Made by a program: the position numbers and the translations under genes
Part shown: positions 1 through 64,000 of the stretch, in pieces
How positions within the stretch are numbered: position 1 is the stretch's first letter
How the letters are laid out: the number at the start of each line of letters is the position of its first letter
Source of the DNA: an uncultured Actinomycetota bacterium
GTDB taxonomy: Bacteria > Actinomycetota > Actinomycetes > Actinomycetales > Dermatophilaceae
Assembly (NCBI GenBank): GCA_963803695.1
Contig: CAWDNY010000011.1
Location: 159,504-223,503, forward strand
Reading direction: 5' to 3'
DNA length: 64,000 bases
Notes under the pieces: model-generated
Told to the model about the DNA's origin: nothing
The model's input: the letters and a program-made list of their open reading frames with translations, nothing else
Database searches by the model: none

Positions 1-730
1 CCGCCGTGATGAGGTCTGGCTGAGGTTGGGAGTCTTCCTCGGCATATACCGGGAAGGTGATTGCCACCCCGGCCACGGGATGGTCCGTGTGGTCGAGCAC
101 CGACGCAGCCACCGAGGCCAGACCTGGTGTCACCAGACCCATCTCCTCGGCATACCCGCGAGTCCGGGTTCGTGACAGCAACGGTCGCAGACTGGTGAGC
201 GATGTCGGGCCGACGTCGTGCCGCTGGACGAAGGCGCCCGGTGAAGGGAAAAGCGCTCGCACCTGGGCGGCTGGCAACGCAGCCAAGATCGCCAAGCCGC
301 TGGCCGTCAACGAGGCGGGCAGTCGCACTCCCACGTCGCTGACCAGTGAAGGGCGTCCGGCAACTCGTTCTTCGATGACGTAGAGGACATCGCGCCCGTG
401 CAAGACCGCGAGATGGGCATTGTGCTTGGTGGTATCGGCTAATCGTGTGAGCAGTGGTCGAGCCACGCGTTGCAGCGGCGCCTGCCTACCGTATGCCGAG
501 CCCAGCTCGAAGGCGGCAACCCCCAGGCCATACGTCCGCTCCTCTGGGAGGTGCACGACGAACCCGCGGTCGATCAGGACGGACAGCAGCCGGTATGTGG
601 TGGAGCGCGGAACGCCGAGCTCTCGCGCGATCGTGGCAGCGGGGACGGGCGCGAGGTGTCGACTGAGCAGCGTGAGGACGTCGAGCGCCGACGCTGCCGC
701 TGGTGCCCTGACCGGTAGCGGCACACTCAT
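1..730 (-). CDS. IclR-family transcriptional regulator (3' end runs off the window start; not in the ORF track)
   Basis: Own translation from ATG at 730: MSVPLPVRAPAAASALDVLTLLS...IARELGVPRSTTYRLLSVLIDRGFV...YGLG (IclR HTH), then LAVLHGRDVLYVIEE...VGVRLPASLTASGLAILA (IclR effector domain). Confidence 0.9.
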   Translation of the reverse strand, partial: MSVPLPVRAPAAASALDVLTLLSRHLAPVPAATIARELGVPRSTTYRLLSVLIDRGFVVHLPEERTYGLGVAAFELGSAYGRQAPLQRVARPLLTRLADTTKHNAHLAVLHGRDVLYVIEERVAGRPSLVSDVGVRLPASLTASGLAILAALPAAQVRALFPSPGAFVQRHDVGPTSLTSLRPLLSRTRTRGYAEEMGLVTPGLASVAASVLDHTDHPVAGVAITFPVYAEEDSQPQPDLITA

Positions 731-781
731 CCTTGACTTCCGGGGGCCGAAGACATGTCCACAAGATACGCACCGCCTGCA

Positions 782-816
782 ATGTAGCGCCTAAGGTAGA
801 TCCCAAGGCGCTACAT
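782..816. promoter_or_regulatory. Perfect 11-bp inverted repeat, probable antitoxin operator
   Basis: ATGTAGCGCCT (782-792), 13-bp spacer, AGGCGCTACAT (806-816), directly upstream of the Phd-type antitoxin. Confidence 0.6.
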
Positions 817-843
817 AGCCAGGAACCGAACGCTGAGGTAGGT

Positions 844-1092
844 GTGCGCGAACTGCACGATCAGCTGAGCCGCTACCTTCACCACGTCAGTTCGGGCGCT
901 GAGGCCATCGTGACCGTGCGTGGACGTGGCGTCGCTCGCCTGTCAGGAATCGGCACCACCGACGCGCTCACGGATTTGCGTGCCCGCGGCCTCGTCCTCG
1001 ACCCGCGTGAAACGCGACACCGAATGACGGGCGGTGCGCGTCTTGAGAGCGGCGACAGTGTTTCTGATCTCGTGAGCGAGCAAAGACACTGA
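844..1092 (+). CDS. Phd/YefM-family antitoxin (VapB-type); start uncertain
   Basis: EVGVRELHDQLSRYLHHVSSGAEAIVTVRGRGVARL is the Phd/YefM N-terminal signature; its stop overlaps the PIN toxin remnant. Confidence 0.85.
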   Translation: MRELHDQLSRYLHHVSSGAEAIVTVRGRGVARLSGIGTTDALTDLRARGLVLDPRETRHRMTGGARLESGDSVSDLVSEQRH

Positions 1093-1400
1093 TCGTCTAT
1101 CTCGACACCTCGGCGTTCGTGAAGTTGGTGTTCGACGAACCAGGCTCGCGTCGCTGTGGACACCATTGACGCCCTGTGCTCTCAAGTCAGCATCGTGGGT
1201 CTGGACCACGAGCTGGCGATTGCAGCGGGAGAACTAGCGGAGGCCCATGGCCTGCGCGGGTACGACGCAGTGCATCTCGCAACCGCGCTGAACGTCGACT
1301 CGGACTCACTGCTCCTCGCTACCTGGGATCGTGAGTTGGCCCGCGGCGGGATCGAAGCTGGCTGTCGGGTCTCGCCGCGCCAAACTCGTGAGGTTGCAAG
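1089..1400 (+). pseudogene. vapC: VapC/PIN toxin pseudogene (internal deletion plus frameshift)
   Basis: Frame A from 1089: LIVYLDTSAFVKLVFDEPGS then early stop. Frame B from 1156: ...AGELAEAHGLRGYDAVHLATAL...LATWDRELAR (PIN C-terminal half). The middle of the PIN domain is missing and the start reads CTG. Confidence 0.8.
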
Positions 1401-1444
1401 GCTGGTGGGAAGCCAAGGACAGGGCGAGCAGCCCGTTCTAGGGT

Positions 1445-2014
1445 GTGGGCGTGGAAGAAGAGAAGAGCATGCGGGACAGGATGTTGGCCGGTGAGTTGTA
1501 CATCGCGGACGATCCGGACATCGCGCGCGACTCGCGGCGCGCACAGAAACTGACCCATCAGTTCAACACGATGGACCCGACCGACGCTGGGGCCGTGCGG
1601 GCGCTCTTGGACGAGTTGCTCGGGGGGTTCGGGGAGGGCAGCGAGATCCGCCCGCCGTTGCAGTGCGACTACGGCTCGCAGACCACGATCGGAGCCCGGA
1701 CCTTCGCTAACTGGGGCCTGATCCTGCTGGACGTCGCCACGATCATGATCGGCGATGACGTGCAAATGGGGCCAGGGGTCCAGATCCTCACCGCGACTCA
1801 CCCAATCGAGCCCGGTCCTCGGCGAGACAAGTGGGAGGCAGCGGAGCCGGTCACCATCGGTGACAACGTCTGGCTCGGCGGGGGTGTCATCGTGTGTCCT
1901 GGAGTGACTATCGGGGCCGACACCGTTGTGGGAGCCGGATCGGTGGTCACCCGGGACCTGCCCGCAGGCGTCCTCGCGGTGGGTTCACCGGCGAAGGTGC
2001 TCCGCGAGCTCTGA
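1445..2014 (+). CDS. Sugar O-acetyltransferase (maltose/galactoside acetyltransferase, hexapeptide-repeat family)
   Basis: MRDRMLAGELY Mac domain, IRPPLQCDYG, PVTIGDNVWLGGGVIVCPGVTIG, VGAGSVVTRDLP. Confidence 0.92.
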   Translation: MGVEEEKSMRDRMLAGELYIADDPDIARDSRRAQKLTHQFNTMDPTDAGAVRALLDELLGGFGEGSEIRPPLQCDYGSQTTIGARTFANWGLILLDVATIMIGDDVQMGPGVQILTATHPIEPGPRRDKWEAAEPVTIGDNVWLGGGVIVCPGVTIGADTVVGAGSVVTRDLPAGVLAVGSPAKVLREL

Positions 2015-2052
2015 ACCCTCGGCTGCTCGGCCGCGTGGCCCCAGCCCCGTGC

Positions 2053-2910
2053 TCAGTAGATGAAGAAGGGAAAGATGCTCCGGTCGTGGGCGTGCACGAT
2101 CGCGAAGAACACCACCGCGTCGAAGAGCAAGTGGATGATCACGACATACGTCAGCGACTTGGTCTTGGTGAAGATGTAGCCCTGCAGCAGCGCGAACGGG
2201 ATGGTCAGCACCGGTCCCCACTCGCGGTAGCCCAACTCCCACAGGAACGACACGAAGATCGTGGCCTGCAGCAGATTGGCTTGCCATAGCGGGAAGTGGC
2301 GGCACAGCAGGGCAAAGCAGATGCAGATGAAGAACAGCTCGTCCCAGAGGCCGACGGAATTCACCCCCACGAAAAACCTGCCGAACTCGCTGGGGGTCTG
2401 GATCGGCGGCCAGTTCTGATAGGCACCTGAGCGGATGAAGTAGAACGGCAAGACCAGCCACCCAAGCAGCGGAACGGCCACGACATACGCCCACTGCAGG
2501 CGGGTCCACCGCCGCCCGGTGAACCACGGGAAGCGGATGGCCCGTCGACGAAAGATCAGCCGGTCGATGGCGACCGGCACCACCACCGCAGAGGCCAAGA
2601 CGAACCCGAGGAGAAAGAACCGCGGCCAGCTGATGTCCGCCTCGACCGAGGTGGTGGACACGATCGCGATGCCGACGCCGATGAGCAGCAGGTCGTTGAA
2701 GAGCTCGCGGTCCACGACGTATGCCGCGACGAGACTGGCCAGCAACACCACGTGGCCCGGCCACCCGATCATCACGCCGAAGAGCAGGAACGCCGAAAAC
2801 GCAACGCCGGCGGCAGGCAGCAACTTCCGCCAATTCGCGGAGCCTGAGCCGACCACGCTGGCACCGAGATTGCCTGCGTTTGCCGCAGCGGAACCAAGGT
2901 TGGGCGGCAT
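2053..2910 (-). CDS. CPBP/CAAX (Abi) family intramembrane glutamic endopeptidase
   Basis: Multi-TM protein with GLWDELFF, SFLWELGY and IIHLLFD motifs. Confidence 0.8.
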   Translation of the reverse strand: MPPNLGSAAANAGNLGASVVGSGSANWRKLLPAAGVAFSAFLLFGVMIGWPGHVVLLASLVAAYVVDRELFNDLLLIGVGIAIVSTTSVEADISWPRFFLLGFVLASAVVVPVAIDRLIFRRRAIRFPWFTGRRWTRLQWAYVVAVPLLGWLVLPFYFIRSGAYQNWPPIQTPSEFGRFFVGVNSVGLWDELFFICICFALLCRHFPLWQANLLQATIFVSFLWELGYREWGPVLTIPFALLQGYIFTKTKSLTYVVIIHLLFDAVVFFAIVHAHDRSIFPFFIY

Positions 2911-3024
2911 CAACCGAGCCTACTGGCCGCACCCGGTGGCGCACTTCCCGGCCGGGTCTGTCGGACTGTTGACTCCGGCGACGCTGCTGCATACCTTGAC
3001 TCTTGTCGTCGGCGCAGAGTCGGC

Positions 3025-3118
3025 GGCGGTTTGGTCCAGCGAAGTCCGGTGAGATCCCGGCACTGTCCCGCAACGGTAGAACTCGCCCCGCGAGTGAGTC
3101 CGGTCGCCTGGCTCAGAT
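3025..3118 (+). ncRNA. Cobalamin (B12) riboswitch
   Basis: GAAGTCCGGTGAGATCCCGGCACTGTCCCGCAACGGTA followed by a short hairpin and GAGTCCGGTCGCCTG matches the conserved cobalamin riboswitch core; boundaries approximate. Confidence 0.85.
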
Positions 3119-3209
3119 CAACGACGTGCGTTCTCGACGGAGGAGCGCGCTCGCCAGCCGGTCCGGACACGACGATGCCCGACCACACTCCGTCATCGAT
3201 GGAGGAAGC

Positions 3210-3464
3210 ATGACCGGCCAGTCCCGCACCTCACGCCCACTCGAATCCGATGACCTTCCCGATGGTCACGCGGCGTTTTTGGTGGACCGTCTCAGCGAAG
3301 AGATCGACGCGGCACTCTCTCGGCCGATCAACGAGGCCGGGCTGAGCCTGATGGTCGAGTTGCGCAACGCCCTGAAATTCAACCTTGAGCCAGACCAGGC
3401 GTCGGTCGACGTGCTGACGTTCCTCTATGCCGGCCATCCGGAGTTCAGCGCAAACTGGGCTTAG
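3210..3464 (+). CDS. Small hypothetical protein (84 aa), C-terminus resembles DUF6221-type proteins
   Basis: GGAGG RBS at 3201-3205, ATG at 3210; ends LTFLYAGHPEFSANWA, similar to the YADHPDY..EW ending of that family (from memory). Confidence 0.55.
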   Translation: MTGQSRTSRPLESDDLPDGHAAFLVDRLSEEIDAALSRPINEAGLSLMVELRNALKFNLEPDQASVDVLTFLYAGHPEFSANWA

Positions 3465-3503
3465 CGCGAGCCGTCCATCGATGTGCTCAGCTAGATTGTT
3501 CGA

Positions 3504-4408
3504 ATGCTCAAGGCCTTGACATCGCTGGCCGCCGCGGGGCTCGCGGGAATGGCTCTGAGCGCCTGAGGCACTGCCTCGGTGGACACGGATGCCTCTGGGC
3601 AGGAGGTCCGGGATCGCGCGGAGGAGGTCTACACCCGCTTCGCGGGCACGGTCGAGCAGCGCAACACGGGAATCTTGCTGAAGGCCTGGGCGCTCAACGG
3701 CGAGATGGACGTGTGCATGGCCGGCGAGGATATCCCGAATGGGATTGGTCGCTGAGCCCCGAAGTAGCCGGGCCGGTCGACCCGCTGGCCAGTGATTGGT
3801 TCGGTGCCCTTCAACGCCCCAGCGTCTCAATCAACGAGATGGTCAACCGCAACTGGGCATCCACGGAGGCGATCTTGAATGCAGACGCCCCCATCCCGGG
3901 GTATGAGGACGCGATCGACGCTTGTTCGGGCTCGTCTGGACCATCGATGTCCGACGACGACCTGGATGCCGTCGCCGTGCCGAACCAGGGCCTGATCGAA
4001 GAATGGAACTCGATGGTCAGGGACGCAGAGCGTGATCTGATCGGTGATGCCAAGCCTTACTACGACTGTATGGACGACTCCGACCTAGAGCTGTTGCGTA
4101 TTAGTGGCGAGCGCTACGGCGAGAGCGGGCCTGTGTTCACCTCCGTGGCTGCCGCCGCTGGTCCAGCGCCGACACTCGACGCCGACCCAACCAGCTACAG
4201 CGACAAGTGGAAAGGGTTCTTGGCGATCGAGCAAGAGGTGCTCGATGCCGACGAGGCATGCCGGGGGGAGCAATACAACGAGCAGATCGGCGAACTGCTG
4301 CCGCTTATCGACGATTTCGAGAAGGTCCACGAGGACGAAATTGCCGACGCCGAGGCAAGGTGGTCGCAGATCGTGGCCGAAGCTGCCGAGCTGGGGTTCC
4401 CCGAATAG
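3504..4408 (+). pseudogene. Acidic lipoprotein pseudogene
   Basis: MLKALTSLAAAGLAGMALSA*GT: TGA at 3564-3566 sits at the lipobox Cys position; the frame continues to about 3728, where a 1-nt deletion links it to ORF 3713..4408. Confidence 0.7.
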
Positions 4409-4423
4409 GCAGACAGTCCACGA

Positions 4424-4467
4424 GTGCTGCGTTTCGCGTCTGGTGCTGCATTGCAACGCAGCAGCAG
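4424..4467. repeat. REP-like repeat family A, copy 1
   Basis: gtgctgcgtttcgcgtctggtgctgcattgcaacgcagcagcag; 41/44 identical to 8488-8531; GCTGC/GCAGC self-complementary arms. Confidence 0.8.
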
Positions 4468-4581
4468 ACGTGTTGTGCAGCACCAGCCGGAGGGTTATCC
4501 CAATGGGCATGTCTCATATGTGGGGCACGAACGTGGCGTTGACCCTTTCGGCCGCCCGGCCTGCGCGGTGGAATAGCGGGT

Positions 4582-6123
4582 ATGGACACAGTGGTCGTGG
4601 GAGTCGCCGGGGTATCGCCCGAAGATGTGGTCGCCGTCGCCCGGCACGGAGCCGCGGTGCGGATCGCCGATGAGTCACTCGCGGAGATGGGCCGGTCCCG
4701 GGCCGCCATTGATGCACTGGCCAGCGACGACCAGCCGCACTACGGCATCTCGACCGGCTTCGGGGCGCTGGCGACCACGCACATTCCAGTGGAGCGTCGC
4801 GCTCAGTTGCAGCGCAGTCTGATCCGATCCCATGCTGCCGGTTCAGGTCCAGAGGTCGAGCGCGAAGTTGTCCGGGCCACCATGCTCTTGCGGCTGTCGA
4901 CTCTCGCGACGGGGAGGACCGGCATACGGCCCAGCAGTGCCGCGGCGTATGCCGACCTGCTCAGTCACGGGATAACCCCCGTCGTGCACGAGTACGGCTC
5001 GCTCGGCTGCTCCGGGGACCTCGCTCCGCTCGCCCACTGCGCGTTAACACTGATCGGCGAGGGGCAAGCGCGCGACGTCTCAGGCGTGTTGATGCCGTCC
5101 GCGCAGGCGTTGGCGGCCGCCGGGCTGGGGCCGGTGGTCCTCGCCGAGAAAGAGGGACTGGCGCTCATCAACGGCACCGACGGGATGCTCGGCCAACTCG
5201 TGCTTGCGCTGCACGACCTCGGCGCGCTGCTCCCCACTGCCGACATTGCCGCAGCGATGAGCGTCGAGGGCCAACTCGGCACCGACGACGTCTTCGCCGC
5301 CGATCTCCAGGCGCTGCGACCCCACCCCGGGCAGGCCATCTCAGCCGCCAACCTGCGGGCGATGATGGCGGGCTCGGACATCCGTGAGAGTCACCGCACC
5401 CCAGCGTGCACTCGGGTCCAAGACGCCTACTCGTTGCGCTGCAGCCCGCAGGTCCACGGCGCGGTGCGCGATACCGCTGAGCACGCGATGACGGTGGCCA
5501 GCCGGGAGTTGGCCTCGGCCATCGACAACCCGATGGTGACGCCCGACCTGCGCGTGGAGTCCAACGGCAACTTCCACGGCGCACCGGTGGCCTACGTCCT
5601 GGACTTCCTCGCCATTGCTGTGGCCGACCTGGCCAGCATCTCCGAGCGGCGAACCGACCGATTCTTGGACCCGGCGCGCAACCACGGATTGCCACCGTTC
5701 TTGGCCGATGACCCTGGCGTGGACTCCGGCCACATGATCGCGCAATACACCCAGGCCGGGATCGTCTCCGAGCTCAAACGCCTCGCCGCTCCGGCCAGCG
5801 TCGACTCCATCCCGAGTTCGGCGATGCAAGAAGACCACGTGTCGATGGGGTGGCATGCCGCCCGCAAACTCCGCCGGGCCTTGGACGGCTTGACCCGGGT
5901 CCTGGCCATCGAAGTGCTCACCGCCGCCCGCGGGCTGGAGCTGCGCGCACCGCATACCCCCTCTCCAGGTAGTGCCGCCGTGATCGACGCCCTGCGAAAC
6001 GCTGGTGTCCCTGGCCCCGGGCCCGACCGCTTTATGACCCCCGAGATCACGCTGGCCGTCGACCTCGTCCAGTCCGGCGCGATCCGTTCCGCCGCCGAAA
6101 CCGCCACCGGCCCGCTGGCCTGA
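4582..6123 (+). CDS. hutH: Histidine ammonia-lyase
   Basis: YGISTGFG, SLGCSGDLAPLAH (MIO-forming CSG), LINGT, VQDAYSLRC, SNGNFHG, QEDHVSMG. Confidence 0.97.
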   Translation: MDTVVVGVAGVSPEDVVAVARHGAAVRIADESLAEMGRSRAAIDALASDDQPHYGISTGFGALATTHIPVERRAQLQRSLIRSHAAGSGPEVEREVVRATMLLRLSTLATGRTGIRPSSAAAYADLLSHGITPVVHEYGSLGCSGDLAPLAHCALTLIGEGQARDVSGVLMPSAQALAAAGLGPVVLAEKEGLALINGTDGMLGQLVLALHDLGALLPTADIAAAMSVEGQLGTDDVFAADLQALRPHPGQAISAANLRAMMAGSDIRESHRTPACTRVQDAYSLRCSPQVHGAVRDTAEHAMTVASRELASAIDNPMVTPDLRVESNGNFHGAPVAYVLDFLAIAVADLASISERRTDRFLDPARNHGLPPFLADDPGVDSGHMIAQYTQAGIVSELKRLAAPASVDSIPSSAMQEDHVSMGWHAARKLRRALDGLTRVLAIEVLTAARGLELRAPHTPSPGSAAVIDALRNAGVPGPGPDRFMTPEITLAVDLVQSGAIRSAAETATGPLA

Positions 6124-6153
6124 CCGGCCGCACCCGCAACAGAAAGGATCACC

Positions 6154-7823
6154 ATGGAAGGCGCTCGCCCCGTCCGCTCACCCCGCGGCACCCAACTGAC
6201 GGCTCGCTCGTGGGCCACCGAAGCCCCGATGCGGATGCTGATGAACAACCTCGACCCCGAGGTCGCCGAACGCCCCGATGACCTGGTGGTTTATGGCGGC
6301 ACTGGGCGCGCAGCCCGCGACTGGCGCTCGTTCGACGCGATGGTCCGGACGCTGCAGACGCTGCGCGAAGACGAGACGATGCTCGTCCAGTCCGGCCGAC
6401 CGGTCGGCGTGATGCAGACCCATGAGTGGGCACCGCGCGTGCTGATCGCCAACTCCAATTTGGTCGGCGATTGGGCGACGTGGCCAGAATTTCGCCGCCT
6501 CGAGCAGCTTGGGCTGACGATGTACGGTCAGATGACCGCCGGATCGTGGATCTATATCGGGACGCAGGGCATCTTGCAGGGAACCTACGAAACGTTTGCC
6601 GCGGTGGCCGCCTCGCTCGCCTCACGACACCCCGCTCGGTATGCCGGCTCGCTGGCCGGGACCCTGACGCTCACCGCCGGGTGCGGTGGGAGGGGCGCAG
6701 CCGCTGGCGGTCACGCTGAACGGCGGAGTGTGTCTGCTCATCGACGTCGACGAATCACGGCTGCGGCGTCGAGTGAAGTCGCGCTATCTGGATGAGGTGG
6801 CCGAGTCGTTGGAAGCTGGCGTCAAGCGGGCACTGGCCGCCAAGGCGGCTCGCGAGGCTGTGTCGATCGGGGTGGTCGGCAACGCCGCCGAAGTCTTCGC
6901 GGAGTTGCTGCGCCGGGGCGTGGACATCGACATCGTGACGGACCAGACGTCGGCACACGACCCGCTGTCCTACCTGCCGACGGAGGTTGCGCTGGAGGAC
7001 TGGCACGACCTCGCCGACAAGAAGCCGGAGGACTTCACGGATCGTGCGCAGGAGTCGATGGCCCGGCACGTCGAGGCGATGGTCGGCTTCAAAGACGCCG
7101 GGGCCGAGGTCTTCGACTATGGCAACAGCATCCGCGACGAGGCTCGTCAGGGAGGCTATGACCGGGCGTTCGAGTTTCCGGGGTTCGTGCCGGCATACAT
7201 CCGGCCGTTGTTCTGTGAGGGCAAGGGGCCGTTCCGGTGGGCTGCGCTGTCGGGCAATCCCAAGGACATCGCGGCGACCGACCAGGCGGTGCTCGACCTC
7301 TTCCCCGACAATGATCATCTGCACAAGTGGATTCGGGGCGCTCAGGAGCGGGTGGCCTTCGAGGGTTTGCCCGCGCGCATCTGTTGGCTGGGATACGGCG
7401 AGCGCGACAAAGCCGGCGTGAAGTTCAACGACATGGTGGCCTCCGGGGAGGTCGAGGCACCGATCGTCGTCGGGCGTGATCACCTGGACTGCGGCTCGGT
7501 GGCCAGCCCCTATCGGGAGACCGAGTCGATGGCCGACGGGTCGGACGCGATTGCGGACTGGCCGCTGCAACGCCATGGTCAACACCGCCTCCGGGGCCTC
7601 GTGGGTCTCGATTCACCACGGCGGGGGCGTCGGCATTGGCCGATCGCTGCACGCCGGGCAGGTCTGTGTCGCCGACGGCACGCCGCTGGCCCGGCAGAAG
7701 CTCGAGCGCGTGCTGACCAACGACCCCGGGATGGGCGTCATCCGTCACGTCGACGCCGGCTACGACGAGGCCGATGCGGTGGCCGCTGACCGGGGCGTCC
7801 GCATACCGATGCGTGAATCCTGA
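6154..7823 (+). pseudogene. hutU: Urocanate hydratase with two frameshifts
   Basis: [72 protein letters not shown], split over ORFs 6154..6795, 6686..7789 and 7476..7823; 5-nt loss near 6686 and 2-nt loss near 7567. Confidence 0.92.
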
Positions 7824-7863
7824 TGCCTCGCCTCTGCGCTTCTTCTCTCGTCGCCTAGAGGAG

Positions 7864-7880
7864 TGACCATGGGTCATACT
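7864..7880 (+). promoter_or_regulatory. Probable TA operator and -10 box of a leaderless promoter
   Basis: TGACC-ATG-GGTCA palindrome (7864-7876) overlapping CATACT (7875-7880), 6 nt before ATG 7887. Confidence 0.45.
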
Positions 7881-7886
7881 GAAAGC

Positions 7887-8135
7887 ATGACTTCTCTGAC
7901 TACTATCAAGGTTGCCTCCGCGACCCGTGACCGACTCAAGCAGGGTGCCAGATCTCAGGGGCTCTCGCTGGGTGCCTATCTTGATCGCTTGGCTGCTGAC
8001 GCGGAGAGGCGGGAGCGGTGGGATGCTCTGCGCGATGCGATAGCCGCCACGACGACGGAGGACATGGCTGCCTATGCCGCCGAGACCGCCGAGTGGGAAC
8101 GCGCCGAGCTGAGCGACGCGGCCCATGCCGAGTGA
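7887..8135 (+). CDS. Antitoxin (RHH-like N-terminus, acidic C-terminus)
   Basis: TTIKVASATRDRLKQGARSQGLSLGAYLDRL...YAAETAEWERAEL; overlaps the MazF start. Confidence 0.75.
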   Translation: MTSLTTIKVASATRDRLKQGARSQGLSLGAYLDRLAADAERRERWDALRDAIAATTTEDMAAYAAETAEWERAELSDAAHAE

Positions 8136-8469
8136 TCTGTTGTCTCCGGGCGTCGTGGCCTGGGCACATCTGGAGCCAGTGGTCGGTCGCGAGCAAGGTG
8201 GACGTCGACCGGTCGTGGTGATCTCGACGCGTCGCTACCTCGAGGTCATCGACACCTTGGCGGTTGTCGTGCCGTTGACCAGCACAGATCGCGGCTGGCC
8301 CAATCACGTGCTAATTGACGGAGTCGAGGGTCTGCGGGCCAGTTTTGCGATGACCGAGCAGCCGCGGACTCTCTCGCGCGCTCGGTTGCGTGGGGTCATC
8401 GGCACAGCGTCGCCGCAGTCTCTCAACGAGATCCGTGGGTGGCTCGATGAGTTTGTATGCAGCGAGTGA
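8125..8469 (+). CDS. mazF: PemK/MazF-family endoribonuclease toxin
   Basis: LEPVVGREQGGRRPVVVIS, VVVPLTS, AMTEQPRTLSRARL. Confidence 0.9.
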   Translation: MPSDLLSPGVVAWAHLEPVVGREQGGRRPVVVISTRRYLEVIDTLAVVVPLTSTDRGWPNHVLIDGVEGLRASFAMTEQPRTLSRARLRGVIGTASPQSLNEIRGWLDEFVCSE

Positions 8470-8487
8470 GGCTCTCGACGTGGCCTG

Positions 8488-8531
8488 GTGCTGCGTTTCT
8501 CGTCTGGTGCTGCACTGCAACGCAGCACCAG
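8488..8531. repeat. REP-like repeat family A, copy 2
   Basis: gtgctgcgtttctcgtctggtgctgcactgcaacgcagcaccag, same orientation as copy 1. Confidence 0.8.
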
Positions 8532-8588
8532 GCGGACAACGCAGCACTCGAGAACGTAAAGGCGCGCGGTGGGTGCTGGTGATGAGGG

Positions 8589-9833
8589 GTGTCTGAGATG
8601 AGCACGAGTTTTGACCGGATGTGGGCTGACCTGGAGTCGATCGGCCGCGCGCCGTCGGGGGGTTATCGACGCTTTGCCTGGACCCGGGAGGACCACACCC
8701 TGCGCGAGTGGTTTGCCGGCCAGACTGCTGCTCGCGGGTTAGACCTGACGCACGACCGGGTCGGCAACCAGTGGGCCTGGTGGGGCGACCCCGACGAAGC
8801 AGTCCGGGCTGGCCGACCCGGCCTCGCCACCGGCTCCCATCTCGACTCAGTCCCGAACGGCGGTGCCTATGACGGTCCGCTGGGCGTGATTTCTGCTTTC
8901 GCCGCGATCGATGCGCTTCGGGTGGCGGGTGTGGAGCCGCAGCGCCCGATTGCTGTGGTCAACTTCGTCGATGAAGAGGGCGCACGGTTCGGCGTGGCCT
9001 GCGGCGGTTCCCGGGTGTTGACCGGCGCGATGACAGCGGACCGTGCCCTGGGGCTCCGAGACGACACCGGCGTCACGATGGCCGAAGCACTCACGACGGC
9101 AGGCCAGGACACCGCATACTTCGGGGCTGATCCTGAGGCGCTGGCCCGAGTGGGCAGCTTCATCGAGCTGCACGTCGAACAAGGTCGTGGCCTCATCGAC
9201 GTCGACTCGCCGATCGGCATAGCTAGCGACATCTGGCCGCACGGTCGCTGGCGGATTGACCTGCCTGGGGAGGCCAATCACGTCGGCAGCACCCGGATGC
9301 AGGACCGCCAGGACGCGATGGTGTCGCTAGCCGACCTCGTATTGGCCGCCCGCGACCTCGCACTGAAGCACAGCAGCGTGGCCACCGTCGGCAAGATCGC
9401 GATCGAGCCTGGGGGGGTCAATGCGATCGCCAGTCACGCGACCGCATGGCTCGACAGCCGCGGGCCGCTCGAGCCGCCGGTCCGTGCGTTGGTGGATGAG
9501 GTCCAGGTGCTGGTGGAACGCCTTGGCGGTCGGATGGCGCAAGAATCGTGGACGGCCCCGACCCCCTTCGACGAAGCGTTGAGCACCCGGTTGCGAGGGG
9601 TCATCACCGGCCATCACCACACGGTGCCGGTCTTGGGCTCCGGCGCAGGACACGACGCGGGGATCCTGGCGAGTGCCGGCATACCCACCGCGATGTTGTT
9701 TGTCCGGAACCCGACCGGCATCTCGCACAGCCCGGCCGAATTCGCCGAGCCCGCGGACTGTCACGTGGGCGTCGAAGCCTTGGCTGCCTGCCTCACCGAC
9801 CTCGTTGGCCCACAGGGTGAGGTCGACCGGTGA
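8589..9833 (+). CDS. M20-family Zn amidohydrolase (allantoate amidohydrolase/hydantoinase-carbamoylase-like); start may be 8598
   Basis: GSHLDSVPNGGAYDGPLGV, DEEGARFG, ELHVEQG, GAGHDA, GISHSPAEF. Confidence 0.9.
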   Translation: MSEMSTSFDRMWADLESIGRAPSGGYRRFAWTREDHTLREWFAGQTAARGLDLTHDRVGNQWAWWGDPDEAVRAGRPGLATGSHLDSVPNGGAYDGPLGVISAFAAIDALRVAGVEPQRPIAVVNFVDEEGARFGVACGGSRVLTGAMTADRALGLRDDTGVTMAEALTTAGQDTAYFGADPEALARVGSFIELHVEQGRGLIDVDSPIGIASDIWPHGRWRIDLPGEANHVGSTRMQDRQDAMVSLADLVLAARDLALKHSSVATVGKIAIEPGGVNAIASHATAWLDSRGPLEPPVRALVDEVQVLVERLGGRMAQESWTAPTPFDEALSTRLRGVITGHHHTVPVLGSGAGHDAGILASAGIPTAMLFVRNPTGISHSPAEFAEPADCHVGVEALAACLTDLVGPQGEVDR

Positions 9834-11176
9834 AGTGGCACGCCGACGTCGCTCACCTGCCCGAGGGTGTGCTCCACAACGTGCTCATCGAAGCCGAGGG
9901 AGGCGTGTTCACCCAGGTCGTCCCTGACGCCCAGATCGATCCGGGTGATGTCGTCGAGCGCCTGCCCGGGGTGGTGACGCCCGGCTTCGCGAACGCCCAC
10001 AGTCATGCCTTCCACCGAGCCCTACGCGGCCGGACCCACGACGGAGGCGGCACCTTTTGGACCTGGCGCGAGGCCATGTATGCCGTGGCGCAGCGGCTCA
10101 ACCCAGACACCTACTACGCGTTGGCGCGGGCCACGTATGCCGAAATGGCGCTGGCCGGGATCACCGCGGTGGGGGAGTTCCACTACCTGCACCACGGCCC
10201 CGGCGGGACACCGTACGACGACCCCAACGCGATGAGTCACGCCCTCACTCAGGCGGCCGCCGACGCCGGAATTCGGCTGACGCTGCTGGACACCTGCTAT
10301 CTCGCCGGCGGCCTGGACGCTTCCGGTCATCAGCCACTGAGCGGCCCGCAAAGTCGGTTCGGGGACGGTGACGTCGAGGGCTGGGCAGCGCGGGTGTCTG
10401 CCATGAAGGACTGCGGCGCCGGTGGCCCGGAGCATCTGCGAGTAGGGGTCGCCGCGCATTCGGTCCGCGCGGTGCCCAGGCCTGCGCTGTCCATGATCGG
10501 TCGGGTCGCCCGCAACCTCGGCGGTGCGCCGTTACACGTGCACCTCTCCGAACAGCCTGCCGAAAACGAAGCCTGCCTCGCGGCATACGGGACGGCCCCG
10601 ACCGCTGTGCTGCACGAGGAAGGCTTGCTGGGGGCACACCTCAGTGCCGTGCACGCCACCCACCTCAGCGCCCAAGACATCGAACTGCTCGGGGGTGCTG
10701 GGGTGACGGCCTGCTTCTGCCCTACGACCGAGCGTGATTTGGCCGACGGGATCGGGCCGGCTCGGGCGTTGCTCGACGCGGGAGCGCGCCTGTCGCTCGG
10801 CTCAGATCAGCACGCCGTCATCGATCTCATCGAGGAAGCCCGGGCCCTCGAAATGCACGAACGACTGGCCTCCGGTCAGCGCGGCCGACTCACGCCCGCT
10901 GACCTGATGGAGGCCGCCACCGCGCACGCCTCGATCGGCTGGCCCGACGCCGGGCAGATCCGGGTCGGCGGGCGTGCCGATCTCGTCGCGATCCGCGCCG
11001 ACTCGGTACGCACCACGGGGGCAGACCCCGCGCAGATCGTGTATGCCGCCACTGCCGCCGACGTCGACACGGTCGTGGTCTCGGGCCGTACGGTGGTCAG
11101 CGAAGGCCACCATGCGCTTGGCGACGTCGGTGCCCTGTTGTGTGACGCGCTCGAACCACTGCTGGGAGGCACCTGA
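9830..11176 (+). CDS. hutF: Formimidoylglutamate deiminase
   Basis: [64 protein letters not shown]. Confidence 0.93.
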
Positions 11177-12411
11177 TGGGCATGTTGATCACCGGCATCA
11201 GCGAACTCGTGACCTGCGACGACGCCCTGGATGGAGCCGACCACCAGGACGGTTTGGGCATCGTGCGCGATGCTGCCGTGATCGTCGGTCGGGACCCCGA
11301 GACCAACGAGTCGAGCGTGCTATGGGTGGGCCGAGCGGCTCAAGCGCCTCCCGCCGACTGGGCGATCGACCTCGGCGGGAAATCGGTGTTGCCGGGGTTT
11401 GTCGACAGCCACAGCCACCTGGTGTTTGCCGGCGAGCGCTCGGCCGAGTTCGCGGCGAGGATGACCGGCCAAACCTACGACGGCGGCGGGATCGCGACGA
11501 CCGTGGCGGCTACCCGGGCGGCTAGCGACGACACGCTGCGGACGTTGCTGCGGGCGCGGGCCGATGAGATGCGCGCCCAGGGCACGACGACGATCGAGAT
11601 CAAGAGCGGTTACGGCCTGAGCGTGCACGACGAGACTCGTATGCTGCGACTCGCCTCCGAGGTCACCTCGGAAGTCACCTACTTGGGTGGCCACGTCGTG
11701 CCGCCCGCGTCCCTGGGGACAACGGGCAGCAAAACCGCCGCCAACGGCACCACCGACGGTGGGCGGTCGGCATACCTCGACCTGGTCTGTGGCGAGATGC
11801 TCCAGGCCGCACTGCCGTACGCCAAGTGGATCGACGTTTTTTGCGAGCCCGCCAGCCCGCATGCGTTCGACCAAGACGAGTCGCGCCGGATCCTGACTGC
11901 GGGAGTCGCGGACGGGTTGAGTCCCCGGGTCCACGGCAACCAACTAGCTCCCGGCCCCGGCGTGCAACTCGCCGTGGAGTTTGGCGCGGCCAGCGTGGAC
12001 CACTGCACCTATCTCTCGCAGGCCGACATCGACGCGCTAGTCGGGGCCGCGGACACCACGGTCGCCACGTTGCTACCAGGTGTCGAGTTCTCCACCAGGT
12101 CACCGTTCCCTGACGCCCGCGCCCTGCTCGATGCCGGGGTCTCGGTTGCGCTGGCCACGGATTGCAACCCCGGGACCTGCTACTCCACGTCGATGCCGTT
12201 CGTGATCGCCTTGGCCGTCCGCGAGATGGGCATGACGCCGGCCGAGGCGGTCCGAGCCTGCACCATGACCGCGGCACAAGCGCTGCGACGCGACGACGTT
12301 GGAATGGTGCGCGTTGGCGGGCGGGCCGACCTCGCGGTGCTGGACGCCCCGACATATTTGCACCTGCCCTATCGCCCCGGGGTCCCGATCGTTAAGACGC
12401 TCGAAGTCTGA
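11176..12411 (+). CDS. hutI: Imidazolonepropionase
   Basis: [58 protein letters not shown]. Confidence 0.95.
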
Positions 12412-12416
12412 CCGTC

Positions 12417-13080
12417 CTAGCCCGTTGGCTCGGGGGTGAAGCGCTGCCACTGCGGCAAGTGCTCGTAGGTGTATCGGTAGTAGTCGGCCAGCTCCAGGCG
12501 CCCGGCGGCAGCCTCGTCGATCACCACCATGGCGTCGGGGTGCATCTGAAGCGCCGACCCAGGGCACATGCTGCTCAGCGGCCCTTCGACCATCGCCGCG
12601 ACTGCCACCGCTTTTTGCTCACCTTGGGCTACCAACACCAGGGAGCGAGCTTGGCCAATAGTGGCCAGACCCTGGGTCAGGCAGTGCGTGGGCACCTCAT
12701 CCGCAGAGTCGAAGAATCGTGCGTTGTCGGCCCGGGTTGTCGGAGCCAGCGTCTTGATCCGGGTCCGTGAGGCAAACGAGGACGTCGGTTCGTTGAAGCC
12801 GATGTGTCCGTTGGCGCCGATCCCCAGGATCTGCACGTCGATCGGTCCGATGTCGCCGATCTTGTGCTCGTATGCCGCGCAGGCCGCGACCACGTCCGTG
12901 GCGGTCCCGTCCGGCACGTGGACCAGCGATTGGGTCAGGCCGAGTGGATCGGTGACCTCACGGCGGATCACCGATCGATAGCTCTGCGGGTGGCTGGCGT
13001 CGAGCCCCACGTATTGGTTGAGGGCAAAGGCTCGCACCCTTGAGCAGTCCAAGCCTTCCTCGCGGACCCGACGGTGACAA
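12417..13080 (-). pseudogene. nagB: Glucosamine-6-phosphate deaminase, 5'-truncated
   Basis: GPIDVQILGIGANGHIGFNEP and LTQGLATI present; N-terminal LGLATGS motif absent; the LDEY motif reads LNQY. Confidence 0.8.
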
Positions 13081-13132
13081 CCTGCATACTCACTTCCCTC
13101 CTCGATGGGCATCCAACCCCGGGCTCAACTCT

Positions 13133-13212
13133 TGCACGGGTTGGTCCACTCTTGCTGGCCGCGCCGGTGGCAATAGTGTGCCGGACGCGGCAAGAGTGGA
13201 CCAACCCGTGCA
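13133..13212. repeat. Perfect 23-bp inverted repeat (REP-like hairpin)
   Basis: tgcacgggttggtccactcttgc (13133-13155) / gcaagagtggaccaacccgtgca (13190-13212), 34-bp loop. Confidence 0.85.
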
Positions 13213-13269
13213 CCGCCCGCTCGCATAAGGCCGAATCTTGGCGCGGCCATCAGCCTTTAGGCTGGGCGG

Positions 13270-14541
13270 ATGATTGATCTGCGTATGGTGCGTGACGACC
13301 CCGAGCGGGTCCGGGCTTCCCAACGAGCTCGCGGCGAAGACGCCGGTTTGGTCGACGCCGTCCTATCCGCCGATGAGCACCACCGCTCATCCCTGTCGGA
13401 GTTCGAGCGACTCCGCGCCGAGCAGAAGTCGATCGGCCGCGAGGTCGCCAACGCCCAAGGCGAGGCCAAGAACGCACTGCTCCGGCAGGTCAAGACCGTC
13501 TCGGGGCGGGTTAAAGAGCTCGACAAGCAGGCCCGCGAGGCCGAGCAGCAGCGCGACGAGACGATCCGCAAGATCGGCAACGTCATCATCGACGGCGTGC
13601 CTGCCGGCGGTGAAGACGACTTCACGCTCATCGAAGAGGTCGGCACCCCGCGTGATTTCGCCGCCGACGGGTTCGAGCCCGCCGACCACCTCGAGGTCGC
13701 CGGTCGGCTCGACGCCCTAGACATGAGCCGCGGGGCCAAGGTCTCTGGCTCGCGCTTCTACTACCTCAAAGGTGTCGGTGCCCGGCTCGAAATGGCACTG
13801 CTACTCCTGGCGCTCGACCGCGCTCGCGAGGCTGGCTTCACCCAGCTGAAGGTGCCGACCCTGGTGCTGCCCGACACGATGGCTGGCGCCGGATTCTTGG
13901 ACGCGCACGCCGACGAGGTCTATCACCTCGAGGCTGACGACCTCTATCTGACCGGTACCTCTGAGGTCGCGCTCGCGGGTTATCACGCTGACGAGATCAT
14001 CGACCTCAGCGAGGGGCCCAAGCGCTATACCGCACTGTCGACGTGTTTCCGCCGTGAGGCCGGCAGCCACGGAAAGGACACCCGCGGCATCATCCGGGTG
14101 CACGAGTTCCAAAAGGTCGAGATGTTCGCCTACGTCCGGCCCGAGGACGCCGAGTCCGAGCACGAACGCATGCTTTCGCTGGAGCGCGCGATGCTCGAGA
14201 GCATGGGTCTGCCCTACCGGATCATCGATACCGCCGCGGGTGACCTTGGTGGCCCGGCGGCGCGGAAATACGACTGCGAAGCCTGGGTCCCGACCCAGGG
14301 CAGATACCGCGAGCTGACCTCGACGTCGAACTGCACGACATACCAAGCCCGCCGGTTGAACACCCGTGAGCGCGACCCCAAGGGCTCTGGCACGCGAACG
14401 GTCGCCACCCTGAACGGCACGATGGCCACCACCCGCTGGCTCGTCGCGATCCTAGAAAACCACCAACAGGCCGATGGGTCCGTCGTCGTGCCCGACGCGC
14501 TGCGGCCCTACGTCGGTGAATCGATGCTCAAGCCCAGCTGA
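13270..14541 (+). CDS. serS: Seryl-tRNA synthetase
   Basis: MIDL...N-terminal coiled coil, [52 protein letters not shown]. Confidence 0.98.
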
Positions 14542-14570
14542 AGCAGATTCGGGCCCCCTGAGGAGACACG

Positions 14571-15551
14571 ATGCTCGCTGAGTTGCCGCCAGATGCTCTT
14601 CGCGCGACCCAGGGTCTCTGCCGCACCCCGGCTGACTTGCGGCAGAGTTGGCAGGACACGCTCTCCGCGTCCCGTGAGGTCGGCGAGCCGCCCAGCGTTC
14701 GGCATACCGAGACGGGGTTGTCGCTGGTCAGGACGGATGCGGTCGAGTTCTCCGGGTGGGGTGGCCATCGCATCAATGCGTGGCTGCATACGCCAGCGGC
14801 TGCCACGGCGGGAGCCCACGGGGCGGATGTGCCTGTAGTCGTCGTGCAGTTCCCGGGATACGGCGGCGGTCGCGGGTTGGCCCATCAGGTGCCCCTCTGG
14901 ACGCTCGCTGGGTATGCCTGTCTGAGCATGGACGTGCGTGGCCAAGGGTCCGAATGGGGCGCAGGTGACACCGCCGACCCCGTGGGCTCCGCGCCATCGT
15001 TCCCCGGGTTCTTGACCCGCGGGCTGCTCGATGGTGACGGCGGCTACTACCGGCGCGTCATCACCGACGCGGTCCGGGCCGTTGATGCGGTGGCCGATCT
15101 GCCGAGGTTGGCGGGTGCGAGGGTCGTCGTGGCGGGGGCCAGCCAAGGGGGCGGTCTCGCGCTGGCGGCAGCGGGGCTGTGCGCAAACGTGGCCGCCGTC
15201 TTGGTCGACGTGCCGTTCCTGTGCGACTTCCGCCGGGCCGTCGAGGTGGCGACCACGCGGCCGTATGCCGAGTTGCGCTCGTTCTTGGCCGTGCGCTCCG
15301 ATGTCGTCGAGGAGGCGTTTGCGGCGTTGGACTACGTTGATGCGGCGATCCTGGGGTCGACCGCTCAGGCTCCAGCGCTGTTTTCGGTGGCGATGATGGA
15401 TGAGGTGTGCCCGCCCTCGACGGTCTACGCGGCATACAACAGGTATGGCGGGCCCAAGGAGGTCGTCGAATACCCCTACGGCGATCACGCCGGCGGCGGG
15501 CCCCGGCACGAGCAACGCCAACTCGCCTGGCTGACCGACCGCCTGGCCTGA
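14571..15551 (+). CDS. Acetylxylan esterase / cephalosporin-C deacetylase (AXE1-type alpha/beta hydrolase)
   Basis: FPGYGGGRG, MDVRGQG, YYRRVITDAVRAV, GASQGG nucleophile elbow, DEVCPPSTVYAAYN, H in GDHAGG. Confidence 0.9.
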   Translation: MLAELPPDALRATQGLCRTPADLRQSWQDTLSASREVGEPPSVRHTETGLSLVRTDAVEFSGWGGHRINAWLHTPAAATAGAHGADVPVVVVQFPGYGGGRGLAHQVPLWTLAGYACLSMDVRGQGSEWGAGDTADPVGSAPSFPGFLTRGLLDGDGGYYRRVITDAVRAVDAVADLPRLAGARVVVAGASQGGGLALAAAGLCANVAAVLVDVPFLCDFRRAVEVATTRPYAELRSFLAVRSDVVEEAFAALDYVDAAILGSTAQAPALFSVAMMDEVCPPSTVYAAYNRYGGPKEVVEYPYGDHAGGGPRHEQRQLAWLTDRLA

Positions 15552-15595
15552 GCTTTTCTGCGGAGGCGGCCAGTTCCCAACCGCGAACCGGGCAA

Positions 15596-15660
15596 CCAGA
15601 CATGCAAAACTCCGGTCTGGCTCGCATCTGCCCAGGTGGCGGAGACTTTTGCATGTTTGG
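15596..15660. repeat. Imperfect inverted repeat (REP-like or terminator)
   Basis: ccagacatgcaaaactcc (15596-15613) / ggagacttttgcatgtttgg (15641-15660), downstream of the esterase. Confidence 0.55.
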
Positions 15661-15796
15661 GTGCCCACACGATCGGCAGCGAATGGGGATGATCTGCGGA
15701 GAACCGAGCCGATCGCTGGCATGAGGCGGCGGTTGAAGTCGGGGACTCATCCGTTTGGCGGAGGTATGCCGACGGCTGGCCGCATAGCCTGACCCG

Positions 15797-17224
15797 GTGG
15801 GCGCGACGACGTTGGGACGGCTCGAAGAGGTGCTCGGGTCCGAAGAGGACTGGGAGCGACCCGGGCCCTCGGGTACCGAGCGGGTCGTCGATGTATGGGT
15901 GGCGCTCGGGTTCTTCGCCTTGGCAGCCCTGGGCAGCGAGCTTCTGCGGTCAATCGGGGTGTTCGCCGATAATCCGGTCAGCCGAGTCGAGCAATTCCTC
16001 GGCATTGGCAGTGCCGCGGTGCTCCTGGTGTGGCGCCGCACCTACCCGGTGACCGTGGCCATGGCAGCGACACTGCATCTACTGGTCGTCGGATCGCTCG
16101 TAGCCCCCGTGGTCGCAAGCCTGCCGATGCAGGTGTTGTACTTCTTCGCGATCTACAGCGGGGTGGCCTGGGCCAAAGATCGTCGCGTCGTGACGTATGT
16201 CGTGATCGGCCTCGGGATTGCCATGTTTGCCTGGGTGGCCTGGTTCTTGGCGCTCAGCTCAGGGGTCGCCGAGATCTACGGCGAAGCCGCCACGGACGGC
16301 CAAGGTCCGATCCCGCCGACCGTGGGGGTGGCGGGGTGGATCATCATGAACAACCTCATCTTCTTCGGCGGCGCGGTTTTGCTGGGTCAGGTCGACTGGC
16401 GGCGAGCGCTGCGCACCGGGCAGGTCATCGAGCAAGCCCAGACCATCGAAACCCAAGGCAAACGCCTGCAGGATCAAGCGGTGGTCAACGAGCGGCTCCG
16501 TATCGCCCGCGAGCTGCACGACGTCGTGGCTCATCACATTTCGGTCATGGGGGTGCAGGCAGCGGCCGCCCGCAGAGTGCTCGCGACCGACGGTGATGCC
16601 GCGAGCGAGGCTCTGCGCTCTATCGAGGGCTCGTCGCGAGACGCGGTGGATCAGATGCGCGACCTGCTGGGCACCCTGCGCAGCAATGACGGGAGCACGA
16701 CCGCCGATGGGTATGCCGATCCGAGCCTGCCGCTGGATGTGCCAGCCGACGGCGGGGCCCCGGCGCAGGGCTGGACATCGAACCGTTCCCCCGAGCCTGG
16801 CCTGCACGACTTGGCTGCCTTGGCCCGCGAAGCCAGCACCACGCAATGCAGCGTCGAGATGCGGATCGTGCCGCAGGACCATGACGTTTTCGCCATGGTC
16901 GCCGCGCCGGTGCAGCTCTCGGTCTATCGGATCGCCCAGGAGGCTTTAGCTAACGTTCGTAAGCACTCGACGGCGCGATCGGCCCACGTTGCCGTGCGCA
17001 TCGAGCCCGATCAGAACCGGGTGGAAGTTGAAATAGTCGACAGCGGTGCACCCCGCCGCGGCACGACCGGCACGGGGCTGGGGCAGTTGGGCATGAGCGA
17101 GCGCACCCGGCATCTCGGCGGTGGACTCGAAGTCGGCTCGCGGCGCGGTGGTGGATATCGCGTGCGGGCTTGGTTGCCGATGGACGGCAGCATGGCTCGC
17201 CACCGAGCCAGGGAGTCGGCGTGA
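15797..17224 (+). CDS. Sensor histidine kinase, HisKA_3 (NarX/DesK-type)
   Basis: TM N-terminus, ERLRIARELHDVVAHH, YRIAQEALANVRKHS, DSG...GLGQLGMSER. Confidence 0.93.
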   Translation: MGATTLGRLEEVLGSEEDWERPGPSGTERVVDVWVALGFFALAALGSELLRSIGVFADNPVSRVEQFLGIGSAAVLLVWRRTYPVTVAMAATLHLLVVGSLVAPVVASLPMQVLYFFAIYSGVAWAKDRRVVTYVVIGLGIAMFAWVAWFLALSSGVAEIYGEAATDGQGPIPPTVGVAGWIIMNNLIFFGGAVLLGQVDWRRALRTGQVIEQAQTIETQGKRLQDQAVVNERLRIARELHDVVAHHISVMGVQAAAARRVLATDGDAASEALRSIEGSSRDAVDQMRDLLGTLRSNDGSTTADGYADPSLPLDVPADGGAPAQGWTSNRSPEPGLHDLAALAREASTTQCSVEMRIVPQDHDVFAMVAAPVQLSVYRIAQEALANVRKHSTARSAHVAVRIEPDQNRVEVEIVDSGAPRRGTTGTGLGQLGMSERTRHLGGGLEVGSRRGGGYRVRAWLPMDGSMARHRARESA

Positions 17225-17955
17225 GCGACGGGCCCGGCCCGATAAGGGTGCTGCTCGTCGATGACCAACCGCTGTTGCGCTCCGGCTTCTCGATGATTCT
17301 GTCGACCGAGTCCGATATGGAGGTGGTCGGCACCGCTGAGAACGGTCAACGCGCTGTCGAGGAGGTGACCAGGCTCCGCCCAGACGTGGTGTTGATGGAC
17401 GTCCAGATGCCGGTGCTGGACGGCATCGAAGCCACCCAACGGATCGTCGCCCTCGCTGTCGACGCCGGCGAGGCACCACCCAAGATCGTCATCTTGACGA
17501 CGTTCGACCGCGATGACTACCTGTTCGACGCGCTGACCGCCGGAGCCAGTGGGTTCCTCTTGAAGAACGCCGACGCCGAGCACCTCGTAGAGGGCATCCG
17601 CACCGTTCATGGGGGGTTGGCTCTGCTGGCCCCCGAAGTCACCCAACGGGTGATCGCCGCCGCCCATCAGCGGCCTCACGCGACCCATGGCGCTCCTGCT
17701 CAACCCGTGACGCCCGAGCCCGGCACGCCCACCCGAGCCGACGGCATACTCACCGAACTCACCGCTCGCGAGTCCGAAGTGCTCGCGCTCATGGCCACCG
17801 GATTGAGTAACGCCGAGATCGCCTCCTCACTGTTTTTGTCCGAGGCCACGGTCAAGACCCACGTGTCCAACGTGCTCACCAAACTCGGGGTCCGCGACCG
17901 GGTCCAAGCGGTCATCGCGGCATACCGAAGCGGGCTCGTTCCGCCGTCCGGATGA
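17221..17955 (+). CDS. NarL/LuxR-family response regulator
   Basis: VLLVDDQ, VVLMDVQMP, ILTTFD, GFLLKNA, LTARESEVL...GLSNAEIA...TVKTHVSNVLTKLG. Confidence 0.95.
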   Translation: MSDGPGPIRVLLVDDQPLLRSGFSMILSTESDMEVVGTAENGQRAVEEVTRLRPDVVLMDVQMPVLDGIEATQRIVALAVDAGEAPPKIVILTTFDRDDYLFDALTAGASGFLLKNADAEHLVEGIRTVHGGLALLAPEVTQRVIAAAHQRPHATHGAPAQPVTPEPGTPTRADGILTELTARESEVLALMATGLSNAEIASSLFLSEATVKTHVSNVLTKLGVRDRVQAVIAAYRSGLVPPSG

Positions 17956-18082
17956 GGCGTTGAACGCCCGCAGTTCCCCCGTATGACGGATGCGCGGACC
18001 GCGTCGGGACCCTAGCGTTGGAGCATGCCCAAGGACGCAGCCATACACGGGAGCAAGGCACGCCAACCAGAGGGGAGCAACC

Positions 18083-18964
18083 ATGCTTGAGGTCGACGCG
18101 GTGACACGAACGTACGGTGAGATCACGGCCGTTGATGGGGTGACTTTCGATGTCCAGCCCGGCGCGATGGTCGGATTCGTCGGCGGCAACGGTGCCGGCA
18201 AGACCACCACGATGCGGATGATCATGGGCATCCTGGCCCCCGACAGCGGCAGTGTGCGCTGGCAGGGTGAAGAACTGACGCGAGCCATTCGGACCCGCTT
18301 CGGCTACATGCCGGAGGAGCGCGGCCTCTATCCCAAGCAGCCGATCCTGGATCAACTCGTCTATCTCGGCCGTTTGCACGGGATGAGCCAGGGCGAGGCC
18401 AAAGGCCGCGTCACCGACCTGCTCAAGCGGTTTGGCCTCGGAGACCGGGTGGGCGACAAGGTCGAGACTTTGTCGCTGGGCAACCAGCAACGAGCCCAGA
18501 TCATCGCCGCCGTCTTGGGCGACCCCATCGCTCTCATCCTGGACGAGCCGTTCTCCGGGCTGGACCCGGCAGCGGTCGATCAGATGTCGGCCATGCTGCG
18601 TGAGCACACGTCCTCCGGCACCCCGGTGCTCTTCAGCTCCCACCAACTCGACCTCGTCGACCGACTCTGCGACTCGATCGTCGTCCTCCACCAGGGCAAG
18701 GTCGTGGCAGCCGGCACTTCAGCCGAGCTACGCGACACCGGGAAGTTGCGATACCGACTCACTGTGGGGGACGACGCAGGCTGGGTCCGGGGGCTGGACG
18801 GCATACGGGTGCTCGATCTTGACGGCAGCACCGCAGTCGTGGAGCCGGCTGACGAAGCGGCCGCTCAGCACCTGCTCGGTGAGGCGGTTTCGCGAGGGCA
18901 GGTGCGCGACTTCAGCAAGGTCATTCCGTCGTTGAGCGAGATCTATCGGGAGGTGGCAGCATGA
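18083..18964 (+). CDS. ABC transporter ATP-binding protein
   Basis: GGNGAGKTT, LSLGNQQR, LILDEP, SSH; RBS-like GGGGAG before ATG 18083. Confidence 0.93.
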   Translation: MLEVDAVTRTYGEITAVDGVTFDVQPGAMVGFVGGNGAGKTTTMRMIMGILAPDSGSVRWQGEELTRAIRTRFGYMPEERGLYPKQPILDQLVYLGRLHGMSQGEAKGRVTDLLKRFGLGDRVGDKVETLSLGNQQRAQIIAAVLGDPIALILDEPFSGLDPAAVDQMSAMLREHTSSGTPVLFSSHQLDLVDRLCDSIVVLHQGKVVAAGTSAELRDTGKLRYRLTVGDDAGWVRGLDGIRVLDLDGSTAVVEPADEAAAQHLLGEAVSRGQVRDFSKVIPSLSEIYREVAA

Positions 18965-20145
18965 GCGAACAATCCAAGCCGTGGGCATTGGTGACCTCGC
19001 GAGAGGTCAGGGTGAAACTGACCGATCGCAACTTCTTGATCTCCACCGGCCTGACGCTGATTCTGATCTTCGGGTTGTTGGGCTTCCAGGCCTTTATGGC
19101 GAGCCGGGACTCTGCCCCCGAATACACCGTGGCGGTGACGTCCGCGGAGGGCGAGGCGCTGGTGGGGCAGGGCGAGCAGACTCTTCAGGGCACCGAGGAC
19201 GGAGCCACCGTGGACTCTGAGCTCGTCGCGGACGCCGACGCAGGCACAGCCCTGATCGAAAGCGAAGACGCCGACGCGATGCTGACCCTGGGCGACGACG
19301 GCTGGACGCTGAGCGCCGACGGGGAGGCACCGAGTGACCTTCAGGATGCTCTGTCCGAGGCGGTGCGCACCTCTGCCCTGAGCGCCAACGCCGAGTCGGC
19401 AGGCACCACCGTCCCAGCGCTGCTGGCAGGCAGTCAGCTTGCCACCTCGGACGTGTCCGGAGATGACTCCACCGAGCAGCTCATTCAGGTCGTGGCCGGA
19501 CTGATCTTTGGCGTGTTGTTCTATATGGCCTCGCTGACGTTCGGGATCAGCATCGCTCAGAGCGTCGTGGAGGAGAAGCAGTCCCGGATGGTCGAGATTT
19601 TGGCGGCCGTCATCCCGATCCGCGCGCTGCTGACCGGCAAGGTGCTCGGCAACACGATGCTCGCGTTCGGGCAGATGGCATTAATCGTCGGTGTGGGGTT
19701 GATCGGGCTGAGCTTCACCGAATACGACCAGTATCTGCCGATGATGACCGAGCCGCTGCTGTGGTACCTGCCCTTCTTCATCGCGGGCTTCGTCGCACTG
19801 GCCTGCGTGTGGGCAGCCGCTGGGGCGCTGGCAACACGGGTGGAGGACCTGCAGTCGACCACCCTGCCGTTGACTCTGACCCTGGTGGCGATGTTCGTGA
19901 TCGCGCTTAACCTCGACGGTTTCGCTCGCGTCGTGGGCTCGTTCGTGCCGGTGATCTCCACCATCTTGATGCCGATGCGCCTGCTCGAAGGGGACGTCAT
20001 GTGGTGGGAGCCCGTCGTGGCGCTCGCCGTCACGTTGGCGTTCTGCTGGTTCACGATCAGCCTAGGCAGCACGCTGTATCGTCGCGCCCTGATGCAGACC
20101 CAAGGCCGGGTCACCGTGCGGCAAGCATTGAAGCTCAAAGACTGA
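18961..20145 (+). CDS. ABC-2 type permease (NatB-like)
   Basis: Multi-TM, SVVEEKQSRMVEILAA, LLTGKVLG. Confidence 0.9.
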   Translation: MSEQSKPWALVTSREVRVKLTDRNFLISTGLTLILIFGLLGFQAFMASRDSAPEYTVAVTSAEGEALVGQGEQTLQGTEDGATVDSELVADADAGTALIESEDADAMLTLGDDGWTLSADGEAPSDLQDALSEAVRTSALSANAESAGTTVPALLAGSQLATSDVSGDDSTEQLIQVVAGLIFGVLFYMASLTFGISIAQSVVEEKQSRMVEILAAVIPIRALLTGKVLGNTMLAFGQMALIVGVGLIGLSFTEYDQYLPMMTEPLLWYLPFFIAGFVALACVWAAAGALATRVEDLQSTTLPLTLTLVAMFVIALNLDGFARVVGSFVPVISTILMPMRLLEGDVMWWEPVVALAVTLAFCWFTISLGSTLYRRALMQTQGRVTVRQALKLKD

Positions 20146-20214
20146 AGCTGGTGAGGGGCGATCGGGCGGCTGCCCGAGCCTCGTGACCGCGCTCTCGCCA
20201 CGTAAGGTAACGGC

Positions 20215-21060
20215 GTGGACATCACCGCTGGCTCCATCCCTGGGGGCAGCCCTTTGGTCGCCCTCGATATCGACGGCACGATCGTGCACTGGGACGGTCA
20301 CCTGTCCGAGCGAGTGGCCAAGGCCATCTCCGAACTGGCGCAGAGCCAAGCCACCATCGTGATCGCGACGGGTCGTTCGGTGCTCGCCACGATCCCCATA
20401 CTGCGCCAGCTGGGGTTGGTCCGATCGGGGCTGTATGCCGTGTGTTCCAACGGGGCAGTCACGGTCGTGCTGGACCCGGCGCTTCCGGAGGGTTATCGGC
20501 TGCATCACGTGGTCACCTTCGACCCTAGGCCTGCCGTGGACATCCTGATCAGGCTCATCCCGGACGCGATCATCGCCGTCGAAGACGTGGGGGTCGGCTT
20601 CAAGGTCAACCGGCTGTTTCCTGAGCCCGACCTGGCCGAGCGGCAGATGGTGGTCAGCGTCGATGAACTGGTGGCCAAGCCGGTGCCGCGCGTGACGTTC
20701 CGAGATCTCAGTGCCAAGCCGGTGGACTTCGCTCGGATGATCGACGACATCGGGTTGCACGGGGTGAACTACGCCGTGGGCTTCAGCTCATGGTTGGACC
20801 TGGCTCCAGAGGGTGTGTCGAAGGCCTCCGGGCTGGAGGCAGTCCGGCTGGCGTTGGGCATCGGCTCCGAGCACACCATCGCGGTCGGTGATCAGCGCAA
20901 CGACATCGAGATGTTGCAGTGGGCCGCACGTGGAGTGGCCATGGGGCAGGCCCCGCCCGAGGTGGTGGCAGCGGCCGATGAGGTCACCGATGATGTGCAG
21001 CATGACGGACTGGCCGTGGTGCTCGAGGGCCTGATGTCTGCGCTGGAAGACGTAGCCTGA
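20215..21060 (+). CDS. Cof-type HAD hydrolase
   Basis: ALDIDGT, IATGRS, CSNGA, VSKASGL, AVGDQRNDIEML. Confidence 0.92.
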   Translation: MDITAGSIPGGSPLVALDIDGTIVHWDGHLSERVAKAISELAQSQATIVIATGRSVLATIPILRQLGLVRSGLYAVCSNGAVTVVLDPALPEGYRLHHVVTFDPRPAVDILIRLIPDAIIAVEDVGVGFKVNRLFPEPDLAERQMVVSVDELVAKPVPRVTFRDLSAKPVDFARMIDDIGLHGVNYAVGFSSWLDLAPEGVSKASGLEAVRLALGIGSEHTIAVGDQRNDIEMLQWAARGVAMGQAPPEVVAAADEVTDDVQHDGLAVVLEGLMSALEDVA

Positions 21061-21917
21061 TGCCCACCCACTTGGTGATCACCTCCCCGGCCAATCCCCG
21101 GCTCAAGTCGTTGGCCGCGTTGCGTCGCCGGCGCACCCGTGAGGAAGAGGGCGTCACCCTGGTCGAGGGCTATGAGGAGTTGCAGTTGGCGTTGGCTGCA
21201 GGCGTTCGGCCTCGCTCGCTGTTCTTCTGCCCGGAGTTGATGGCTGACCCGGGCACCCAGCGTGCGCTGATCGACGAAACGTCCAGTCGTGGTGCCGACA
21301 TCTTCGAGTTGAGCCGCGCGGCTTTCGAACGGGCGGCCTATCGCGAGGGTCCGGACGGATTCTTGGCGGTCGTCGCGACCGTGCACCGGATCTGCGACGA
21401 CCTCGAGGTGCCCGACGATGCGCTCATCCTGATCTGTGAGGGTGTGGAGAAGCCAGGCAACCTCGGTGCCATGCTGCGCACCGCCGATGCCGCCGGTCTC
21501 GACGCCGTGATCGCTGCCGACCCGGTGACCGATTGGGGCAATCCCAACGTGGTCCGCTCCTCCAAGGGGACCGTGTTTTCGATGCTCGTGGCCAGCGACA
21601 CTACCGAAGCGACCATGGGCTGGTTGGCGGCCCGCGGCATACCGATCATCGCGGCGACCCCGGACACGACCGTGCTGCATACAGACATCTCGTATGCCGG
21701 CGCGCTGGCCATTGCGGTGGGGGCTGAGAAGCATGGATTGACCGCTGAGGTCTTGGCCGGCGCGGCTCACAAGGTGCGGATTCCGATGGTCGGTCAGGCC
21801 AACTCGCTGAACGTCTCGACGTCGGCCGCGATCGTGGTTTACGAAGCCGTGCGGCAGCGTCGAGCAGCGATGAACGGGTCGCTGCCCGCAGAGGCGGATG
21901 GTCAAAGCACCTCGTGA
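21060..21917 (+). CDS. TrmH/SpoU-family RNA methyltransferase
   Basis: ITSPANPRLK, VEKPGNLGAMLRTADAAG, VGAEKHGL, SLNVSTSAAI. Confidence 0.93.
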   Translation: MPTHLVITSPANPRLKSLAALRRRRTREEEGVTLVEGYEELQLALAAGVRPRSLFFCPELMADPGTQRALIDETSSRGADIFELSRAAFERAAYREGPDGFLAVVATVHRICDDLEVPDDALILICEGVEKPGNLGAMLRTADAAGLDAVIAADPVTDWGNPNVVRSSKGTVFSMLVASDTTEATMGWLAARGIPIIAATPDTTVLHTDISYAGALAIAVGAEKHGLTAEVLAGAAHKVRIPMVGQANSLNVSTSAAIVVYEAVRQRRAAMNGSLPAEADGQSTS

Positions 21918-21937
21918 TCTGTGTCACGATGTTGGGT

Positions 21938-22576
21938 ATGCGGATCGATCACGTCTGTTATGCAGCCGGACCCGAAGGCATGAGAGCCACCGCGCTGCGG
22001 CTGGCCGAGTTGCTGCAGGTGACCCCATGCGAAGGCGGTGTCCATCCCCGCTTCGGCACACGAAACATGGTGTTGCCGCTAGCCGACGGGCGCTACCTCG
22101 AGGTCGTCGAGGTGTTGGATCACCCTGCCTCGGACAAGGCTCCGTTTGGCCAAGCCGTGCGGGCGCGGTCAGATCAGGGCGGTGGGTGGATGGCCTGGGT
22201 GGTGGCTGTCGATGACCTCTCGGACATCGAGGAACGGCTGGGGCGCGAGGCAGTCCCGGGCAATCGGCATACGCCCGAGGGCATCGAGCTCACATGGCAT
22301 CAGATCGGCATCAAATCGTTGATCGAGGACCCGCAGTTGCCGTTCTTCGTTCGCTGGGATTCACTCGAGCACCACCCGTCGAAGTTGGGCGGGGATGGGG
22401 CCAAACTGGTCGGCCTGCACATCGCCGGAGACCCGGTGAAGATCCACGAGTGGCTTGGTGTCCCGGATGTCGCGTCGTCCTGGGAGAGCGGCATTGACGT
22501 GGAGTTCGACCACTCCGATATGCACGCCCTTGAGTCCGTCGTCTTCGCGACCGCAGGCGGCACCGTCACCATCTGA
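21938..22576 (+). CDS. VOC (glyoxalase-like) family protein
   Basis: MRIDHVCYA, GGVHPRFGTRN, YLEVVEV, PFFVRW. Confidence 0.85.
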   Translation: MRIDHVCYAAGPEGMRATALRLAELLQVTPCEGGVHPRFGTRNMVLPLADGRYLEVVEVLDHPASDKAPFGQAVRARSDQGGGWMAWVVAVDDLSDIEERLGREAVPGNRHTPEGIELTWHQIGIKSLIEDPQLPFFVRWDSLEHHPSKLGGDGAKLVGLHIAGDPVKIHEWLGVPDVASSWESGIDVEFDHSDMHALESVVFATAGGTVTI

Positions 22577-22617
22577 GGCATCACGCCCGAGCAAGGCTGT
22601 CCGCTTGCAGGTTTCGC

Positions 22618-22977
22618 TCATGTGACTAGGTCAATCTGATGCGGCCCCGTTAACAGGGCCGTTCTTGAGCCAGCCTGGCCAGCGCCGAGTTGAGGTGGAT
22701 GCCAACGGGCACCAACGCCGCCTCGAGTGAGGCGAGCCCTAAATGTGATGCCGCGAGCAATCTCCTGCGTACGAAGCGCGGAGGTCAACTTTTCACAGTC
22801 CAGGCTCTCGTGGGAGGTGATGATGAAGATATCAACGAGGTCGCAGAACCGCCCGGAAGGTCTGTTGCTGTGGGTTTCGTACATCGCGGCAACTTTGTCC
22901 CTTGTCGGCGGTATGGTCGACGAGCGAATGTAGCTGTGAAAAGAACCGATAGGTGGCCGATGTTTCGCGCGGAACAT
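22618..22977 (-). pseudogene. Remnant of an AbiEii-type nucleotidyltransferase toxin
   Basis: SLVDHTADK, then a 7-nt imperfect duplication (GACAAGG/GACAAAG near 22906-22893), then DKVAAMYETH...PSGRFCDLVDI; resembles the HxADK...RxxDLxD C-terminus of actinobacterial AbiEii (from memory). Confidence 0.5.
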
Positions 22978-23046
22978 CGGCCAGAGTTGAAGGTCTGCGC
23001 TCGTTGGCTTCGATTCGAGCTAGGCACTCACCTTTCGCAAGCCTGT

Positions 23047-23781
23047 TTATGTTTTCGACGCGAGGAAGTCCGAGCCCAGTGGGCGTTGTCGGGCATAGAC
23101 GACCGTGTTATCTCGGTAGTGATTGACCCTTGAATCCCAGGCTCCTGCGCATGTGATAATTCGCAATTCGGGGTCAGTCGTGTCGCCGTACACGGTCGCG
23201 GTCGGGAATCGATCCGTGGGGTACTGCTCTACTCCATAGACCTCGAAAATGTTCTTTGAGCCATCGCTGTTGTCTATCAAGACTAAATCGCCGACCTGCA
23301 ACTCGGCCAGCCTGAAAAAGACAGACGGTGTACCCCCACGACCGTTGACGTGGCCCAGCAGGACGGCGGGGCCCGTCTCGCCGGGACTGGGAGAACCGGT
23401 GAACCAGCCGACGTGGTCATAGGACGGACCGCGCGCGGGAACCTCAAGACTTCCGTCAGCGTTCAGACCCAGCGGATCAAGTGTAGAACTGACCCCAATG
23501 TCGGGTATCGCTATTTCCGAGGGTTGGCTGTCACGCACACCCACTCCTTGGGGTGGGGTCGAGCGGGTCCCTGGTTTCGCCCCGGTATCGCCGGAAGACG
23601 AGGGAACTTCCAACGCGCGGTGATCGAGTTCAGCAGTAGCGGTTGTGGTGGCTAGCGGCGTATGTGCAGTTGTGACGGATACGCCCGCGGTCACCAGCAC
23701 GCTGACCCCCGCCGCTAGCGAGACCCAGCACGCTGCGACAGCAATCCGTCTTCGATAGCGTGTCGCGTCGGTTCTCAGCAC
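23047..23781 (-). CDS. Class F sortase
   Basis: N-terminal TM, IAIPDIGV, LGLNADGSLEVP, VGWFTGSPSPGETGPAVLLGHVN (His), ELRIITCAG (Cys), YRDNTVVYA. Confidence 0.93.
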   Translation of the reverse strand: MLRTDATRYRRRIAVAACWVSLAAGVSVLVTAGVSVTTAHTPLATTTATAELDHRALEVPSSSGDTGAKPGTRSTPPQGVGVRDSQPSEIAIPDIGVSSTLDPLGLNADGSLEVPARGPSYDHVGWFTGSPSPGETGPAVLLGHVNGRGGTPSVFFRLAELQVGDLVLIDNSDGSKNIFEVYGVEQYPTDRFPTATVYGDTTDPELRIITCAGAWDSRVNHYRDNTVVYARQRPLGSDFLASKT

Positions 23782-23782
23782 C

Positions 23783-23989
23783 TCAGCCTGTTCCCGTCTG
23801 CCTACGGGAACGGCCCAGGGCCAAACCCCCGAGCCCCAGGCTCATCAACAGTGCGCCGACGACAAACGGGAACGGACTGATTCCCGTGGCGGCGGGACTG
23901 CCACCAGTTTGTACTCCCCCCACGGGAAGAGGGCTGACCTGCCCAGACCCTGAACCACCGGAGCCCGGGTTGTCAGACCCTGAACCACC
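23783..23989 (-). pseudogene. Detached 3' end of the ice-binding protein gene (linker repeat plus sorting signal)
   Basis: GGSGSDNPGSGGSGSGQVSPLPVGGVQTGG...FPFVVGALLMSLGLGGLALGRSRRQTGTG*; stop at 23783-23785 is 1 nt before the sortase start; in frame with 26453..27483 once the IS and one direct repeat are removed. Confidence 0.88.
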
Positions 23990-26452
23990 AGGACTCCTGA
24001 CATGGCGCAGGAGTCAGGGTGATGTTCGGGGTGGTTCTGGGCTTGTTTTGATTCGGTAGCGCAGGAGACGGTTGGTGCCGGGGTAGGTCGTGTTTGTGGC
24101 GTTGAGGTGTTCGCACAACTGGGCGACGGCCTTGGTCTGGCGGGTGGTGGGCATCGGGTCCAGGCTGATGGTCAGGACCCCGGGGGTGCGGGGGTCGATG
24201 TCGCCGGTGTGGGTCAGGATCTGCCGGGCCAGGGTGTAGGCCTCTTGGCCGGCGCGGGCGTAGTTGGTGTGCAACCGGATGTGCCGGGCGATGGTGGTGA
24301 TGGTGTTGAACGCGGCCATCTTGATGGCGTGGGTCAGCAGTTTCGTTTCGACGTTCAGGACCTGTTGGTGAGGGGACAGTTGTCCTAGCGGTACCCGGGT
24401 CGGGGTGTCGGTGTGGCGGGTCTGGGCGGCGGCCAAGTCGTCGTGCGCGGTAGCAAGGTCCGCGGTGATTTCGTTGTGTCTGGTGTTCGTGAGCAGCACG
24501 GTGCCGGCGCCGGCCGCGGGCGTGCGGGCAGCGAGCAGGGCCGCGTCGGTTTTGGCGCGTTCGCGGTGGACGTGGGCACGGGCCGTTTGTACGGCGTGGT
24601 GCGCGGTGCGTTTGGCCGGGTTGGGCACGGACCGGGACGGGTCATCGGGTGTGGCGGTGTAGGTGTCGTGGGAGTCCAGGTCTAGGTGTAACCGGCCGTA
24701 GCGGAAGTAGTTCTCCTGGCGCCACCGCGAACCCATCCGGTACATCACGTCCCCCGCGGTCAGGTCGGTGCGGGTGCTCAGTACGTGGGCTTGCTTGCCG
24801 GTGCGTGGGTCGCGGCGGGTGACCTGGCGCATGCCGAACGTGGCCCCTTCACCACCGGTGACGGGTAGGTCCACTCTGGTGTCGGCCAGGTCCCAGTTGT
24901 GCTCCCGTCCGGTCTGGTCGACGTGGGACACCTGCTCGAACGCGGTGATGTCGAGGTCGGGGGCGGGGTGTTTGCGCCAGGTGAGCACGTCGAACCCGTG
25001 GTGGTGCATGTGCGCGAATAGGGCCGGTGACCACCCGCCGCGGTCGAATCCGACCAGGACCCGCCGCTCGTCTCCGACGGCGTGGCGTAGTTGGGGTAGC
25101 AGGGCGCGTAGTTCCATCGCCAGCGACGCGCCCGGTTGGGCCATCACGACCAGGACGGGGTCGCCCGCGGCGTCGCATACCCAGGTCTCCACGGTGGCCG
25201 GGGCGGGGAACCGTAACCGGGACAGGTGGGTCTTAGCGATCCGCTTGGTGCCCTGGTAGGCGCGGACGTGCCCATCGACGTACAACACCACACCGTCCTC
25301 CCCGTCCTGACCGGCTTCGTTTTTGACGCCCTCCAGGTGGGTGGCGGCCATGGCGGCGATCAACTCCGGTGCCTTGTCCGTGGCGGCGAGTTGGCCCAGT
25401 TTGCGGCGGATGGTCTTGACCTCTGGTGCCCGGTCCATGCCCAGCACCCGGCCGAGCGCGGCCGGGTCGATCCGGGCTGCGCCCTCAGCCCGCGGCGCGC
25501 CTGCCAGGGTCCGGAACACGGCCTCGGTCAACACCGTGTCCAACCCGTAGAACCCGTCCGGCAACGCCCCGTACACGTGTGTGGCGCAGTCCAGCAGCCC
25601 GGTACGTTCCAGGCCGGGCAGCCCCAGGAGCAGCCCGGCCAACGGGACCCGCGCGGCCGGGGTGAACACCGGCGCGGCGTGGCCCAGCAGCCCGGCCCGG
25701 GCCAAGCCCCGCTCGGCCCACCGGGGTACCGGGTCGGCCAGCACCGGCAACAGGCCCTCCTGCTCCTTCGCGGGCTCGGGCTCGACGGGGCCGACCGCGT
25801 CGGAAGGGTCTTGCCCGTCGTTGCCGGGCTGGTCACCCTCCTCCTGCTCGACCGTGCCGGACTGCCCATCCACCTCATCGCTGTCTTGGGCACCCTGGTG
25901 CGCGGCCATTACCGTGCGCACGCTGCCCTCGCTGACCCCGACCGTGGCCGCCACGGCCCGATTCGAGCCGCCCGCGGCCTTGCCCGCAATAATGTCTGCG
26001 ACCACGTCGCCGGTCAGCTTCGAGGCCCGCTTGGGGCCCTTCTTCTCCCCGACCAGGCTCCCCACGCCCTGGCCCGCGTACGCGGTGCGCCACCGCCAGA
26101 TCGTTTGATCGGTGACTCCGAACGCCGCCGCGACCGGCCGGGTCGCGGCGATCTCAAGCTCGACCAGTTGCACCGCTGCTAACCGCCGGCACGCCTCGTC
26201 CCCAGGACCCCACGCGAAGACCACCTCACCGCGTACGTACACCTGCCCACCGGTCTCGTCCGTCACCAGCCCAGCGACGTCCCCGACCTGCACGGCCCGG
26301 GCCGGCAGCACCGGCAGCGGGGCTTGGAGGGTCATGAGACCCATCATCCCCACCCACCCAACAACACATACAACATAACTTCTATTATTACTCATAGACG
26401 GGGCAAACCCGCTGGTGACACGCCGTCAAACCACCCCTATGTCAGGAGTCCT
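23990..26452 (-). mobile_element. Insertion sequence, 2463 bp, 14-bp terminal inverted repeats, 8-bp direct repeat
   Basis: AGGACTCCTGACAT (23990-24003) / ATGTCAGGAGTCCT (26439-26452); GAACCACC at 23982-23989 and 26453-26460. Confidence 0.92.
24014..26395 (-). CDS. Large DDE transposase (IS4-superfamily-like; family not assigned; start probably 26335-26347)
   Basis: N-terminal HTHs (VAAAFGVTDQTIWRW; VAATVGVSEGSVR), YVDGH, FDRGG, RWRQENYFR. Confidence 0.9.
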   Translation of the reverse strand: MSNNRSYVVCVVGWVGMMGLMTLQAPLPVLPARAVQVGDVAGLVTDETGGQVYVRGEVVFAWGPGDEACRRLAAVQLVELEIAATRPVAAAFGVTDQTIWRWRTAYAGQGVGSLVGEKKGPKRASKLTGDVVADIIAGKAAGGSNRAVAATVGVSEGSVRTVMAAHQGAQDSDEVDGQSGTVEQEEGDQPGNDGQDPSDAVGPVEPEPAKEQEGLLPVLADPVPRWAERGLARAGLLGHAAPVFTPAARVPLAGLLLGLPGLERTGLLDCATHVYGALPDGFYGLDTVLTEAVFRTLAGAPRAEGAARIDPAALGRVLGMDRAPEVKTIRRKLGQLAATDKAPELIAAMAATHLEGVKNEAGQDGEDGVVLYVDGHVRAYQGTKRIAKTHLSRLRFPAPATVETWVCDAAGDPVLVVMAQPGASLAMELRALLPQLRHAVGDERRVLVGFDRGGWSPALFAHMHHHGFDVLTWRKHPAPDLDITAFEQVSHVDQTGREHNWDLADTRVDLPVTGGEGATFGMRQVTRRDPRTGKQAHVLSTRTDLTAGDVMYRMGSRWRQENYFRYGRLHLDLDSHDTYTATPDDPSRSVPNPAKRTAHHAVQTARAHVHRERAKTDAALLAARTPAAGAGTVLLTNTRHNEITADLATAHDDLAAAQTRHTDTPTRVPLGQLSPHQQVLNVETKLLTHAIKMAAFNTITTIARHIRLHTNYARAGQEAYTLARQILTHTGDIDPRTPGVLTISLDPMPTTRQTKAVAQLCEHLNATNTTYPGTNRLLRYRIKTSPEPPRTSP

Positions 26453-27483
26453 GAACCACCGGAGCCCGGATTGTCAGAGCCGGAACCACCAGAGCCCGGA
26501 TTGTCAGAGCCGGAACCACCAGAGCCCGGGTTGTCAGACCCTGAACCACCGGAGCCCGGGTTGTCAGACCCTGAACCACCGGAGCCCGAGTTGCCGGAAC
26601 CCGTGGTGGGAGTTGGCTCTGGAGTGGTCGGGCCAGGCGTGGTGGGAGTTGGCTCTGGAGTGGTCGGGCCAGGCGTGGTGGGAGTTGGCTCTGGAGTGGT
26701 CGGGCCAGGCGTGGTGGCGGTTGGCTCATCAGTAGTTGGTGTGGGAGCGTCCGCGCACTCGGGGGCAGAGATGGTATTGGTGTCCAGGGTGACTGCGCCA
26801 TTGCGAGCCAGGAGCCGTCCCTGAACTGTGGCTCCGGTGTCGGCGGTGATCGACGTTAGGGCGATCACGGTCCCGGCAAAAGCGCTGCCGGTGCCGATGG
26901 TGGCCGAACTGCCGACTTGCCAGTAGACGTCACAGGCGTTGGCTCCGTTGATAAACACGACGGAGCTGCTGGAGCCGGTGGTCAGCGTGCTGGCTGTCTG
27001 GAAGATGAACACCGGATCGGTTTCGTTCGCCCCGTCCAGAGTCAACTGGCCGTTGAGTTCGAGCGTGTTCCCGGTGTAAACGCCCGGGACCAAGGACTGG
27101 CCTGCGAGGTCGGCGGTCACCGTGACGTCTGTGGGTTGGCCAGCCGCATCGTTGTAGGCCGTAGCCAGGTCATCTTTCGCCATGTTCGCAACAGCGTCTG
27201 CGGCGTGAAGTTCGCCGTTCACGATACCGGGGGGAAACCCGGTGATCGCCGTGCCAGGGCTCACCCCAAGGTCGCGGCCGATGACGGATGGCCCAGTGTT
27301 GGTGACCGTCGAACCGCCAAGGATAGAGTAGGCGCCCGCTGTACCAAGACCTACCCTGACGGCAGCAGCGACGGGCCCGGTTGAGACCACTACGAGCATG
27401 GCGCTGACTACCAGCGCACCCACTCCTGCGAGTAGCCAATAAGGAAGATAGGAATTACGGCGGGTTTTGGGGCTGGATGGCAT
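26437..27483 (-). CDS. Ice-binding family protein (DUF3494), C-terminally truncated by the IS
   Basis: AAGGAG RBS then ATG 27483; signal peptide; LGTAGAYSILGGSTVTNTGPSVI, DLATAYNDAAG, LVPGVY, LTLDG, VFIFQ, VYWQVGSSATIGT, GRLLARNGAVTLDTNTI; PT- and GS-rich linker. Confidence 0.93.
   Translation of the reverse strand: MPSSPKTRRNSYLPYWLLAGVGALVVSAMLVVVSTGPVAAAVRVGLGTAGAYSILGGSTVTNTGPSVIGRDLGVSPGTAITGFPPGIVNGELHAADAVANMAKDDLATAYNDAAGQPTDVTVTADLAGQSLVPGVYTGNTLELNGQLTLDGANETDPVFIFQTASTLTTGSSSSVVFINGANACDVYWQVGSSATIGTGSAFAGTVIALTSITADTGATVQGRLLARNGAVTLDTNTISAPECADAPTPTTDEPTATTPGPTTPEPTPTTPGPTTPEPTPTTPGPTTPEPTPTTGSGNSGSGGSGSDNPGSGGSGSDNPGSGGSGSDNPGSGGSGSDNPGSGGSGLLT
26453..26595. repeat. 30-bp coding tandem repeat (GSGGSGSDNP); continues at 23952-23989 across the IS
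   Basis: gaaccacc[g/a]gagcccgg[a/g]ttgtcaga[g/c]cc[g/t], about 4.7 units right of the IS and 1.3 units left. Confidence 0.9.
26603..26717. repeat. 36-bp coding tandem repeat x3 (TTPGPTTPEPTP-type linker)
   Basis: gtggtgggagttggctctggagtggtcgggccaggc at 26603, 26639 and 26675. Confidence 0.92.
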
Positions 27484-27715
27484 TGGACTCCTTAAATAGC
27501 GAGCAGCGAATTGCTGCAACGGGTCCTAATTCAAGAAGCCGCCACGCTTGGTCCACAGTATGCACCGCCCTGAACTTCTTTCCAATATTTCTCGATCAAT
27601 GAGGGCAAATTTGAGGCTCAATCTTGATAAACCAACCAATTTCTAGACCGAAAAAAGGGACCGCGGAGGGGTAGTCGAGACGTTGGCGCGAAATTCAAAT
27701 GAGTAGTCAGTGAGT

Positions 27716-28531
27716 TCAGCTGCGAAATTCTGCTGAACCGCCGGAGGGGCCCGGTCCTAATGCCCCGGCCGCTGACGCACTGAGGTCAACGGGTTTGCAG
27801 ACCGCCGAAGGCTGACCGGCTGTCCGTCGGGATGGGCCGCCAGCGAGTGACACAGGTCGCCGCGGCTCGTTCTCGAATCGGAAGCCAACCCCTCGCACTG
27901 TGATGATGTGTTGAGGGTCGCGTGGGTCCTCATCCAGCTTGCGACGTAACAATGAAATGTGCATGTCCAAGGTCCTGGACGGCCCGCCGACGCCTCCCCA
28001 GACCTCTGCCATCAACGCTTCCCGGGTGACGACGTGGCCCTTCTCACGCAGCAACACCCGTAGCAGGTCGAATTCCATTGTTGGCAGCGAAAGTTCGTCC
28101 CCGTTGAAGAAGGCGAGACGCGCCTTCGCGTCCAAGGTGATGGGCATCTCGCTCACCCACGGAGTTTCATCGACTCGCCTAAGCAGCGCTCGCACCCGAG
28201 CTAGCAGCACCGCGACCTGGAACGGTTTAGTGACGTACGCATTTGCCCCGGCATCCAGGCCAACCACCATATCGACTTCGCCATCTCGCGCGGTGAGAAC
28301 GAGTATGGGCTCGCTGACACCGTCTTGGCGCATCCGCTGACATAGGTCCACGCCGTCCAGGTCAGGATACTTCAGGTCCACTATGATCAGGTCGTGGACC
28401 TGCCGTATCGCCCGGGTGAGTCCCACTACCCCCCGGGACTCGGTTTCCACCGCGTGGCCCTCGCGGCTTAGAACTTGAGCCAGGGGCTCAGAGAGGGCCG
28501 CGTCGTCGGTGATCAGAAATATTGAACTCAC
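27716..28531 (-). CDS. OmpR/PhoB-family response regulator (no kinase adjacent; start uncertain)
   Basis: FLITDD, IIVDLKYP, VLTAR, GLDAGANAYVTKPF, RTLDMHISLLRRKL, ITVRGVGFRFE. Confidence 0.88.
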   Translation of the reverse strand: MSSIFLITDDAALSEPLAQVLSREGHAVETESRGVVGLTRAIRQVHDLIIVDLKYPDLDGVDLCQRMRQDGVSEPILVLTARDGEVDMVVGLDAGANAYVTKPFQVAVLLARVRALLRRVDETPWVSEMPITLDAKARLAFFNGDELSLPTMEFDLLRVLLREKGHVVTREALMAEVWGGVGGPSRTLDMHISLLRRKLDEDPRDPQHIITVRGVGFRFENEPRRPVSLAGGPSRRTAGQPSAVCKPVDLSASAAGALGPGPSGGSAEFRS

Positions 28532-28807
28532 ATTTTCACGACCCATCCACGGTTGGACGAGTGACCCAACCTCTTTACAATGTACACCACGGATAACATT
28601 CCCCGGCCACAACTAGCACTGCTGTCGACCTCGGCGGCGAATGACGTCCGGCTCCGCCTGACGGTGCGCTCTGACGCGTGGAGGAACGCCATTTCTCAGC
28701 CGCACTCTTCGAGTCACGTGTGAGTTCAGGCTCGACCCTCAGCCCAACCATCGAGAAGTGACTGGATTCTTCTCAGAGGCCTTCGCGTGATGGATATCAC
28801 GTCTTTC

Positions 28808-31039
28808 CTATTCCGCGTAGCGGCGCAGCCGAAGACTATTCAGCACCACGATGATGCTGGAGGCGGCCATCGCTCCGCCGGCGATCATCGGATTCAGCAA
28901 TCCGAACGCGGCCAGGGGGATCGCCGCCGTGTTGTATCCGAACGCCCACGCCAGGTTTTGCTTGATGATCCGCAACGTATGCCGGGAGAGGCCGATGGCG
29001 GTGACGACGGAGTCGACGTCGGAGCGCATCAGCACGATGTCGGCGGACTCCATGGCGACATCGGTGCCCGATCCCATGGCCATCCCGAGGTCGGCCTGCG
29101 CGAGAGCGGCGGCGTCGTTCACGCCGTCGCCAACCATGGCCACGACCCGTCCTTGCTGCTGTAGGGCGGCCACCGCGGCGTGCTTGTCTTGGGGCAACAC
29201 GCCGGCCGTGACGTGCGCAGGCTCGATGCCGACCTGTTTGCCCACGGCTCGGGCCGTCGCCTCACTGTCACCAGTCAGCAGGTGCGGGGTCAGCCCGAGG
29301 TCGCGAAGTCCCCTGATGGCGGCAGCGCTCGTCGGGCGGGTCTCATCGGCCACCGTCAGGGCGGCGCGAGCCTGCCCGCCCCAGCCGAGCAGGACGGTGG
29401 TGCCCGGCATACCGAATGCCGTATGCAGCGCCTCTGGGACGTCGTCGAAGAGGTCTGGTTTGCCCACCGTGACCTCGGTGTCCTTGATCTTTGCGGTGGC
29501 ACCTTGGCCAGGCAGGTTGGTGAACCCACTTGCGTCGGGGACGGCCAGCGAACGGCTCTGTGCAGCGTCGACGATCGCGCGGGCGATGGGGTGCTCGGAG
29601 CCGCTCTCGACCGCCGCTGCAGCAGTCAGGGCTGCGTCTTCGGTCAGCCGGCCCGAAGTGGTGATCGCGGTCAGCGTGGCCTGGCCAGTGGTGATGGTGC
29701 CGGTCTTGTCGAGCACGACGGTGTCGACACGTCGGGTGCTCTCCAGGATCTGTGGTCCCTTGATGAGCACCCCGAGTTGCGCCCCTCGACCGGTGCCGGT
29801 CAGTAGCGCTGTCGGGGTCGCCAGGCCGAGGGCACACGGGCAGGCGATGATCAGCACTGCAACAGCGGGCTCGATGCTTTGGCCAAGGTCGTTGCCCGTC
29901 AAGAGCCACGCGATCAGCGTGAGCATTGCGATGACCAAGACGACCGGGACGAAGACGGCGGAGACGCGGTCGGCCAGCCGTTGCACGGGCGCCCGCCCGG
30001 TCTGGGCATCTTCGACCAGCCGGGTGATCTGAGCCAGGGTGGTGTCTGAGCCCACGCGAGTGGCCTCGACCGTCAGACGACCGTGGGCATTGACCGTTGC
30101 GCCGGTGACCCGGTCTCCCTTGCTGACGTCGACCGGGGCGGATTCGCCGGTGACCATGCTGGTGTCCAGGGCGCTGCTGCCGTCGATGACCACCCCGTCG
30201 GTGGCGATCTTTTCGCCTGGACGGACGACGAACCGCATACCGACCTCGAGGTCGTCAGTGGCGATGCGTTCCTCGCGCCAGGCACCACTGCGGGGATCAT
30301 TGCGCAGGATTGCGACGTCTTTGGCCCCGAGGTGCAGCAGCGAGGTCAACGCCGAGCGACCCGAGGCCTTTGCGCGGGACTCGAAATAGCGGCCGATCAG
30401 CAAGAACGAGGTGACGATCGCTGCGGTCTCGAAGTAGAGATGCCCGGTGAAACCGCTGAGCACCGCCACCACCGACCAGCCATACGCAGCGGTGACGCCG
30501 ATTGAGACCAGCGTGTCCATGGTGGAGGCGCCGTGGCGGGCGTTGATGGCTGCGGCTCGGTGGAACGGCCAGGCCGCCCACAGGTAGACCGGGGTGGTCA
30601 GGGCGAATTGCAACCACGGGTTGGCCGCGCCGGTGGCCTCACGGATCGGCGGCACCATGGCCAGGAGCAAGACGATGACGGCCAGCGTCGTGGCCACGAT
30701 GGCCCGCAGGCGCAGCGCCGCGTCGCCGATCAGGTCGTGATTCACGTGGTCGTGCTGCATCCCGTCGGCGGGCGTTTCGTCGTATGCCGCCTCGTCACGC
30801 TTCGACTGTGCTGCGACGGGTGAAGCGGTGTATCCCGTCTTGGCCACGGTGGCGAGCAGGTCCTGCACGGTGTGCGGGTCGGCATACGTGACCCGGGCCT
30901 TCTCGGTGGCGAGGTTCACCGTGGCCTCGACGCCGTCCAGCGCGTTGAGTTTCTTCTCAACCCGAGAGACGCACGAGGCGCAGGTCATCCCCTCGATGTC
31001 GAGGTCGACCCGGTGGGATTGGCTTGTAGAAGTGGTCAT
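28808..31039 (-). CDS. copA: Cu(I)-type heavy-metal P1B ATPase
   Basis: GMTCASC HMA domain, [36 protein letters not shown]. Confidence 0.93.
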
Positions 31040-31078
31040 GACTCCTTCTTGCAGTGCTGCTGGCTGGGTGTGGCGAGG

Positions 31079-31360
31079 CTAGCTGCGGACGAGGCGGGCG
31101 ATCGCGGCCGACGCCTCGCTCACTTTGGCGGCAGCCGCCTCGTCCGACTCGCGGGCGGCGTCGACCACGCAGTGGCTGATGTGTTCCTCGAGCAAACTGA
31201 GGCTCACCGCCTGCAAGGCCTTGGTTGCGGCGCTGACTTGAGTCAGGACGTCGACGCAATAGGTGTCTTGATCGACCATGCGAGCAATCCCGCGGACCTG
31301 ACCCTCGATGCGGGCCAGCCGCTTCAGTTGGTCTTGCTTGATGTCGCTATAGCCGGGCAT
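31079..31360 (-). CDS. csoR: CsoR/RcnR metal-sensing repressor
   Basis: LKRLARIEGQVRGIARMV, YCVDVLTQV, HISHCV (C-H-C ligand set). Confidence 0.92.
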   Translation of the reverse strand: MPGYSDIKQDQLKRLARIEGQVRGIARMVDQDTYCVDVLTQVSAATKALQAVSLSLLEEHISHCVVDAARESDEAAAAKVSEASAAIARLVRS

Positions 31361-31376
31361 GGTCATACTCGCAACA

Positions 31377-31393
31377 ATACCCCCAGGGGGTGT
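31377..31393. promoter_or_regulatory. CsoR operator
   Basis: ATACCCCC-A-GGGGGTGT near-palindrome with C/G tracts, just upstream of csoR. Confidence 0.75.
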
Positions 31394-31583
31394 GATACTC
31401 CCGCTAGGCCAGCGATGCCGATTCGTGCTCGGCTACGGCTCCACAGTGCTCCACCGTGGGAAAGGGCTCGTTGAAGGGTGCAGCAACTCTTTCCACACCA
31501 CGTATTCGGCGGACTTTCCGAAGCCCTCGGTATGGGCCGCGACGCTGTCCGGGGGCGGATGGGGAGGAGCACGTGTTCAAGGA

Positions 31584-32003
31584 TCATGGGGCAGGCTCGA
31601 ATTCGCAGAAACTCTCGTAGTGGTCCTGCGTGAAGAACCACCCTTCGGGTTCGTCGGCATCCATGCCGCCGGTGACGATGCGTCGAGCACCTCGATGGTC
31701 CAGGCCAGGCGTCTCAACGGTGTATTCACTGTAGTAGCCGCGCCCCTCGTCAGGCAGCTCGCCCTCATAGTTGCCGAACGTTCCGCCGTCCTCGCCCGGG
31801 TAGTCGTACGGGCCGCCTGCCTCAATGTCCTCGATGATGACCAGCGTCGTGGCCGGAAGGTCCTCGAGCGCGCAGTCTGGCCCGAGTTGGGCCGACTCTT
31901 CATCGCTGGCGGGCAGGGCGTTCTGGACGTACTGCAGCACGAGGTAGGCCACAAACACCAGTGCGCAGATCACCAGCACCTGCCGAGCGAGCCTATTCTT
32001 CAT
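31584..32003 (-). CDS. Guanyl-specific ribonuclease (N1/T1/Sa/barnase-like) with N-terminal membrane anchor or signal
   Basis: GGPYDYPGEDGGTFGNYEGELP, YYSEYTVETPG, RGARRIVTG, FFTQDHYESF. Confidence 0.9.
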   Translation of the reverse strand: MKNRLARQVLVICALVFVAYLVLQYVQNALPASDEESAQLGPDCALEDLPATTLVIIEDIEAGGPYDYPGEDGGTFGNYEGELPDEGRGYYSEYTVETPGLDHRGARRIVTGGMDADEPEGWFFTQDHYESFCEFEPAP

Positions 32004-32388
32004 CGAGCCCTGCCGTGTCGAGGTAGGTCTTCGCCAGCCGCTTGGGGGCCTTGGTCAGCCACGACTCGGCCATCAACTCCGCGAGTTCCTCAGCTGGAAT
32101 CCGGTCCAGATGGATCAAGATCATCCGACTCCTCGCAAAGTGATCAGTGGTCATGAAGTAGCCGGAGTCGTCCTGCGCCAACTGCATTTTCGTCTCCTCG
32201 TTCTCGACCTACACCACGATGAGGCCTTCTATCGGCTCACCGGCATCGTCCACCGCGTCGGGCCGAGGGCCCCGGTCGAGCACAAACCTGGTGTCCTTCA
32301 CCTGCACAGCGGGGCGACTCCATGACGTGCCCAGTGAGGTCTGCGGCAGTGCGAGGCCGATCCGCTCGACGTCACTCCACGTGGCCAT
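31993..32388 (-). pseudogene. MmcQ/YjbR-like protein with an in-frame TAG
   Basis: MATWSDVERIGLALP...LIVV*VENEETK...YFMTTDHF...LAELMAESWLTKAPKRLA; TAG at 32209-32211. Confidence 0.75.
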
Positions 32389-32465
32389 GGGGATCGATAT
32401 TAGTGCCCGACCCGTTAACCTCAATGGCTACGAGAGTGTGGAGGGTCGAGAGCGTGGAGGGCAGT

Positions 32466-32807
32466 GTGCGGCGACTTCTACCGACAGCTGTGGTCAGTAG
32501 TGCCCTGCTGGTGGGCTGTGGGGCGGAAGAGCCCAGGATCATCGAGCTCTACGGGCAGCCGAATTCGCGCTTGGTGGAGGCCGTCGTCAACACCTGCAAC
32601 CAGCATCCGCGTCTTTTGGCCGAGGAGTCGCCCGAGCAGGTCATCGTGACCCTGATTGTGAACGACCTCAATTTCGCTCGCGGCGAGTGCGCAGACGGTG
32701 CGGTCGTGACCCTTGTTGATCCGCTGGGGGAGCGTCCGGTCATCGATGGGGCGACCGGGGAGCCGCTGAACGTCTTGCCATCGGGCACCAACAACCCGCG
32801 CCCCTGA
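32466..32807 (+). CDS. Hypothetical lipoprotein
   Basis: VRRLLPTAVVSSALLVGC lipobox; CNQHP and ECADG motifs; start inferred. Confidence 0.6.
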   Translation: MRRLLPTAVVSSALLVGCGAEEPRIIELYGQPNSRLVEAVVNTCNQHPRLLAEESPEQVIVTLIVNDLNFARGECADGAVVTLVDPLGERPVIDGATGEPLNVLPSGTNNPRP

Positions 32808-32902
32808 ACGCCAGACACCATCCACCCGATGACCGAAGTGCGCGCACTCAGCGCGTTGGCATCGTGCATTGGCGAGCACAACGGTCATCGGTGTGCGTGA
32901 GC

Positions 32903-34306
32903 TCAGGTGAGGTGCTCGACCAGTGTCGGCGCTAGTCCGACGTAACCCCGCGGGGTCATCGCCACCAGCCGCTGCTCTTCGTCATTCGGCAGACCTAAGC
33001 CGAGCACGAATTCGCGCAGATCTTCCCCATCGATGCGACGTCCACGGGTCAGGTCTTTGAGCCGGTCGTAGGGATTGGTCATGCCATCGATCCCAGCGGC
33101 CGCAAGCGCCCGCATCACCGACTGAATGGGCTCAGCCAGAACCTCCCAGTTGGCGTCGAGGTCAGCAGCCATCGAGTCGGGGTTGGCGTCGAGCCCAGCC
33201 AGTCCGCGACCGGCGTTGTCGATGGCGAGCAGCGAGTGGCCCAAGGCCGTGCCGACGTTGCGCTGCATAGAGGAGTCAGTGAGGTCGCGCTGCAGCCGTG
33301 AGGTCACCAACGTGGAGGCGAGCACGTCCAGCAGAGCGTTGGACACCTCGAGGTTGGCTTCGGCGTTCTCGAATCGGATCGGGTTGACCTTGTGCGGCAT
33401 GGTCGAGGACCCGACCGTGCCCTGGCCGCGCACCTGAGCGAAGTAGCCCATCGAGATGTAGGACCACAGATCGGTGCACAAGTTGTGCAGCACGCGATTG
33501 AAGCGTGCCAGGTCGGCATACACCTCGGCTTGCCAGTCGTGACTCTCGATTTGTGTGGTCAAGGGGTTCCAGGTGAGTCCGAGCCCGCTGACGAAATCCT
33601 GAGAGATCTGCTGCCAGTCGGCCCCAGGGACGGCAGCCAGGTGAGCGCCGTAGGTGCCGGTGGCGCCGTTGAACTTGCCGAGGTATTCGGCACCTTCGAT
33701 CCGGCGCACTTGCCGCTGGAGCCGGTGGGCCAGGACAGCCAACTCCTTGCCCATGGTCGTGGGCGTGGCTGGCTGCCCGTGCGTGTGCGCCAACAGAGGT
33801 ATGCCGGCCAGCTCGCGAGCCATGCCGCTCACCTGGGCGATGAGCTGCTGCGCGGCGGGGAGCCAGACCTGCGTGATTGCGCCCTTGATCATGAGGCCGT
33901 AGGAGAGGTTGTTGATGTCCTCGGAGGTGCACGCGAAGTGCACCAACTCGGCCAGATCGTCGCGTCCATCGAGGCGGTCGGTCAGTTGTAGCCGCAGGAA
34001 GAGCTCGATTGCTTTGACGTCGTGCACCGTCACGGCCTCGATCGCCGCCAAGTCGGCGATGGTGTCGGCATCGAAGTCCTCGATCAGACCGCGCAGCTGG
34101 GTCTGCTCCTGCGCGCTCAGGGTGCCTGCTCCTGGGACGACGGCGTGCCGCGTGAGATGGATCAACCACTCGATCTCGACGTGCAGCCGCTGGCGGTTGA
34201 GCGCGGGCTCAGAGAGGTGCTCGACCAAGGGGCCGACGGCCTCGCGATAGCGGCCGTCGAGGGCACCGAGGGCAAGCGGAGGCGAGACGTCACAAAGGGA
34301 GGCCAT
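32903..34306 (-). CDS. purB: Adenylosuccinate lyase
   Basis: ALDGRY, TVHDVKAIE, HFACTSEDINN, THGQPATPTT, KFNGATG, SSTMPHKVNPIRFENAE. Confidence 0.96.
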   Translation of the reverse strand: MASLCDVSPPLALGALDGRYREAVGPLVEHLSEPALNRQRLHVEIEWLIHLTRHAVVPGAGTLSAQEQTQLRGLIEDFDADTIADLAAIEAVTVHDVKAIELFLRLQLTDRLDGRDDLAELVHFACTSEDINNLSYGLMIKGAITQVWLPAAQQLIAQVSGMARELAGIPLLAHTHGQPATPTTMGKELAVLAHRLQRQVRRIEGAEYLGKFNGATGTYGAHLAAVPGADWQQISQDFVSGLGLTWNPLTTQIESHDWQAEVYADLARFNRVLHNLCTDLWSYISMGYFAQVRGQGTVGSSTMPHKVNPIRFENAEANLEVSNALLDVLASTLVTSRLQRDLTDSSMQRNVGTALGHSLLAIDNAGRGLAGLDANPDSMAADLDANWEVLAEPIQSVMRALAAAGIDGMTNPYDRLKDLTRGRRIDGEDLREFVLGLGLPNDEEQRLVAMTPRGYVGLAPTLVEHLT

Positions 34307-34354
34307 GGGTTTATCTTCCCAGAGTCGCTATCTTCCCAGGACCTCCAAGCAGAG

Positions 34355-34720
34355 CTACGTATTGGAGTTTGGGTCCTTGGCTTCGGCTTCAAGGTAAGCA
34401 TCGGTCTGCTGGTCACGCTCGGCACGGGCGGCCAACACGGCGTCTTCGGCGCGTTGTTCCAAGGCGCGGGCCCGGCCCTCGGCGCGATCAGCTTCTTCTT
34501 GGGCGGCGATGGCGTCTTGACGGGCCAGCGCGGCTGCATCGCGCAGCTCCTTTGCTGATGCCTCCTGGCCGGCGATGCGCGGATCATCGGCCAGGGCTTT
34601 CTCTCGCAGTCGGGCAGCCTCCTTGCGCGCCGCAGATCTCCTCATGGCCAATAGGATCACCACCGCGACGATGAGCACCGCTGCTGCTACCAACCACCAC
34701 ACCCAGGCGTTGTCGCCCAT
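34355..34720 (-). CDS. Hypothetical single-TM coiled-coil protein
   Basis: WVWWLVAAAVLIVAVVILL followed by an Ala/Glu/Arg-rich helix. Confidence 0.6.
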   Translation of the reverse strand: MGDNAWVWWLVAAAVLIVAVVILLAMRRSAARKEAARLREKALADDPRIAGQEASAKELRDAAALARQDAIAAQEEADRAEGRARALEQRAEDAVLAARAERDQQTDAYLEAEAKDPNSNT

Positions 34721-34769
34721 GACGCATCCTCCAACTCGTAGTCCTCCGCTCAGACTAGGCCGCAAACTC

Positions 34770-34818
34770 TTGGCCTGTGCACCTATGCCGTTGGGACGAC
34801 ACTTCTGCCCAGGCTAAG
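34770..34818. repeat. REP-like family B, divergent copy
   Basis: Shares the ends ttggcctgtgc...caggctaag with 55566-55617. Confidence 0.55.
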
Positions 34819-34922
34819 GCGGCAACTCGTCGAGGGTCCAGCCCCGCGAGCAGTTCGGCGCTGGCATCGACGATCTGCTGTTGAGCCTCGGCTCTTGAAA
34901 TGGTCGGCATACCGTCGCCGGG

Positions 34923-35792
34923 TTAGTCGCCGTAGTCACCGAAGAACGCGTGTGTAGCCCCTTCGACCTCAACGAAGGTGGCGTCGGCCGGCAAGTCTGG
35001 CTCGCTCGCGTCGATGTCGCTGGGCACCGCCAGTCCGTCTTCGCTGCCGGAGACCGACGTGACCGTGAGGTTCGTGTCGGCCAGTGACCCCAGCGGGTAG
35101 GACGCCCACAGCAGCAGCGCCCTGACCTGCTCGGGGTCGCTCTCGGCATACGAGGATGCGGCCACCCCGCCCAGACTGTGCCCGCCCACAGCCCAGTGGG
35201 TAATGCTCTTCTGTTCTTCGATGATCCGTGCGGGGGCGTTCACGGCGGCGAAGCCGATGCCGAACGGTTGCTTGACGATCGTGACCTCGTATCCCTGACT
35301 GGCCAGGCCGCTGAGGATTGGCACGTAGGCGCGCGGGTCGACGCGAGCACCGGGCTGGCTGAAGATCAGACCGGTCCCGGAAGCGCTGCCGCTCGATGTG
35401 CCAGCCAGGGTGATGGTGGTCGGGGCGTCGCTGACGGTGACCTCGGCTGAGCCGTCCATTGCGTCGATGGCCTCTTGTGACGCGCTGAAGGGCCGCAGAT
35501 AGATCATCGCGCCGAGCACCGCAACGCTGAGCAACACCGCCGAGGCACGAATGACGATCAGGACCCAGGTGCGCCGCTTCTTCAACCTTGTGCGGTTGCG
35601 CATATCACGCCGACCGTAGGCGACTAAGACGATGCCGGCGATCGCACAGGCCACCAAGGTCACGGCGTGGGCGGGATGCCCAGCGATCAGCACCCCCGCT
35701 CGGGTGACCCACGACCAGACCGCGACCCCAAGCCATAGTGCACCGAGGCCGATGCGCCACCAACCACGTCGGCTTCCCGGTGTCTGAGCCAT
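34923..35792 (-). pseudogene. Membrane-anchored alpha/beta hydrolase, C-terminus cut by a nonsense codon
   Basis: PGARVDPRAY, GGHSLGG, LWASY, SEDGL, HAFFGDYGD*PGDGMPTISRAEAQQQI; family-like sequence continues past TAA at 34923-34925. Confidence 0.7.
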
Positions 35793-35836
35793 GGAGCCAA
35801 TCGTCACACGCCAGGGTGACCCGCTCGCGTCCGCGC

Positions 35837-38800
35837 TCAGCGCGGGGTCGGCTGGCGACGGTCCAGCGGGCGCGTGGAGAAGCCGGTCCACGGCAGGGGT
35901 CGGTGGCTGACCGCAACGACGATGGGTATGCCGGCCGCTGACAACCCATCGAGCGCGCGCTCGGCGGTGGTGTCATCCAGGTGAGCGGTGGGCTCGTCGA
36001 GCAGCACGATCGGCCGACCCGACAAGAAGGCCCGAGCCATCGACAGCCGGGCACGTTCGCCACCGGAGACCCCGGCGATCGGGGTGTCCAGACCGCGTGG
36101 CAACCCGGCCAACCAGCGGCCTAAGTCGACGGCGTCCAGCGCGTTCACCATCGCGTCGTCACACGCCTCCGGAGCGGCTAACCCGAGATTGGCCCGCACC
36201 GTGCCGGCAAACGCGTGCGGCTCGTCGTCCACCATGGCGATCCGGTTCCGCACCGACTCGGCGCTCACGGTCGTCGCGTCCTGCCCGGCTAGCCGATAGA
36301 TCCCCGACAGTGGGTCGAGATGACGGCCGAGGACGGCAAGGGCGGTCGACTTGCCGATGCCGTTGGGCCCGGTCAACTGCACCCGGTCGCCGGTATGCAG
36401 TGGGCCCAGGTCGAATGCGTCGAGGTCGGGTCGGCGAGGGCCTTGTGAGTTGGCGGCCCCGGTTGCGCTGTGAGTCCACGAGGCGCTGAGGTTGTCGAGG
36501 TGGACGGGGGTGACATCGACCTCGACAGCCAGGTCCGGAAGGCCATCGGGCTCAGTCACGGCCGGAGTCTGCTGCAATACCTCAGCCAATCTTGACTCAG
36601 CAGCCCGCGCTCGAGCCCGCGCGCCGCATACCTCTGGCAGTGCCACCCACGCGTCGGCCAAGGCCATCGGGGTCAACGCGACCAATGCGGTCATCGGCGC
36701 GCCGAGGTCGCCGGCCGCGAAGGCAGAGGCGGCCAGCACAACGACGGCTGCCGATGTTGCCGCGACCACCAGCCATGCCGCAGCGATGCCGATCGCGCGT
36801 GCCCGGATCAGCCTCATCTCAGCCCGGCCCGTGGCTGCTTGGGCGCAGTCCACACTCTCGACGATGCGCTTCGCCGCAGGTCCAGCCACCGCCTGGATTG
36901 CGGTGATGCGGTGAGTCAAGGTGGTAGCGATCCGCAACACATCGCCACGCGCCCTTACGGCAGAATCCTGGGCCTGACGCTCCGTGCGAAACACGACGTG
37001 ACCGACCAGGCCCGCCGCCACTGCCCCAAACATCACCGCAAGGCCGGCCCACGGCAGCGCAAAACCCACGACCAGCACGGCCACGGCGCTCGCGATCACC
37101 GTCGACCACCAGGGCACCGTCACCCTGACCTGCTCGTCCACGACATCGTCGAGATCACGCACTAGGGCGGTCAGGAAGTCGTTGCGGCTGCCGCGGCCTA
37201 GCCGGGCCGGAGTCAACGGGATAAGCCCGGCATACAGGTCAGCGCGGCGCCGGGCGAGATCGGCCAGCGCCACATCGTGGGAGACAACACGCTCGCCGTA
37301 TCGCAGCACCGGCCGCGCGAGGCCAAACGTGCGCACCCCGACGATGGCTACCAATAACGTGAGCACCACGGGTTGGAAGGAGGCCTGCACGATGAGCCAC
37401 CCCGAGGTCGCGGTCAGCGCCACACCCGAGGCCACGGACAATCCGCCCATGGCACACGCCACGCGCAGTCGAGTTGCTGGTCGCAGCTGCTGCCACCGAC
37501 TCGTGGGCTCGGCGGTCGGCATCGTCGACGAGGACTGGGGAGACCTGAGCGGGACGACGCGCTGCGCGGGTGGCATCAGGCTAGTCGGGAGCGCCCACCG
37601 TGAATCAGCCGTCGCGGCGAGGTCGTGATCGTGGGTGGCTGCGATGACCCGGCGATGGCGCGCGAGCGCGGCGATCACGGAGTAGATCTGTGGCAGCGAC
37701 TCGACGGCGACGTGAGCGGTGGGCTCGTCCAGCAACACGACGGGTTGGGGGCTGAGGAGGGCGCGGGCCAATGCCAGTCGGGTGCGTTGGCCGGCCGACA
37801 GGCCGAAGCCGTCGTCGCCCATCTCGGTATGCAGGCCGTCTCGAATGGACAAGGCGTCCAGCAATCCCACCTCGTTCAGCGCCCACTGGGCTCGTGCGAC
37901 GGTGACGTCCGGGTCGGCGATCTGCAGGTTGTCGAGCACGGTCCCCGCAAGGAGGAGCGGACGTTGGGTCGCCAGGTGTGCAGACGGACAGGTCACGGTG
38001 CCGGACTGCGGCAGCCGCAACCCGGCCAGCACTTCGAGCAGCGTCGTCTTGCCGGTGCCTGATGCGCCGGCCAACACCGTCAGCCCAGGCGAAGCCGACA
38101 CGGTGAGGTCGAGCTCGTGCAGGACTTCGTGGCGGTCGGGATAGGCGTAGCGCAGATTGGCCACCCCCACCGCACCACCGCTGGCTTCACTGCCGTGACT
38201 TGCTGCGCTGCCGTTGCTACCTCGACTACCTGCGTCGCCTGTGCCGAGCGGCGGATCGCCACGGAGATCCTCCCCGAGGCTGTCCATCGTCTCGACCCCA
38301 TCGGCCGCGTTGTGGAACTCCGAGCCCACCCGGCGGATCGGCCAATAGGCCTCCGGCGCGAGCAGGATCGCCATCAGCCCAACCTGCAGATCGATCGTGC
38401 CGTAGGCCAGTCGCAACCCGACCCCGACGGCCACCATTGCCACCGAGATCGTGGCCAACAACTCCAACGCCGCGGTCGACATGAAGGCGGTGCGCAGCGT
38501 CCGCACCGTGGCGCAGCGGTGCCGTTCGCCGACCTCGCGCACCACGTCGACCTGTTGCTCGGCGCGGCCGTAGGCGACCAGGGTCGGCAACCCACGGACC
38601 ACGTCGAGGAAGTGCCCGGACAGTTGAGTCATCGCCGCCCATCGGCGCTGGGTCTCGTCGCGGGTATGCATCCCGATCAGCGCCGCAAAGAGTGGCAACA
38701 GCGGCAAGGTCAGCACCACGATCAGCGCACTCCATACGTCGACGAAGGCCAAGGTCAGCACCGCCAACGCGGGCACCGCCGCAGCCGTGATCAGCGCCGG

Positions 38801-39193
38801 GATGTATCGGGCGACATAGGGCTCGATAGCGCAGACACCTTCGCCGATGAGCGTCGTGGCTTCGTCGTCGTCGGGTCGCTGCCCCACCGGTCGGTCCAAC
38901 CATCGACGCAACACCCGCGACCGCACCCCACTGGCGGCCAGGTGACCGGCCCGGCGGGCGGCATACTCACCGATCGCGGCCAGCCCACCACGCACGATGA
39001 GCAGAGTGACCAGCGTGACGAGCGGCATTGCGAGCGACCCGCCGGTCACGGCGGCGGTCACCGTTATGGCCAGCGCTACGGCCTGCGCCAATGCGACCAC
39101 TCCGGTCGCGACCCCGACGACGGCCACCACAGTCACTGCTGGCTTAGCCGCACGCACGGCGGCGAGGAGGGCTCGCGGGTCGGGTCGTGCCAT
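35837..39193 (-). CDS. cydDC: Fused CydD-CydC thiol-reductant ABC exporter
   Basis: One 1118-aa ORF with two TMD-NBD halves: GASGTGKTT/LSAGQ/LLDEP and GPNGIGKST/VSGGE/LLDEP; LTATSGWLI CydC motif. Confidence 0.9.
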   Translation of the reverse strand: MARPDPRALLAAVRAAKPAVTVVAVVGVATGVVALAQAVALAITVTAAVTGGSLAMPLVTLVTLLIVRGGLAAIGEYAARRAGHLAASGVRSRVLRRWLDRPVGQRPDDDEATTLIGEGVCAIEPYVARYIPALITAAAVPALAVLTLAFVDVWSALIVVLTLPLLPLFAALIGMHTRDETQRRWAAMTQLSGHFLDVVRGLPTLVAYGRAEQQVDVVREVGERHRCATVRTLRTAFMSTAALELLATISVAMVAVGVGLRLAYGTIDLQVGLMAILLAPEAYWPIRRVGSEFHNAADGVETMDSLGEDLRGDPPLGTGDAGSRGSNGSAASHGSEASGGAVGVANLRYAYPDRHEVLHELDLTVSASPGLTVLAGASGTGKTTLLEVLAGLRLPQSGTVTCPSAHLATQRPLLLAGTVLDNLQIADPDVTVARAQWALNEVGLLDALSIRDGLHTEMGDDGFGLSAGQRTRLALARALLSPQPVVLLDEPTAHVAVESLPQIYSVIAALARHRRVIAATHDHDLAATADSRWALPTSLMPPAQRVVPLRSPQSSSTMPTAEPTSRWQQLRPATRLRVACAMGGLSVASGVALTATSGWLIVQASFQPVVLTLLVAIVGVRTFGLARPVLRYGERVVSHDVALADLARRRADLYAGLIPLTPARLGRGSRNDFLTALVRDLDDVVDEQVRVTVPWWSTVIASAVAVLVVGFALPWAGLAVMFGAVAAGLVGHVVFRTERQAQDSAVRARGDVLRIATTLTHRITAIQAVAGPAAKRIVESVDCAQAATGRAEMRLIRARAIGIAAAWLVVAATSAAVVVLAASAFAAGDLGAPMTALVALTPMALADAWVALPEVCGARARARAAESRLAEVLQQTPAVTEPDGLPDLAVEVDVTPVHLDNLSASWTHSATGAANSQGPRRPDLDAFDLGPLHTGDRVQLTGPNGIGKSTALAVLGRHLDPLSGIYRLAGQDATTVSAESVRNRIAMVDDEPHAFAGTVRANLGLAAPEACDDAMVNALDAVDLGRWLAGLPRGLDTPIAGVSGGERARLSMARAFLSGRPIVLLDEPTAHLDDTTAERALDGLSAAGIPIVVAVSHRPLPWTGFSTRPLDRRQPTPR

Positions 39194-39209
39194 CAGATTG
39201 ACTCTGGCC

Positions 39210-40325
<1,116 letters not shown>

Positions 40326-40339
40326 GTCGATTCAGCTCC

Positions 40340-41785
40340 TCAGTAGGTGAAGACGAAGGGCGCGTCGTCGGCGCGATCATCGGGGTTGTACGACGCGTCT
40401 TCCGGCACCTCTTCGGCACCGGCCCGGGCGTAGCGCAGGGTGAGCCCGACCATCACCACGGCCGCGGCGGCATACAACAGGGTGAAGACGGTCATCGAAA
40501 TGGCGACCTCCGCGGTGCTTACGCCCGGACTGACCCCGTTGGCGGTGGTCATCACGCCGAACACCACCCACGGTTGACGGCCCATTTCGGTGAAGATCCA
40601 ACCGAAGGAGTTCGCAAACAGCGGCATGAAGAACACGGACAGGCTGGCGTAGAGCCACAGTCGACTCTTCAGCGGTCGGTCTCCGCGCAGCGCAAACAGC
40701 GCAAGAGCCGCTATGCCGGCACCGGCCATCCCGAGGCCGATCATCCACCGGAAGCTCCAGTAGGTCACCGGGATGATCGGGCGATAGTCCTGCGCTGCGG
40801 TCATCGCGTCGTCGCTGAAGGCGAGTTGGTATTCGGCGTTGAGGTCGTTGATGCCACGGACCTCACCGTCCAGAGTGCCGGTGGCCAGGAACGACAGCAG
40901 TTTGGGCACGGTGACCGCCCACTTCTCTTCAGTCCCGTCCGGGGTGCCGATGGTCAGGATCGAGAAGGGTGCTCCTTCGCCTTCGGGCACGGTCTCGTAG
41001 AGGGCCTCGGCGGCGGCCATCTTCATCGGCTGGACCTCGGTCATGATTTTGCCTTGGATGTCGCCGGTGACCGCGGTGGTCACGCCGCCGATGAGCACGA
41101 CAACGGCCCCGAGCCGGGCGGCTTTGCGATACATCGGCTTGTCGGCCGCTGCAGTCTTGTCTCGCCATACGTGCCACATCCCGATGGCCAGGACGAAGCC
41201 GCCACCGGTCATCCAGGCGGCGGCGATGACGTGCGGGAAGGTCACCAGTTGCACCGGGTTGGTGAGCACGGCCCAGAAGTCGGTCAACTCTGCGCGACCG
41301 GTCTCGGGGTTGTTTTCGTAGCCCACCGGGTTCTGCATGAAGGAGTTCGCGGTCAAAATGAAGTATGCCGACAGCATGGTCCCGATGTGCACGAGCCAGA
41401 TGCACGCAGCATGCAGCTTTTCCGGAATGCGGCCCCAGCCGAAGATCCACAACCCGAGGAACGTGGACTCCAGGAAGAACGCCAGCAACGCCTCGATCGC
41501 CAGCGGTGCGCCGAAGATGTCGCCCACGAATCGGGAGTAGTCCGACCAGTTCATCCCGAACTGGAATTCCTGCACGATCCCGGTGGCCAGGCCGAGCGCG
41601 AAGTTGATGGTGAAGAGCTTGCCGAAAAATTTGGTCAGCCGCAGCCACTGCGGGTTGCGGGTGCGCATCCATTGCGTCTGCATCAGCGCGACGACGAGCG
41701 AGAGGCCGATCGTGGTCGGGACAAACAGGTAGTGATACACGGTGGTGATGCCGAATTGCCAGCGAGCCAGGTCGAGCGCTTCCAT
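40340..41785 (-). CDS. cydA: Cytochrome bd oxidase subunit I
   Basis: LARWQFG, YHYLFVP, GIVQEFQFG, QPMKMAAAE, EMGRQPW. Confidence 0.97.
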   Translation of the reverse strand: MEALDLARWQFGITTVYHYLFVPTTIGLSLVVALMQTQWMRTRNPQWLRLTKFFGKLFTINFALGLATGIVQEFQFGMNWSDYSRFVGDIFGAPLAIEALLAFFLESTFLGLWIFGWGRIPEKLHAACIWLVHIGTMLSAYFILTANSFMQNPVGYENNPETGRAELTDFWAVLTNPVQLVTFPHVIAAAWMTGGGFVLAIGMWHVWRDKTAAADKPMYRKAARLGAVVVLIGGVTTAVTGDIQGKIMTEVQPMKMAAAEALYETVPEGEGAPFSILTIGTPDGTEEKWAVTVPKLLSFLATGTLDGEVRGINDLNAEYQLAFSDDAMTAAQDYRPIIPVTYWSFRWMIGLGMAGAGIAALALFALRGDRPLKSRLWLYASLSVFFMPLFANSFGWIFTEMGRQPWVVFGVMTTANGVSPGVSTAEVAISMTVFTLLYAAAAVVMVGLTLRYARAGAEEVPEDASYNPDDRADDAPFVFTY

Positions 41786-41812
41786 GCCAGTTCCCTCACA
41801 CGTCGCGATACG

Positions 41813-41829
41813 TACTACGATTCGTAAGA
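41813..41829. promoter_or_regulatory. Candidate BlaI-type operator upstream of cydA
   Basis: TACTAC-GATTC-GTAAGA resembles the TAC(G/T)AC-N5-GT(A/C)GTA repeat described for mycobacterial BlaI (recalled); right half 4/6. Confidence 0.4.
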
Positions 41830-41833
41830 GAAC

Positions 41834-42685
41834 TTACACCGTGAGTGCGGCCAGCCCCAACGGGACGGTCAAGACAGCGATCGCGAAGCAAATCATCGCG
41901 GCAGCCCGGCCGTGTCGGGGGTTCGCGGCGTCGGCGATCAGCAGCAGTCGTGCCTTCGTCTGCTCCGGCGTGCCGCCCACGCCCATCGTGGCTTCGGGGT
42001 GCGCCGCGCGGTGCATCGTGACCAGTGCTCGGGCTAGCGGCTTGGCTCCGCTGACCCGGATCGCGGCTCGATCAGCGAGCGCCTCGACGAGCAGGTGGAC
42101 CTCGCTGAGCGCCGCGTCGCACCGGATCGGCCCGGGGACGGCGAAGTGCAGGACGGTGAAGAACTCGAGGATGAGGTCGTGCCGGGCGTTGAGATGAGCG
42201 CGTTCGTGAGCGAGAACCGCGCCGAGCTCGTCATCGTTGAGAGCCGCCACCGCGCCGGCCGTGAGCACGATCTGACGGCGGCCACCCGGCACGCAGTATG
42301 CCGTGGGGCTGGCGTGTTGGAGCACGGTCACGCTGGTGTTCGGGTCGACATCGCCGAGCAGGTCGACCAACTCGCGGTGGCGGGCTCGGAGGGTGCGCAG
42401 TCCGGTGCCGACTCGGTGACCGCTGAGCAGCAGACGGGCCAGCATGAGGGCACTGAGCGCGACGGCAGCCCACAGCAGGGTCATGTTGCGATCGGTCAGT
42501 GACCAGGCGGCGACCGGGGCAGCGAGCAACGCGGCCAGGATTCCGGAGACGGCGACACACTGCCATACCAGGAGGGCGGGCCCGGGGCACACCCGAAAAG
42601 TGGTTTGCGGGGCCATGATGCGCGGGGCGATGACCGAAAAGGTGAGCGCGACGAGACCGAGGAGCAGCACGGCGAGAGTGTCCAT
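41834..42685 (-). CDS. M56-family metallopeptidase (BlaR-like)
   Basis: TM N-terminus, AYCVPG, LAHERAH (HExxH), EALADRAA. Confidence 0.9.
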   Translation of the reverse strand: MDTLAVLLLGLVALTFSVIAPRIMAPQTTFRVCPGPALLVWQCVAVSGILAALLAAPVAAWSLTDRNMTLLWAAVALSALMLARLLLSGHRVGTGLRTLRARHRELVDLLGDVDPNTSVTVLQHASPTAYCVPGGRRQIVLTAGAVAALNDDELGAVLAHERAHLNARHDLILEFFTVLHFAVPGPIRCDAALSEVHLLVEALADRAAIRVSGAKPLARALVTMHRAAHPEATMGVGGTPEQTKARLLLIADAANPRHGRAAAMICFAIAVLTVPLGLAALTV

Positions 42686-42700
42686 GCGGGTGGCCTGTGC

Positions 42701-43093
42701 TTAGCTGTGGCGCCGCTCGACTTCGGCCAATGCGGCCCGGAGGTCGTCCAGCTCTGCAGCATCGGCCTGACCGAGGAAGTGCAGCATCGCGGCTTGCCGG
42801 TCCCCGGTGTCGAGGGTGTCGAGCCCAACTCGCATGGAGGCGGCGGTCAATTCCTCGCGGGATGCGGCGGCCGAATAGATCCAGGCCCGACCGTCACGAG
42901 TGCGGTTGGCCAAGCCCTTCTTAGCGAGACGGTCCAGCACGGTCATGACGGTCGTATAGGCCAAGTCGCGTGAGCCGTTGAGGTGAGTCAAGACCTGGCG
43001 CACGCTTTGATCGCCGTCCTGCTCCCACAAAACGGTCATGACGGCGCGTTCCAGATCGCCGAGACCGCTAAATTTCTTGGGCACAAGGGGCAT
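42701..43093 (-). CDS. blaI: BlaI/MecI/CopY-family repressor
   Basis: LGDLERAVMTVLW, LAYTTVMTVLDRLAKKG, RAWIY. Confidence 0.92.
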   Translation of the reverse strand: MPLVPKKFSGLGDLERAVMTVLWEQDGDQSVRQVLTHLNGSRDLAYTTVMTVLDRLAKKGLANRTRDGRAWIYSAAASREELTAASMRVGLDTLDTGDRQAAMLHFLGQADAAELDDLRAALAEVERRHS

Positions 43094-43178
43094 AGTACGC
43101 CCCCACCTGGAAAACGCTTTCAGAAAAATGCAAAAGAAGTCTTGCGCAACAGGTCTTTAACATGACATCCTGGTAGAC

Positions 43179-43793
43179 ATGACGATGCATGAAGTCTTCG
43201 AGCCGGAACGCATCAGGGCGCTCGCGCACCCGACGCGGCTGGAGTTGCTGGACTTCCTGCGCGACGTCCGCGAGGCAACGGCGACCGAGTGCGCCGAGCA
43301 CGTGCGGGAGTCCGTAGCGAGCTGCTCTTTCCACCTGCGGATCTTGGGCAAGTACGGCTACATCGAGCGCGCCGAGCAGCGCGGACGAGAGAAGCCCTGG
43401 CGCGCTGCCTCCGCTGACGTGTGGGACCTTCGGCCCTCGCCGGACGTCATCGGATCACGTGCCGCGACGCGGGAGTTGGCTTCGCTGGTGGTGTTGCGCG
43501 AGGGCGAACGCTTTCGCAGGTTCTTGGCCCTTCCCGAGGAAACCGATCCTGATTGGGCCGATGCAGTGACGGTCACCACCAGTTCGTTCTGGGCGACGGC
43601 GGAGGAGATGGCCGAGCTGAGCCAAGACCTCCAAGCGCTGGCCACCCGATTTGCCTACCGCTCCGATGATCCTGATGCACGGCCAGCGGGATCGAGGAAA
43701 GCGCATTTCGCGGCCACGCTCAATCCGGACAAGGCGACCGGCGGCGACGAGGACCAGGCTCGGGAGTCACCGAAGGTTCCCGCAAATGAATGA
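43179..43793 (+). CDS. ArsR-like winged-helix regulator
   Basis: IRALAHPTRLELLDFL, ATATECA, SCSFHLRILGKYGYIE. Confidence 0.85.
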   Translation: MTMHEVFEPERIRALAHPTRLELLDFLRDVREATATECAEHVRESVASCSFHLRILGKYGYIERAEQRGREKPWRAASADVWDLRPSPDVIGSRAATRELASLVVLREGERFRRFLALPEETDPDWADAVTVTTSSFWATAEEMAELSQDLQALATRFAYRSDDPDARPAGSRKAHFAATLNPDKATGGDEDQARESPKVPANE

Positions 43794-45016
43794 GCTCCGG
43801 GCAAAGGTTCGAAAGCCGGCTGCTCTGCATGCCGCGGGCTTCGGGCGTCTCACGTTGGCCTGGGTGTTCACAAACTTGGCCGACAGTGCGCTATATCTCA
43901 TGGGGGCCGTGTGGGTGAAGGACCTCTCCGGATCTGATGTCGCGGCTGGCTTGGTGTTCGCCGCGCTCGGCCTTCCCGCGGTCCTCTCGCCCGTCCTCGG
44001 GCAGATCGCCGATCGAGTCTCGCGTCGCAAACTCGTGGTGGCGGCCAACCTGGGAGTCTCCTTTCCGGTGGCAGCGCTCTTCTTCGTCACCTCCTCAGCG
44101 CAACTGTGGCTTATCTACACGGTGGTCTTCCTCTACGGCACGATGTCGTTCCCTGACCGCCTCGGCTCAGTCGGGGTTGATCCGAGATCTGCTGCCGGAC
44201 GAGCACCTGGCCTCGGGCAACGGGATGTCGTCGACCATCGACCAAGCGATGCGTTTGCTCTCTCCCCTTCTTGGGACGGCCCTGTATGTGCTGGCTGGTC
44301 CCGATGCCGTGATTGCGCTCACCGTGGTCTTCTTCCTGATTGCCGCAGTCATCCTGGTCGGTTTGCGTCTGGAGGAGAGTGAGCCAGAGGACCCGGCTAA
44401 CCGGGGTGGCCTTTGGGCGGAGGTCTCGGCGGGATTTCGCTACCTTCGCCATACCCCGCCGCTGGGCCGATTGACCCTGCTCCTGGGCGTCGGGATCGCG
44501 GCGACGGGCCTGGTCAACATCGCGATCTTCCCGTTCCTGGATCAGGGAGTCGGTGTAGCCGCCTCGACCATCGGGGTGCTCGTCAGCATCCAGGGCGTTG
44601 GAGCAATACTCGGTGGTTTGACGGCGGCCTGGGCCATCGGACGATCGGGAGAAGTCCCGACGTTTGCCCTCGGGATGGCGGGCCTGGGCATCGGGCTCGT
44701 GCCGCTGATGGCGAACAGCCTCACCGCGGCCGTCGCCGGAATGGCGCTCGGCGGGTTCAGCGTCAGTTGGCTCGTGGTCTCCTACGCGACGGCTCGGCAG
44801 CGGCTCACCCCGGCCCGGCTCCAAGGGCGGGTGGCTGGGGCAGCCAACATCTCAATCAATCTGCCGCAAGCAGTGATCACCTTCGTGGGTGCAGGGCTGC
44901 TAGCCGTTGCGGACTACCGCCTACTGGTGCTGGCCACCGTCATTGTGGTCTTCGCCTCTGCCCTGGCCGCGACCCCAGCGCGGCACGCAGGCCCACCCAC
45001 GCTGCCGACCTCTTGA
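43786..45016 (+). pseudogene. MFS transporter with a +1 frameshift
   Basis: N-half in ORF 43651..44382 from ATG 43786 (GQIADRVSRRK), C-half in ORF 43937..45016; extra C at 44151-44153 (TTCCCTGACC instead of TTC CTG ACC). Confidence 0.8.
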
Positions 45017-45017
45017 G

Positions 45018-45281
45018 CTAGTGCGATCGATATACGGATCGTCGGTGGCCGGCGCGAAGCACCAAGACGAGCAGCCTTTCGTCCTCGATCTCATAGATGA
45101 TGCGGTAGTCGCCCGTCCGCACACGCCACTCGCCGCCGCCACCGACGAGGCGCGTTGCCGCAGGCGGTCGGGGTTCAGCGCCCAAGAGATCGATAGCCGC
45201 CTGCACTCTGCGGCGAGCCTGAGGGTCTAACTTGCGCAACTGACGCTCGGCCGCGGCCGCAAGCACAATGCGGTAGGTCAT
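45018..45281 (-). CDS. relE: RelE/ParE-family toxin
   Basis: AERQLRKLD, PRPPAATRL, WRVRTGDYRIIYEI, AGHRRSVY. Confidence 0.92.
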   Translation of the reverse strand: MTYRIVLAAAAERQLRKLDPQARRRVQAAIDLLGAEPRPPAATRLVGGGGEWRVRTGDYRIIYEIEDERLLVLVLRAGHRRSVYRSH

Positions 45282-45553
45282 ACGAGACCGAGATCGGCCT
45301 TCACCTGTTCCCAGGGGGTGGGTTCCTGCGTGGTTTCCCGCATCTCGGCGCGGGCAGCCTCGGCAGCGCGAATATCTGCCATGTCCTCTGCCATTTCGAG
45401 AAGCTCGTTCAAGTCGTCAGCATCGATCACCGCGGCCACGCGCTGCCCTCTACGCGCTATGTACATCGGAGCGTGCTCATCGCGAGCGCGGTCAATGATC
45501 GAGGCGAGGTTCTGACGCGCCTCGGACACGGCATACGACGTTTGGGTGGACAT
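45278..45553 (-). CDS. Phd/YefM-family antitoxin
   Basis: VSEARQNLASIIDRA, IARRGQRVAAVIDADD; TGTAC/GTACA operator-like repeats at 45561-45597. Confidence 0.92.
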   Translation of the reverse strand: MSTQTSYAVSEARQNLASIIDRARDEHAPMYIARRGQRVAAVIDADDLNELLEMAEDMADIRAAEAARAEMRETTQEPTPWEQVKADLGLV

Positions 45554-45603
45554 GTATTAACTGTACGTTTAGTGCTGTCAATGTACAAACAGTACAGACG
45601 TGA

Positions 45604-46623
45604 CTATTCGCCGGGATAGCCATGAGGATTGCCCTGCTGCCAGCGCCAGGTGTCGGCACACATGTCCTCGACGGTTCGGGTCGCGCTCCAGCCGAGCTCG
45701 AGATGGGCCCGTGAGGGGTCGGCATACGAGGAGGCGATGTCGCCGGGGCGACGGGGGCCGACGGCATACGGGATCTCCTGTCCGCTGGCGGCAGCGAAGG
45801 CTTCCACGAGCTCGAGCACGCTGGTGCCATGTCCGGTGCCGAGGTTCCACGTCGAGACGGCACGGTCGTGCTCACCGATCCACTCCAGCGCGGCGAGGTG
45901 CCCGGCCGCGAGGTCTTCGACGTGGATGTAGTCGCGCACGCCGGTGCCGTCGGGGGTGTCGTAATCGCCGCCGAAGACCGACAACTTGTCGCGGCGGCCC
46001 ACGGCGGTCTGTGCGATGAAGGGCATCAGGTTGTTGGGGATGTCGCTGGGGTCTTCGCCGAGCTGGCCCGAGGAGTGTGCGCCGACGGGGTTGAAGTAGC
46101 GCAGCAGCGCGATCCGCCATTGGGGATCGGTGACCGCGAGGTCTTGCAGGATCTGCTCGATCATGACCTTGGTCCAGCCGTACGGGTTTGTCGCCGAGGT
46201 GGGCAGGTCTTCGGTCATCGGCACGGGCGCGTTCGGGCCGTAGACCGTGGCCGAGGACGAGAAGACCAGCTGGTAGACCCGGTGATTGGCCATCGCCTCG
46301 ACGAGGGCCAGGGTCGAGCCGACGTTGTTGCGGTAATACAGGACGGGCTTGGCCACGGACTCGCCGACGGCCTTGGAGCCGGCGAAGTGGATGACTGAGT
46401 CAACGGCTTCGGTCGCGAAGAGGTGGTCGACGGCCGCGCGGTCGGTGAGGTCGACTTCGTGCAACGTCAGTGAGGAACCGGCGAGGGCTTCGATCCTGGG
46501 CAGCACAGAGTGCTTGGAGTTGCTGAAGTTGTCGGCCACGACGACTTCGTGCCCAGCTTCGAGAAGCTGAAGGGTGGTGTGAGACCCGATATATCCGGCA
46601 CCGCCGGTGACCAATACGCGCAT
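45604..46623 (-). CDS. galE: UDP-glucose 4-epimerase
   Basis: VLVTGGAGYIGSH, FSSSATVYG, YGWTK, LRYFNPVGAH, RDYIHVEDLA; start ATG 46623, shorter than the track ORF. Confidence 0.96.
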   Translation of the reverse strand: MRVLVTGGAGYIGSHTTLQLLEAGHEVVVADNFSNSKHSVLPRIEALAGSSLTLHEVDLTDRAAVDHLFATEAVDSVIHFAGSKAVGESVAKPVLYYRNNVGSTLALVEAMANHRVYQLVFSSSATVYGPNAPVPMTEDLPTSATNPYGWTKVMIEQILQDLAVTDPQWRIALLRYFNPVGAHSSGQLGEDPSDIPNNLMPFIAQTAVGRRDKLSVFGGDYDTPDGTGVRDYIHVEDLAAGHLAALEWIGEHDRAVSTWNLGTGHGTSVLELVEAFAAASGQEIPYAVGPRRPGDIASSYADPSRAHLELGWSATRTVEDMCADTWRWQQGNPHGYPGE

Positions 46624-46625
46624 CC

Positions 46626-46781
46626 GTGAAGTATGCCGTGCGCCGGCTCCGGCCCGTGGGTGCTTCGTTGGTCGATCTCGACGATGACTACGAGGCGGCT
46701 TGGCAAGAGTGGGAGGCCACCGACGACTGGGCGTTGTGGGATGCAACGAGTGTCGATGGGGTGAGCGATGCGTCGAGGTGA
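46626..46781 (+). pseudogene. 5'-truncated MazE-type (RHH) antitoxin
   Basis: VKYAVRRLR...LDDDYEAAWQEWEATDDWALWDATSVDGVSDASR* matches the acidic C-half of mycobacterial MazE-type antitoxins; no room for the RHH N-terminus before galE. Confidence 0.7.
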
Positions 46782-47115
46782 GATCAGACTGATCGACCTC
46801 GACCCGGTACGCGGCAGCGCAGCCAACAAGCGCAGACCAGGGGTCATCGTCAGCAACGATCGAGCTCTCGCCGCTGCTGCTCGCCGCGGTCGAGGGGTCA
46901 TCACGGTCGTTCCGGTGACGAGCAACGTCGAGCGGGTCTATCCCTTCCAAGCGCTGCTCGTCGCTGCGGAATCGGGCTTGCGGGTGGACTCGAAGGCGCA
47001 GGCTGAGCAGGTCCGATCAGTCGACGTCCAGGGTGTCGGTCCCGCGGTGGGTCGAGCCTCTGCCGATTCGATGCGCGCCGTCGACGCAGCCCTGCGGGTC
47101 CACCTACACCTGTGA
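46768..47115 (+). CDS. mazF: MazF/PemK toxin (similar to mycobacterial MazF9/mt1 type)
   Basis: MRRGEIRLIDLDPVRGSAANKRRPGVIVSND, VITVVPVTSN, VYPFQ, SKAQAEQVRS. Confidence 0.92.
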   Translation: MRRGEIRLIDLDPVRGSAANKRRPGVIVSNDRALAAAARRGRGVITVVPVTSNVERVYPFQALLVAAESGLRVDSKAQAEQVRSVDVQGVGPAVGRASADSMRAVDAALRVHLHL

Positions 47116-47120
47116 TCGGG

Positions 47121-47594
47121 CTACTGACCGAGCGCTTTGGCCAGCTCGTCGAGGTAGTCGTCGACCTCTTCTTCGGAGTATCCCGCGCCGAGCTGGGTCG
47201 AGGTGAAGGATGTCTGGAACACGCTCGGCGGCTCTCGCCCGTCGCGGACGGCGGCCATCACATCGGCCAAGAAAGCTTCGACCTGGTCGATGTTGTAGCC
47301 CCGGCGGAAGCGACTCGTCGTGAAAGCCGGAGGGGTCGGCAAGTCATCTACGGTGGCCGACGTGCTGCGCTGGGGCGGTGCCACCTGAGAGCGAAGATCC
47401 TCTAAGAATTCGTCGACCTCGACCATGTCGTAGCCGCCGAAGGGCCACGTGAACCGGGCCTCCATGACGTCGGGCACGTCGCTGCCCTGCTCGAGGGCTC
47501 GGGCGAATTCCCGCAAGAACGCGTCGACATCTTCGACGGCATACCCCCGTTGGAAGCGTCCTACGCGAGTGAACTCGGGCTTCTCGGCTGCCAT
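47121..47594 (-). CDS. DivIVA-domain repeat protein
   Basis: Four F...GY..E(E/D)VD.FL motifs. Confidence 0.8.
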   Translation of the reverse strand: MAAEKPEFTRVGRFQRGYAVEDVDAFLREFARALEQGSDVPDVMEARFTWPFGGYDMVEVDEFLEDLRSQVAPPQRSTSATVDDLPTPPAFTTSRFRRGYNIDQVEAFLADVMAAVRDGREPPSVFQTSFTSTQLGAGYSEEEVDDYLDELAKALGQ

Positions 47595-47640
47595 CCGCGC
47601 AGTTTTGCACGATCCGCAGAGCTGTCCTTCCGACCCGCCG

Positions 47641-47692
47641 GATTAGCCTGTGCGGTTCATGTCGCTATAGCGGCACAACTGCTCAGGCTAAG
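47641..47692. repeat. REP-like family B, copy 1
   Basis: gattagcctgtgcggttcatgtcgctatagcggcacaactgctcaggctaag; hairpin arms ttagcctg/caggctaa, central palindrome CGCTATAGCG; 47/52 identical to 55566-55617. Confidence 0.85.
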
Positions 47693-49301
47693 CAGTGTCG
47701 ACCCGTTCGCCGTCGTGGAGGTCGATGACTACGTCGGCTCGTGCCGCGAGCAGCGGATCGTGCGTCGAGACGACCGCCGCAATCCTTTGTTCGTGCACCA
47801 CGCTGAGCAGCAGGTCCATGATCGTGGCCGCCGTCTCGGAATCGAGCTGCCCCGTGGGCTCATCGGCTAGCAAGACCTTCGGTCGGGCCACCAGCGCCCG
47901 GGCGATCCCGACTCGTTGTTGTTGACCGCCGGACAGCTCATACGGGCGCTGCTTGGTATGCCGTGACAAGCCCACCACCTCCAGCGCGTGCGCCACTCGG
48001 GTCGAGCGTTCGCCAGCCGGAGTGCCGAGCAGTCGGAGCGGCACCTCGACATTTTCGGCCGCCGACAGCACCGGGATCAGCCCGAACGACTGAAACACGT
48101 AGCCGATCAACGTCCTGCGGACCTCCAACACGTCGTCTTCGGGCATCTGTGACAACCTGCGGCCATCGCCCAACAGCACCTCGCCCGACGTTGGCCGGTC
48201 AAGCCCCCCGAGCAGGTTGAGCAATGTCGTCTTACCCGATCCGGATGGCCCGCGCACCACGGTCAGCCCGCGCACCACGGTCAGCCCGCCTGCCCGCACC
48301 TCGATGTCGACGCCCACGACGGCATACACCGGCCCGGCTCCGGTGTCGAAGGTGCGATGCAGGTCCCGACCGGCCAACAGATAGTCGCGCTCACTCATCG
48401 CCAGGCTCCCACTGCTGGATGCGTGATCATCGGGCCACACGCCGACGTGATCCGCCTCGAGCTCCAGGCGCACCCGATCCCGCAGAGCCAGCTGATCGAC
48501 ATACCCACTGGGCAGTTGGAGCCGACCGGCGCGGTCGATGACGGTGTATTCCGAAGCCACCATTCGCTCGGCACCTCCCTCGTCGAGTTCGACCCGGCGC
48601 AGCACCTCAGTCGAAGTCCGGCCATCGCGGATCTGCACGGTGCGACGGACATGCTCAGAGATCATCGGATCATGCGTCACGATCAACACCGTGGTGGCCA
48701 ATTCTTGGGCTGCCTCGCGCATCGCCTCCAAGACCTGACCCGACATCGCCTCGTCCAATTCACCCGTCGGTTCATCAGCCAGCAAGACCGAAGGGTGGTT
48801 GGCCAGCGCCGTCGCGATCGCCACGCGCTGCTGCTGCCCACCGGACAGTTCGCCGGGCCAGCGGTCTCGGCATTCGCCGATGCTCAGCAAGTCGAGCATG
48901 TCTTGCACCCGGCTGCTCCGGTCCTTGCCAGAGCTGATCACCAGGGGCAGCGCGATGTTCTCCGCGGCTGTGAGGAAGGGCAGAAGGTTGCGGGAGGTCT
49001 GCTGCCAGACGAATCCGACCGTGCTGCGTTGATAGGTCACGCGCTCGCTGCGGGTCATCGTCAGCAGATCGGTGCCGGCGACTCGGGCGCGGCCACCCGT
49101 GGGGGTGTCCAGCCCGGACAAGATGTTGAGCAGGGTGGATTTGCCGGACCCCGAGGCACCGACGAGTGCCACTACATCGGCTCGGTCCACGCGCAGGTTC
49201 AACCCCTGGAGCGCCTGCACTTCGACGCCCTCGGTGGAGAAGATCCGCACCACGTCCTCGCAGACGATGTCGGGCTCGCCGTCGCGTGTCATGGTGTTCA
49301 C
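47688..49301 (-). CDS. ABC ATP-binding protein with two NBDs
   Basis: GASGSGKST/LSGGQQQR/LADEP and GPSGSGKTT/LSGGQQQR/LADEP. Confidence 0.92.
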   Translation of the reverse strand: MNTMTRDGEPDIVCEDVVRIFSTEGVEVQALQGLNLRVDRADVVALVGASGSGKSTLLNILSGLDTPTGGRARVAGTDLLTMTRSERVTYQRSTVGFVWQQTSRNLLPFLTAAENIALPLVISSGKDRSSRVQDMLDLLSIGECRDRWPGELSGGQQQRVAIATALANHPSVLLADEPTGELDEAMSGQVLEAMREAAQELATTVLIVTHDPMISEHVRRTVQIRDGRTSTEVLRRVELDEGGAERMVASEYTVIDRAGRLQLPSGYVDQLALRDRVRLELEADHVGVWPDDHASSSGSLAMSERDYLLAGRDLHRTFDTGAGPVYAVVGVDIEVRAGGLTVVRGLTVVRGPSGSGKTTLLNLLGGLDRPTSGEVLLGDGRRLSQMPEDDVLEVRRTLIGYVFQSFGLIPVLSAAENVEVPLRLLGTPAGERSTRVAHALEVVGLSRHTKQRPYELSGGQQQRVGIARALVARPKVLLADEPTGQLDSETAATIMDLLLSVVHEQRIAAVVSTHDPLLAARADVVIDLHDGERVDTA

Positions 49302-52156
49302 CTTTCCTCACCGAGCCTCAGATGTTGTGCCAGGTCGGCCCGGGAGGCCAGCGTGGCTGATGCGATCACCGCAAGCACGACCACGAGGAGCACACCTGCG
49401 GCGACCAGACCTAAGAGCCAGGGGTCGAGCGCCAGCTCAGGCTGCAGCGGTGAGCCGGTCAGTCCCCGCAGGTCGACCGCCCTCAGCAACACCCACGGCA
49501 CGAGCGCGCCCACCGCCGCACCGGCTAGGCCTGAGGCGATCAGCACCGGAGCGACTTCCCACGTCGCGATCGCCCGATGATCGCGACGCCGCGCGCCCAT
49601 CGTGCGCAGCAGGGCCAACAGCCGCATCCGGCTGGCGCTGCCGAGGGCTTGGACGAGCAGGATTGCCAGCACGGTCAGCGTGGTGGTCAGCGCCACAACG
49701 ACGACAAACACGGTGCTCAGGCCCGACGTTGCGGGGGCCGCGGTGAAAGCGTCAAGTCGCTCGTCGGGGGTTTCCACCAGCGAGTTCGGCACCGCGTCGG
49801 CGATGGTGGCGGCAACGTCCTCGCGGTCTGCGTCCTCGACCACCGAGATCAGTCCGAGGTTGGCTGACGGCACCGGGCGGCCGGCGGCCTCCCACGCCGA
49901 TTGCCTCACGACCACGAAGGAGCGACCGGTCGAGACGCCAGGCAATTGGTCGACATGTCCGACGACCCGGACTTGACCGACTCCACTGACCGAGACGGTG
50001 CCGCCGGCTTGGTCGACGTCGCCCCCGGTCACCAAGGGCAGGTCGGTGGCGTCGGCATACACACTCGGTGGCAGCGAGGTGACCAGGGGAGCCGCGCCCT
50101 GGACGCTGGCCAACGTGTCGCTGACCACAAAAAGCGAGACCCCACCGTCGATCTCGTCGCCGATCACGTCCACCGTGCGCGACTGCTCGCTCACGACAGC
50201 GACGTCGGCTACTCCCGGCAGCGCAGTCAGCGTCTCCACCAGGTCATCGGTGATCGTCGGTCCGCTCAGTCGGATCTGGGCTCCCGTGCCGTTCCACGCC
50301 GCGCGTTCGGCGCCGTCGGTGATGGTGGAGGAGAGCACCGTGCTGAAGGTCATGACCGCGACCCCCAGGATCATCGCGAGCGCTGGCACCAACCCACCGG
50401 CGGGGTCGCGGAGGGCCCGGGCAGCACCCAGGAACGGCGTCAACGATGCGCGAGTATGCAGGCGCGCCGCCAGCAGTCGAAGCGGCAGCGGATAGAGACG
50501 CAGCGTGATGATTGCCGCTGCCAACGCGAGCAACAAGGGGGTCGCTGCCAGCAGTGGATCTGGGCCGTTAGTGCCGGTCAGACCTCGGTCGAAGAGTTGC
50601 CAGGTCGCCACGACGGCCAGGCCCACGACGATTACTTCGGCCAGGAATCGCCCTTGAGCGCGCCGCGCCGGCTTGACACCGACGCCGCGACCGCCGCCGC
50701 GACCGACGCCGCGACCGCCACCAGCTCCACCGAGGTCGGATCGACCCACGAGCCCCTGGGCGGAGCGACTTCGCACACCGACCGAGACCGCGATGATGAC
50801 CGCCGGAATCAACCCGATGACGGCGGCCACGGCGATCTGGGGCCAGGGCGAAGCGCTCGGGCTCGGGGTGATCAGGAGCCCAGCGACGGCATACCCCAGC
50901 GCTGCGGCGGGCAGGCCGAGGGCGGCGCTCTCGGCGGCGAGGGCGACACCAAGTTGGCGCGCGGACCCGCCCCGTGCGCGGGCCACAGCCAGCGCGGTCC
51001 GCCGCCGATGGACGATCAGCGTCGCGCCGAGGGCAAACACCGCGAGGGTGACGCCGATGGGTCCCGCGCTGCTCACGGCCATGATCGACGCCGTGGCGCT
51101 CTGCTCGGAGGTGACGTCGGCCAACGTGTTGAAGATCTCGGTGGTGAGCCGGGGACGGAAGTCGACGACGGCGCCATCGGGGTCGCTGAGCGCCGGATCG
51201 ATCACGATCACCGGGCCCGCGGTCAGTCCGCCGATCTGAGAGGTCAGGGCTTGGACGTCATCGCTGGCGACTTGGCTCGCGTCCAGGGTGAACCAGGCGT
51301 GGACCTCACGTGAGGAGCCGGGCACGACGACGCCCGGATTGGCCGGCGCGAGGTATGCCGTCGCCGTGCCCAGGGTGCCGCGGTCGCCGTCGAAGAAGGT
51401 CCCGAAATCTGCGCCGAACGGGCTCTGGGCCCAATGCGCGGCCTCGGGGTCATCGACGGTGTAGGTGCCGGTCAATCGCACCTGCTGTTGCCCGATGCCG
51501 CGCTCCTCGCCGACGGCCCAGACCAAGCGATCGGCGGTTTGCTGGTTGACGACGACCTCGAGCGCGGGCAGGTCTTCGGGGTCGATCGGCTCTGCGTCGG
51601 GGTCCGTCAACTCCGTTGGGACGGGCACGGCCGCGGCCGGCCAGTCGCCTTCGGTCAGCGTCGCGAGTTCCTCTAGCAGGGGGTCGACGCGGAACTGGAC
51701 GGTGTATTCGGCGATGTCGCTGGCCGGGTCGTTGGGGCCGGTCACCGGCTGGTCGACGTCGACGTAGAATTTTCCGGGCTGCATGATCGAGCGCAGCGGA
51801 TCTGGCTGCTCGGCGCGGAGTCGGTCGAGGCCCTCGCGCATCGGTGACCACGTGTCTGACGGCTCGTCGAAGGTGATCTGGGTGCCGTCAAAGTCGCCGA
51901 AAAAGGCGAACTCGATCGTCTGGGTGGTGCGGATGTCCCGTTGCAACACCGACAAGTCATTCAAGGTGTAGTCGAGTTGTCGGGAATTCAGGTCGGCAAG
52001 CACCCGGGGACCGGCGGTGGCGACGCAACTGGTGATCGCGACGAGCAGCGCCAACAACACGGAGGTCCACGGGTCGGCGCGCAGTTGACGAGCGGCGAGG
52101 CCGACTGCGCCGGGGACCTTCCTCGAGGTATGCCGTGGGTGGCGTGTGGGGCTCAT
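49298..52156 (-). CDS. FtsX-like large ABC permease
   Basis: RRRTALAVARARGGS and LALLRTMG FtsX-type motifs; start ATG 52156 overlapping the upstream stop. Confidence 0.85.
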   Translation of the reverse strand: MSPTRHPRHTSRKVPGAVGLAARQLRADPWTSVLLALLVAITSCVATAGPRVLADLNSRQLDYTLNDLSVLQRDIRTTQTIEFAFFGDFDGTQITFDEPSDTWSPMREGLDRLRAEQPDPLRSIMQPGKFYVDVDQPVTGPNDPASDIAEYTVQFRVDPLLEELATLTEGDWPAAAVPVPTELTDPDAEPIDPEDLPALEVVVNQQTADRLVWAVGEERGIGQQQVRLTGTYTVDDPEAAHWAQSPFGADFGTFFDGDRGTLGTATAYLAPANPGVVVPGSSREVHAWFTLDASQVASDDVQALTSQIGGLTAGPVIVIDPALSDPDGAVVDFRPRLTTEIFNTLADVTSEQSATASIMAVSSAGPIGVTLAVFALGATLIVHRRRTALAVARARGGSARQLGVALAAESAALGLPAAALGYAVAGLLITPSPSASPWPQIAVAAVIGLIPAVIIAVSVGVRSRSAQGLVGRSDLGGAGGGRGVGRGGGRGVGVKPARRAQGRFLAEVIVVGLAVVATWQLFDRGLTGTNGPDPLLAATPLLLALAAAIITLRLYPLPLRLLAARLHTRASLTPFLGAARALRDPAGGLVPALAMILGVAVMTFSTVLSSTITDGAERAAWNGTGAQIRLSGPTITDDLVETLTALPGVADVAVVSEQSRTVDVIGDEIDGGVSLFVVSDTLASVQGAAPLVTSLPPSVYADATDLPLVTGGDVDQAGGTVSVSGVGQVRVVGHVDQLPGVSTGRSFVVVRQSAWEAAGRPVPSANLGLISVVEDADREDVAATIADAVPNSLVETPDERLDAFTAAPATSGLSTVFVVVVALTTTLTVLAILLVQALGSASRMRLLALLRTMGARRRDHRAIATWEVAPVLIASGLAGAAVGALVPWVLLRAVDLRGLTGSPLQPELALDPWLLGLVAAGVLLVVVLAVIASATLASRADLAQHLRLGEER

Positions 52157-55100
52157 CGGACCTCCTCGCGGTAGGTCCGGTCGCGCGCCTGATGCGTGAC
52201 CTTTCGGGCCAAAGTTGCGCCGATGATCAGGACCGCGAGGGCACCGATGCTCAGCAAGGTCAACCACAGCGGCAGCTCCAGGCGTAGCGCTGCGGGGAGC
52301 GTGGCGCGACCTGGCAAGGTCGTCGCGCTGGCCAACTCGGGGATGATTGCCAGGGCCACGAGCCACCCGGCGGCTACTCCGGCGATCAGCGCGCCCAGCA
52401 CCACTGTGCCCAACTCCAGGGCGCGCCCTCGTGCCTGGGCGCGGGACGGCATACCGAGGGCACGGAGCACTGCCACTTCCGGTCGGCGAGCGGCCAACGA
52501 GGTGGCGCTGACCGCTGCGATGCCGGTGATTGCCAGCAGGATCGACCCGGCGGAGGCCACCCAGAAGACGAGACGCACGGCTGCGTTGGCGTCGGTCACT
52601 GCCGCGGTTGGGGCCGCCGAAGCCGAGATGATCCCCGGCACGACGACGGCCCGGTCAGCGATGTTGGCGGGGTCGGACCCATCGGCGGTAGCGACCCAGA
52701 TCTGAGTGGGCTGGCCGATGTCGGTGCCTTGGTCGATGAGTGCTTGGCTCAGAGCCCCGGCGTCCGCGAGGACCACGTCGGGCTCGAGCGATCCGGGCAC
52801 GGCATCGACCACAGCGGCCACTTCGGCCGGGACAATGGCGCCGAAGGCGTTGATCTCGACGGCCGAGCCAACCGTGAGGTCGCTGGCGGTGGCCACCGTC
52901 TGGGTGATGGCTAAGGGCAGTGGATCATCACTGCGCGGTCGCGGCAAGAGGCGGATGGTGCCGGTCGGCTCGTATCGAGGGCGCGCGGTTCCCTCGCTCG
53001 TGACGATCAGCCTGCCCTCGGTGTCGGCCTGGACCTCGCCGCTGCGGTCCTGCGGCTCGTCGGTGCGGACCGCTTCGGGAGCGTCGACAATCCAGGAGTC
53101 TGTGGCTGGTCGGCTCTGGCCGTCGACCAGCACTCCGATCGTGGCGTTCAGGTCGTATTCGGGCGCCGGGGGACTGGTGAGGAGGTCGATCCGGATGACC
53201 TCGTAGCCAGCGACTGACGCCGGGAGGCTGATGTCGAGAGATTCTTGACCGCCGGCGGGGGCGATCTGCAGCGCCCCGGAGTCGTCCAGCGATATCTCGG
53301 GGGAGACCTTAAACGCGTCCACGGTGATGTCGCTGACGATGCCGGAGTCGATGTCGCGTATGAGCAGCGAGATCGCCACGTCGATGCCGCCGTTGACATC
53401 TTGGAATCGGGCGCTGAGGGCTTCGCCGCGAGCATCGTCCAACGTCATGTCCTGCTCGGCGACCAAGAAATCGACGAAGTCGTCGACGTCTGCTGAAAGG
53501 TCCGACAGCGTCGTGGCGCTGACATCGAGGTCGAGGCCCACGTTGAGGCTTGCGGCGCGGCCAGGGGGTATGCCGATCCCGCCACTTCCCGCCGACTCGC
53601 CCCCCACCTCATCGCCGGCCGGGGAGAGTCGGTCACTCAAGAGGCCTGGATCTGCTGCGCCCTGAGGCACGATGGCCACCTCGGCGAGTTGATCCATCGG
53701 TGCAGCGATCAGCAGGGTGTCGACCTCGGCGATCCGGGTGTCCCGAGTCCACACCGGCGCCGCAGCCTCGACGCCCTCCAGGTCAGCCACTGGTGGCGAG
53801 GCGGCGATCGCGTCGTTCTGTTGCACTTGCTGGTCATCGAGTGTGGCCCTGACGTCGCCTCCCTGGGCCAGACTGCTCAGTCCCTCGCGCAGATCAGCGG
53901 ACGTAGCGGCATACATCCCGCCTACCGTCGTCACGCCCACGGCGAGCACGGTGAGGACGACCGGGACGGCATAGGAGGTCAGACCCCGCGAGATGTGGGT
54001 CGTTGACAGGTGTGCCGTGAGTCCGGTCGTGGGGGTGGTCGCTCGGTGGCCGAGGCGCGCAATCGGCGCAAACAGGATGAGGGCGAGGACACCTGCAGCC
54101 CCGAGGAGCAACGCCGGGGCTGCCCCCGCGACGTAGTCGACACTCAGACTGCCATCGTCGGCCGTGACCAGCGGCGACCCGTATCGGCGCAGTTGGGCCC
54201 AGCTCAGCCCAGCGGCGGTCAGCGTCAAGACCGCGGAGCCCCAGGCTGCCGCCTGTCGGGTCCGACCCGATCGAGTCGTGGCTAGCCGGCTTTGGGCGAG
54301 GTGTCTGACCTGTTGAGCGGTGACGACGATGAGGGCGAGGAGCACGGCCAGCCCGGTGAGTGTGGCGACGAGGACGACTGTCCCCACCTGTTGCCCCCCG
54401 GCGGGGACAGCTTGCAGCGCCCCGGTTGCCACCGCCATACCCAGGGCAGTCCCGATGACGCTGATGCCTGCCGCCTCCGCCAACGACCATCCGAAAACTT
54501 GCCGTCGTGAGGCTCCTCGGGCCAGCAGGAACTCGACTTCGCCGGTGCGGGCCGAGGCCAGTATGCGGGCGAGTTGGGCCACGGCGATGACGCTGACCGT
54601 GAGCAAGACGATGAGCGGGACGACGTTGAGGGCGCGGGCGGTCTGGAGGTTGCGGTCGGCGCGTTCGGCGGTGGGGGCCAGGTCACCGTCCACGCGAATG
54701 CCGCGGATGGCGACGCCCTCGGTGTCCATCGTCGATCGCAGGGTCGCGGCCGCTGCGGCAAGGGGGCCGAGGTCGTCGGGTTGCAGATTGTCGGCGTCGG
54801 GCTGGATGACCCACTGGGCAAACGGGGTCTCGGTGAACTGGGTGAGATCCTCTGGGGCAACGACCATGGGGCCGAGGAGGTCATCGGTGAAGCCGTTCGC
54901 TGCGAGGGGGTCGCCGACCCAAGCCGGTGCCGACGGGTCGAGTGGGCGAAACAGCGCGGTGACTTCGACTTCGAGGCCATCGACGGTGAGGACGTCACCG
55001 ACGCTGACGTCCCACTGCGCGGCCGATCCGGTATGCAGTGCGCCCTGGATCGTCTCGCCTCCCGACTCCGGTGCTTGCCCCTCGGTGAGCTGGATCAGTC

Positions 55101-55491
55101 CCTCGAATCCGCCGATCCGCCCGGCCCCATCAAGGTTGTCGGAGCTGATCAGTTGGATGCGTCGGTCGCGGCCTTCGACGGGTCGCGGCTCGCTGGCCAG
55201 GCTTCGGCTGACGGTGACCTGGGCCGGAGCGAACGCTTCGTCGATGAGTTCTCGTGCTCTACCGTCCTGTTGCCGCGGGTCGTCGGCTTGCCGTGTCTGG
55301 ACCCTGAGAGCCACATCATCGGCCGACTCAGCCCCCGTCAGCGCCTCTCGGGCCGCCACGGTTGCTGCCGCCCTGGAATAGCCGACCGTACCCGCGATGA
55401 TCGCCGTCGTCGCGGTCACCAGCGCCAAGATGGTCAGCACGAGGCCTAACCCTGCTCGTGCGCGGCGCCAGATCAGGGCCCACGACGTCAT
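52153..55491 (-). CDS. FtsX-like large ABC permease
   Basis: RTGEVEFLLARGAS and RRPEVAVLRALG motifs; start inferred at ATG 55491. Confidence 0.85.
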   Translation of the reverse strand: MTSWALIWRRARAGLGLVLTILALVTATTAIIAGTVGYSRAAATVAAREALTGAESADDVALRVQTRQADDPRQQDGRARELIDEAFAPAQVTVSRSLASEPRPVEGRDRRIQLISSDNLDGAGRIGGFEGLIQLTEGQAPESGGETIQGALHTGSAAQWDVSVGDVLTVDGLEVEVTALFRPLDPSAPAWVGDPLAANGFTDDLLGPMVVAPEDLTQFTETPFAQWVIQPDADNLQPDDLGPLAAAAATLRSTMDTEGVAIRGIRVDGDLAPTAERADRNLQTARALNVVPLIVLLTVSVIAVAQLARILASARTGEVEFLLARGASRRQVFGWSLAEAAGISVIGTALGMAVATGALQAVPAGGQQVGTVVLVATLTGLAVLLALIVVTAQQVRHLAQSRLATTRSGRTRQAAAWGSAVLTLTAAGLSWAQLRRYGSPLVTADDGSLSVDYVAGAAPALLLGAAGVLALILFAPIARLGHRATTPTTGLTAHLSTTHISRGLTSYAVPVVLTVLAVGVTTVGGMYAATSADLREGLSSLAQGGDVRATLDDQQVQQNDAIAASPPVADLEGVEAAAPVWTRDTRIAEVDTLLIAAPMDQLAEVAIVPQGAADPGLLSDRLSPAGDEVGGESAGSGGIGIPPGRAASLNVGLDLDVSATTLSDLSADVDDFVDFLVAEQDMTLDDARGEALSARFQDVNGGIDVAISLLIRDIDSGIVSDITVDAFKVSPEISLDDSGALQIAPAGGQESLDISLPASVAGYEVIRIDLLTSPPAPEYDLNATIGVLVDGQSRPATDSWIVDAPEAVRTDEPQDRSGEVQADTEGRLIVTSEGTARPRYEPTGTIRLLPRPRSDDPLPLAITQTVATASDLTVGSAVEINAFGAIVPAEVAAVVDAVPGSLEPDVVLADAGALSQALIDQGTDIGQPTQIWVATADGSDPANIADRAVVVPGIISASAAPTAAVTDANAAVRLVFWVASAGSILLAITGIAAVSATSLAARRPEVAVLRALGMPSRAQARGRALELGTVVLGALIAGVAAGWLVALAIIPELASATTLPGRATLPAALRLELPLWLTLLSIGALAVLIIGATLARKVTHQARDRTYREEVR

Positions 55492-55565
55492 GTCGCTGAC
55501 CCCGTTTCCTCCACGTCGACATCGTGACACGCAGCCACCCCCATTGGCCTGACGTGGACCACCCC

Positions 55566-55617
55566 GATTGGCCTGTGCATTTCCTGTCGCTATAGCGGCA
55601 CAACCGCTCAGGCTAAG
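55566..55617. repeat. REP-like family B, copy 2
   Basis: gattggcctgtgcatttcctgtcgctatagcggcacaaccgctcaggctaag, same orientation as copy 1. Confidence 0.85.
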
Positions 55618-55703
55618 GAATGGGCTGGCGTGTGATCGTCCACATCTCTCGCTGTCCACAGGGACGCAAGCGACAGATGACCTGATCGAGCAGAGTGTGG
55701 CGG

Positions 55704-56639
55704 ATGAATGACAGCCGGGCTGAGCTGGTGATGAGGGCGCAGACCATCGCCAAAGACCACGGCGGGCTGGCCACGCGCAACATGCTGCGCGCCGAAGGGC
55801 TGACCCTCAGCTTCATCCGAGCCCAAGAACGCGCCGGGCGTTGGACGCGCATGGGTCGGCATACCCTCGGCATCACCTGCGCCGTTCCCAACGTTGACGG
55901 CTCGCGCTGGTTGGCCGTCTGGGAGTCGGGGCCGCGGGCGTTCCTCGACGGGGTCAGCGCGCTGCAGGCTGCGGGGCTGACCGGTTGGACCGAGCAGGCC
56001 ATCCACGTGACGGTGGTGGCAGGCAATCGCGTGCATCGGCGGCCGGGGGTGCGGATTCACCGCCTCGACCCTGGCGGAGGGATCATTCGCGCGGGGGTCC
56101 CGAGGGCCGTTCCTGAAGTAGCGGCCATCCGTGCGGCGCAGTGGGCGGCCAGTGATCGAGCGGCGGCGACCCTGCTGGCGATGACCATGCAGCAGGGTTT
56201 GGCCCATCCGCAGCGTCTGAGCGACAGGTGGGCGACGGTGCGCCGGAGCCCCCGGCGAGAACTGTTGGATCAGGTCCTCCTTGACGTATGCCGTGGGGCG
56301 CAATCGCTGGGCGAGCTGGACTTCGCTGTGTTGTGCCGCAAGCGGGGGCTTCCCGAGCCGACCCGTCAGGTGCTGCGGACCGGTCGACGGGGGCGGATCT
56401 ATCTTGATGTGGCGTGGGAAGACTTGGGCGTCCACGTCGAGATCGACGGTGCTCAGCACGCCCAGGGGCTGAACGCCGTCGATGATGCTGTGCGGCAGAA
56501 CGACTCGGCGGTGAACGGCACGGTGAATCTGCGGATCCCGGTGCTAGGGCTCCGGCTGACTCCTGACGTCTTCCTTGATCAGGTGGCTCTGGCCCTCGAC
56601 CGCGCGACGGCGGAGCGCGGCCAGCTCGGGCCCGCGTGA
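55704..56639 (+). CDS. AbiEi-like wHTH plus DUF559/Vsr-like PD-(D/E)XK domain protein
   Basis: DHGGLATRNML...GRWTR N-terminus; GAQSLGE, YLDVAW, VEIDGAQH, DAVRQN. Confidence 0.8.
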   Translation: MNDSRAELVMRAQTIAKDHGGLATRNMLRAEGLTLSFIRAQERAGRWTRMGRHTLGITCAVPNVDGSRWLAVWESGPRAFLDGVSALQAAGLTGWTEQAIHVTVVAGNRVHRRPGVRIHRLDPGGGIIRAGVPRAVPEVAAIRAAQWAASDRAAATLLAMTMQQGLAHPQRLSDRWATVRRSPRRELLDQVLLDVCRGAQSLGELDFAVLCRKRGLPEPTRQVLRTGRRGRIYLDVAWEDLGVHVEIDGAQHAQGLNAVDDAVRQNDSAVNGTVNLRIPVLGLRLTPDVFLDQVALALDRATAERGQLGPA

Positions 56640-56702
56640 CCGGGTGGAACCGGCGCGGCACTGCCGTCAAGAGTCCGGACCGGCTGTGGCAGTCTTGGCC
56701 GG

Positions 56703-57530
56703 ATGAAGCCGTGGAGCTTGCAGCCGAGCGGTCCGGGGGTCGCGGAACTCACGTGGACCCTCGATGATCCGTGGTGGTTGGACGCGCAGGCTCCGGCGGC
56801 TTTGGCCGAATTCTTGACCCTGGGGTATGCCGACGGGTTGCACCGCGTCGAGGCGCAGGTGCCGCGCGATGACCGTGAGTTGCGGCATACCTTGCAGCGG
56901 GCGGGCCTGCGCCCCGAGGGTGTTGCGCGGGGACGTGAACTTAACGGCAGCGGAGAGCCCGTCGACGTGCTTCGGCTGGCCCGGCTCGCGGATGACCCGC
57001 TGCCCGGGACCCGCCAGGCGTTTTTGGCGATGCTCAACGCGACGTTGCCGACCAAGCGTGTGATCGCGCAGGGGCTGATCCGCAACGAGCGCAATGACGT
57101 GTTGATGTGCCAGTTGACCTATAAGCAGGAGTGGGATCTGCCTGGTGGGGTCGTCGATCCGCATGAGTCACCGGCCGGTGCGTTGGCCAGGGAGATCAGC
57201 GAGGAGCTCGGTGTCGAGGTGCACGCCGGGGCGCTGTTGGCGATCGATTGGCTGCCGCCATATCGGCAATGGGACGACGCCGTGCTGCTCGTGTTTGACC
57301 TCGGCGTCCACCCTGACCTGCCGGGGCGCGCCCGCCTGCAACCGACCGAGATTGCCGGCCTGCACTGGTGTGACACCGCGCAGATCCAGCAGCGGGCTGC
57401 TCCGTATGTTGCTCGGCTGCTGACGCAACTGCGTTCCACGGTGGGAAATGAGGCTCGGGCGGAGTCGTCAGTGGGACTGGACGGACCGGCGTACCTCGAA
57501 GACGGGGTTCCGTACGACTTTCAGGGTTAA
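56703..57530 (+). CDS. NUDIX hydrolase with a GNAT-like N-terminal segment
   Basis: LPGGVVDPHESPAGALAREISEELG Nudix box; LHRVEAQV...LQRAGLRPEG resembles the RimJ/L C-terminus. Confidence 0.85.
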   Translation: MKPWSLQPSGPGVAELTWTLDDPWWLDAQAPAALAEFLTLGYADGLHRVEAQVPRDDRELRHTLQRAGLRPEGVARGRELNGSGEPVDVLRLARLADDPLPGTRQAFLAMLNATLPTKRVIAQGLIRNERNDVLMCQLTYKQEWDLPGGVVDPHESPAGALAREISEELGVEVHAGALLAIDWLPPYRQWDDAVLLVFDLGVHPDLPGRARLQPTEIAGLHWCDTAQIQQRAAPYVARLLTQLRSTVGNEARAESSVGLDGPAYLEDGVPYDFQG

Positions 57531-57539
57531 CGCTCTCCG

Positions 57540-58469
57540 CTAAGAACCAGGATTGGGCACGAGGCGGTTGCGTGAGGTGAGGACTTCTAGGGGTTGGGGT
57601 GGGCCGTCGATGGTGACGGTGCCCGGGATGGGCTGCCAGGCTGCGCCGTTGACCGAGTATTCGCCGCCGTAGATGACGCTTATCGAGGGATTCACGGTTT
57701 CCTTGGCGAGGTAGGTGTGTTGAATGTCGCCGTCGGGCCAGGTGCCACCGAGTGAGGACACTGGCCCCTGGGCGTCGCCGTCGCCAAAGTCGTACGTCGC
57801 GTTGACGAAGGTGGGGCGGATTCGGACGTTGTAGCCGATGAGGACGGTGTTGTCGATCTCTTGGGGTTCGACTCCATCTTCTGGCCACTGGAGTTCGAAG
57901 AAGGTGGGGATGTTGACCAGCGTTTGTCCGCCGGGGGGTTCCATGGAGGTTTGGGGAAGCGCGAATGCGGTCGAGTGGAATTGGGCGATGATCTGGTTGA
58001 TGCCGAGGACTGGTGCGCCGCCGCCGGATCGTGCGGGCAGGGCGTCGGGGAAGCATGTGGTGCCGAATTGCTCCCAATCGCCGGTGTCGCCGTCGCGCGT
58101 GACGATGCGCCGGTACATGCGGTGCCAGATCGCGGTGCCTTGTCCGTTGTCGGCGCAGTAGGTGGCGGCTGCGGCGCAGACCTCAGTGTTGATGTTTTCG
58201 ACCGTGTTGCCCTCGCAGTTCACGATGACGAGGTACTCGTACCACTCACCCGGATCCGGATCATCAGCTTTGGCTCCCGCGGGAAGCACATCCTTCAAGC
58301 CTTCGATCACAGCGCGCTCGGCATTCGTGTCGATAGTGCCGTTGCCGCCATTCGTTTCCGAGGTGGCCCCTCCCCGTCCGGGGGTTGTGGTCTCGTCTGC
58401 AGCCGAAGCGACGCCAGGAACGCTGAGTGCGATCACGAAGCTGGCGATTGCTGCGCTACGCCTCAACAC
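57540..58469 (-). CDS. Secreted protein with four Cys and a C-terminal PKD/Ig-like segment
   Basis: Signal peptide (…VPGVASAA), LVNIPTFF, YDFGDG, HTYL, YGGEYSVNG..W..IPG. Confidence 0.75.
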   Translation of the reverse strand: MLRRSAAIASFVIALSVPGVASAADETTTPGRGGATSETNGGNGTIDTNAERAVIEGLKDVLPAGAKADDPDPGEWYEYLVIVNCEGNTVENINTEVCAAAATYCADNGQGTAIWHRMYRRIVTRDGDTGDWEQFGTTCFPDALPARSGGGAPVLGINQIIAQFHSTAFALPQTSMEPPGGQTLVNIPTFFELQWPEDGVEPQEIDNTVLIGYNVRIRPTFVNATYDFGDGDAQGPVSSLGGTWPDGDIQHTYLAKETVNPSISVIYGGEYSVNGAAWQPIPGTVTIDGPPQPLEVLTSRNRLVPNPGS

Positions 58470-59076
58470 TCTTAATCCACTCGATCAAGAATCCGCCCGA
58501 TTCAAAGTTCAACTGAATTGCCCAATCGAGTTCAGGCACGGGTTCAGTGCGAGCCACGACATCGTTAGCCGCATCGAGGATTTCGGCCTCCAGAGCCTCG
58601 CCTTCGAGCTGGACGCGGTAGCCGGATTCGAAAGGAAGCGCCTCGATTGAGTCGACCGCAAGTGAATCGATCTTGTATCGGTCGCCCGCGTCCTCGAGTT
58701 CGCTCGTTTCTTTCTCGAGCACGTCGCACGTGGCGCACCCAGGTTGGCCGTAGGGCTCCAGCAGCCCGGATTGAGGGACCCGGCCCGTGTAGTTGAGCAG
58801 GTCGACGTAGTACTGGACGAAGGCTTCTGCTCCGTCTTCGGTGTCCTCTGTCGCTGCCTCGGGCAACTCGGGGATGCCGGGGTCTTCGCCAGCGTCGGTG
58901 GGGGCCGCGCTGGTCTGCTCAGCATCATCAGGTGTGGCTGTCGCGGACGCTTCCGCGCGATCAGTCAGGGAGTCCTCAGCGGTGGGCGGCGGCGAGGGTT
59001 CGGTCGTGGAGCAAGCCGCCACCGACCCCAGCAGGATGGACACAGCCATCACGGACATACGTCGCACAGAGATCAC
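58456..59076 (-). CDS. DUF6318-like lipoprotein
   Basis: LLGSVAAC lipobox, PT-rich linker, PELPEAATEDTEDGAEAFVQYYVDLLNY, CATC. Confidence 0.75.
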   Translation of the reverse strand: MISVRRMSVMAVSILLGSVAACSTTEPSPPPTAEDSLTDRAEASATATPDDAEQTSAAPTDAGEDPGIPELPEAATEDTEDGAEAFVQYYVDLLNYTGRVPQSGLLEPYGQPGCATCDVLEKETSELEDAGDRYKIDSLAVDSIEALPFESGYRVQLEGEALEAEILDAANDVVARTEPVPELDWAIQLNFESGGFLIEWIKSVEA

Positions 59077-59440
59077 CTCAGGGTTAGACAGGACAACTCA
59101 ACTGCTCACGGAAGCCACAGTCTGACGTATCTGCGCAGCCTCGGGCGAACTGTCCACAGGAACCACAGGCCGGGCACCATTGGTGTGGATAACTCTTGAG
59201 GGGCCACCGCGAAGTCTGCTCAGATTGGCGGTGTTCAACATTGAGCCGTTTTGCTGATGAGTGAATGAGTCCTATTGGGGCTGACCCAGATCGATGAAGG
59301 GCATCGACCAAGTGTCCCGATTGAGCTCCGTCACCGACATCCGCCTATCCCCCCGACGTGCCGGATCTGCCTGTCGCTTCTCTCTGGTGCTCAGCTCAAG
59401 CGTGTGACGAAATTGACGCTATGGCGCGAATCATGTCGCA

Positions 59441-59498
59441 CGGTTGGGGCCAGCACCACGCGGCTGACCCACTGGGAGCACTGAGACGACCCGGGCCG
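59441..59498 (+). ncRNA. Candidate Na+ riboswitch (DUF1646-motif-like)
   Basis: CGGTTGGG...AGACGACCCGGGCCG; the two ends can pair (CGGUU/GGCCG plus GGG/CCC); located in the leader of TrkA-C and CPA2 antiporter genes. Confidence 0.45.
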
Positions 59499-59536
59499 AA
59501 AGACCCCTAAGGTGAGCACGTGAGAAAGGCTCAACC

Positions 59537-60037
59537 ATGATGAACCGCCATGCCCCCGAGGTTGTCGAAACGATCCTGCCTGGGGTAGGCGTCAAGTACG
59601 AGCTCGCCACCCGAGGCGGGACCCCGCTCTCCCTCGTGGTCAACCGCGAGGGCGGCTCCGTGCTGATCGCGTACGACGCCCGCGACCCTGACCGGGCATC
59701 CCTCACCGTGCCCCTCGATGACGACGAAAGTGAAGCCCTCGCTGGCCTGCTCAACGGCGCGTCGATGGTCCATCACGTCAGCGAAGCCGCCAAACTCCCC
59801 GGCCTGCAAACCTCGAGAATCCGCATCGACGACCAAGCGCCCTTCGACGGCCTGACCCTCGGCGAGACCCAAGCCAGGACCCGCACAGGCTGCTCCATCG
59901 TAGCCATCGTCCGGGGCGTCGACGTCGTGACATCCCCGGGCCCGGAGGAGCGATTCCGCGGCGGCGACCTGCTCGTCGTCGTCGGCACCGAGCCTGGCGT
60001 GGAGCAACTCCGCAAGATCATCTGGCACGGTCCGTAG
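59537..60037 (+). CDS. Cation:proton antiporter regulatory subunit (KhtT-like, TrkA-C domain)
   Basis: ETILPGVGVKY, RTRTGCSIVAIVRG, SPGPEERFRGGDLLVVVGT. Confidence 0.88.
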   Translation: MMNRHAPEVVETILPGVGVKYELATRGGTPLSLVVNREGGSVLIAYDARDPDRASLTVPLDDDESEALAGLLNGASMVHHVSEAAKLPGLQTSRIRIDDQAPFDGLTLGETQARTRTGCSIVAIVRGVDVVTSPGPEERFRGGDLLVVVGTEPGVEQLRKIIWHGP

Positions 60038-60047
60038 GGAGCCCACC

Positions 60048-61205
60048 GTGGACCACCTGGCCATCCTGTTCGTCGAGCTCGGCGCGCTCTTCGCAGGGTT
60101 AGCCATCTTGGGTCTGCTGGCCAAACGCCTGCACATCTCTGCGATCCCGTTCTATCTCCTGGCTGGGCTGGCTTTCGGCGACGGCGGCCTCGTCAAACTC
60201 AACGCCGCCGGTCCATTTGTCGAGGTGGCAGCCGAGATCGGCGTCATCCTGCTTCTCCTCACCCTCGGCCTGGAGTTCACCTCCTCAGAATTGATGGCCA
60301 GCCTCAAGCGGCATCGCACCTCCGGCGTGGTCGATTTCGTGCTCAACGCCACCCCAGGCTTCGCAGCCGGCTGGCTACTCGGTCTCCCAGCCGGCGGCAT
60401 ACTCGCGCTCGGCGGGATCACCTGGATCTCCTCCTCCGGCATCGTCGCGCGCGTGCTGTCCGACCTCGGCCGCCTCGGCAACCGCGAAACCCCGTCGGTC
60501 CTGTCGCTCCTCGTGCTCGAAGACATCGCGATGGCGCTGTATCTCCCGATTCTGGTCGTCGTACTCTCCGGCGGCGGGCCGTGGCAGGCGCTCGCCGGGG
60601 TGTCGCTCGCCCTCGGCGCGGTGCTATTCATCCTGCTCATGGCCCATCACGGCAGCGATCGGCTGGAGCGGATGCTTGATCACCCCGACGACGAGCAGGT
60701 CCTGTTTCGGGTGCTCGGGCTGACCTTGCTCGTAGCTGGCGTGGCGCAGGGCGTGGGCGCCTCGGCCGCGGTTGGAGCGTTCCTCGTTGGTATAGCGATC
60801 CCGCACGCGTTGGCCGATCGGGCGCGGCACCTGCTCAGCCCGCTGCGTGACCTGTTTGCCTCGGTGTTCTTCGTGGCGTTCGGGCTGGCCACCGTCCCGG
60901 CCAATATGGTGCCGGTGCTCCTCCCCGCCCTCGGCTTGGCCCTGGTCGGGATTCTCACCAAACTTGCGACGGGTTGGTATGCCGCGAGGCACGACGGCGT
61001 CGGCCTTCCGGGGCGGTTGAGGGCTGGGGGAGCGCTGGTCTCTCGCGGTGAGTTCTCCGTGGTCATCGCGGGTTTGGCCGTCGGCGCCGGTGTCGGACAG
61101 GTGGCCCCGCTCGCGGCGGCATACGTCATGATCTTGGCGGTGCTCGGCCCGATCCTCGCCCGCCTTGCCGACCCAGTGGGCGAGCGCTTCCTTCCTGCGC
61201 GCTGA
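60048..61205 (+). CDS. CPA2-family cation:proton antiporter (KhtU/KefB-like)
   Basis: AEIGVILLLLTLGLEF, ISSSGIV, LVLEDIA, LRDLFASVFFV, RGEFSVVIA. Confidence 0.92.
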   Translation: MDHLAILFVELGALFAGLAILGLLAKRLHISAIPFYLLAGLAFGDGGLVKLNAAGPFVEVAAEIGVILLLLTLGLEFTSSELMASLKRHRTSGVVDFVLNATPGFAAGWLLGLPAGGILALGGITWISSSGIVARVLSDLGRLGNRETPSVLSLLVLEDIAMALYLPILVVVLSGGGPWQALAGVSLALGAVLFILLMAHHGSDRLERMLDHPDDEQVLFRVLGLTLLVAGVAQGVGASAAVGAFLVGIAIPHALADRARHLLSPLRDLFASVFFVAFGLATVPANMVPVLLPALGLALVGILTKLATGWYAARHDGVGLPGRLRAGGALVSRGEFSVVIAGLAVGAGVGQVAPLAAAYVMILAVLGPILARLADPVGERFLPAR

Positions 61206-61289
61206 GCCGCTGCGGAGGAGGCTTCTGGGGCAGTGATGTACACGGCGGTCACGCCGGGTGCAGAATCGGCTCGATATGAGAACTCTCCG

Positions 61290-64000
61290 ATGAACCCCGA
61301 GCCCGCTGCCCCCTCGCACGACCATCACCACCACGGCGGGATGTGCGGGGGGTTGGATCACCACTCCGGTGACTACACGCCGCAGCAGGTGGCCGATCTC
61401 GACCTCGTGTTGGCTTTCAACCGGCGGATGAGCGAGGCCATCAACGCTGGCCTCGACGTCACCGCCACCGAAGCGTTCCTGGACCCGGACCCGTTGCGAT
61501 ACATGTGGGTTGACGAGGGGCAGGGCCGGATCGCCGAGCAACTGGCCGGGGCCGAGGGTGTGCTGGCCCAGGCTCCTCGTCTGGTTGGCGAGCCGCGCGA
61601 TGGGGTGGAGTGGATCGAGGAGTCGGCAAAGGCCGCGCGGCCCTCGATCGCCGCAGCGTCCGACGGCACGACGCTGACCACGTGGATCGAGTGGGTGCCC
61701 GAGCGCGGGGAAGTCCTGCGGGCTCAAGTCCGCCCGCCGAGGGGTTCGAGCGAGTCGGCCGTAGTCGAAGAGATCGCCACCGATCCGGTCGACCTGTTTC
61801 GCCCCGTCGCCGTTGTCGACAAGGCCGGGACGTTCTGGGTGTTCGTGGCCCGGCGAGACACCCCGAGCAGCCCCGTCGGGGTGTATGCCGCGTGCCGAGG
61901 CGGCGACGGATGGTCGCCGTTGGAGCAGGTCAGCGACACCGGACACCCGTCCTTCAACCACGAAGTCGCCCCGGGTGCGGGCGGTGACGTGACCTTGACC
62001 TGGCAGGCTCCGGTCGACTCCGGCTTCGGCATCTACGCACGGACCCGGACCACCGAAGGGTGGGGGCCGACATCGCTGGTCTCCGAGGGGGTCGAGGCCA
62101 ACGTGTGGGACCCGGCGGTCGCGGTCCTGCCCGACGGCTCGAGCATGTTTGCCTGGTCGGAGTATGCCGACGGTTCTTATCGCGTCGTCCTGCGCACCCG
62201 CTCGGCGGAAGGCGCGCTCGGCGAACCGCGCATCATCACTGGCGGCAGCGATTACGCCCTGCACCCGAGCCTGGCCGTGACTAGCGACGGCCGGATCTGG
62301 TGCGCCTTCGACGTCATCACCATGCACGGCCACGCGGGCAGTGGGCCGACCAGGTTGCGACCGGCTCACGAGGTCGGTGCCGACCCCACCCGCATCGCGG
62401 GTGTCCGAACCTCCGGCGACAGCGTGCCCTCAGAGCTCATCCCCGAAGTCTCGGCCAGTATCAGGGTCGTCGAGGTGCTGCCCGACCGCGTCCGCGAGGC
62501 TCCTGGAGAGCTGGCGGCACAGCTCGACGTCGTCCCGTCCGGGCTGCCCAAGCTCGTCGCTGGGGTCGAGGGCGGGTTGGCCGTCGTCTATCGGGTGCAC
62601 CGCAAACTGCCGCTGATGACCTACTACTGGGAGGTCGCCGCGCAGGCGTTGGGGCCGCAGGGCTGGGAGCCGGCCACGACCTTCAGCGGGACCGACGGGA
62701 CATTGGAGGAGCCGGCCGTGACGGCATACCCCGGCGGGTTCACAATTGCTGCTCAGATGGATCGGCGGCTGGAGCGTGCGCTGACGTGGAGCGAGGGGTT
62801 TGGCGGGCGCGATTGTCCATATCTCTACGAGCATCACGGGTCGGTGATCTGGCACGGGATCCACGGGTTGGGGCAGATCGTGCACGCTCACCGAGGCGCG
62901 CTGCCGCAGATGTGGACTCCAACTCAGAGCGGCGATGAGGCAGCGCAGGTCGAGTCCGACCAGCGCATCGAGGCGCGGAGGTGGGTCGTGGACGCCGACG
63001 ACGCCAGCCCGCGCGTGCGACCGAGCGTCACTGTTGGGGGCGAGAAGATGCAGCTCTATTGGGGCGACCTGCACCGGCACTCCCTGGTCAGCCGGTGCAC
63101 GTCCGGTGACGAGCCGAGCCTGGAGGACTTCTACCGCTACGCCTGGGACGTCTGCGATTACGACTTCTGGGCGGTCACCGATCACGCCGAGAACTCCTCG
63201 GATCATCAGTGGTGGAGCATCCAAAAGATTGCCGATCTCTTCCACATCCCCGACCGGTTCGTGCCGCTCTACGGGTTTGAGTGGACGTCGGCGAGCAGTG
63301 GCCATCAGAACGTGATCTACGGCGACGTCGAACGTGGGGCACCGCTGTTTTCGTGCATGGCCGACGCTACGAACACTCCGGCCGGGCTGTGGGATGCGCT
63401 CAAGCAACACCCGGCCTACCCCGCGATCACGATCCCGCACCACCCCGGCGCGGCGATGGTCTACAACGACTGGGACTACCACGATCCGGAGTATTCGCGC
63501 CTGGTCGAGATCTTCCAGGCGTGCCGCGGCAACTACGAGACTCCCGGGTGCTTTCGACAGTATTCGGACGGCACGGCGACGGGCACGTTTGCCCTCGACG
63601 GGTTGTTGCGCGGGCACCGGTTCGGGTTCATCGCGTCCTCCGATCATGGGCACGGCGCGAGTTATGTGGGGGCGTATGCGCGGTCGCTAGATCGGGGCGA
63701 GGTGTTCTCGGCGTTGCGCGAGCGGCGGACCTTTGCCGCGACCACGCGTGACGTGACGCTCGATGTGCGGCTCCTCGGGAGTGAGAGCGGCGAGGCTTTC
63801 ATGGGTGAGGAGGCCGTGATCTCCGGCTCGCGGACAGTGCGGGTGCGCGCGTCGGGGTATGCCGACCTGGCCCGGATCGAGGTCGTCCGTGATGGACAGC
63901 TGGTGCACGTGGTGTCACCGCCGGTCGCCGCGATTGGTGAGGTCGAGGTCGGTGTGCGAGTCGAGTGGGGAGAAGCGGAAGGGTCGACGGTGTGGGACGG
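61290..64000 (+). CDS. Large DUF3604/PHP-like metallohydrolase with an N-terminal propeller-like region (runs off the window; not in the ORF track)
   Basis: Own translation, frame spot-checked at 61290, 62220, 63048 and 63900: His-rich HDHHHHGGMC start, repeated P.lA...DG...aW motifs, YWGDLHRHS, AVTDH, GFEWT, IPHHP, EIFQ, IASSDH. Confidence 0.8.
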   Translation, partial: MNPEPAAPSHDHHHHGGMCGGLDHHSGDYTPQQVADLDLVLAFNRRMSEAINAGLDVTATEAFLDPDPLRYMWVDEGQGRIAEQLAGAEGVLAQAPRLVGEPRDGVEWIEESAKAARPSIAAASDGTTLTTWIEWVPERGEVLRAQVRPPRGSSESAVVEEIATDPVDLFRPVAVVDKAGTFWVFVARRDTPSSPVGVYAACRGGDGWSPLEQVSDTGHPSFNHEVAPGAGGDVTLTWQAPVDSGFGIYARTRTTEGWGPTSLVSEGVEANVWDPAVAVLPDGSSMFAWSEYADGSYRVVLRTRSAEGALGEPRIITGGSDYALHPSLAVTSDGRIWCAFDVITMHGHAGSGPTRLRPAHEVGADPTRIAGVRTSGDSVPSELIPEVSASIRVVEVLPDRVREAPGELAAQLDVVPSGLPKLVAGVEGGLAVVYRVHRKLPLMTYYWEVAAQALGPQGWEPATTFSGTDGTLEEPAVTAYPGGFTIAAQMDRRLERALTWSEGFGGRDCPYLYEHHGSVIWHGIHGLGQIVHAHRGALPQMWTPTQSGDEAAQVESDQRIEARRWVVDADDASPRVRPSVTVGGEKMQLYWGDLHRHSLVSRCTSGDEPSLEDFYRYAWDVCDYDFWAVTDHAENSSDHQWWSIQKIADLFHIPDRFVPLYGFEWTSASSGHQNVIYGDVERGAPLFSCMADATNTPAGLWDALKQHPAYPAITIPHHPGAAMVYNDWDYHDPEYSRLVEIFQACRGNYETPGCFRQYSDGTATGTFALDGLLRGHRFGFIASSDHGHGASYVGAYARSLDRGEVFSALRERRTFAATTRDVTLDVRLLGSESGEAFMGEEAVISGSRTVRVRASGYADLARIEVVRDGQLVHVVSPPVAAIGEVEVGVRVEWGEAEGSTVWD

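Follow-up and report, generated by a model that had tools for sequence, protein, structure and literature searches.

Genomic Context of the Word

The window, that is, the whole 64-kb stretch of an Ornithinimicrobium genome that was analyzed (GC content 66.3%), contains an IclR-family gene, hutH, a split hutU, copA, purB, cydDC, cydB, cydA, and a 6.2-kb insertion. An exact 8-mer, CGGCATAC, is present on both strands at a density of ~1 site/kb (66 sites; 35 +, 31 -). No published description of this word was found in the literature.

The word occupies all six reading frames. In sense orientation, it encodes S-A-Y at 491..498 (-; kept in related locus L082), 11768..11775 (+), and 41363..41370 (-; cydA); A-A-Y at 2719..2726 (-), 10581..10588 (+), 12870..12877 (-), 15430..15437 (+), 17918..17925 (+; kept in L082), 30782..30789 (-), and 61117..61124 (+); P-A-Y at 7191..7198 (+); and T-A-Y at 42296..42303 (-), 51353..51360 (-), and 62722..62729 (+). 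Since both L081 and L082 have CGGCCTAC at 7191, this site was likely gained in the lineage of the window. A second sense frame encodes G-I, including G-I with the rare ATA codon at 4920..4927 (+; hutH) and 9677..9684 (+; ATC in the L081 ortholog), D-G-I-L at 17742..17749 (+; ATA; CGGCATCC in L081), D-G-I-R at 18799..18806 (+; kept in L081), R-G-I-P at 21635..21642 (+; kept in L081, L082, and L001), A-G-I-P at 33799..33806 (-) and 35926..35933 (-; cydDC), V-G-I-L at 39665..39672 (-; cydB), I-G-I-P at 53568..53575 (-), and G-G-I-L at 60395..60402 (+). Sense R-H-T is found at 14700..14707 (+; CGG CAT ACC), 22265..22272 (+; the last site before the insertion; kept in L081 and L001), 28977..28984 (-; copA; the first site past it), 47956..47963 (-), 55857..55864 (+), and 56883..56890 (+).

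In antisense orientation, the word encodes Y-A (TAT GCC) at 4947..4954 (-; hutH; kept in L081), which forms an inverted pair with 4920 at an offset of 27 bp. The same antisense frame encodes G-Y-A-E at 148..155 (+; IclR-family gene), M-Y-A-V at 10078..10085 (-; kept in L081), T-Y-A-E at 10135..10142 (-), V-Y-A-A at 11041..11048 (-) and 61883..61890 (-), P-Y-A-E at 15263..15270 (-), G-Y-A-D at 16711..16718 (-), 56825..56832 (-; inverted pair with 56883), and 63857..63864 (-), L-Y-A-V at 20433..20440 (-; kept in L001), S-Y-A-G at 21692..21699 (-; kept in L001; inverted pair with 21635), T-Y-A-D at 30880..30887 (+; kept in L001), V-Y-A-D at 33514..33521 (+; purB; kept in L001) and 50053..50060 (+), S-Y-A-E at 35144..35151 (+), L-Y-A-G at 37228..37235 (+), E-Y-A-A at 38959..38966 (+), L-Y-A-A at 40468..40475 (+; cydA), S-Y-A-V at 45529..45536 (+), S-Y-A-D at 45720..45727 (+), P-Y-A-V at 45762..45769 (+), G-Y-A-V at 47537..47544 (+) and 50887..50894 (+), V-Y-A-V at 48320..48327 (+), M-Y-A-A at 53907..53914 (+), W-Y-A-A at 60977..60984 (-), and E-Y-A-D at 62162..62169 (-). 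Other antisense readings are G-M-P at 29405..29412 (+; kept in L001) and 52447..52454 (+), and V-C-R at 56286..56293 (-). The remaining sites lie within the N-terminal ORF of the split hutU (6639..6646, -), between an AXE1-like gene and a histidine kinase gene (15764..15771, -), in another intergenic region (34905..34912, +), and outside called genes, in a possible N-terminal extension of ORF 45604-46950 (46631..46638, -) and within the long ORF 49298-52366 (52128..52135, -).

The 6.2-kb insertion (22578..28820) is motif-free and missing in the relatives L081 and L001. It encodes a sortase, an ice-binding-like protein, an OmpR-type response regulator, and an IS (Transposase_29) whose 15-nt terminal inverted repeats lie at 23989-24003 and 26439-26453. 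None of its four opportunities for the word is realized, compared with 59/74 elsewhere (P = 0.003), and the 6.7-kb gap between sites 22265 and 28977 is unusual (maximum-gap P = 0.04). Two motif-poor stretches follow the sites at 42296 and 56883: 42304..45528 (3.2 kb; BlaI-type repressor, ArsR-type regulator, MFS transporter, and Phd antitoxin) and 56891..60394 (3.5 kb; NUDIX, hypothetical protein, DUF6318, and TrkA-C). Each has 0/2 interior opportunities carrying the word. An earlier note on this DNA had proposed all three stretches as motif-free and the largest as a foreign island; their bounds were exact and the island proved to be a real insertion, but the gaps of 3.2-3.5 kb are of lengths that fit random spacing.

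Abundance and Coding Constraint

CGGCATAC is the top-count 8-mer of the window (runner-up, 41 copies). Only 1.36 copies are expected by dinucleotide shuffles (sd 1.1, max 5) and 3.68 by an order-3 Markov model. The word is non-palindromic and exactly 8 bp long, with sharp edges and unique flanks of near-background composition; one-mismatch neighbors show no variant halo (58 observed vs. 57 expected), and sites are not spaced more regularly than by chance (CV 0.87, P = 0.16). The earlier note had counted by hand about 66 copies of the 8-mer and 67 of the 7-mer GGCATAC, which are the exact numbers; its GC guess of 67% was close, and its frame and codon examples at 4920, 9677, 14700, 22265, and 4947 were all correct.

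Within-gene synonymous-codon shuffling of CDS (1000 runs) yielded 5.22 +/- 2.13 sites (max 12) compared with 61 observed, and codon-order shuffling yielded 1.83. The earlier note had asked whether a codon-preserving shuffle or dipeptide use in a single frame could explain the excess. The enrichment survives such shuffling (61 vs. 5.2 +/- 2.1) and thus does not fall to an observed/expected ratio near 1; nor does any one dipeptide or frame account for it. Furthermore, 61 of the 85 peptide contexts that permit the word by synonymous choice are realized (72%), whereas codon usage predicts 3.8. The word contains 10/27 ATA and 28/109 TAT codons, and motif-compatible peptides are themselves in excess (85 vs. 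50.5 +/- 6.9 in residue-shuffled proteins). CGGCATAC is near saturation of its synonymous opportunities and has reshaped peptides. Two frames, encoding Y-A or A-Y, hold 42/61 coding sites, and the four other frames are also used. Among 228 pooled sites, 89 are sense and 97 antisense, and non-coding DNA in this pool is enriched 1.8-fold; non-coding DNA of the window, with 5 sites vs. 9.4 expected, is without enrichment.

Cumulative GC skew climbs monotonically along the window, indicating that it represents one replichore, within which the strand ratio of 35:31 reveals no polarity. Ten relative loci, oriented by SerRS, gave 63:75.

Distribution and Dialects among Relatives

The word is enriched in Dermatophilales genera, with 0.3-0.9 sites/kb in Terrabacter, Pedococcus, Phycicoccus, Intrasporangium, Nostocoides, Flexivirga, and others, and is nearly absent (~0) in more than 50 loci of other actinobacteria. 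It is also absent from outgroups with similar GC content and codon usage. Two words enriched in outgroups, ATCGCGAT and CCCCGGGG, are palindromic. Sublineages use one-letter dialects (CGGCATCC, CGSCGTAC, and CGBCATAC), and dialect enrichment holds under a codon-aware null. At orthologous sites, exact in-place dialect switches were detected in 13/63 aligned cases (0.42 expected).

Orthologous sites are gained and lost through point substitution, and site positions turn over between relatives while overall abundance stays. In most same-dialect pairs turnover is near the background rate; the window and L001, on the other hand, share 7/10 sites (null 0.18). In relatives, inverted word pairs build terminator-like hairpins at gene ends, and in one ortholog the dialect has switched in both arms of the hairpin.

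Possible Function of the Word

In its behavior, the word resembles the uptake sequences known from Neisseria and Haemophilus. DUS make up ~1% of DNA (PMC3630211), and CGGCATAC is alike in density and occupancy (0.8%). DUES are defined by frame bias, terminator pairs, and dialects (bioRxiv 10.1101/2025.10.24.684340). The earlier note had suggested a DNA-level selected word of the DUS or HIP1 kind, and all testable parts of this suggestion held; clade distribution, switched dialects, gene-end hairpins, near-saturation, and peptide reshaping clearly favor the DUS/USS model over HIP1. The best explanation, still tentative and given somewhat less than an even chance, is that CGGCATAC is a self-DNA tag for a sequence-specific reader in DNA import or transfer and has accumulated via recombination-coupled drive. 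We infer both the place of the reader in such a pathway and the drive from the features above, every one of which would also fit other sequence-specific processes that act genome-wide, for example directed repair or selection for binding sites.

It is possible, though unlikely, that the word is read by a double-stranded DNA pump of the FtsK/SpoIIIE/TraB type that serves conjugation (AICE/TraB-like) or the passage of chromosomal DNA from cell to cell. No free DNA would be taken up, and biased export or import with recombination would drive word accumulation likewise. The winged-helix gamma domain of these pumps recognizes 8-bp non-palindromic words, which agrees with the exact length and sharp edges observed here, and TraB-type conjugation is an actinobacterial specialty. 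Streptomyces TraB recognizes 8-bp repeats in clt (PMC4447253), and clt-like chromosomal sequences have been proposed to mobilize chromosomal DNA in this genus (PMC11571958). Any transfer-biased drive would be consistent with the clade restriction, the dialects and their in-place switching, and the lack of the word in the island. However, known clt sites are a few clustered direct repeats on a mobile element, unlike a word dispersed at ~1/kb in both orientations, and gene-end hairpin pairs are without counterpart in clt biology. In addition, chromosomal FtsK and SpoIIIE words show strong strand skew, in contrast to the symmetry of CGGCATAC, and a TraB-like gene was not found in the window.

Equally unlikely, in our view, is recognition of the word by a DNA methyltransferase, or by a linked activity of sequence-directed repair or gene conversion, with repair biased toward the cognate sequence or selection for methylation marks keeping it abundant. 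Methyltransferase specificity shifts readily in single-base steps, which could yield dialects and in-place switching. This model follows the proposal for cyanobacterial HIP1, which reaches comparable densities, is recognized by two methylases, and has a transformation-enhancing effect that is reportedly methylation-dependent (bioRxiv 10.64898/2026.06.24.733823). Depletion of CGGCGTAC in the window (1 vs. 6.4 expected) also matches directional conversion of a near-cognate word. On the other hand, HIP1 and the outgroup words are palindromic and CGGCATAC is not. To our knowledge, very few methyltransferases recognize a contiguous non-palindromic word of 8 bp, and genomes usually avoid restriction-modification targets rather than accumulate them. 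The one-mismatch variants that C-to-T deamination would produce show no depletion, although power is low (TGGCATAC, 0 vs. 0.44 expected; CGGTATAC, 0 vs. 1.1; CGGCATAT, 1 vs. 1.0; CAGCATAC, 1 vs. 1.2; CGACATAC, 5 vs. 1.4), and very-short-patch-type repair is known to produce only modest enrichments, not the 12-48-fold of CGGCATAC.

Binding of an abundant chromosome-organizing or nucleoid-associated protein, with selection keeping ~1 site/kb without DNA transfer, appears improbable. Sites are genome-wide regardless of strand or gene, dialects with in-place switching would fit co-evolution with any DNA-binding protein, and the conservation between the window and L001 far exceeds background. However, near-background positional turnover in most same-dialect pairs together with random spacing implies that individual sites are dispensable, and rare ATA/TAT codons in 72% of contexts plus altered peptides would be a steep cost for non-positional binding. 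Moreover, the nucleoid proteins known to us have degenerate or AT-rich sites, never an exact 8-mer without mismatch tolerance.

That the word is a Chi-like or KOPS-like polar signal, guiding a recombination nuclease (RecBCD/AdnAB) or chromosome segregation, is disfavored and very improbable: CGGCATAC is an over-represented 8-mer missing from foreign DNA, and Chi and KOPS are 8-mers as well, but polarity is absent in the window, as the earlier note had argued against Chi, and over the ten relative loci, frequent inverted pairs and hairpins conflict with a polar signal, and known Chi sites are enriched far less than 12-48-fold. Finally, a by-product of codon usage, Tyr-Ala/Ala-Tyr dipeptide preference, or a dispersed repeat (REP/MITE), suggested by the predominance of the Y-A and A-Y frames, is refuted by the synonymous shuffle, the realized opportunities (61/85 vs. 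3.8), and the codon-aware null with word-free matched outgroups, and is further opposed by the four other frames and non-coding sites, rare codons, unique flanks, and site turnover by point substitution.

With regard to a self-DNA tag, we found no uptake sequences of DUS type described in the literature for any Gram-positive phylum and no paper linking Intrasporangiaceae to natural transformation; we know of no naturally transformable member of this clade. No reader protein or competence gene is present in the 64-kb window. ComP and ComN, which are known or predicted to act as DUS/USS receptors, belong to the minor pilins of type IV pili in Gram-negative bacteria and probably do not occur in the word-bearing clade. 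Natural transformation does occur in the order Micrococcales (PMC4322843), and the likeliest pathway would be transformation comparable to the Flp/Tad-pilus system of Micrococcus luteus, which belongs to the same order. A DNA-binding component of the import or transfer pathway may favor double-stranded DNA bearing the exact 8-mer, and favored fragments would replace their homologs through recombination, such that word-creating mutations would spread and word-destroying ones would be disfavored. Such molecular drive, possibly with added selection for kin exchange, would gradually fill nearly all coding-permitted positions on both strands; inverted pairs would arise where hairpins are tolerated, that is, at gene ends, and recent foreign DNA would be without the word. 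Should the specificity of the reader protein shift, the whole genome would follow as sites already in place each changed by one base, and this may have given rise to the dialects.

Abundance and Sharpness of the Word

There are 66 copies of the octamer CGGCATAC (hereafter the word) in the 64,000-bp window, 35 on the plus strand and 31 on the minus strand, and the 7-mer GGCATAC is present in 67 copies. These numbers agree with the roughly 66 and 67 strand-balanced copies claimed in the earlier note, whose coordinates and codon examples all proved correct on recount and which had also described the word as non-palindromic (its reverse complement is GTATGCCG). The GC content of the window is 66.3%. 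Only 1.36 copies (SD 1.1, maximum 5) were expected from dinucleotide-preserving shuffles and 3.68 from an order-3 Markov model, the excess over expectation being 18–48-fold for the DNA-level models and 12-fold under synonymous shuffling. With a density of approximately 1 per kb, the word makes up 0.8% of the DNA and ranks first among all 8-mers of the window, the runner-up having 41 copies. That second commonest 8-mer, CGACCTCG, has palindromic extensions (e.g., ACCTCGAGGTCG, five copies) and likewise belongs to the top-ranking words at the loci of two relatives, L006 (Humibacillus) and L018; its abundance probably reflects an ordinary high-GC codon context (GAC-CTC-G).

The 8-bp word has sharp edges, its flanks differing little from background composition. 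The 24 one-mismatch variants have 0–10 copies each in the window and, as a group, form no halo around the word (58 copies vs. 57.3 under a codon-aware expectation). No clear depletion of deamination-type neighbors was detected in the window, a comparison of low power.

Coding Context and Effect on Proteins

Using a self-trained codon model, we predicted 51 genes covering 86% of the window. Pfam annotation revealed, among others, hut genes, SerRS, a HisKA_3 two-component pair, ABC transporters, CopA/CsoR, PurB, CydABDC, and two very large FtsX-type permeases. The latter are adjacent predicted membrane proteins of about 1020 and 1170 amino acids (by the longest ORFs; 49298–55659, minus strand), in which a C-terminal FtsX-like permease domain is the only recognizable one, and their genes are located downstream of that for an ABC ATPase with two cassettes (47688–49301). 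The hutU gene (6154–7789) is split into overlapping ORFs at 6154–6795 (Urocanase_N) and 6686–7789 (Rossmann and C-terminal domains), and is a single gene of 533–564 amino acids in two relatives (L081 and L082); the split is a frameshift, due to either a pseudogene or an assembly error. A Phd/YefM-type antitoxin gene (45278–45553, minus strand) and a MazF/PemK-type toxin gene (46768–47115, plus strand) are 1.2 kb apart on opposite strands with an NAD-dependent epimerase gene between them, and it is not obvious that they form a cognate pair. Within the 64-kb window we found no protein that could be proposed as the reader of the word, no competence gene and no methylase; Rfam at gathering thresholds gave no match there, and the window contains no tRNAs.

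Sixty-one of the 66 sites are located inside coding sequences, and only 8% are noncoding. Synonymous shuffling within each gene, which keeps the protein and the gene's own codon usage, predicted 5.22 ± 2.13 coding sites (maximum 12 in 1000 shuffles), and codon-order shuffling predicted 1.83. All six frames host the word: 28 sites are in the antisense Tyr-Ala frame (xxG-TAT-GCC-Gxx), 14 in the Ala-Tyr frame (xCG-GCA-TAC), 10 in the Gly-Ile frame (GGC-ATA), 6 in the Arg-His-Thr frame (CGG-CAT-ACx), 2 in the Gly-Met-Pro frame, and 1 in the Val-Cys-Arg frame. Relative to the genes, 30 sites are sense and 31 antisense. The earlier note had allowed that the excess might vanish under codon-preserving shuffling or reduce to dipeptide usage in one frame; given both shuffles and the use of six frames, neither is the case.

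Rare codons are frequently found within the word, including 10 of the 27 ATA codons and 28 of the 109 TAT codons of the window. We define an opportunity as a peptide context able to encode the word synonymously; 61 of the 85 opportunities (72%) in window proteins are realized, whereas codon usage predicts 3.8. An artifact of codon or dipeptide usage is therefore ruled out by the two shuffles and the opportunity analysis. In addition, word-compatible peptides are themselves over-represented (85 vs. 50.5 ± 6.9 in residue-shuffled proteins of the window, maximum 72 of 500), indicating that the word has molded amino acid sequences besides codon choice.

Polarity, Spacing, and a Motif-Free Island

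Cumulative GC skew climbs monotonically along the window, indicating one replichore, and a strand ratio of 35:31 within it is not what a polar signal of the Chi or KOPS kind would show. The orientation of the word is 63:75 over ten SerRS-oriented loci of relatives. The earlier argument that absence of strand bias speaks against Chi is thus borne out, and signals of the Chi/KOPS type are effectively excluded.

After removal of the island described below, spacing is compatible with random placement (CV 0.87, random 95% range 0.79–1.24); even spacing or periodicity is unsupported (P = 0.16). One 6.7-kb gap between sites is unusual (P = 0.04 as the largest gap) and corresponds to a 6.2-kb insertion (the island, 22578–28820). 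This insertion encodes a sortase, an ice-binding-like protein, and a response regulator, and it also harbors an insertion sequence (IS) bearing a Transposase_29 gene. Two relatives lack it, their glyoxalase-like gene directly adjoining copA. The island contains no site and realizes none of its four opportunities, compared with 59 of 74 elsewhere in the window (Fisher P = 0.003). Two shorter motif-poor gaps (42304–45528 and 56891–60394) also leave all four of their interior opportunities unrealized; pooled with the island, 0 of 8 are realized (P = 1.4e-5). Thus, of the motif-free stretches noted earlier, the largest stands as an insertion absent from relatives, whereas the two shorter ones are not unusual in length.

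The IS within the island is about 2.46 kb long, with the Transposase_29 ORF at 24014–26395 (minus strand) and perfect 15-nt terminal inverted repeats at 23989–24003 and 26439–26453. It lies within an array of 30-nt tandem coding repeats (23919–24010 and 26420–26601), which is followed by a second array with a 36-nt period (26602–26739). Both arrays appear to be part of the gene for the ice-binding-like surface protein beside the sortase.

Inverted Pairs and Hairpins

Close pairs of the word are not in excess (12 vs. 13.2 expected), and 10 of the 12 are inverted; it is their hairpin form that is informative. The window has only loose inverted pairs (4920/4947, 21635/21692, and 56825/56883) and no clear terminator pair. 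Several of the inverted pairs, in relatives, fold as long hairpins with perfect stems, at whose base the word lies (GGTATGCCG...CGGCATACC). Their folding energies range from -32 to -47 kcal/mol across six loci (L004, -42; L059, -39; L010, -36; L008, -47; L012, -43 kcal/mol; and L006). The L004 hairpin sits between a stop codon and the following gene, and the orthologous hairpin in Humibacillus has an ATCC form on both arms, that is, a one-letter variant of the word (hereafter a dialect).

The same start-to-start offset of 27 bp was observed in five inverted pairs: 4920/4947 in the window, 7659/7686 in L004, 7357/7384 in L059, 9407/9434 in L010, and 9057/9084 in L006. The pairs of L004, L059, and L006 are probably orthologous; those of L010 and the window (in hutH) are not obviously orthologous to the others.

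Distribution among Relatives

The SerRS of the window is 93–95% identical to proteins of Ornithinimicrobium sp. metagenome-assembled genomes (MAGs), an exact-protein look-up of it returned no record, and the DNA of the window was detected in sediment and soil metagenome runs only. We surveyed 80 SerRS-centered loci among the matches listed, with one genome per species and one close Ornithinimicrobium-like locus among them; closer relatives of the window were added individually. As the earlier note had suggested examining, the word is enriched across genera of the clade and nearly absent from other actinobacteria. Among these 80 loci, it occurs at 0.3–0.9 sites/kb in Terrabacter, Phycicoccus, Pedococcus, Ornithinibacter, Lapillicoccus, Intrasporangium, one Nostocoides, Flexivirga, several Dermatophilaceae/Intrasporangiaceae MAGs, and a record named 'Rothia sp. 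ARF10', whereas the density is 0–0.1 sites/kb in over 50 loci of other actinobacteria, including Cellulomonas, Cellulosimicrobium, Kineococcus, Brevibacterium, Nesterenkonia, Nonomuraea, Streptosporangium, and Rhodococcus. Synonymous shuffling gave 16 observed versus 1.4 expected in L018, 16 versus 1.1 in L007 (the 'Rothia' record), and 12 versus 0.8 in L010. When 15 loci were pooled (228 sites), the sense:antisense ratio was 89:97, the frame ranking was identical in every genus, and noncoding DNA contained 42 sites versus 23 expected.

Some record names look wrong. In the SerRS tree the 'Rothia sp. ARF10' locus (JAUZVC010000001.1; word density 0.89/kb) is placed with Ornithinibacter and Nostocoides. 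Two contigs labeled 'Proteobacteria bacterium' (L024, JAKBFW010000040.1) and 'Pseudomonas synxantha' (L064, CALRWH020000024.1) carry an actinobacterial-type SerRS (61–66% identity) at 65–70% GC, which suggests that they were mis-binned.

Other words were prominent elsewhere. No 8-mer is more exceptional than the palindrome ATCGCGAT in two Cellulomonadaceae-type loci (L019, Cellulosimicrobium, 10 vs. 0.55 expected; L025, Cellulomonas, 10 vs. 0.83) and in Ornithinibacter (L009, 6 vs. 0.3), and CCCCGGGG ranks first in Kineococcus (30 vs. 8); these may be HIP-like palindromes of other actinobacteria. No plasmid of the clade was detected when plasmids were searched with CopA. A search of viral contigs with an inverted word pair gave at least 119 matches (GC 40–66%) with only 0.027 further sites/kb; the matches arose by chance and are uninformative about phages of the clade.

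Dialects and Turnover of Sites

When each locus was searched without bias for its most exceptional 8-mer, clade members lacking CGGCATAC turned out to have a one-letter relative of it as the top 8-mer. Humibacillus (L006) has 21 copies of CGGCATCC and none of CGGCATAC, whereas sister Terrabacter loci have 10–14 copies of CGGCATAC. Nostocoides sp. Soil756 (L002) likewise has CGGCATCC (12 copies) and no CGGCATAC, and Ornithinibacter (L009) is mixed (eight and four copies, respectively). CGGCGTAC and CGCCGTAC occur 21 and 12 times in a basal MAG (L015) and 11 and 17 times in Branchiibius (L020). Flexivirga (L042) uses CGG-, CGC-, and CGT-CATAC (8, 10, and 10 copies), and another relative (L013) uses CGCATACC (nine) and CCGCATAC (six). 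In L018 and L007 the word is lengthened to ACGGCATAC, with A at position -1 in 16 of 19 and 14 of 19 sites. These dialects hold on the synonymous-shuffle null for coding sequences (L006, 16 vs. 4.1 ± 1.6; L015, 14 vs. 3.0; L020, 14 vs. 3.5; L042, 5–8 vs. approximately 0.5 per form), and Cellulomonadaceae controls are at expectation. CGGCATAC, CGGCATCC, CGSCGTAC, CGBCATAC, and CCGCATACC follow subclades of the SerRS tree, the outgroups lacking them.

The dialects were switched in place: 13 of the 63 sites aligned across dialects show the exact dialect-defining substitution at the orthologous position, versus 0.42 for arbitrary 8-mers in the same alignments, some of these comparisons being reciprocal and thus not independent. 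Within one dialect, positional conservation is high between the window and its relative L001 (7 of 10, null 0.18, P = 5e-4) and near background for several other pairs, implying that abundance is kept while positions turn over.

The closest relative among the matches listed (L081; GCA_038258285.1, JBBSQA010000005.1; SerRS 95% identical, 81% nucleotide identity) has only 0.33 sites/kb, three-fold below the window, at 68.8% GC. All five of its aligned sites are common to the window, and 17 of the 22 aligned window sites are missing in it. At least six of these 17 occur in the more distant L001 or L082 and were by parsimony lost in L081; roughly nine more occur in none of the relatives and are probably gains in the lineage of the window. 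At 8 of the 17 nonconserved orthologous sites, the A found at word position 5 in the window corresponds to C or G in L081. L081 looks like a lineage with a decaying word. These gains and losses indicate that sites appear and decay by point substitution (e.g., ATC to ATA, CGGCCTAC to CGGCATAC).

Comparison with Known Systems and Possible Function

In many respects the word resembles the DUS of Neisseriaceae, which is also a short non-palindromic word present about once per kb on both strands and covering about 1% of the genome (PMC3630211, PMC7371117). Both are intragenic with a frame bias, form inverted pairs as terminator-like hairpins, have few one-mismatch copies, are rare in mobile DNA, and are family-wide with single-base dialects tracking phylogeny; two dialects in one genome are seen here in Ornithinibacter and Flexivirga and, among DUS bearers, in Simonsiella. 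The word differs in length (8 bp vs. 10–12 bp) and in host, a high-GC Gram-positive actinobacterium which has no outer membrane and in which a ComP-type minor pilin is therefore not expected. DUS and USS inverted pairs occupy terminators, where about half of DUS copies are reported (bioRxiv 10.1101/2025.10.24.684340), in contrast to the window.

The USS of Pasteurellaceae is similarly intragenic for the most part, has equal orientation, favors frames with tolerable peptides, and exists in subclade-specific variants. It consists of a 9-bp core with AT-rich flanks, and so differs from CGGCATAC in length and in its flanks, as well as in phylum. The proteome has been measurably reshaped by USS, according to Findlay and Redfield as quoted in bioRxiv 10.1101/2025.10.24.684340, which parallels the peptide excess found here. 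The cognate receptor is ComP in Neisseriaceae and ComN in Pasteurellaceae, the latter by prediction only (bioRxiv 10.1101/2025.06.16.659825).

Because the measured properties match the hallmarks of these uptake enhancing sequences (PMC3630211; bioRxiv 10.1101/2025.10.24.684340), we tentatively favor, with slightly more doubt than confidence, the hypothesis that CGGCATAC is a self-DNA tag, for which a DNA import or transfer pathway would have a sequence-specific reader among its components. A sequence-biased transfer step coupled to homologous recombination would be expected to yield the observed properties of the word. In its sequence characteristics, CGGCATAC is a DUS/USS-like signature in a new phylum, and its reader presumably differs from those of DUS and USS. 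Uptake sequences have been regarded as confined to two proteobacterial families (bioRxiv 10.1101/2025.10.24.684340), and no description of the word emerged when we searched full texts for it, for the clade genera, and for actinobacterial uptake sequences. The literature searched contained no report of competence and no uptake, transfer, or methylation data for the clade, and the supplements of methylome surveys included neither the word nor the clade genera. Micrococcus luteus, a member of the same order, undergoes natural transformation with Flp/Tad pili (PMC4322843). It is possible, and not far from probable, that the Ornithinimicrobium-Terrabacter-Nostocoides clade (Dermatophilales) possesses self-DNA recognition for DNA exchange, with a reader unrelated to ComP/ComN whose shifts in specificity rewrote thousands of sites into dialects. 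Candidate readers would include a Flp/Tad-pilus or ComEA-associated protein, or an 8-bp reader of the FtsK/TraB type.

The last of these, in which the reader would be a double-stranded DNA pump, is a closely related, though unlikely, variant. Such pumps do read 8-bp non-palindromic words on double-stranded DNA (PMC4447253, PMC11571958), clt of Streptomyces plasmids being one case and KOPS and SRS others; TraB shares the actinobacterial setting, and chromosomal clt-like copies have been proposed to mobilize chromosomal DNA (PMC11571958). However, clt repeats are few, clustered, and direct, and lie on a plasmid or element, whereas CGGCATAC is dispersed about once per kb, randomly spaced, and in both orientations, and KOPS and SRS are skewed toward the terminus. 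The window has no TraB gene and no conjugative element, and its sole mobile segment lacks the word.

It also seems improbable that the word is driven by a methyltransferase or by repair, as has been suggested for HIP1 (GCGATCGC) in cyanobacteria. HIP1 is likewise an octamer, hyper-abundant in coding DNA at comparable density and conserved at phylum or family level with loss in some lineages, and has recently been proposed to act in DNA uptake (bioRxiv 10.64898/2026.06.24.733823). [quoted passage not shown] This explanation is weakened because the word is non-palindromic and because, to our knowledge, contiguous asymmetric 8-bp methyltransferase specificities are rare.

A chromosome-organizing binding site is slightly less probable again, fitting poorly with the positional turnover, random spacing, and zero mismatch tolerance of the word. 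Chi is also a short over-represented word marking the organism's own DNA; its enrichment is modest and it is polar and co-oriented with replication, whereas CGGCATAC is enriched 12–48-fold without polarity. A dispersed repeat of the REP/MITE type is rejected by the coding location of 61 of 66 sites, the near-background flanks, and the birth of sites by point substitution.

Significance

In the literature searched, hyper-abundant uptake-type words are known from two proteobacterial families, with HIP1 recently proposed as another. If the self-DNA tag hypothesis is true, CGGCATAC would for the first time extend words of uptake or transfer specificity beyond Proteobacteria (and Cyanobacteria, should the HIP1 proposal hold) and would add high-GC Gram-positive bacteria as a third, independent case. 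It would also suggest a sequence-specific DNA receptor of a new kind, for which related genera with switched dialects and an apparently decaying sister lineage (L081) provide natural experiments for a search by comparative genomics. The word is in addition a simple marker for foreign DNA, binning, and taxonomic checks in the clade. Even if the reader is a methylase or binding protein, the force involved drives rare codons into 72% of contexts and reshapes peptides, and is therefore an unusual constraint on genome evolution. No genomic trace of sequence-biased DNA exchange is clearer than uptake-type words. A self-DNA tag would imply widespread, unnoticed kin-biased DNA exchange in a clade relevant to soil, sediment, and wastewater phosphorus removal (Tetrasphaera/Dermatophilaceae PAOs).

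What the first reader, a model, noticed from the sequence alone, without database searches (positions are those of the whole stretch)
23047..27483. Ice-binding protein with a dedicated class F sortase; an IS has severed the anchor
Seen: removing 23982-26452 restores one 409-aa ORF with signal peptide, DUF3494 domain, PT/GS stalk, LPVGGVQTG, hydrophobic helix and RSRR tail. Its stop is 1 nt before the class F sortase start. Known: DUF3494 proteins bind ice; sortases anchor substrates that have a motif, a TM helix and a basic tail; class F substrates are poorly defined. Inference: a two-gene system that displays an ice-binding adhesin or antifreeze on the cell wall through a non-LPxTG PxGGVxTG signal. 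In this strain the IS converts it to a released, soluble form ending GLLT*, and may cut sortase expression. Precise excision would revert this.
Basis: partly seen in the sequence, partly recalled or inferred. Interest (0 to 1): 0.82.

Follow-up and report, generated by a model that had tools for sequence, protein, structure and literature searches.

The report
IS-split surface protein with dedicated sortase
An Ornithinimicrobium-like actinobacterium carries a two-gene cassette, an ice-binding-family surface protein and its own class F sortase, whose wall-anchoring tail has been cut off by an insertion sequence; the unusual anchoring signal is real but is the general, already database-curated signal of class F sortases.

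Summary
Deleting 2471 bp (a ~2.46-kb IS plus its target duplication) restores a 409-aa ORF. It has a signal peptide, a DUF3494 domain, a PT/GS stalk, LPVGGVQTG, a TM helix and an RSRR tail, and it ends 1 nt before a class F sortase. A near-identical MAG contig (L090) carries the uninterrupted allele.

The inferred non-LPxTG signal is strongly supported. In 64 of 74 diverse class F sortase loci, the gene just upstream ends in P-x-G-[GA]-[VAP]-x-T-G-x-G, usually followed by a helix and a basic tail. Among DUF3494 proteins, only those with this tail have an adjacent class F sortase; LPxTG-tailed ones do not.

Two qualifications apply. DUF3494 is only one of many cargo families (others include CHRD, DUF4397, Ig-like and Excalibur). 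NCBIfam already curates the signal as NF058571 "GVDTG_CTERM"; the window's tail scores below its cutoff. The searchable literature, however, still calls class F function and substrates unknown.

Ice binding rests on homology only (52.5% identity to EfcIBP). Wall anchoring, the cleavage site and any effect on sortase expression are inferred. I rate this a new member of a known kind, of moderate interest.

The parts
26437..27483 (-). The interrupted gene as it now stands: a 348-aa ORF with signal peptide, DUF3494 domain, PT stalk and 4.4 GS repeats. It reads into the IS end and stops (…GSGGSGLLT*).
27361..27483 (-). N-terminal signal peptide region (aa 1-41, MPSSPKTRRNSYLPYWLLAGVGALVVSAMLVVVSTGPVAAA). 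The start codon choice agrees with relative P0002.
   Evidence: read from the sequence
26770..27324 (-). DUF3494 / Ice_binding beta-solenoid domain (aa 54-238). It is 52.5% identical over 198 aa to EfcIBP (PDB 6EIO).
26602..26751 (-). Pro/Thr-rich stalk (aa 245-294), including three 36-bp tandem units.
26453..26601 (-). Gly/Ser stalk, upstream part: 30-bp tandem units encoding GSGGSGSDNP. The IS sits inside this array.
23990..26452 (-). Insertion sequence, about 2463-2466 bp, with 15-nt perfect terminal inverted repeats (23989-24003 / 26439-26453). It is multi-copy in the source metagenome.
24014..26395 (-). IS transposase, 793 aa: N-terminal HTH plus PF21804 Transposase_29. The only NCBIfam signal is a weak hit to IS1380, so the IS family is not assigned here.
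23982..23989 (.). Left copy of the target-site duplication GAACCACC (8 bp, or 5-6 bp depending on where the IS end is placed).
26453..26460 (.). Right copy of the target-site duplication GAACCACC.
23783..23981 (-). Severed 3' end of the DUF3494 gene: the last GS units, the sorting signal and the stop codon.
23903..23929 (-). Sorting motif LPVGGVQTG (aa 362-370). It matches the class F consensus P-x-G-G-V-x-T-G.
23813..23881 (-). C-terminal hydrophobic helix ISPFPFVVGALLMSLGLGGLALG (aa 378-400).
23786..23812 (-). Basic tail RSRRQTGTG (aa 401-409). The stop codon is at 23785-23783.
23047..23781 (-). Class F sortase, 244 aa: N-terminal membrane helix (aa ~7-31), disordered linker, catalytic domain (aa ~85-232) with His144 and Cys211. 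The GTG start lies 1 nt after the cargo's stop.

Best explanation
This is a substrate/sortase cassette of the class F type, found in an Ornithinimicrobium-like actinobacterium.

**Intact form (natural allele in L090).**
- The 409-aa precursor is exported through its N-terminal signal peptide (inferred from sequence).
- It is held in the membrane by its C-terminal helix and RSRR tail (inferred from sequence).
- It is then recognised by the co-transcribed, membrane-anchored class F sortase encoded 1 nt downstream, through the extended signal P-V-G-G-V-Q-T-G. The association is shown by comparative genomics.
- By analogy with LPXT|G sortases, Cys211 would cleave after Thr and transfer the protein to a peptidoglycan precursor (inferred, not shown).
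- The ~110-residue PT/GS stalk would then hold the DUF3494 beta-solenoid outside the wall.
- That domain is a close homologue of proven ice-binding proteins. The product is therefore plausibly a wall-tethered ice-binding or surface-binding module (homology only).

**This strain.**
- A multi-copy ~2.46-kb IS has inserted into the GS-repeat array and separated the domain and stalk from the sorting signal.
- The remaining ORF should give a secreted, unanchored protein ending GLLT (inferred).
- The sortase gene is intact. It may still be transcribed by read-through from the IS transposase gene, which has the same orientation (open).
For: - **Anatomy and IS features:**
- **IS-free allele:** L090 has an identical sorting signal and sortase junction.
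- **Same architecture in relatives:** cargo stop and sortase start 1 nt apart in L080 and L081, and abutting in L085.
- **Conserved signal in the genus:** P[VSA]GGVQTGG plus helix is present in 10 Ornithinimicrobium-type homologues.
- **Motif next to class F sortases:** 64 of 74 loci. The strict motif is in 62 of 4435 ORFs, 52 directly upstream of the sortase and the other 10 elsewhere in the same loci.
- **Match to a curated model:** 47 of 58 cargo tails match NCBIfam NF058571 GVDTG_CTERM. The window's tail matches at E 0.0015.
- **Link between tail type and sortase among DUF3494 proteins:**
- **The sortase itself:** it passes the class F cutoff, has His144 and Cys211, an AF2 model (pLDDT 80) with a sortase fold, and an N-terminal helix.
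- **The DUF3494 domain:** 52.5% identical to EfcIBP 6EIO, E 2.5e-54.
- **IS copy number:** multi-copy, with other insertion flanks in the metagenome.
Against: - No biochemical data exist for any class F sortase with this signal. The one characterised enzyme (P. acnes) is reported to use LPXTG.
- A quadruple srtF knockout in Actinoplanes had no phenotype.
- The window's tail is below the NF058571 cutoff (18.7-18.9 bits against 29).
- The canonical beta8 catalytic Arg is not conserved in this family: R223 in 20 of 78 sequences. Asn225 and Arg207 are invariant instead, so the chemistry may differ from the SrtA paradigm.
- Some class F neighbours carry the motif but no membrane helix.
- One DUF3494 protein with such a tail lacks a sortase within 3 kb (L154).
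- Nothing ties the organism to cold habitats. The runs that hold it are labelled sediment metagenome.
Confidence: 0.72

Rival explanations
1. The cassette works as described, but the DUF3494 domain is not an ice binder in this organism. It would be a generic wall-displayed beta-solenoid, such as an adhesin or a binder of another surface or polymer. This rival disputes only the cargo's function.
For: - DUF3494 proteins with sortase signals are widespread in soil and mesophilic actinobacteria such as Arthrobacter, Rhodococcus and Nocardioides.
- The window's protein scores far below the only NCBIfam ice-binding equivalog: NF045625, 89.7 bits against a cutoff of 400.
- The source runs are labelled sediment metagenome, with no indication of cold.
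Against: - The domain is 52.5% identical over the whole domain to EfcIBP (6EIO).
- It also hits many solved ice-binding proteins strongly.
- No alternative ligand is known for this fold family.
Confidence: 0.4
2. The class F enzyme is a processing enzyme with a different outcome from peptidoglycan anchoring. Possible outcomes are release by hydrolysis, ligation to another protein or polymer, or maturation of a single partner.
For: - The canonical catalytic Arg position is variable, while Asn225 and Arg207 are invariant.
- Several neighbours end 5-10 residues after the motif with no membrane helix: L013, L035, L050, L060, L068, L072, L076.
- The srtF knockouts had no wall-related phenotype.
- No class F structure or mechanism has been published.
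Against: - The window's cargo and most other cargos have the full tripartite signal of wall-sorted proteins: motif, helix and basic tail.
- T-G is nearly invariant (T in 56 of 64, G in 64 of 64), as in LPXTG.
- The long stalks make sense for spanning a wall.
Confidence: 0.2
3. The neighbouring class F sortase is not the enzyme that handles this tail. A housekeeping class E sortase elsewhere in the genome would process it, and the gene adjacency reflects something else.
For: - Class E enzymes tolerate variation at P3 (LAxTG or LPxTG) according to the literature.
- The rest of the genome is not in the window.
Against: - The motif departs from L-[PA]-x-T-G at two positions (G-V/A-x-T-G).
- It has extra conserved upstream residues (P at -7, G at -5).
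- It co-occurs tightly with an abutting class F sortase across about 75 loci. LPxTG/LAxTG-tailed DUF3494 genes have no adjacent sortase.
Confidence: 0.08
4. The IS interruption is an assembly artefact, in which a multi-copy repeat was mis-placed during assembly, and the gene is intact in the real genome.
For: - The IS is multi-copy.
- Logan contigs of the source runs break at both IS ends, so none spans either junction.
Against: - Both junctions are exact IS ends.
- The IS is flanked by a short direct duplication of a sequence that is present once in the IS-free allele.
- Removing the IS plus one duplicate restores the frame precisely. A mis-join would not create a target duplication.
Confidence: 0.05

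Closest known systems
NCBIfam NF058571 GVDTG_CTERM sorting domain, paired with NF033748 class F sortase
   Same: - The tripartite C-terminal signal (…P-x-G-G-V-x-T-G…, helix, basic tail) sits immediately upstream of a class F sortase.
- 47 of 58 such neighbours match the model.
- The window's motif fits all eight consensus positions.
   Different: - The window's tail and most other DUF3494-borne tails score 18-22 bits, below the 29-bit cutoff.
- Residue +2 after TG is Ser here rather than the usual Gly.
- I could see only the model's name. I could not see its description or any stated link to class F.
LPXTG / class A sortase paradigm (S. aureus SrtA) and LAXTG / class E sortases of actinobacteria
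   Same: - Sortase fold with catalytic His and Cys in the same order.
- N-terminal membrane anchor.
- Substrate with a motif ending in T-G, a hydrophobic helix and a basic tail.
   Different: - Positions P4/P3 are G-V (or A/P) instead of L-P (or L-A).
- There are additional conserved residues at P at -7 and G at -5.
- The arrangement is one enzyme and one adjacent cargo, rather than a housekeeping enzyme with many scattered substrates.
- The TIGR01167 LPXTG model does not hit the tail.
- The canonical beta8 Arg is not conserved.
P. acnes SrtF, the only characterised class F sortase (Di Girolamo et al. 2019, as cited in PMC8225981 and PMC13251363)
   Same: It is assigned to the same sortase class.
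   Different: - It is reported as the single housekeeping sortase, acting on LPXTG. It is not a dedicated enzyme with a GVxTG neighbour.
Tethered DUF3494 ice-binding proteins: PEP-CTERM-tailed and membrane-anchored IBPs (PMC9957290) and SfIBP_1 with an Ig-like tether (PDB 6BG8)
   Same: A DUF3494 domain is held at the cell surface through a spacer plus a C-terminal sorting or anchoring element.
   Different: - The anchor here is a Gram-positive sortase signal with its own sortase gene.
- No paper in the searchable library mentions DUF3494 together with sortase.
AMIS_11010/srtF1 and AMIS_36440/srtF4 of Actinoplanes missouriensis (PMC13251363)
   Same: The genes neighbouring class F sortases encode a signal peptide, a C-terminal helix and basic residues. 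The authors suggest they are possible substrates on the basis of gene context.
   Different: - The authors found no recognisable pentapeptide and did not pursue these genes.
- The cargo families are unknown there.
- I did not have those sequences to check for the motif.

Membership tests
Class F sortase (NCBIfam NF033748) | Score at or above the curated cutoff of the family model | tested here: met
   171.0 bits against a cutoff of 166, E 1.3e-50. Class D and E models score about 17 bits. The neighbour sortases of other DUF3494 genes also pass, at 169-196 bits.
Class F sortase (NCBIfam NF033748) | Sortase beta-barrel fold with catalytic His and Cys | tested here: met
   The AF2 model has mean pLDDT 79.9, with the catalytic domain mostly above 90. 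Foldseek top hits are all sortases (TM about 0.6, probability 1.00). His144 and Cys211 are invariant in alignment A1 and in 78/80 and 78/79 of 84 sequences.
Class F sortase (NCBIfam NF033748) | Canonical third catalytic residue (Arg on strand beta8) | tested here: inconclusive
   A short, low-confidence hhalign match to SaSrtA places invariant Asn225 opposite Arg197. R223 and R231 are each present in only 20 of 78 sequences, while R207 (in LRLITC) is present in 79 of 81.
Class F sortase (NCBIfam NF033748) | Transpeptidase activity on a defined signal | not testable with these tools
   This needs enzyme assays.
GVDTG-CTERM sorting domain (NCBIfam NF058571) | Score at or above the curated cutoff (29 bits) | tested here: not met
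   18.7-18.9 bits, E 0.0014-0.0015, covering model positions 2-42 of 44. I therefore describe the tail as a divergent relative, not as a model-defined member.
GVDTG-CTERM sorting domain (NCBIfam NF058571) | Motif P-x-G-G-V-x-T-G followed by a hydrophobic helix and a basic tail at the extreme C-terminus | tested here: met
   LPVGGVQTG is at aa 362-370, the helix at 378-400, and RSRR at 401-404. The consensus comes from 64 loci.
GVDTG-CTERM sorting domain (NCBIfam NF058571) | Encoded next to a class F sortase | tested here: met
   The stop codon lies 1 nt before the sortase start. The same arrangement is seen in L080, L081, L085 and L090.
LPXTG cell-wall anchor (TIGR01167) | L-P-x-T-G pentapeptide and a model match | tested here: not met
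   There was no TIGR01167 hit for the window's tail even at E <= 10. P4 and P3 are G-V.
DUF3494 / Ice_binding (Pfam PF11999) | Domain model match above the gathering score | tested here: met
   206.8 bits against 28.7, covering model positions 1-207 of 208.
DUF3494 / Ice_binding (Pfam PF11999) | Ice-binding activity (thermal hysteresis or recrystallisation inhibition) | not testable with these tools
   Only homology is available: 52.5% identity to EfcIBP 6EIO. The NCBIfam equivalog NF045625 is not met (89.7 bits against 400).
Bacterial insertion sequence | Terminal inverted repeats, target-site duplication, a transposase ORF, and more than one copy | tested here: met
   The terminal inverted repeats are 15 nt and perfect. 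The GAACCACC duplication is present once in the IS-free allele. The transposase matches PF21804. Depth over the IS is about 10-fold that of the flanks, with two other flanks joining.
Bacterial insertion sequence | Assignment to a named IS family | tested here: inconclusive
   NCBIfam gives only weak hits: HTH regions of IS630 and IS481, and IS1380 at E 1.9e-4. There was no tblastn match in PLSDB plasmids.

The most novel reading that the evidence does not exclude
Class F sortases as a whole could be single-cargo enzymes with three distinguishing properties:
- They read an extended P-x-G-G-V-x-T-G signal.
- They have a rearranged active site: the beta8 Arg is lost, while Asn225 and an Arg in LRLITC are invariant.
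- In a subset, they act on partners that have the motif but no membrane helix. That would imply a reaction other than classical wall anchoring.

The Ornithinimicrobium pair of alleles (IS-split in the window, intact in L090) would then be a natural anchored/unanchored contrast for testing what the class does.
Probability: 0.2. Interest if true: 0.7.

Novelty: new member of a known kind. Interest (0 to 1): 0.4.

Why it matters
**The gap in the literature.**
- Reviews and a 2026 genetic study still state that the roles, substrates and structure of class F sortases are unknown.
- That study set aside the genes next to srtF because no pentapeptide was recognised.

**What the comparison here adds.**
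- Across about 75 loci there is a simple rule: the gene abutting a class F sortase ends in P-x-G-[GA]-[VAP]-x-T-G-x-G.
- This matches a recent NCBIfam model. It turns "what do class F sortases recognise" into a direct peptide-cleavage experiment.

**For ice-binding proteins.**
- It adds a Gram-positive, sortase-based way of tethering a DUF3494 domain.
- Many such tails fall below the current annotation cutoff.

**Limits of this locus.**
- The locus itself is an ordinary IS knockout of one such cassette.
- Its practical value is the natural pair of alleles, anchored and unanchored.

Tried and rejected
- **Closest genomes missed.** It returned only 39-58%-identical loci, not the closest Ornithinimicrobium genomes. 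Close relatives were recovered through the look-up of encoding contigs instead.
- **Failed look-up.** P0012 (O. pratense) was not on record.
- **IS-free joint in the source runs.** Laying Logan contigs of the three sediment-metagenome runs showed no IS-free joint. Contigs break at the IS ends and in the repeats and drop rare variants, so this says nothing about absence.
- **IS family.** The tblastn search against PLSDB found nothing. NCBIfam gave only weak hits. I ran no further search on this.
- **Solved class F structure.** None was found by sequence or by fold.
- **Promoters and terminators.** The scan found no sigma-70-like promoter and only chance-level terminator-like sites, so it does not settle whether the sortase is expressed.
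- **Literature.** Searches for DUF3494 with sortase, for GVDTG, for class F sortase(s), and for SrtF found no description of the signal.
- **"Dedicated to ice-binding proteins" rejected.** Only 4 of 79 class F loci carry DUF3494.
Full report
**1. What is in the window**

All genes below are on the minus strand.

- An ORF starts at ATG 27483. It encodes a signal peptide, a DUF3494/Ice_binding domain (PF11999, aa 54-238, E 3.8e-61), a Pro/Thr stalk and Gly/Ser decapeptide repeats. It then runs into foreign sequence and stops (…GSGGSGLLT*, 348 aa).
- A short ORF lies 2.5 kb downstream on the same strand. It encodes the rest of the Gly/Ser repeats, QVSPLPVGGVQTGGSPAATG, a 23-residue hydrophobic helix and RSRRQTGTG*.
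- One nucleotide after its stop, a GTG opens a 244-aa protein. This protein scores 171.0 bits on NCBIfam class_F_sortase (cutoff 166).

**2. The interruption is an insertion sequence**

- The insert has perfect 15-nt terminal inverted repeats (23989-24003 / 26439-26453).
- It is bracketed by GAACCACC on both sides.
- It carries a 793-aa ORF with N-terminal HTH motifs and Pfam PF21804 Transposase_29 (E 5.8e-49).
- In Logan contigs of a sediment-metagenome run that holds this DNA, word depth is ~45-50 over the insert and ~4-6 over the flanking genes. Two contigs join the left IS end to other sequences. The element is therefore multi-copy and mobile.
- Those joins start at 23987/23988, so the exact ends are uncertain by 1-3 nt. 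The element is 2463-2466 bp and the duplication 5-8 bp.
- I could not place it in a named IS family. There are only weak NCBIfam hits, the best to the DDE region of IS1380, and no plasmid match.

**3. An uninterrupted allele exists**

- The closest sortase in the protein collection (P0121, 96% identical) lies on a 1854-bp contig of an Ornithinimicrobium MAG: L090, GCA_049791055.1, JBAQZN010000379.1.
- This contig aligns to window 22300-23981 at about 98% identity. It parts from the window exactly at the IS end.
- Its reading frame runs without a break from the end of the DUF3494 domain, through a shorter stalk, into an identical QVSPLPVGGVQTGGSPAATGISPFPFVVGALLMSLGLGGLALGRSRRQTGTG*. The stalk has two PT units instead of three and one GSGGSGSDNP unit instead of five. 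One nucleotide later comes the GTG of the sortase.
- GGTGGTTC, the complement of GAACCACC, occurs once per repeat unit there. The two copies flanking the IS in the window are therefore a target duplication.

**4. Who the relatives are**

- The nearest homologues of the reconstructed protein (76-80% identity over the domain) are "ice-binding family proteins" of Ornithinimicrobium species.
- Ten of them share the same layout and a conserved P-[VSA]-G-G-V-Q-T-G-G followed by a helix.
- In L080 and L081 the sortase gene starts 1 nt after the cargo's stop.

**5. Is PxGGVxTG a sortase signal?**

*Survey from the sortase side.* I scanned one genome per species with an alignment of class F sortases. 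This gave 79 loci from many actinobacterial families, 39-58% identical to the window's enzyme.

- Only 4 of the 79 have a DUF3494 gene upstream.
- Of the 74 loci with readable upstream DNA, 64 have an upstream gene on the same strand, abutting or overlapping the sortase, that ends in a motif with this consensus: P (64/64) - x - G (58) - G/A (42/18) - V/A/P (34/15/13) - x - T (56) - G (64) - x - G (53). A hydrophobic stretch and Arg-rich tail usually follow.
- The strict pattern P.G[GA][VAP].TG within the last 75 residues occurs in 62 of 4435 six-frame ORFs of at least 90 aa in these loci. 52 of these are directly upstream of the sortase. The other 10 look like additional substrates in the same loci.

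*Survey from the cargo side.*

- DUF3494 proteins with such tails have a class F sortase immediately downstream. Examples of the tails are IPAGNPPTG, RPRGGVDTG, PNGGVETG, PAGFPATG and PRGAPGTG. The loci are L082/83, L085, L042, L049, L078, L099, L114, L135, L144 and L156.
- DUF3494 proteins with LPTTG, LANTG and about ten other classical tails have none.
- There are two exceptions with a similar tail and no sortase nearby. L084 has a group II intron reverse transcriptase downstream, and L154 has nothing.

This is strong comparative evidence that the motif is the cognate signal of the adjacent class F enzyme.

**6. It is general, and already curated**

- Cargo next to class F sortases includes CHRD, DUF4397, MG2/Ig-like and Excalibur domains, as well as proteins with no Pfam match. 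DUF3494 is one passenger among many.
- NCBIfam release 20 contains NF058571 "GVDTG_CTERM, GVDTG sorting domain-containing protein". 47 of 58 cargo tails match it at E <= 0.01.
- The window's tail matches at E 0.0015 but scores 18.7-18.9 bits against a cutoff of 29. Most other DUF3494-borne tails score 18-22 bits, although the Rhodococcus one (L042) reaches 37.8 bits. Automatic annotation would therefore miss most of them.
- I could see only the model's name, not its description.
- In the searchable literature I found nothing on this signal.
- A 2024 review says SrtF function is unclear and no structure is known.
- A 2026 mBio paper on Actinoplanes found no phenotype for a quadruple srtF mutant. 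It noted that the neighbours of srtF1 and srtF4 have a signal peptide, a helix and basic residues but "no recognisable pentapeptide". It added that they may nevertheless be substrates.

**7. How it most likely works**

*Shown:*
- the gene order;
- the conserved motif and its linkage to the sortase;
- the presence of His144 and Cys211;
- an N-terminal helix in the sortase;
- a sortase fold in the AF2 model (pLDDT 80; Foldseek top hits all sortases, TM ~0.6).

*Inferred by analogy with LPXTG systems:*
- Sec export;
- retention by the helix and RSRR;
- cleavage after Thr368 and transfer to a peptidoglycan precursor;
- the ~110-residue stalk spanning the wall.

*Inferred for this strain:*
- The truncated product lacks the signal and should be released.
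- The sortase gene is intact.
- The transposase gene points the same way as the operon, and no terminator-like site on that strand lies between it and the sortase. Read-through transcription of the sortase is therefore as plausible as loss of expression.

**8. Caveats about the chemistry**

- Across 84 class F sequences, His144, Cys211, Arg207 (in LRLITC) and Asn225 are essentially invariant.
- The positions where a beta8 Arg would be expected (223, 231) hold Arg in only 20 of 78 sequences.
- A short, low-confidence profile alignment puts Asn225 opposite SrtA Arg197.
- Several neighbours carry the motif but stop 5-10 residues later without a helix.

Either point could mean that class F enzymes do not all perform textbook wall anchoring.

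**9. Ice binding**

- The domain is 52.5% identical over 198 residues to EfcIBP (6EIO), and it matches many solved ice-binding proteins.
- That is good homology but not a test.
- The protein fails the only NCBIfam ice-binding equivalog.
- The family is common in soil actinobacteria.
- The runs that hold this DNA are labelled only as sediment metagenome.

**10. Verdict**

- This is a new member of a known, database-curated kind.
- The locus itself is an ordinary IS knockout.
- The wider pattern deserves experimental attention because the published literature has not caught up with it.

Noticed in passing
Protein hits P0040, P0044, P0045, P0048, P0059, P0072, P0081-P0083, P0091, P0094, P0098, P0103, P0105, P0113, P0114. 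Loci L088/L089, L101, L103, L108, L110, L117, L120, L123, L124, L142, L150, L157-L160, L170.: Many actinobacterial DUF3494 proteins end exactly in …[F/Y/V]-T-G-COOH (FPVTG*, PRFTG*, PPFTG*, GFTG*). They have no following helix, and the region before the end is often basic. There is no adjacent sortase (a YkuD gene lies upstream on the other strand in L088/L089), and no NCBIfam model hits these ends. This looks like a distinct, undescribed C-terminal signal.
   Followed up: partly
L013, L035, L050, L060, L068, L072, L076; also extra ORFs in L017, L019, L031, L056: Some genes next to class F sortases carry the P-x-G-x-x-x-T-G motif but stop 5-10 residues later (for example …PQGAPRTGDGSLAP*), with no membrane helix or basic tail. 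In L013, L060 and L068 the sortase ORF follows in the same frame after a single stop codon.
   Followed up: no
Window 23047-23781 (sortase residues R207, R223, N225); alignment A1 and 84 sequences from L001-L079: Asn225 (78/78) and Arg207 in LRLITC (79/81) are invariant in class F sortases. The expected beta8 Arg positions hold Arg in only about a quarter of sequences. The third catalytic residue of this class may differ from other sortases.
   Followed up: partly
Window 22600-28800: The sortase, the DUF3494 gene, the response-regulator-like ORF just upstream (27716-28612, minus strand) and the intergenic DNA have lower GC (0.57-0.64) and lower GC3 (0.64-0.72). The window as a whole has GC 0.663, and neighbouring genes have GC3 0.79-0.85. 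The cassette sits in different genomic neighbourhoods in L080 and L081. Together these point to a horizontally moved island.
   Followed up: partly
Window 26453-26751 and 23942-23981, compared with L090:90-260: The stalk repeats vary in copy number between near-identical strains: three against two PT units, and five against one GSGGSGSDNP unit. The IS target (GAACCACC) recurs in most 30-bp GS units.
   Followed up: yes
Window 23990-26452; run X1: The IS is about ten times deeper than its flanks in the sediment metagenome, with at least two other insertion flanks. A variant with a small indel cluster around 25300-25320 dominates the contigs. No NCBIfam transposase model reaches its cutoff.
   Followed up: partly
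L084:5285-7683: A DUF3494-TIG protein has a …VPGSGAPHTGEPG… tail, helix and basic end, but no adjacent sortase. A group II intron reverse transcriptase (RVT_1 + GIIM) lies just downstream, and IS110-type transposase genes lie upstream.
   Followed up: no
L002:3782-4790: The DUF3494 gene upstream of a class F sortase in this MAG is split into overlapping frames within a Pro/Glu/Ser repeat. This is a likely frameshift or a long-read error.
   Followed up: no
Window 28808-31039 (minus strand): A 743-aa ORF has an N-terminal GMTCASC metal-binding motif and the look of a copper-type P-type ATPase. This is read from the translation only and was not checked with a family search.
   Followed up: no
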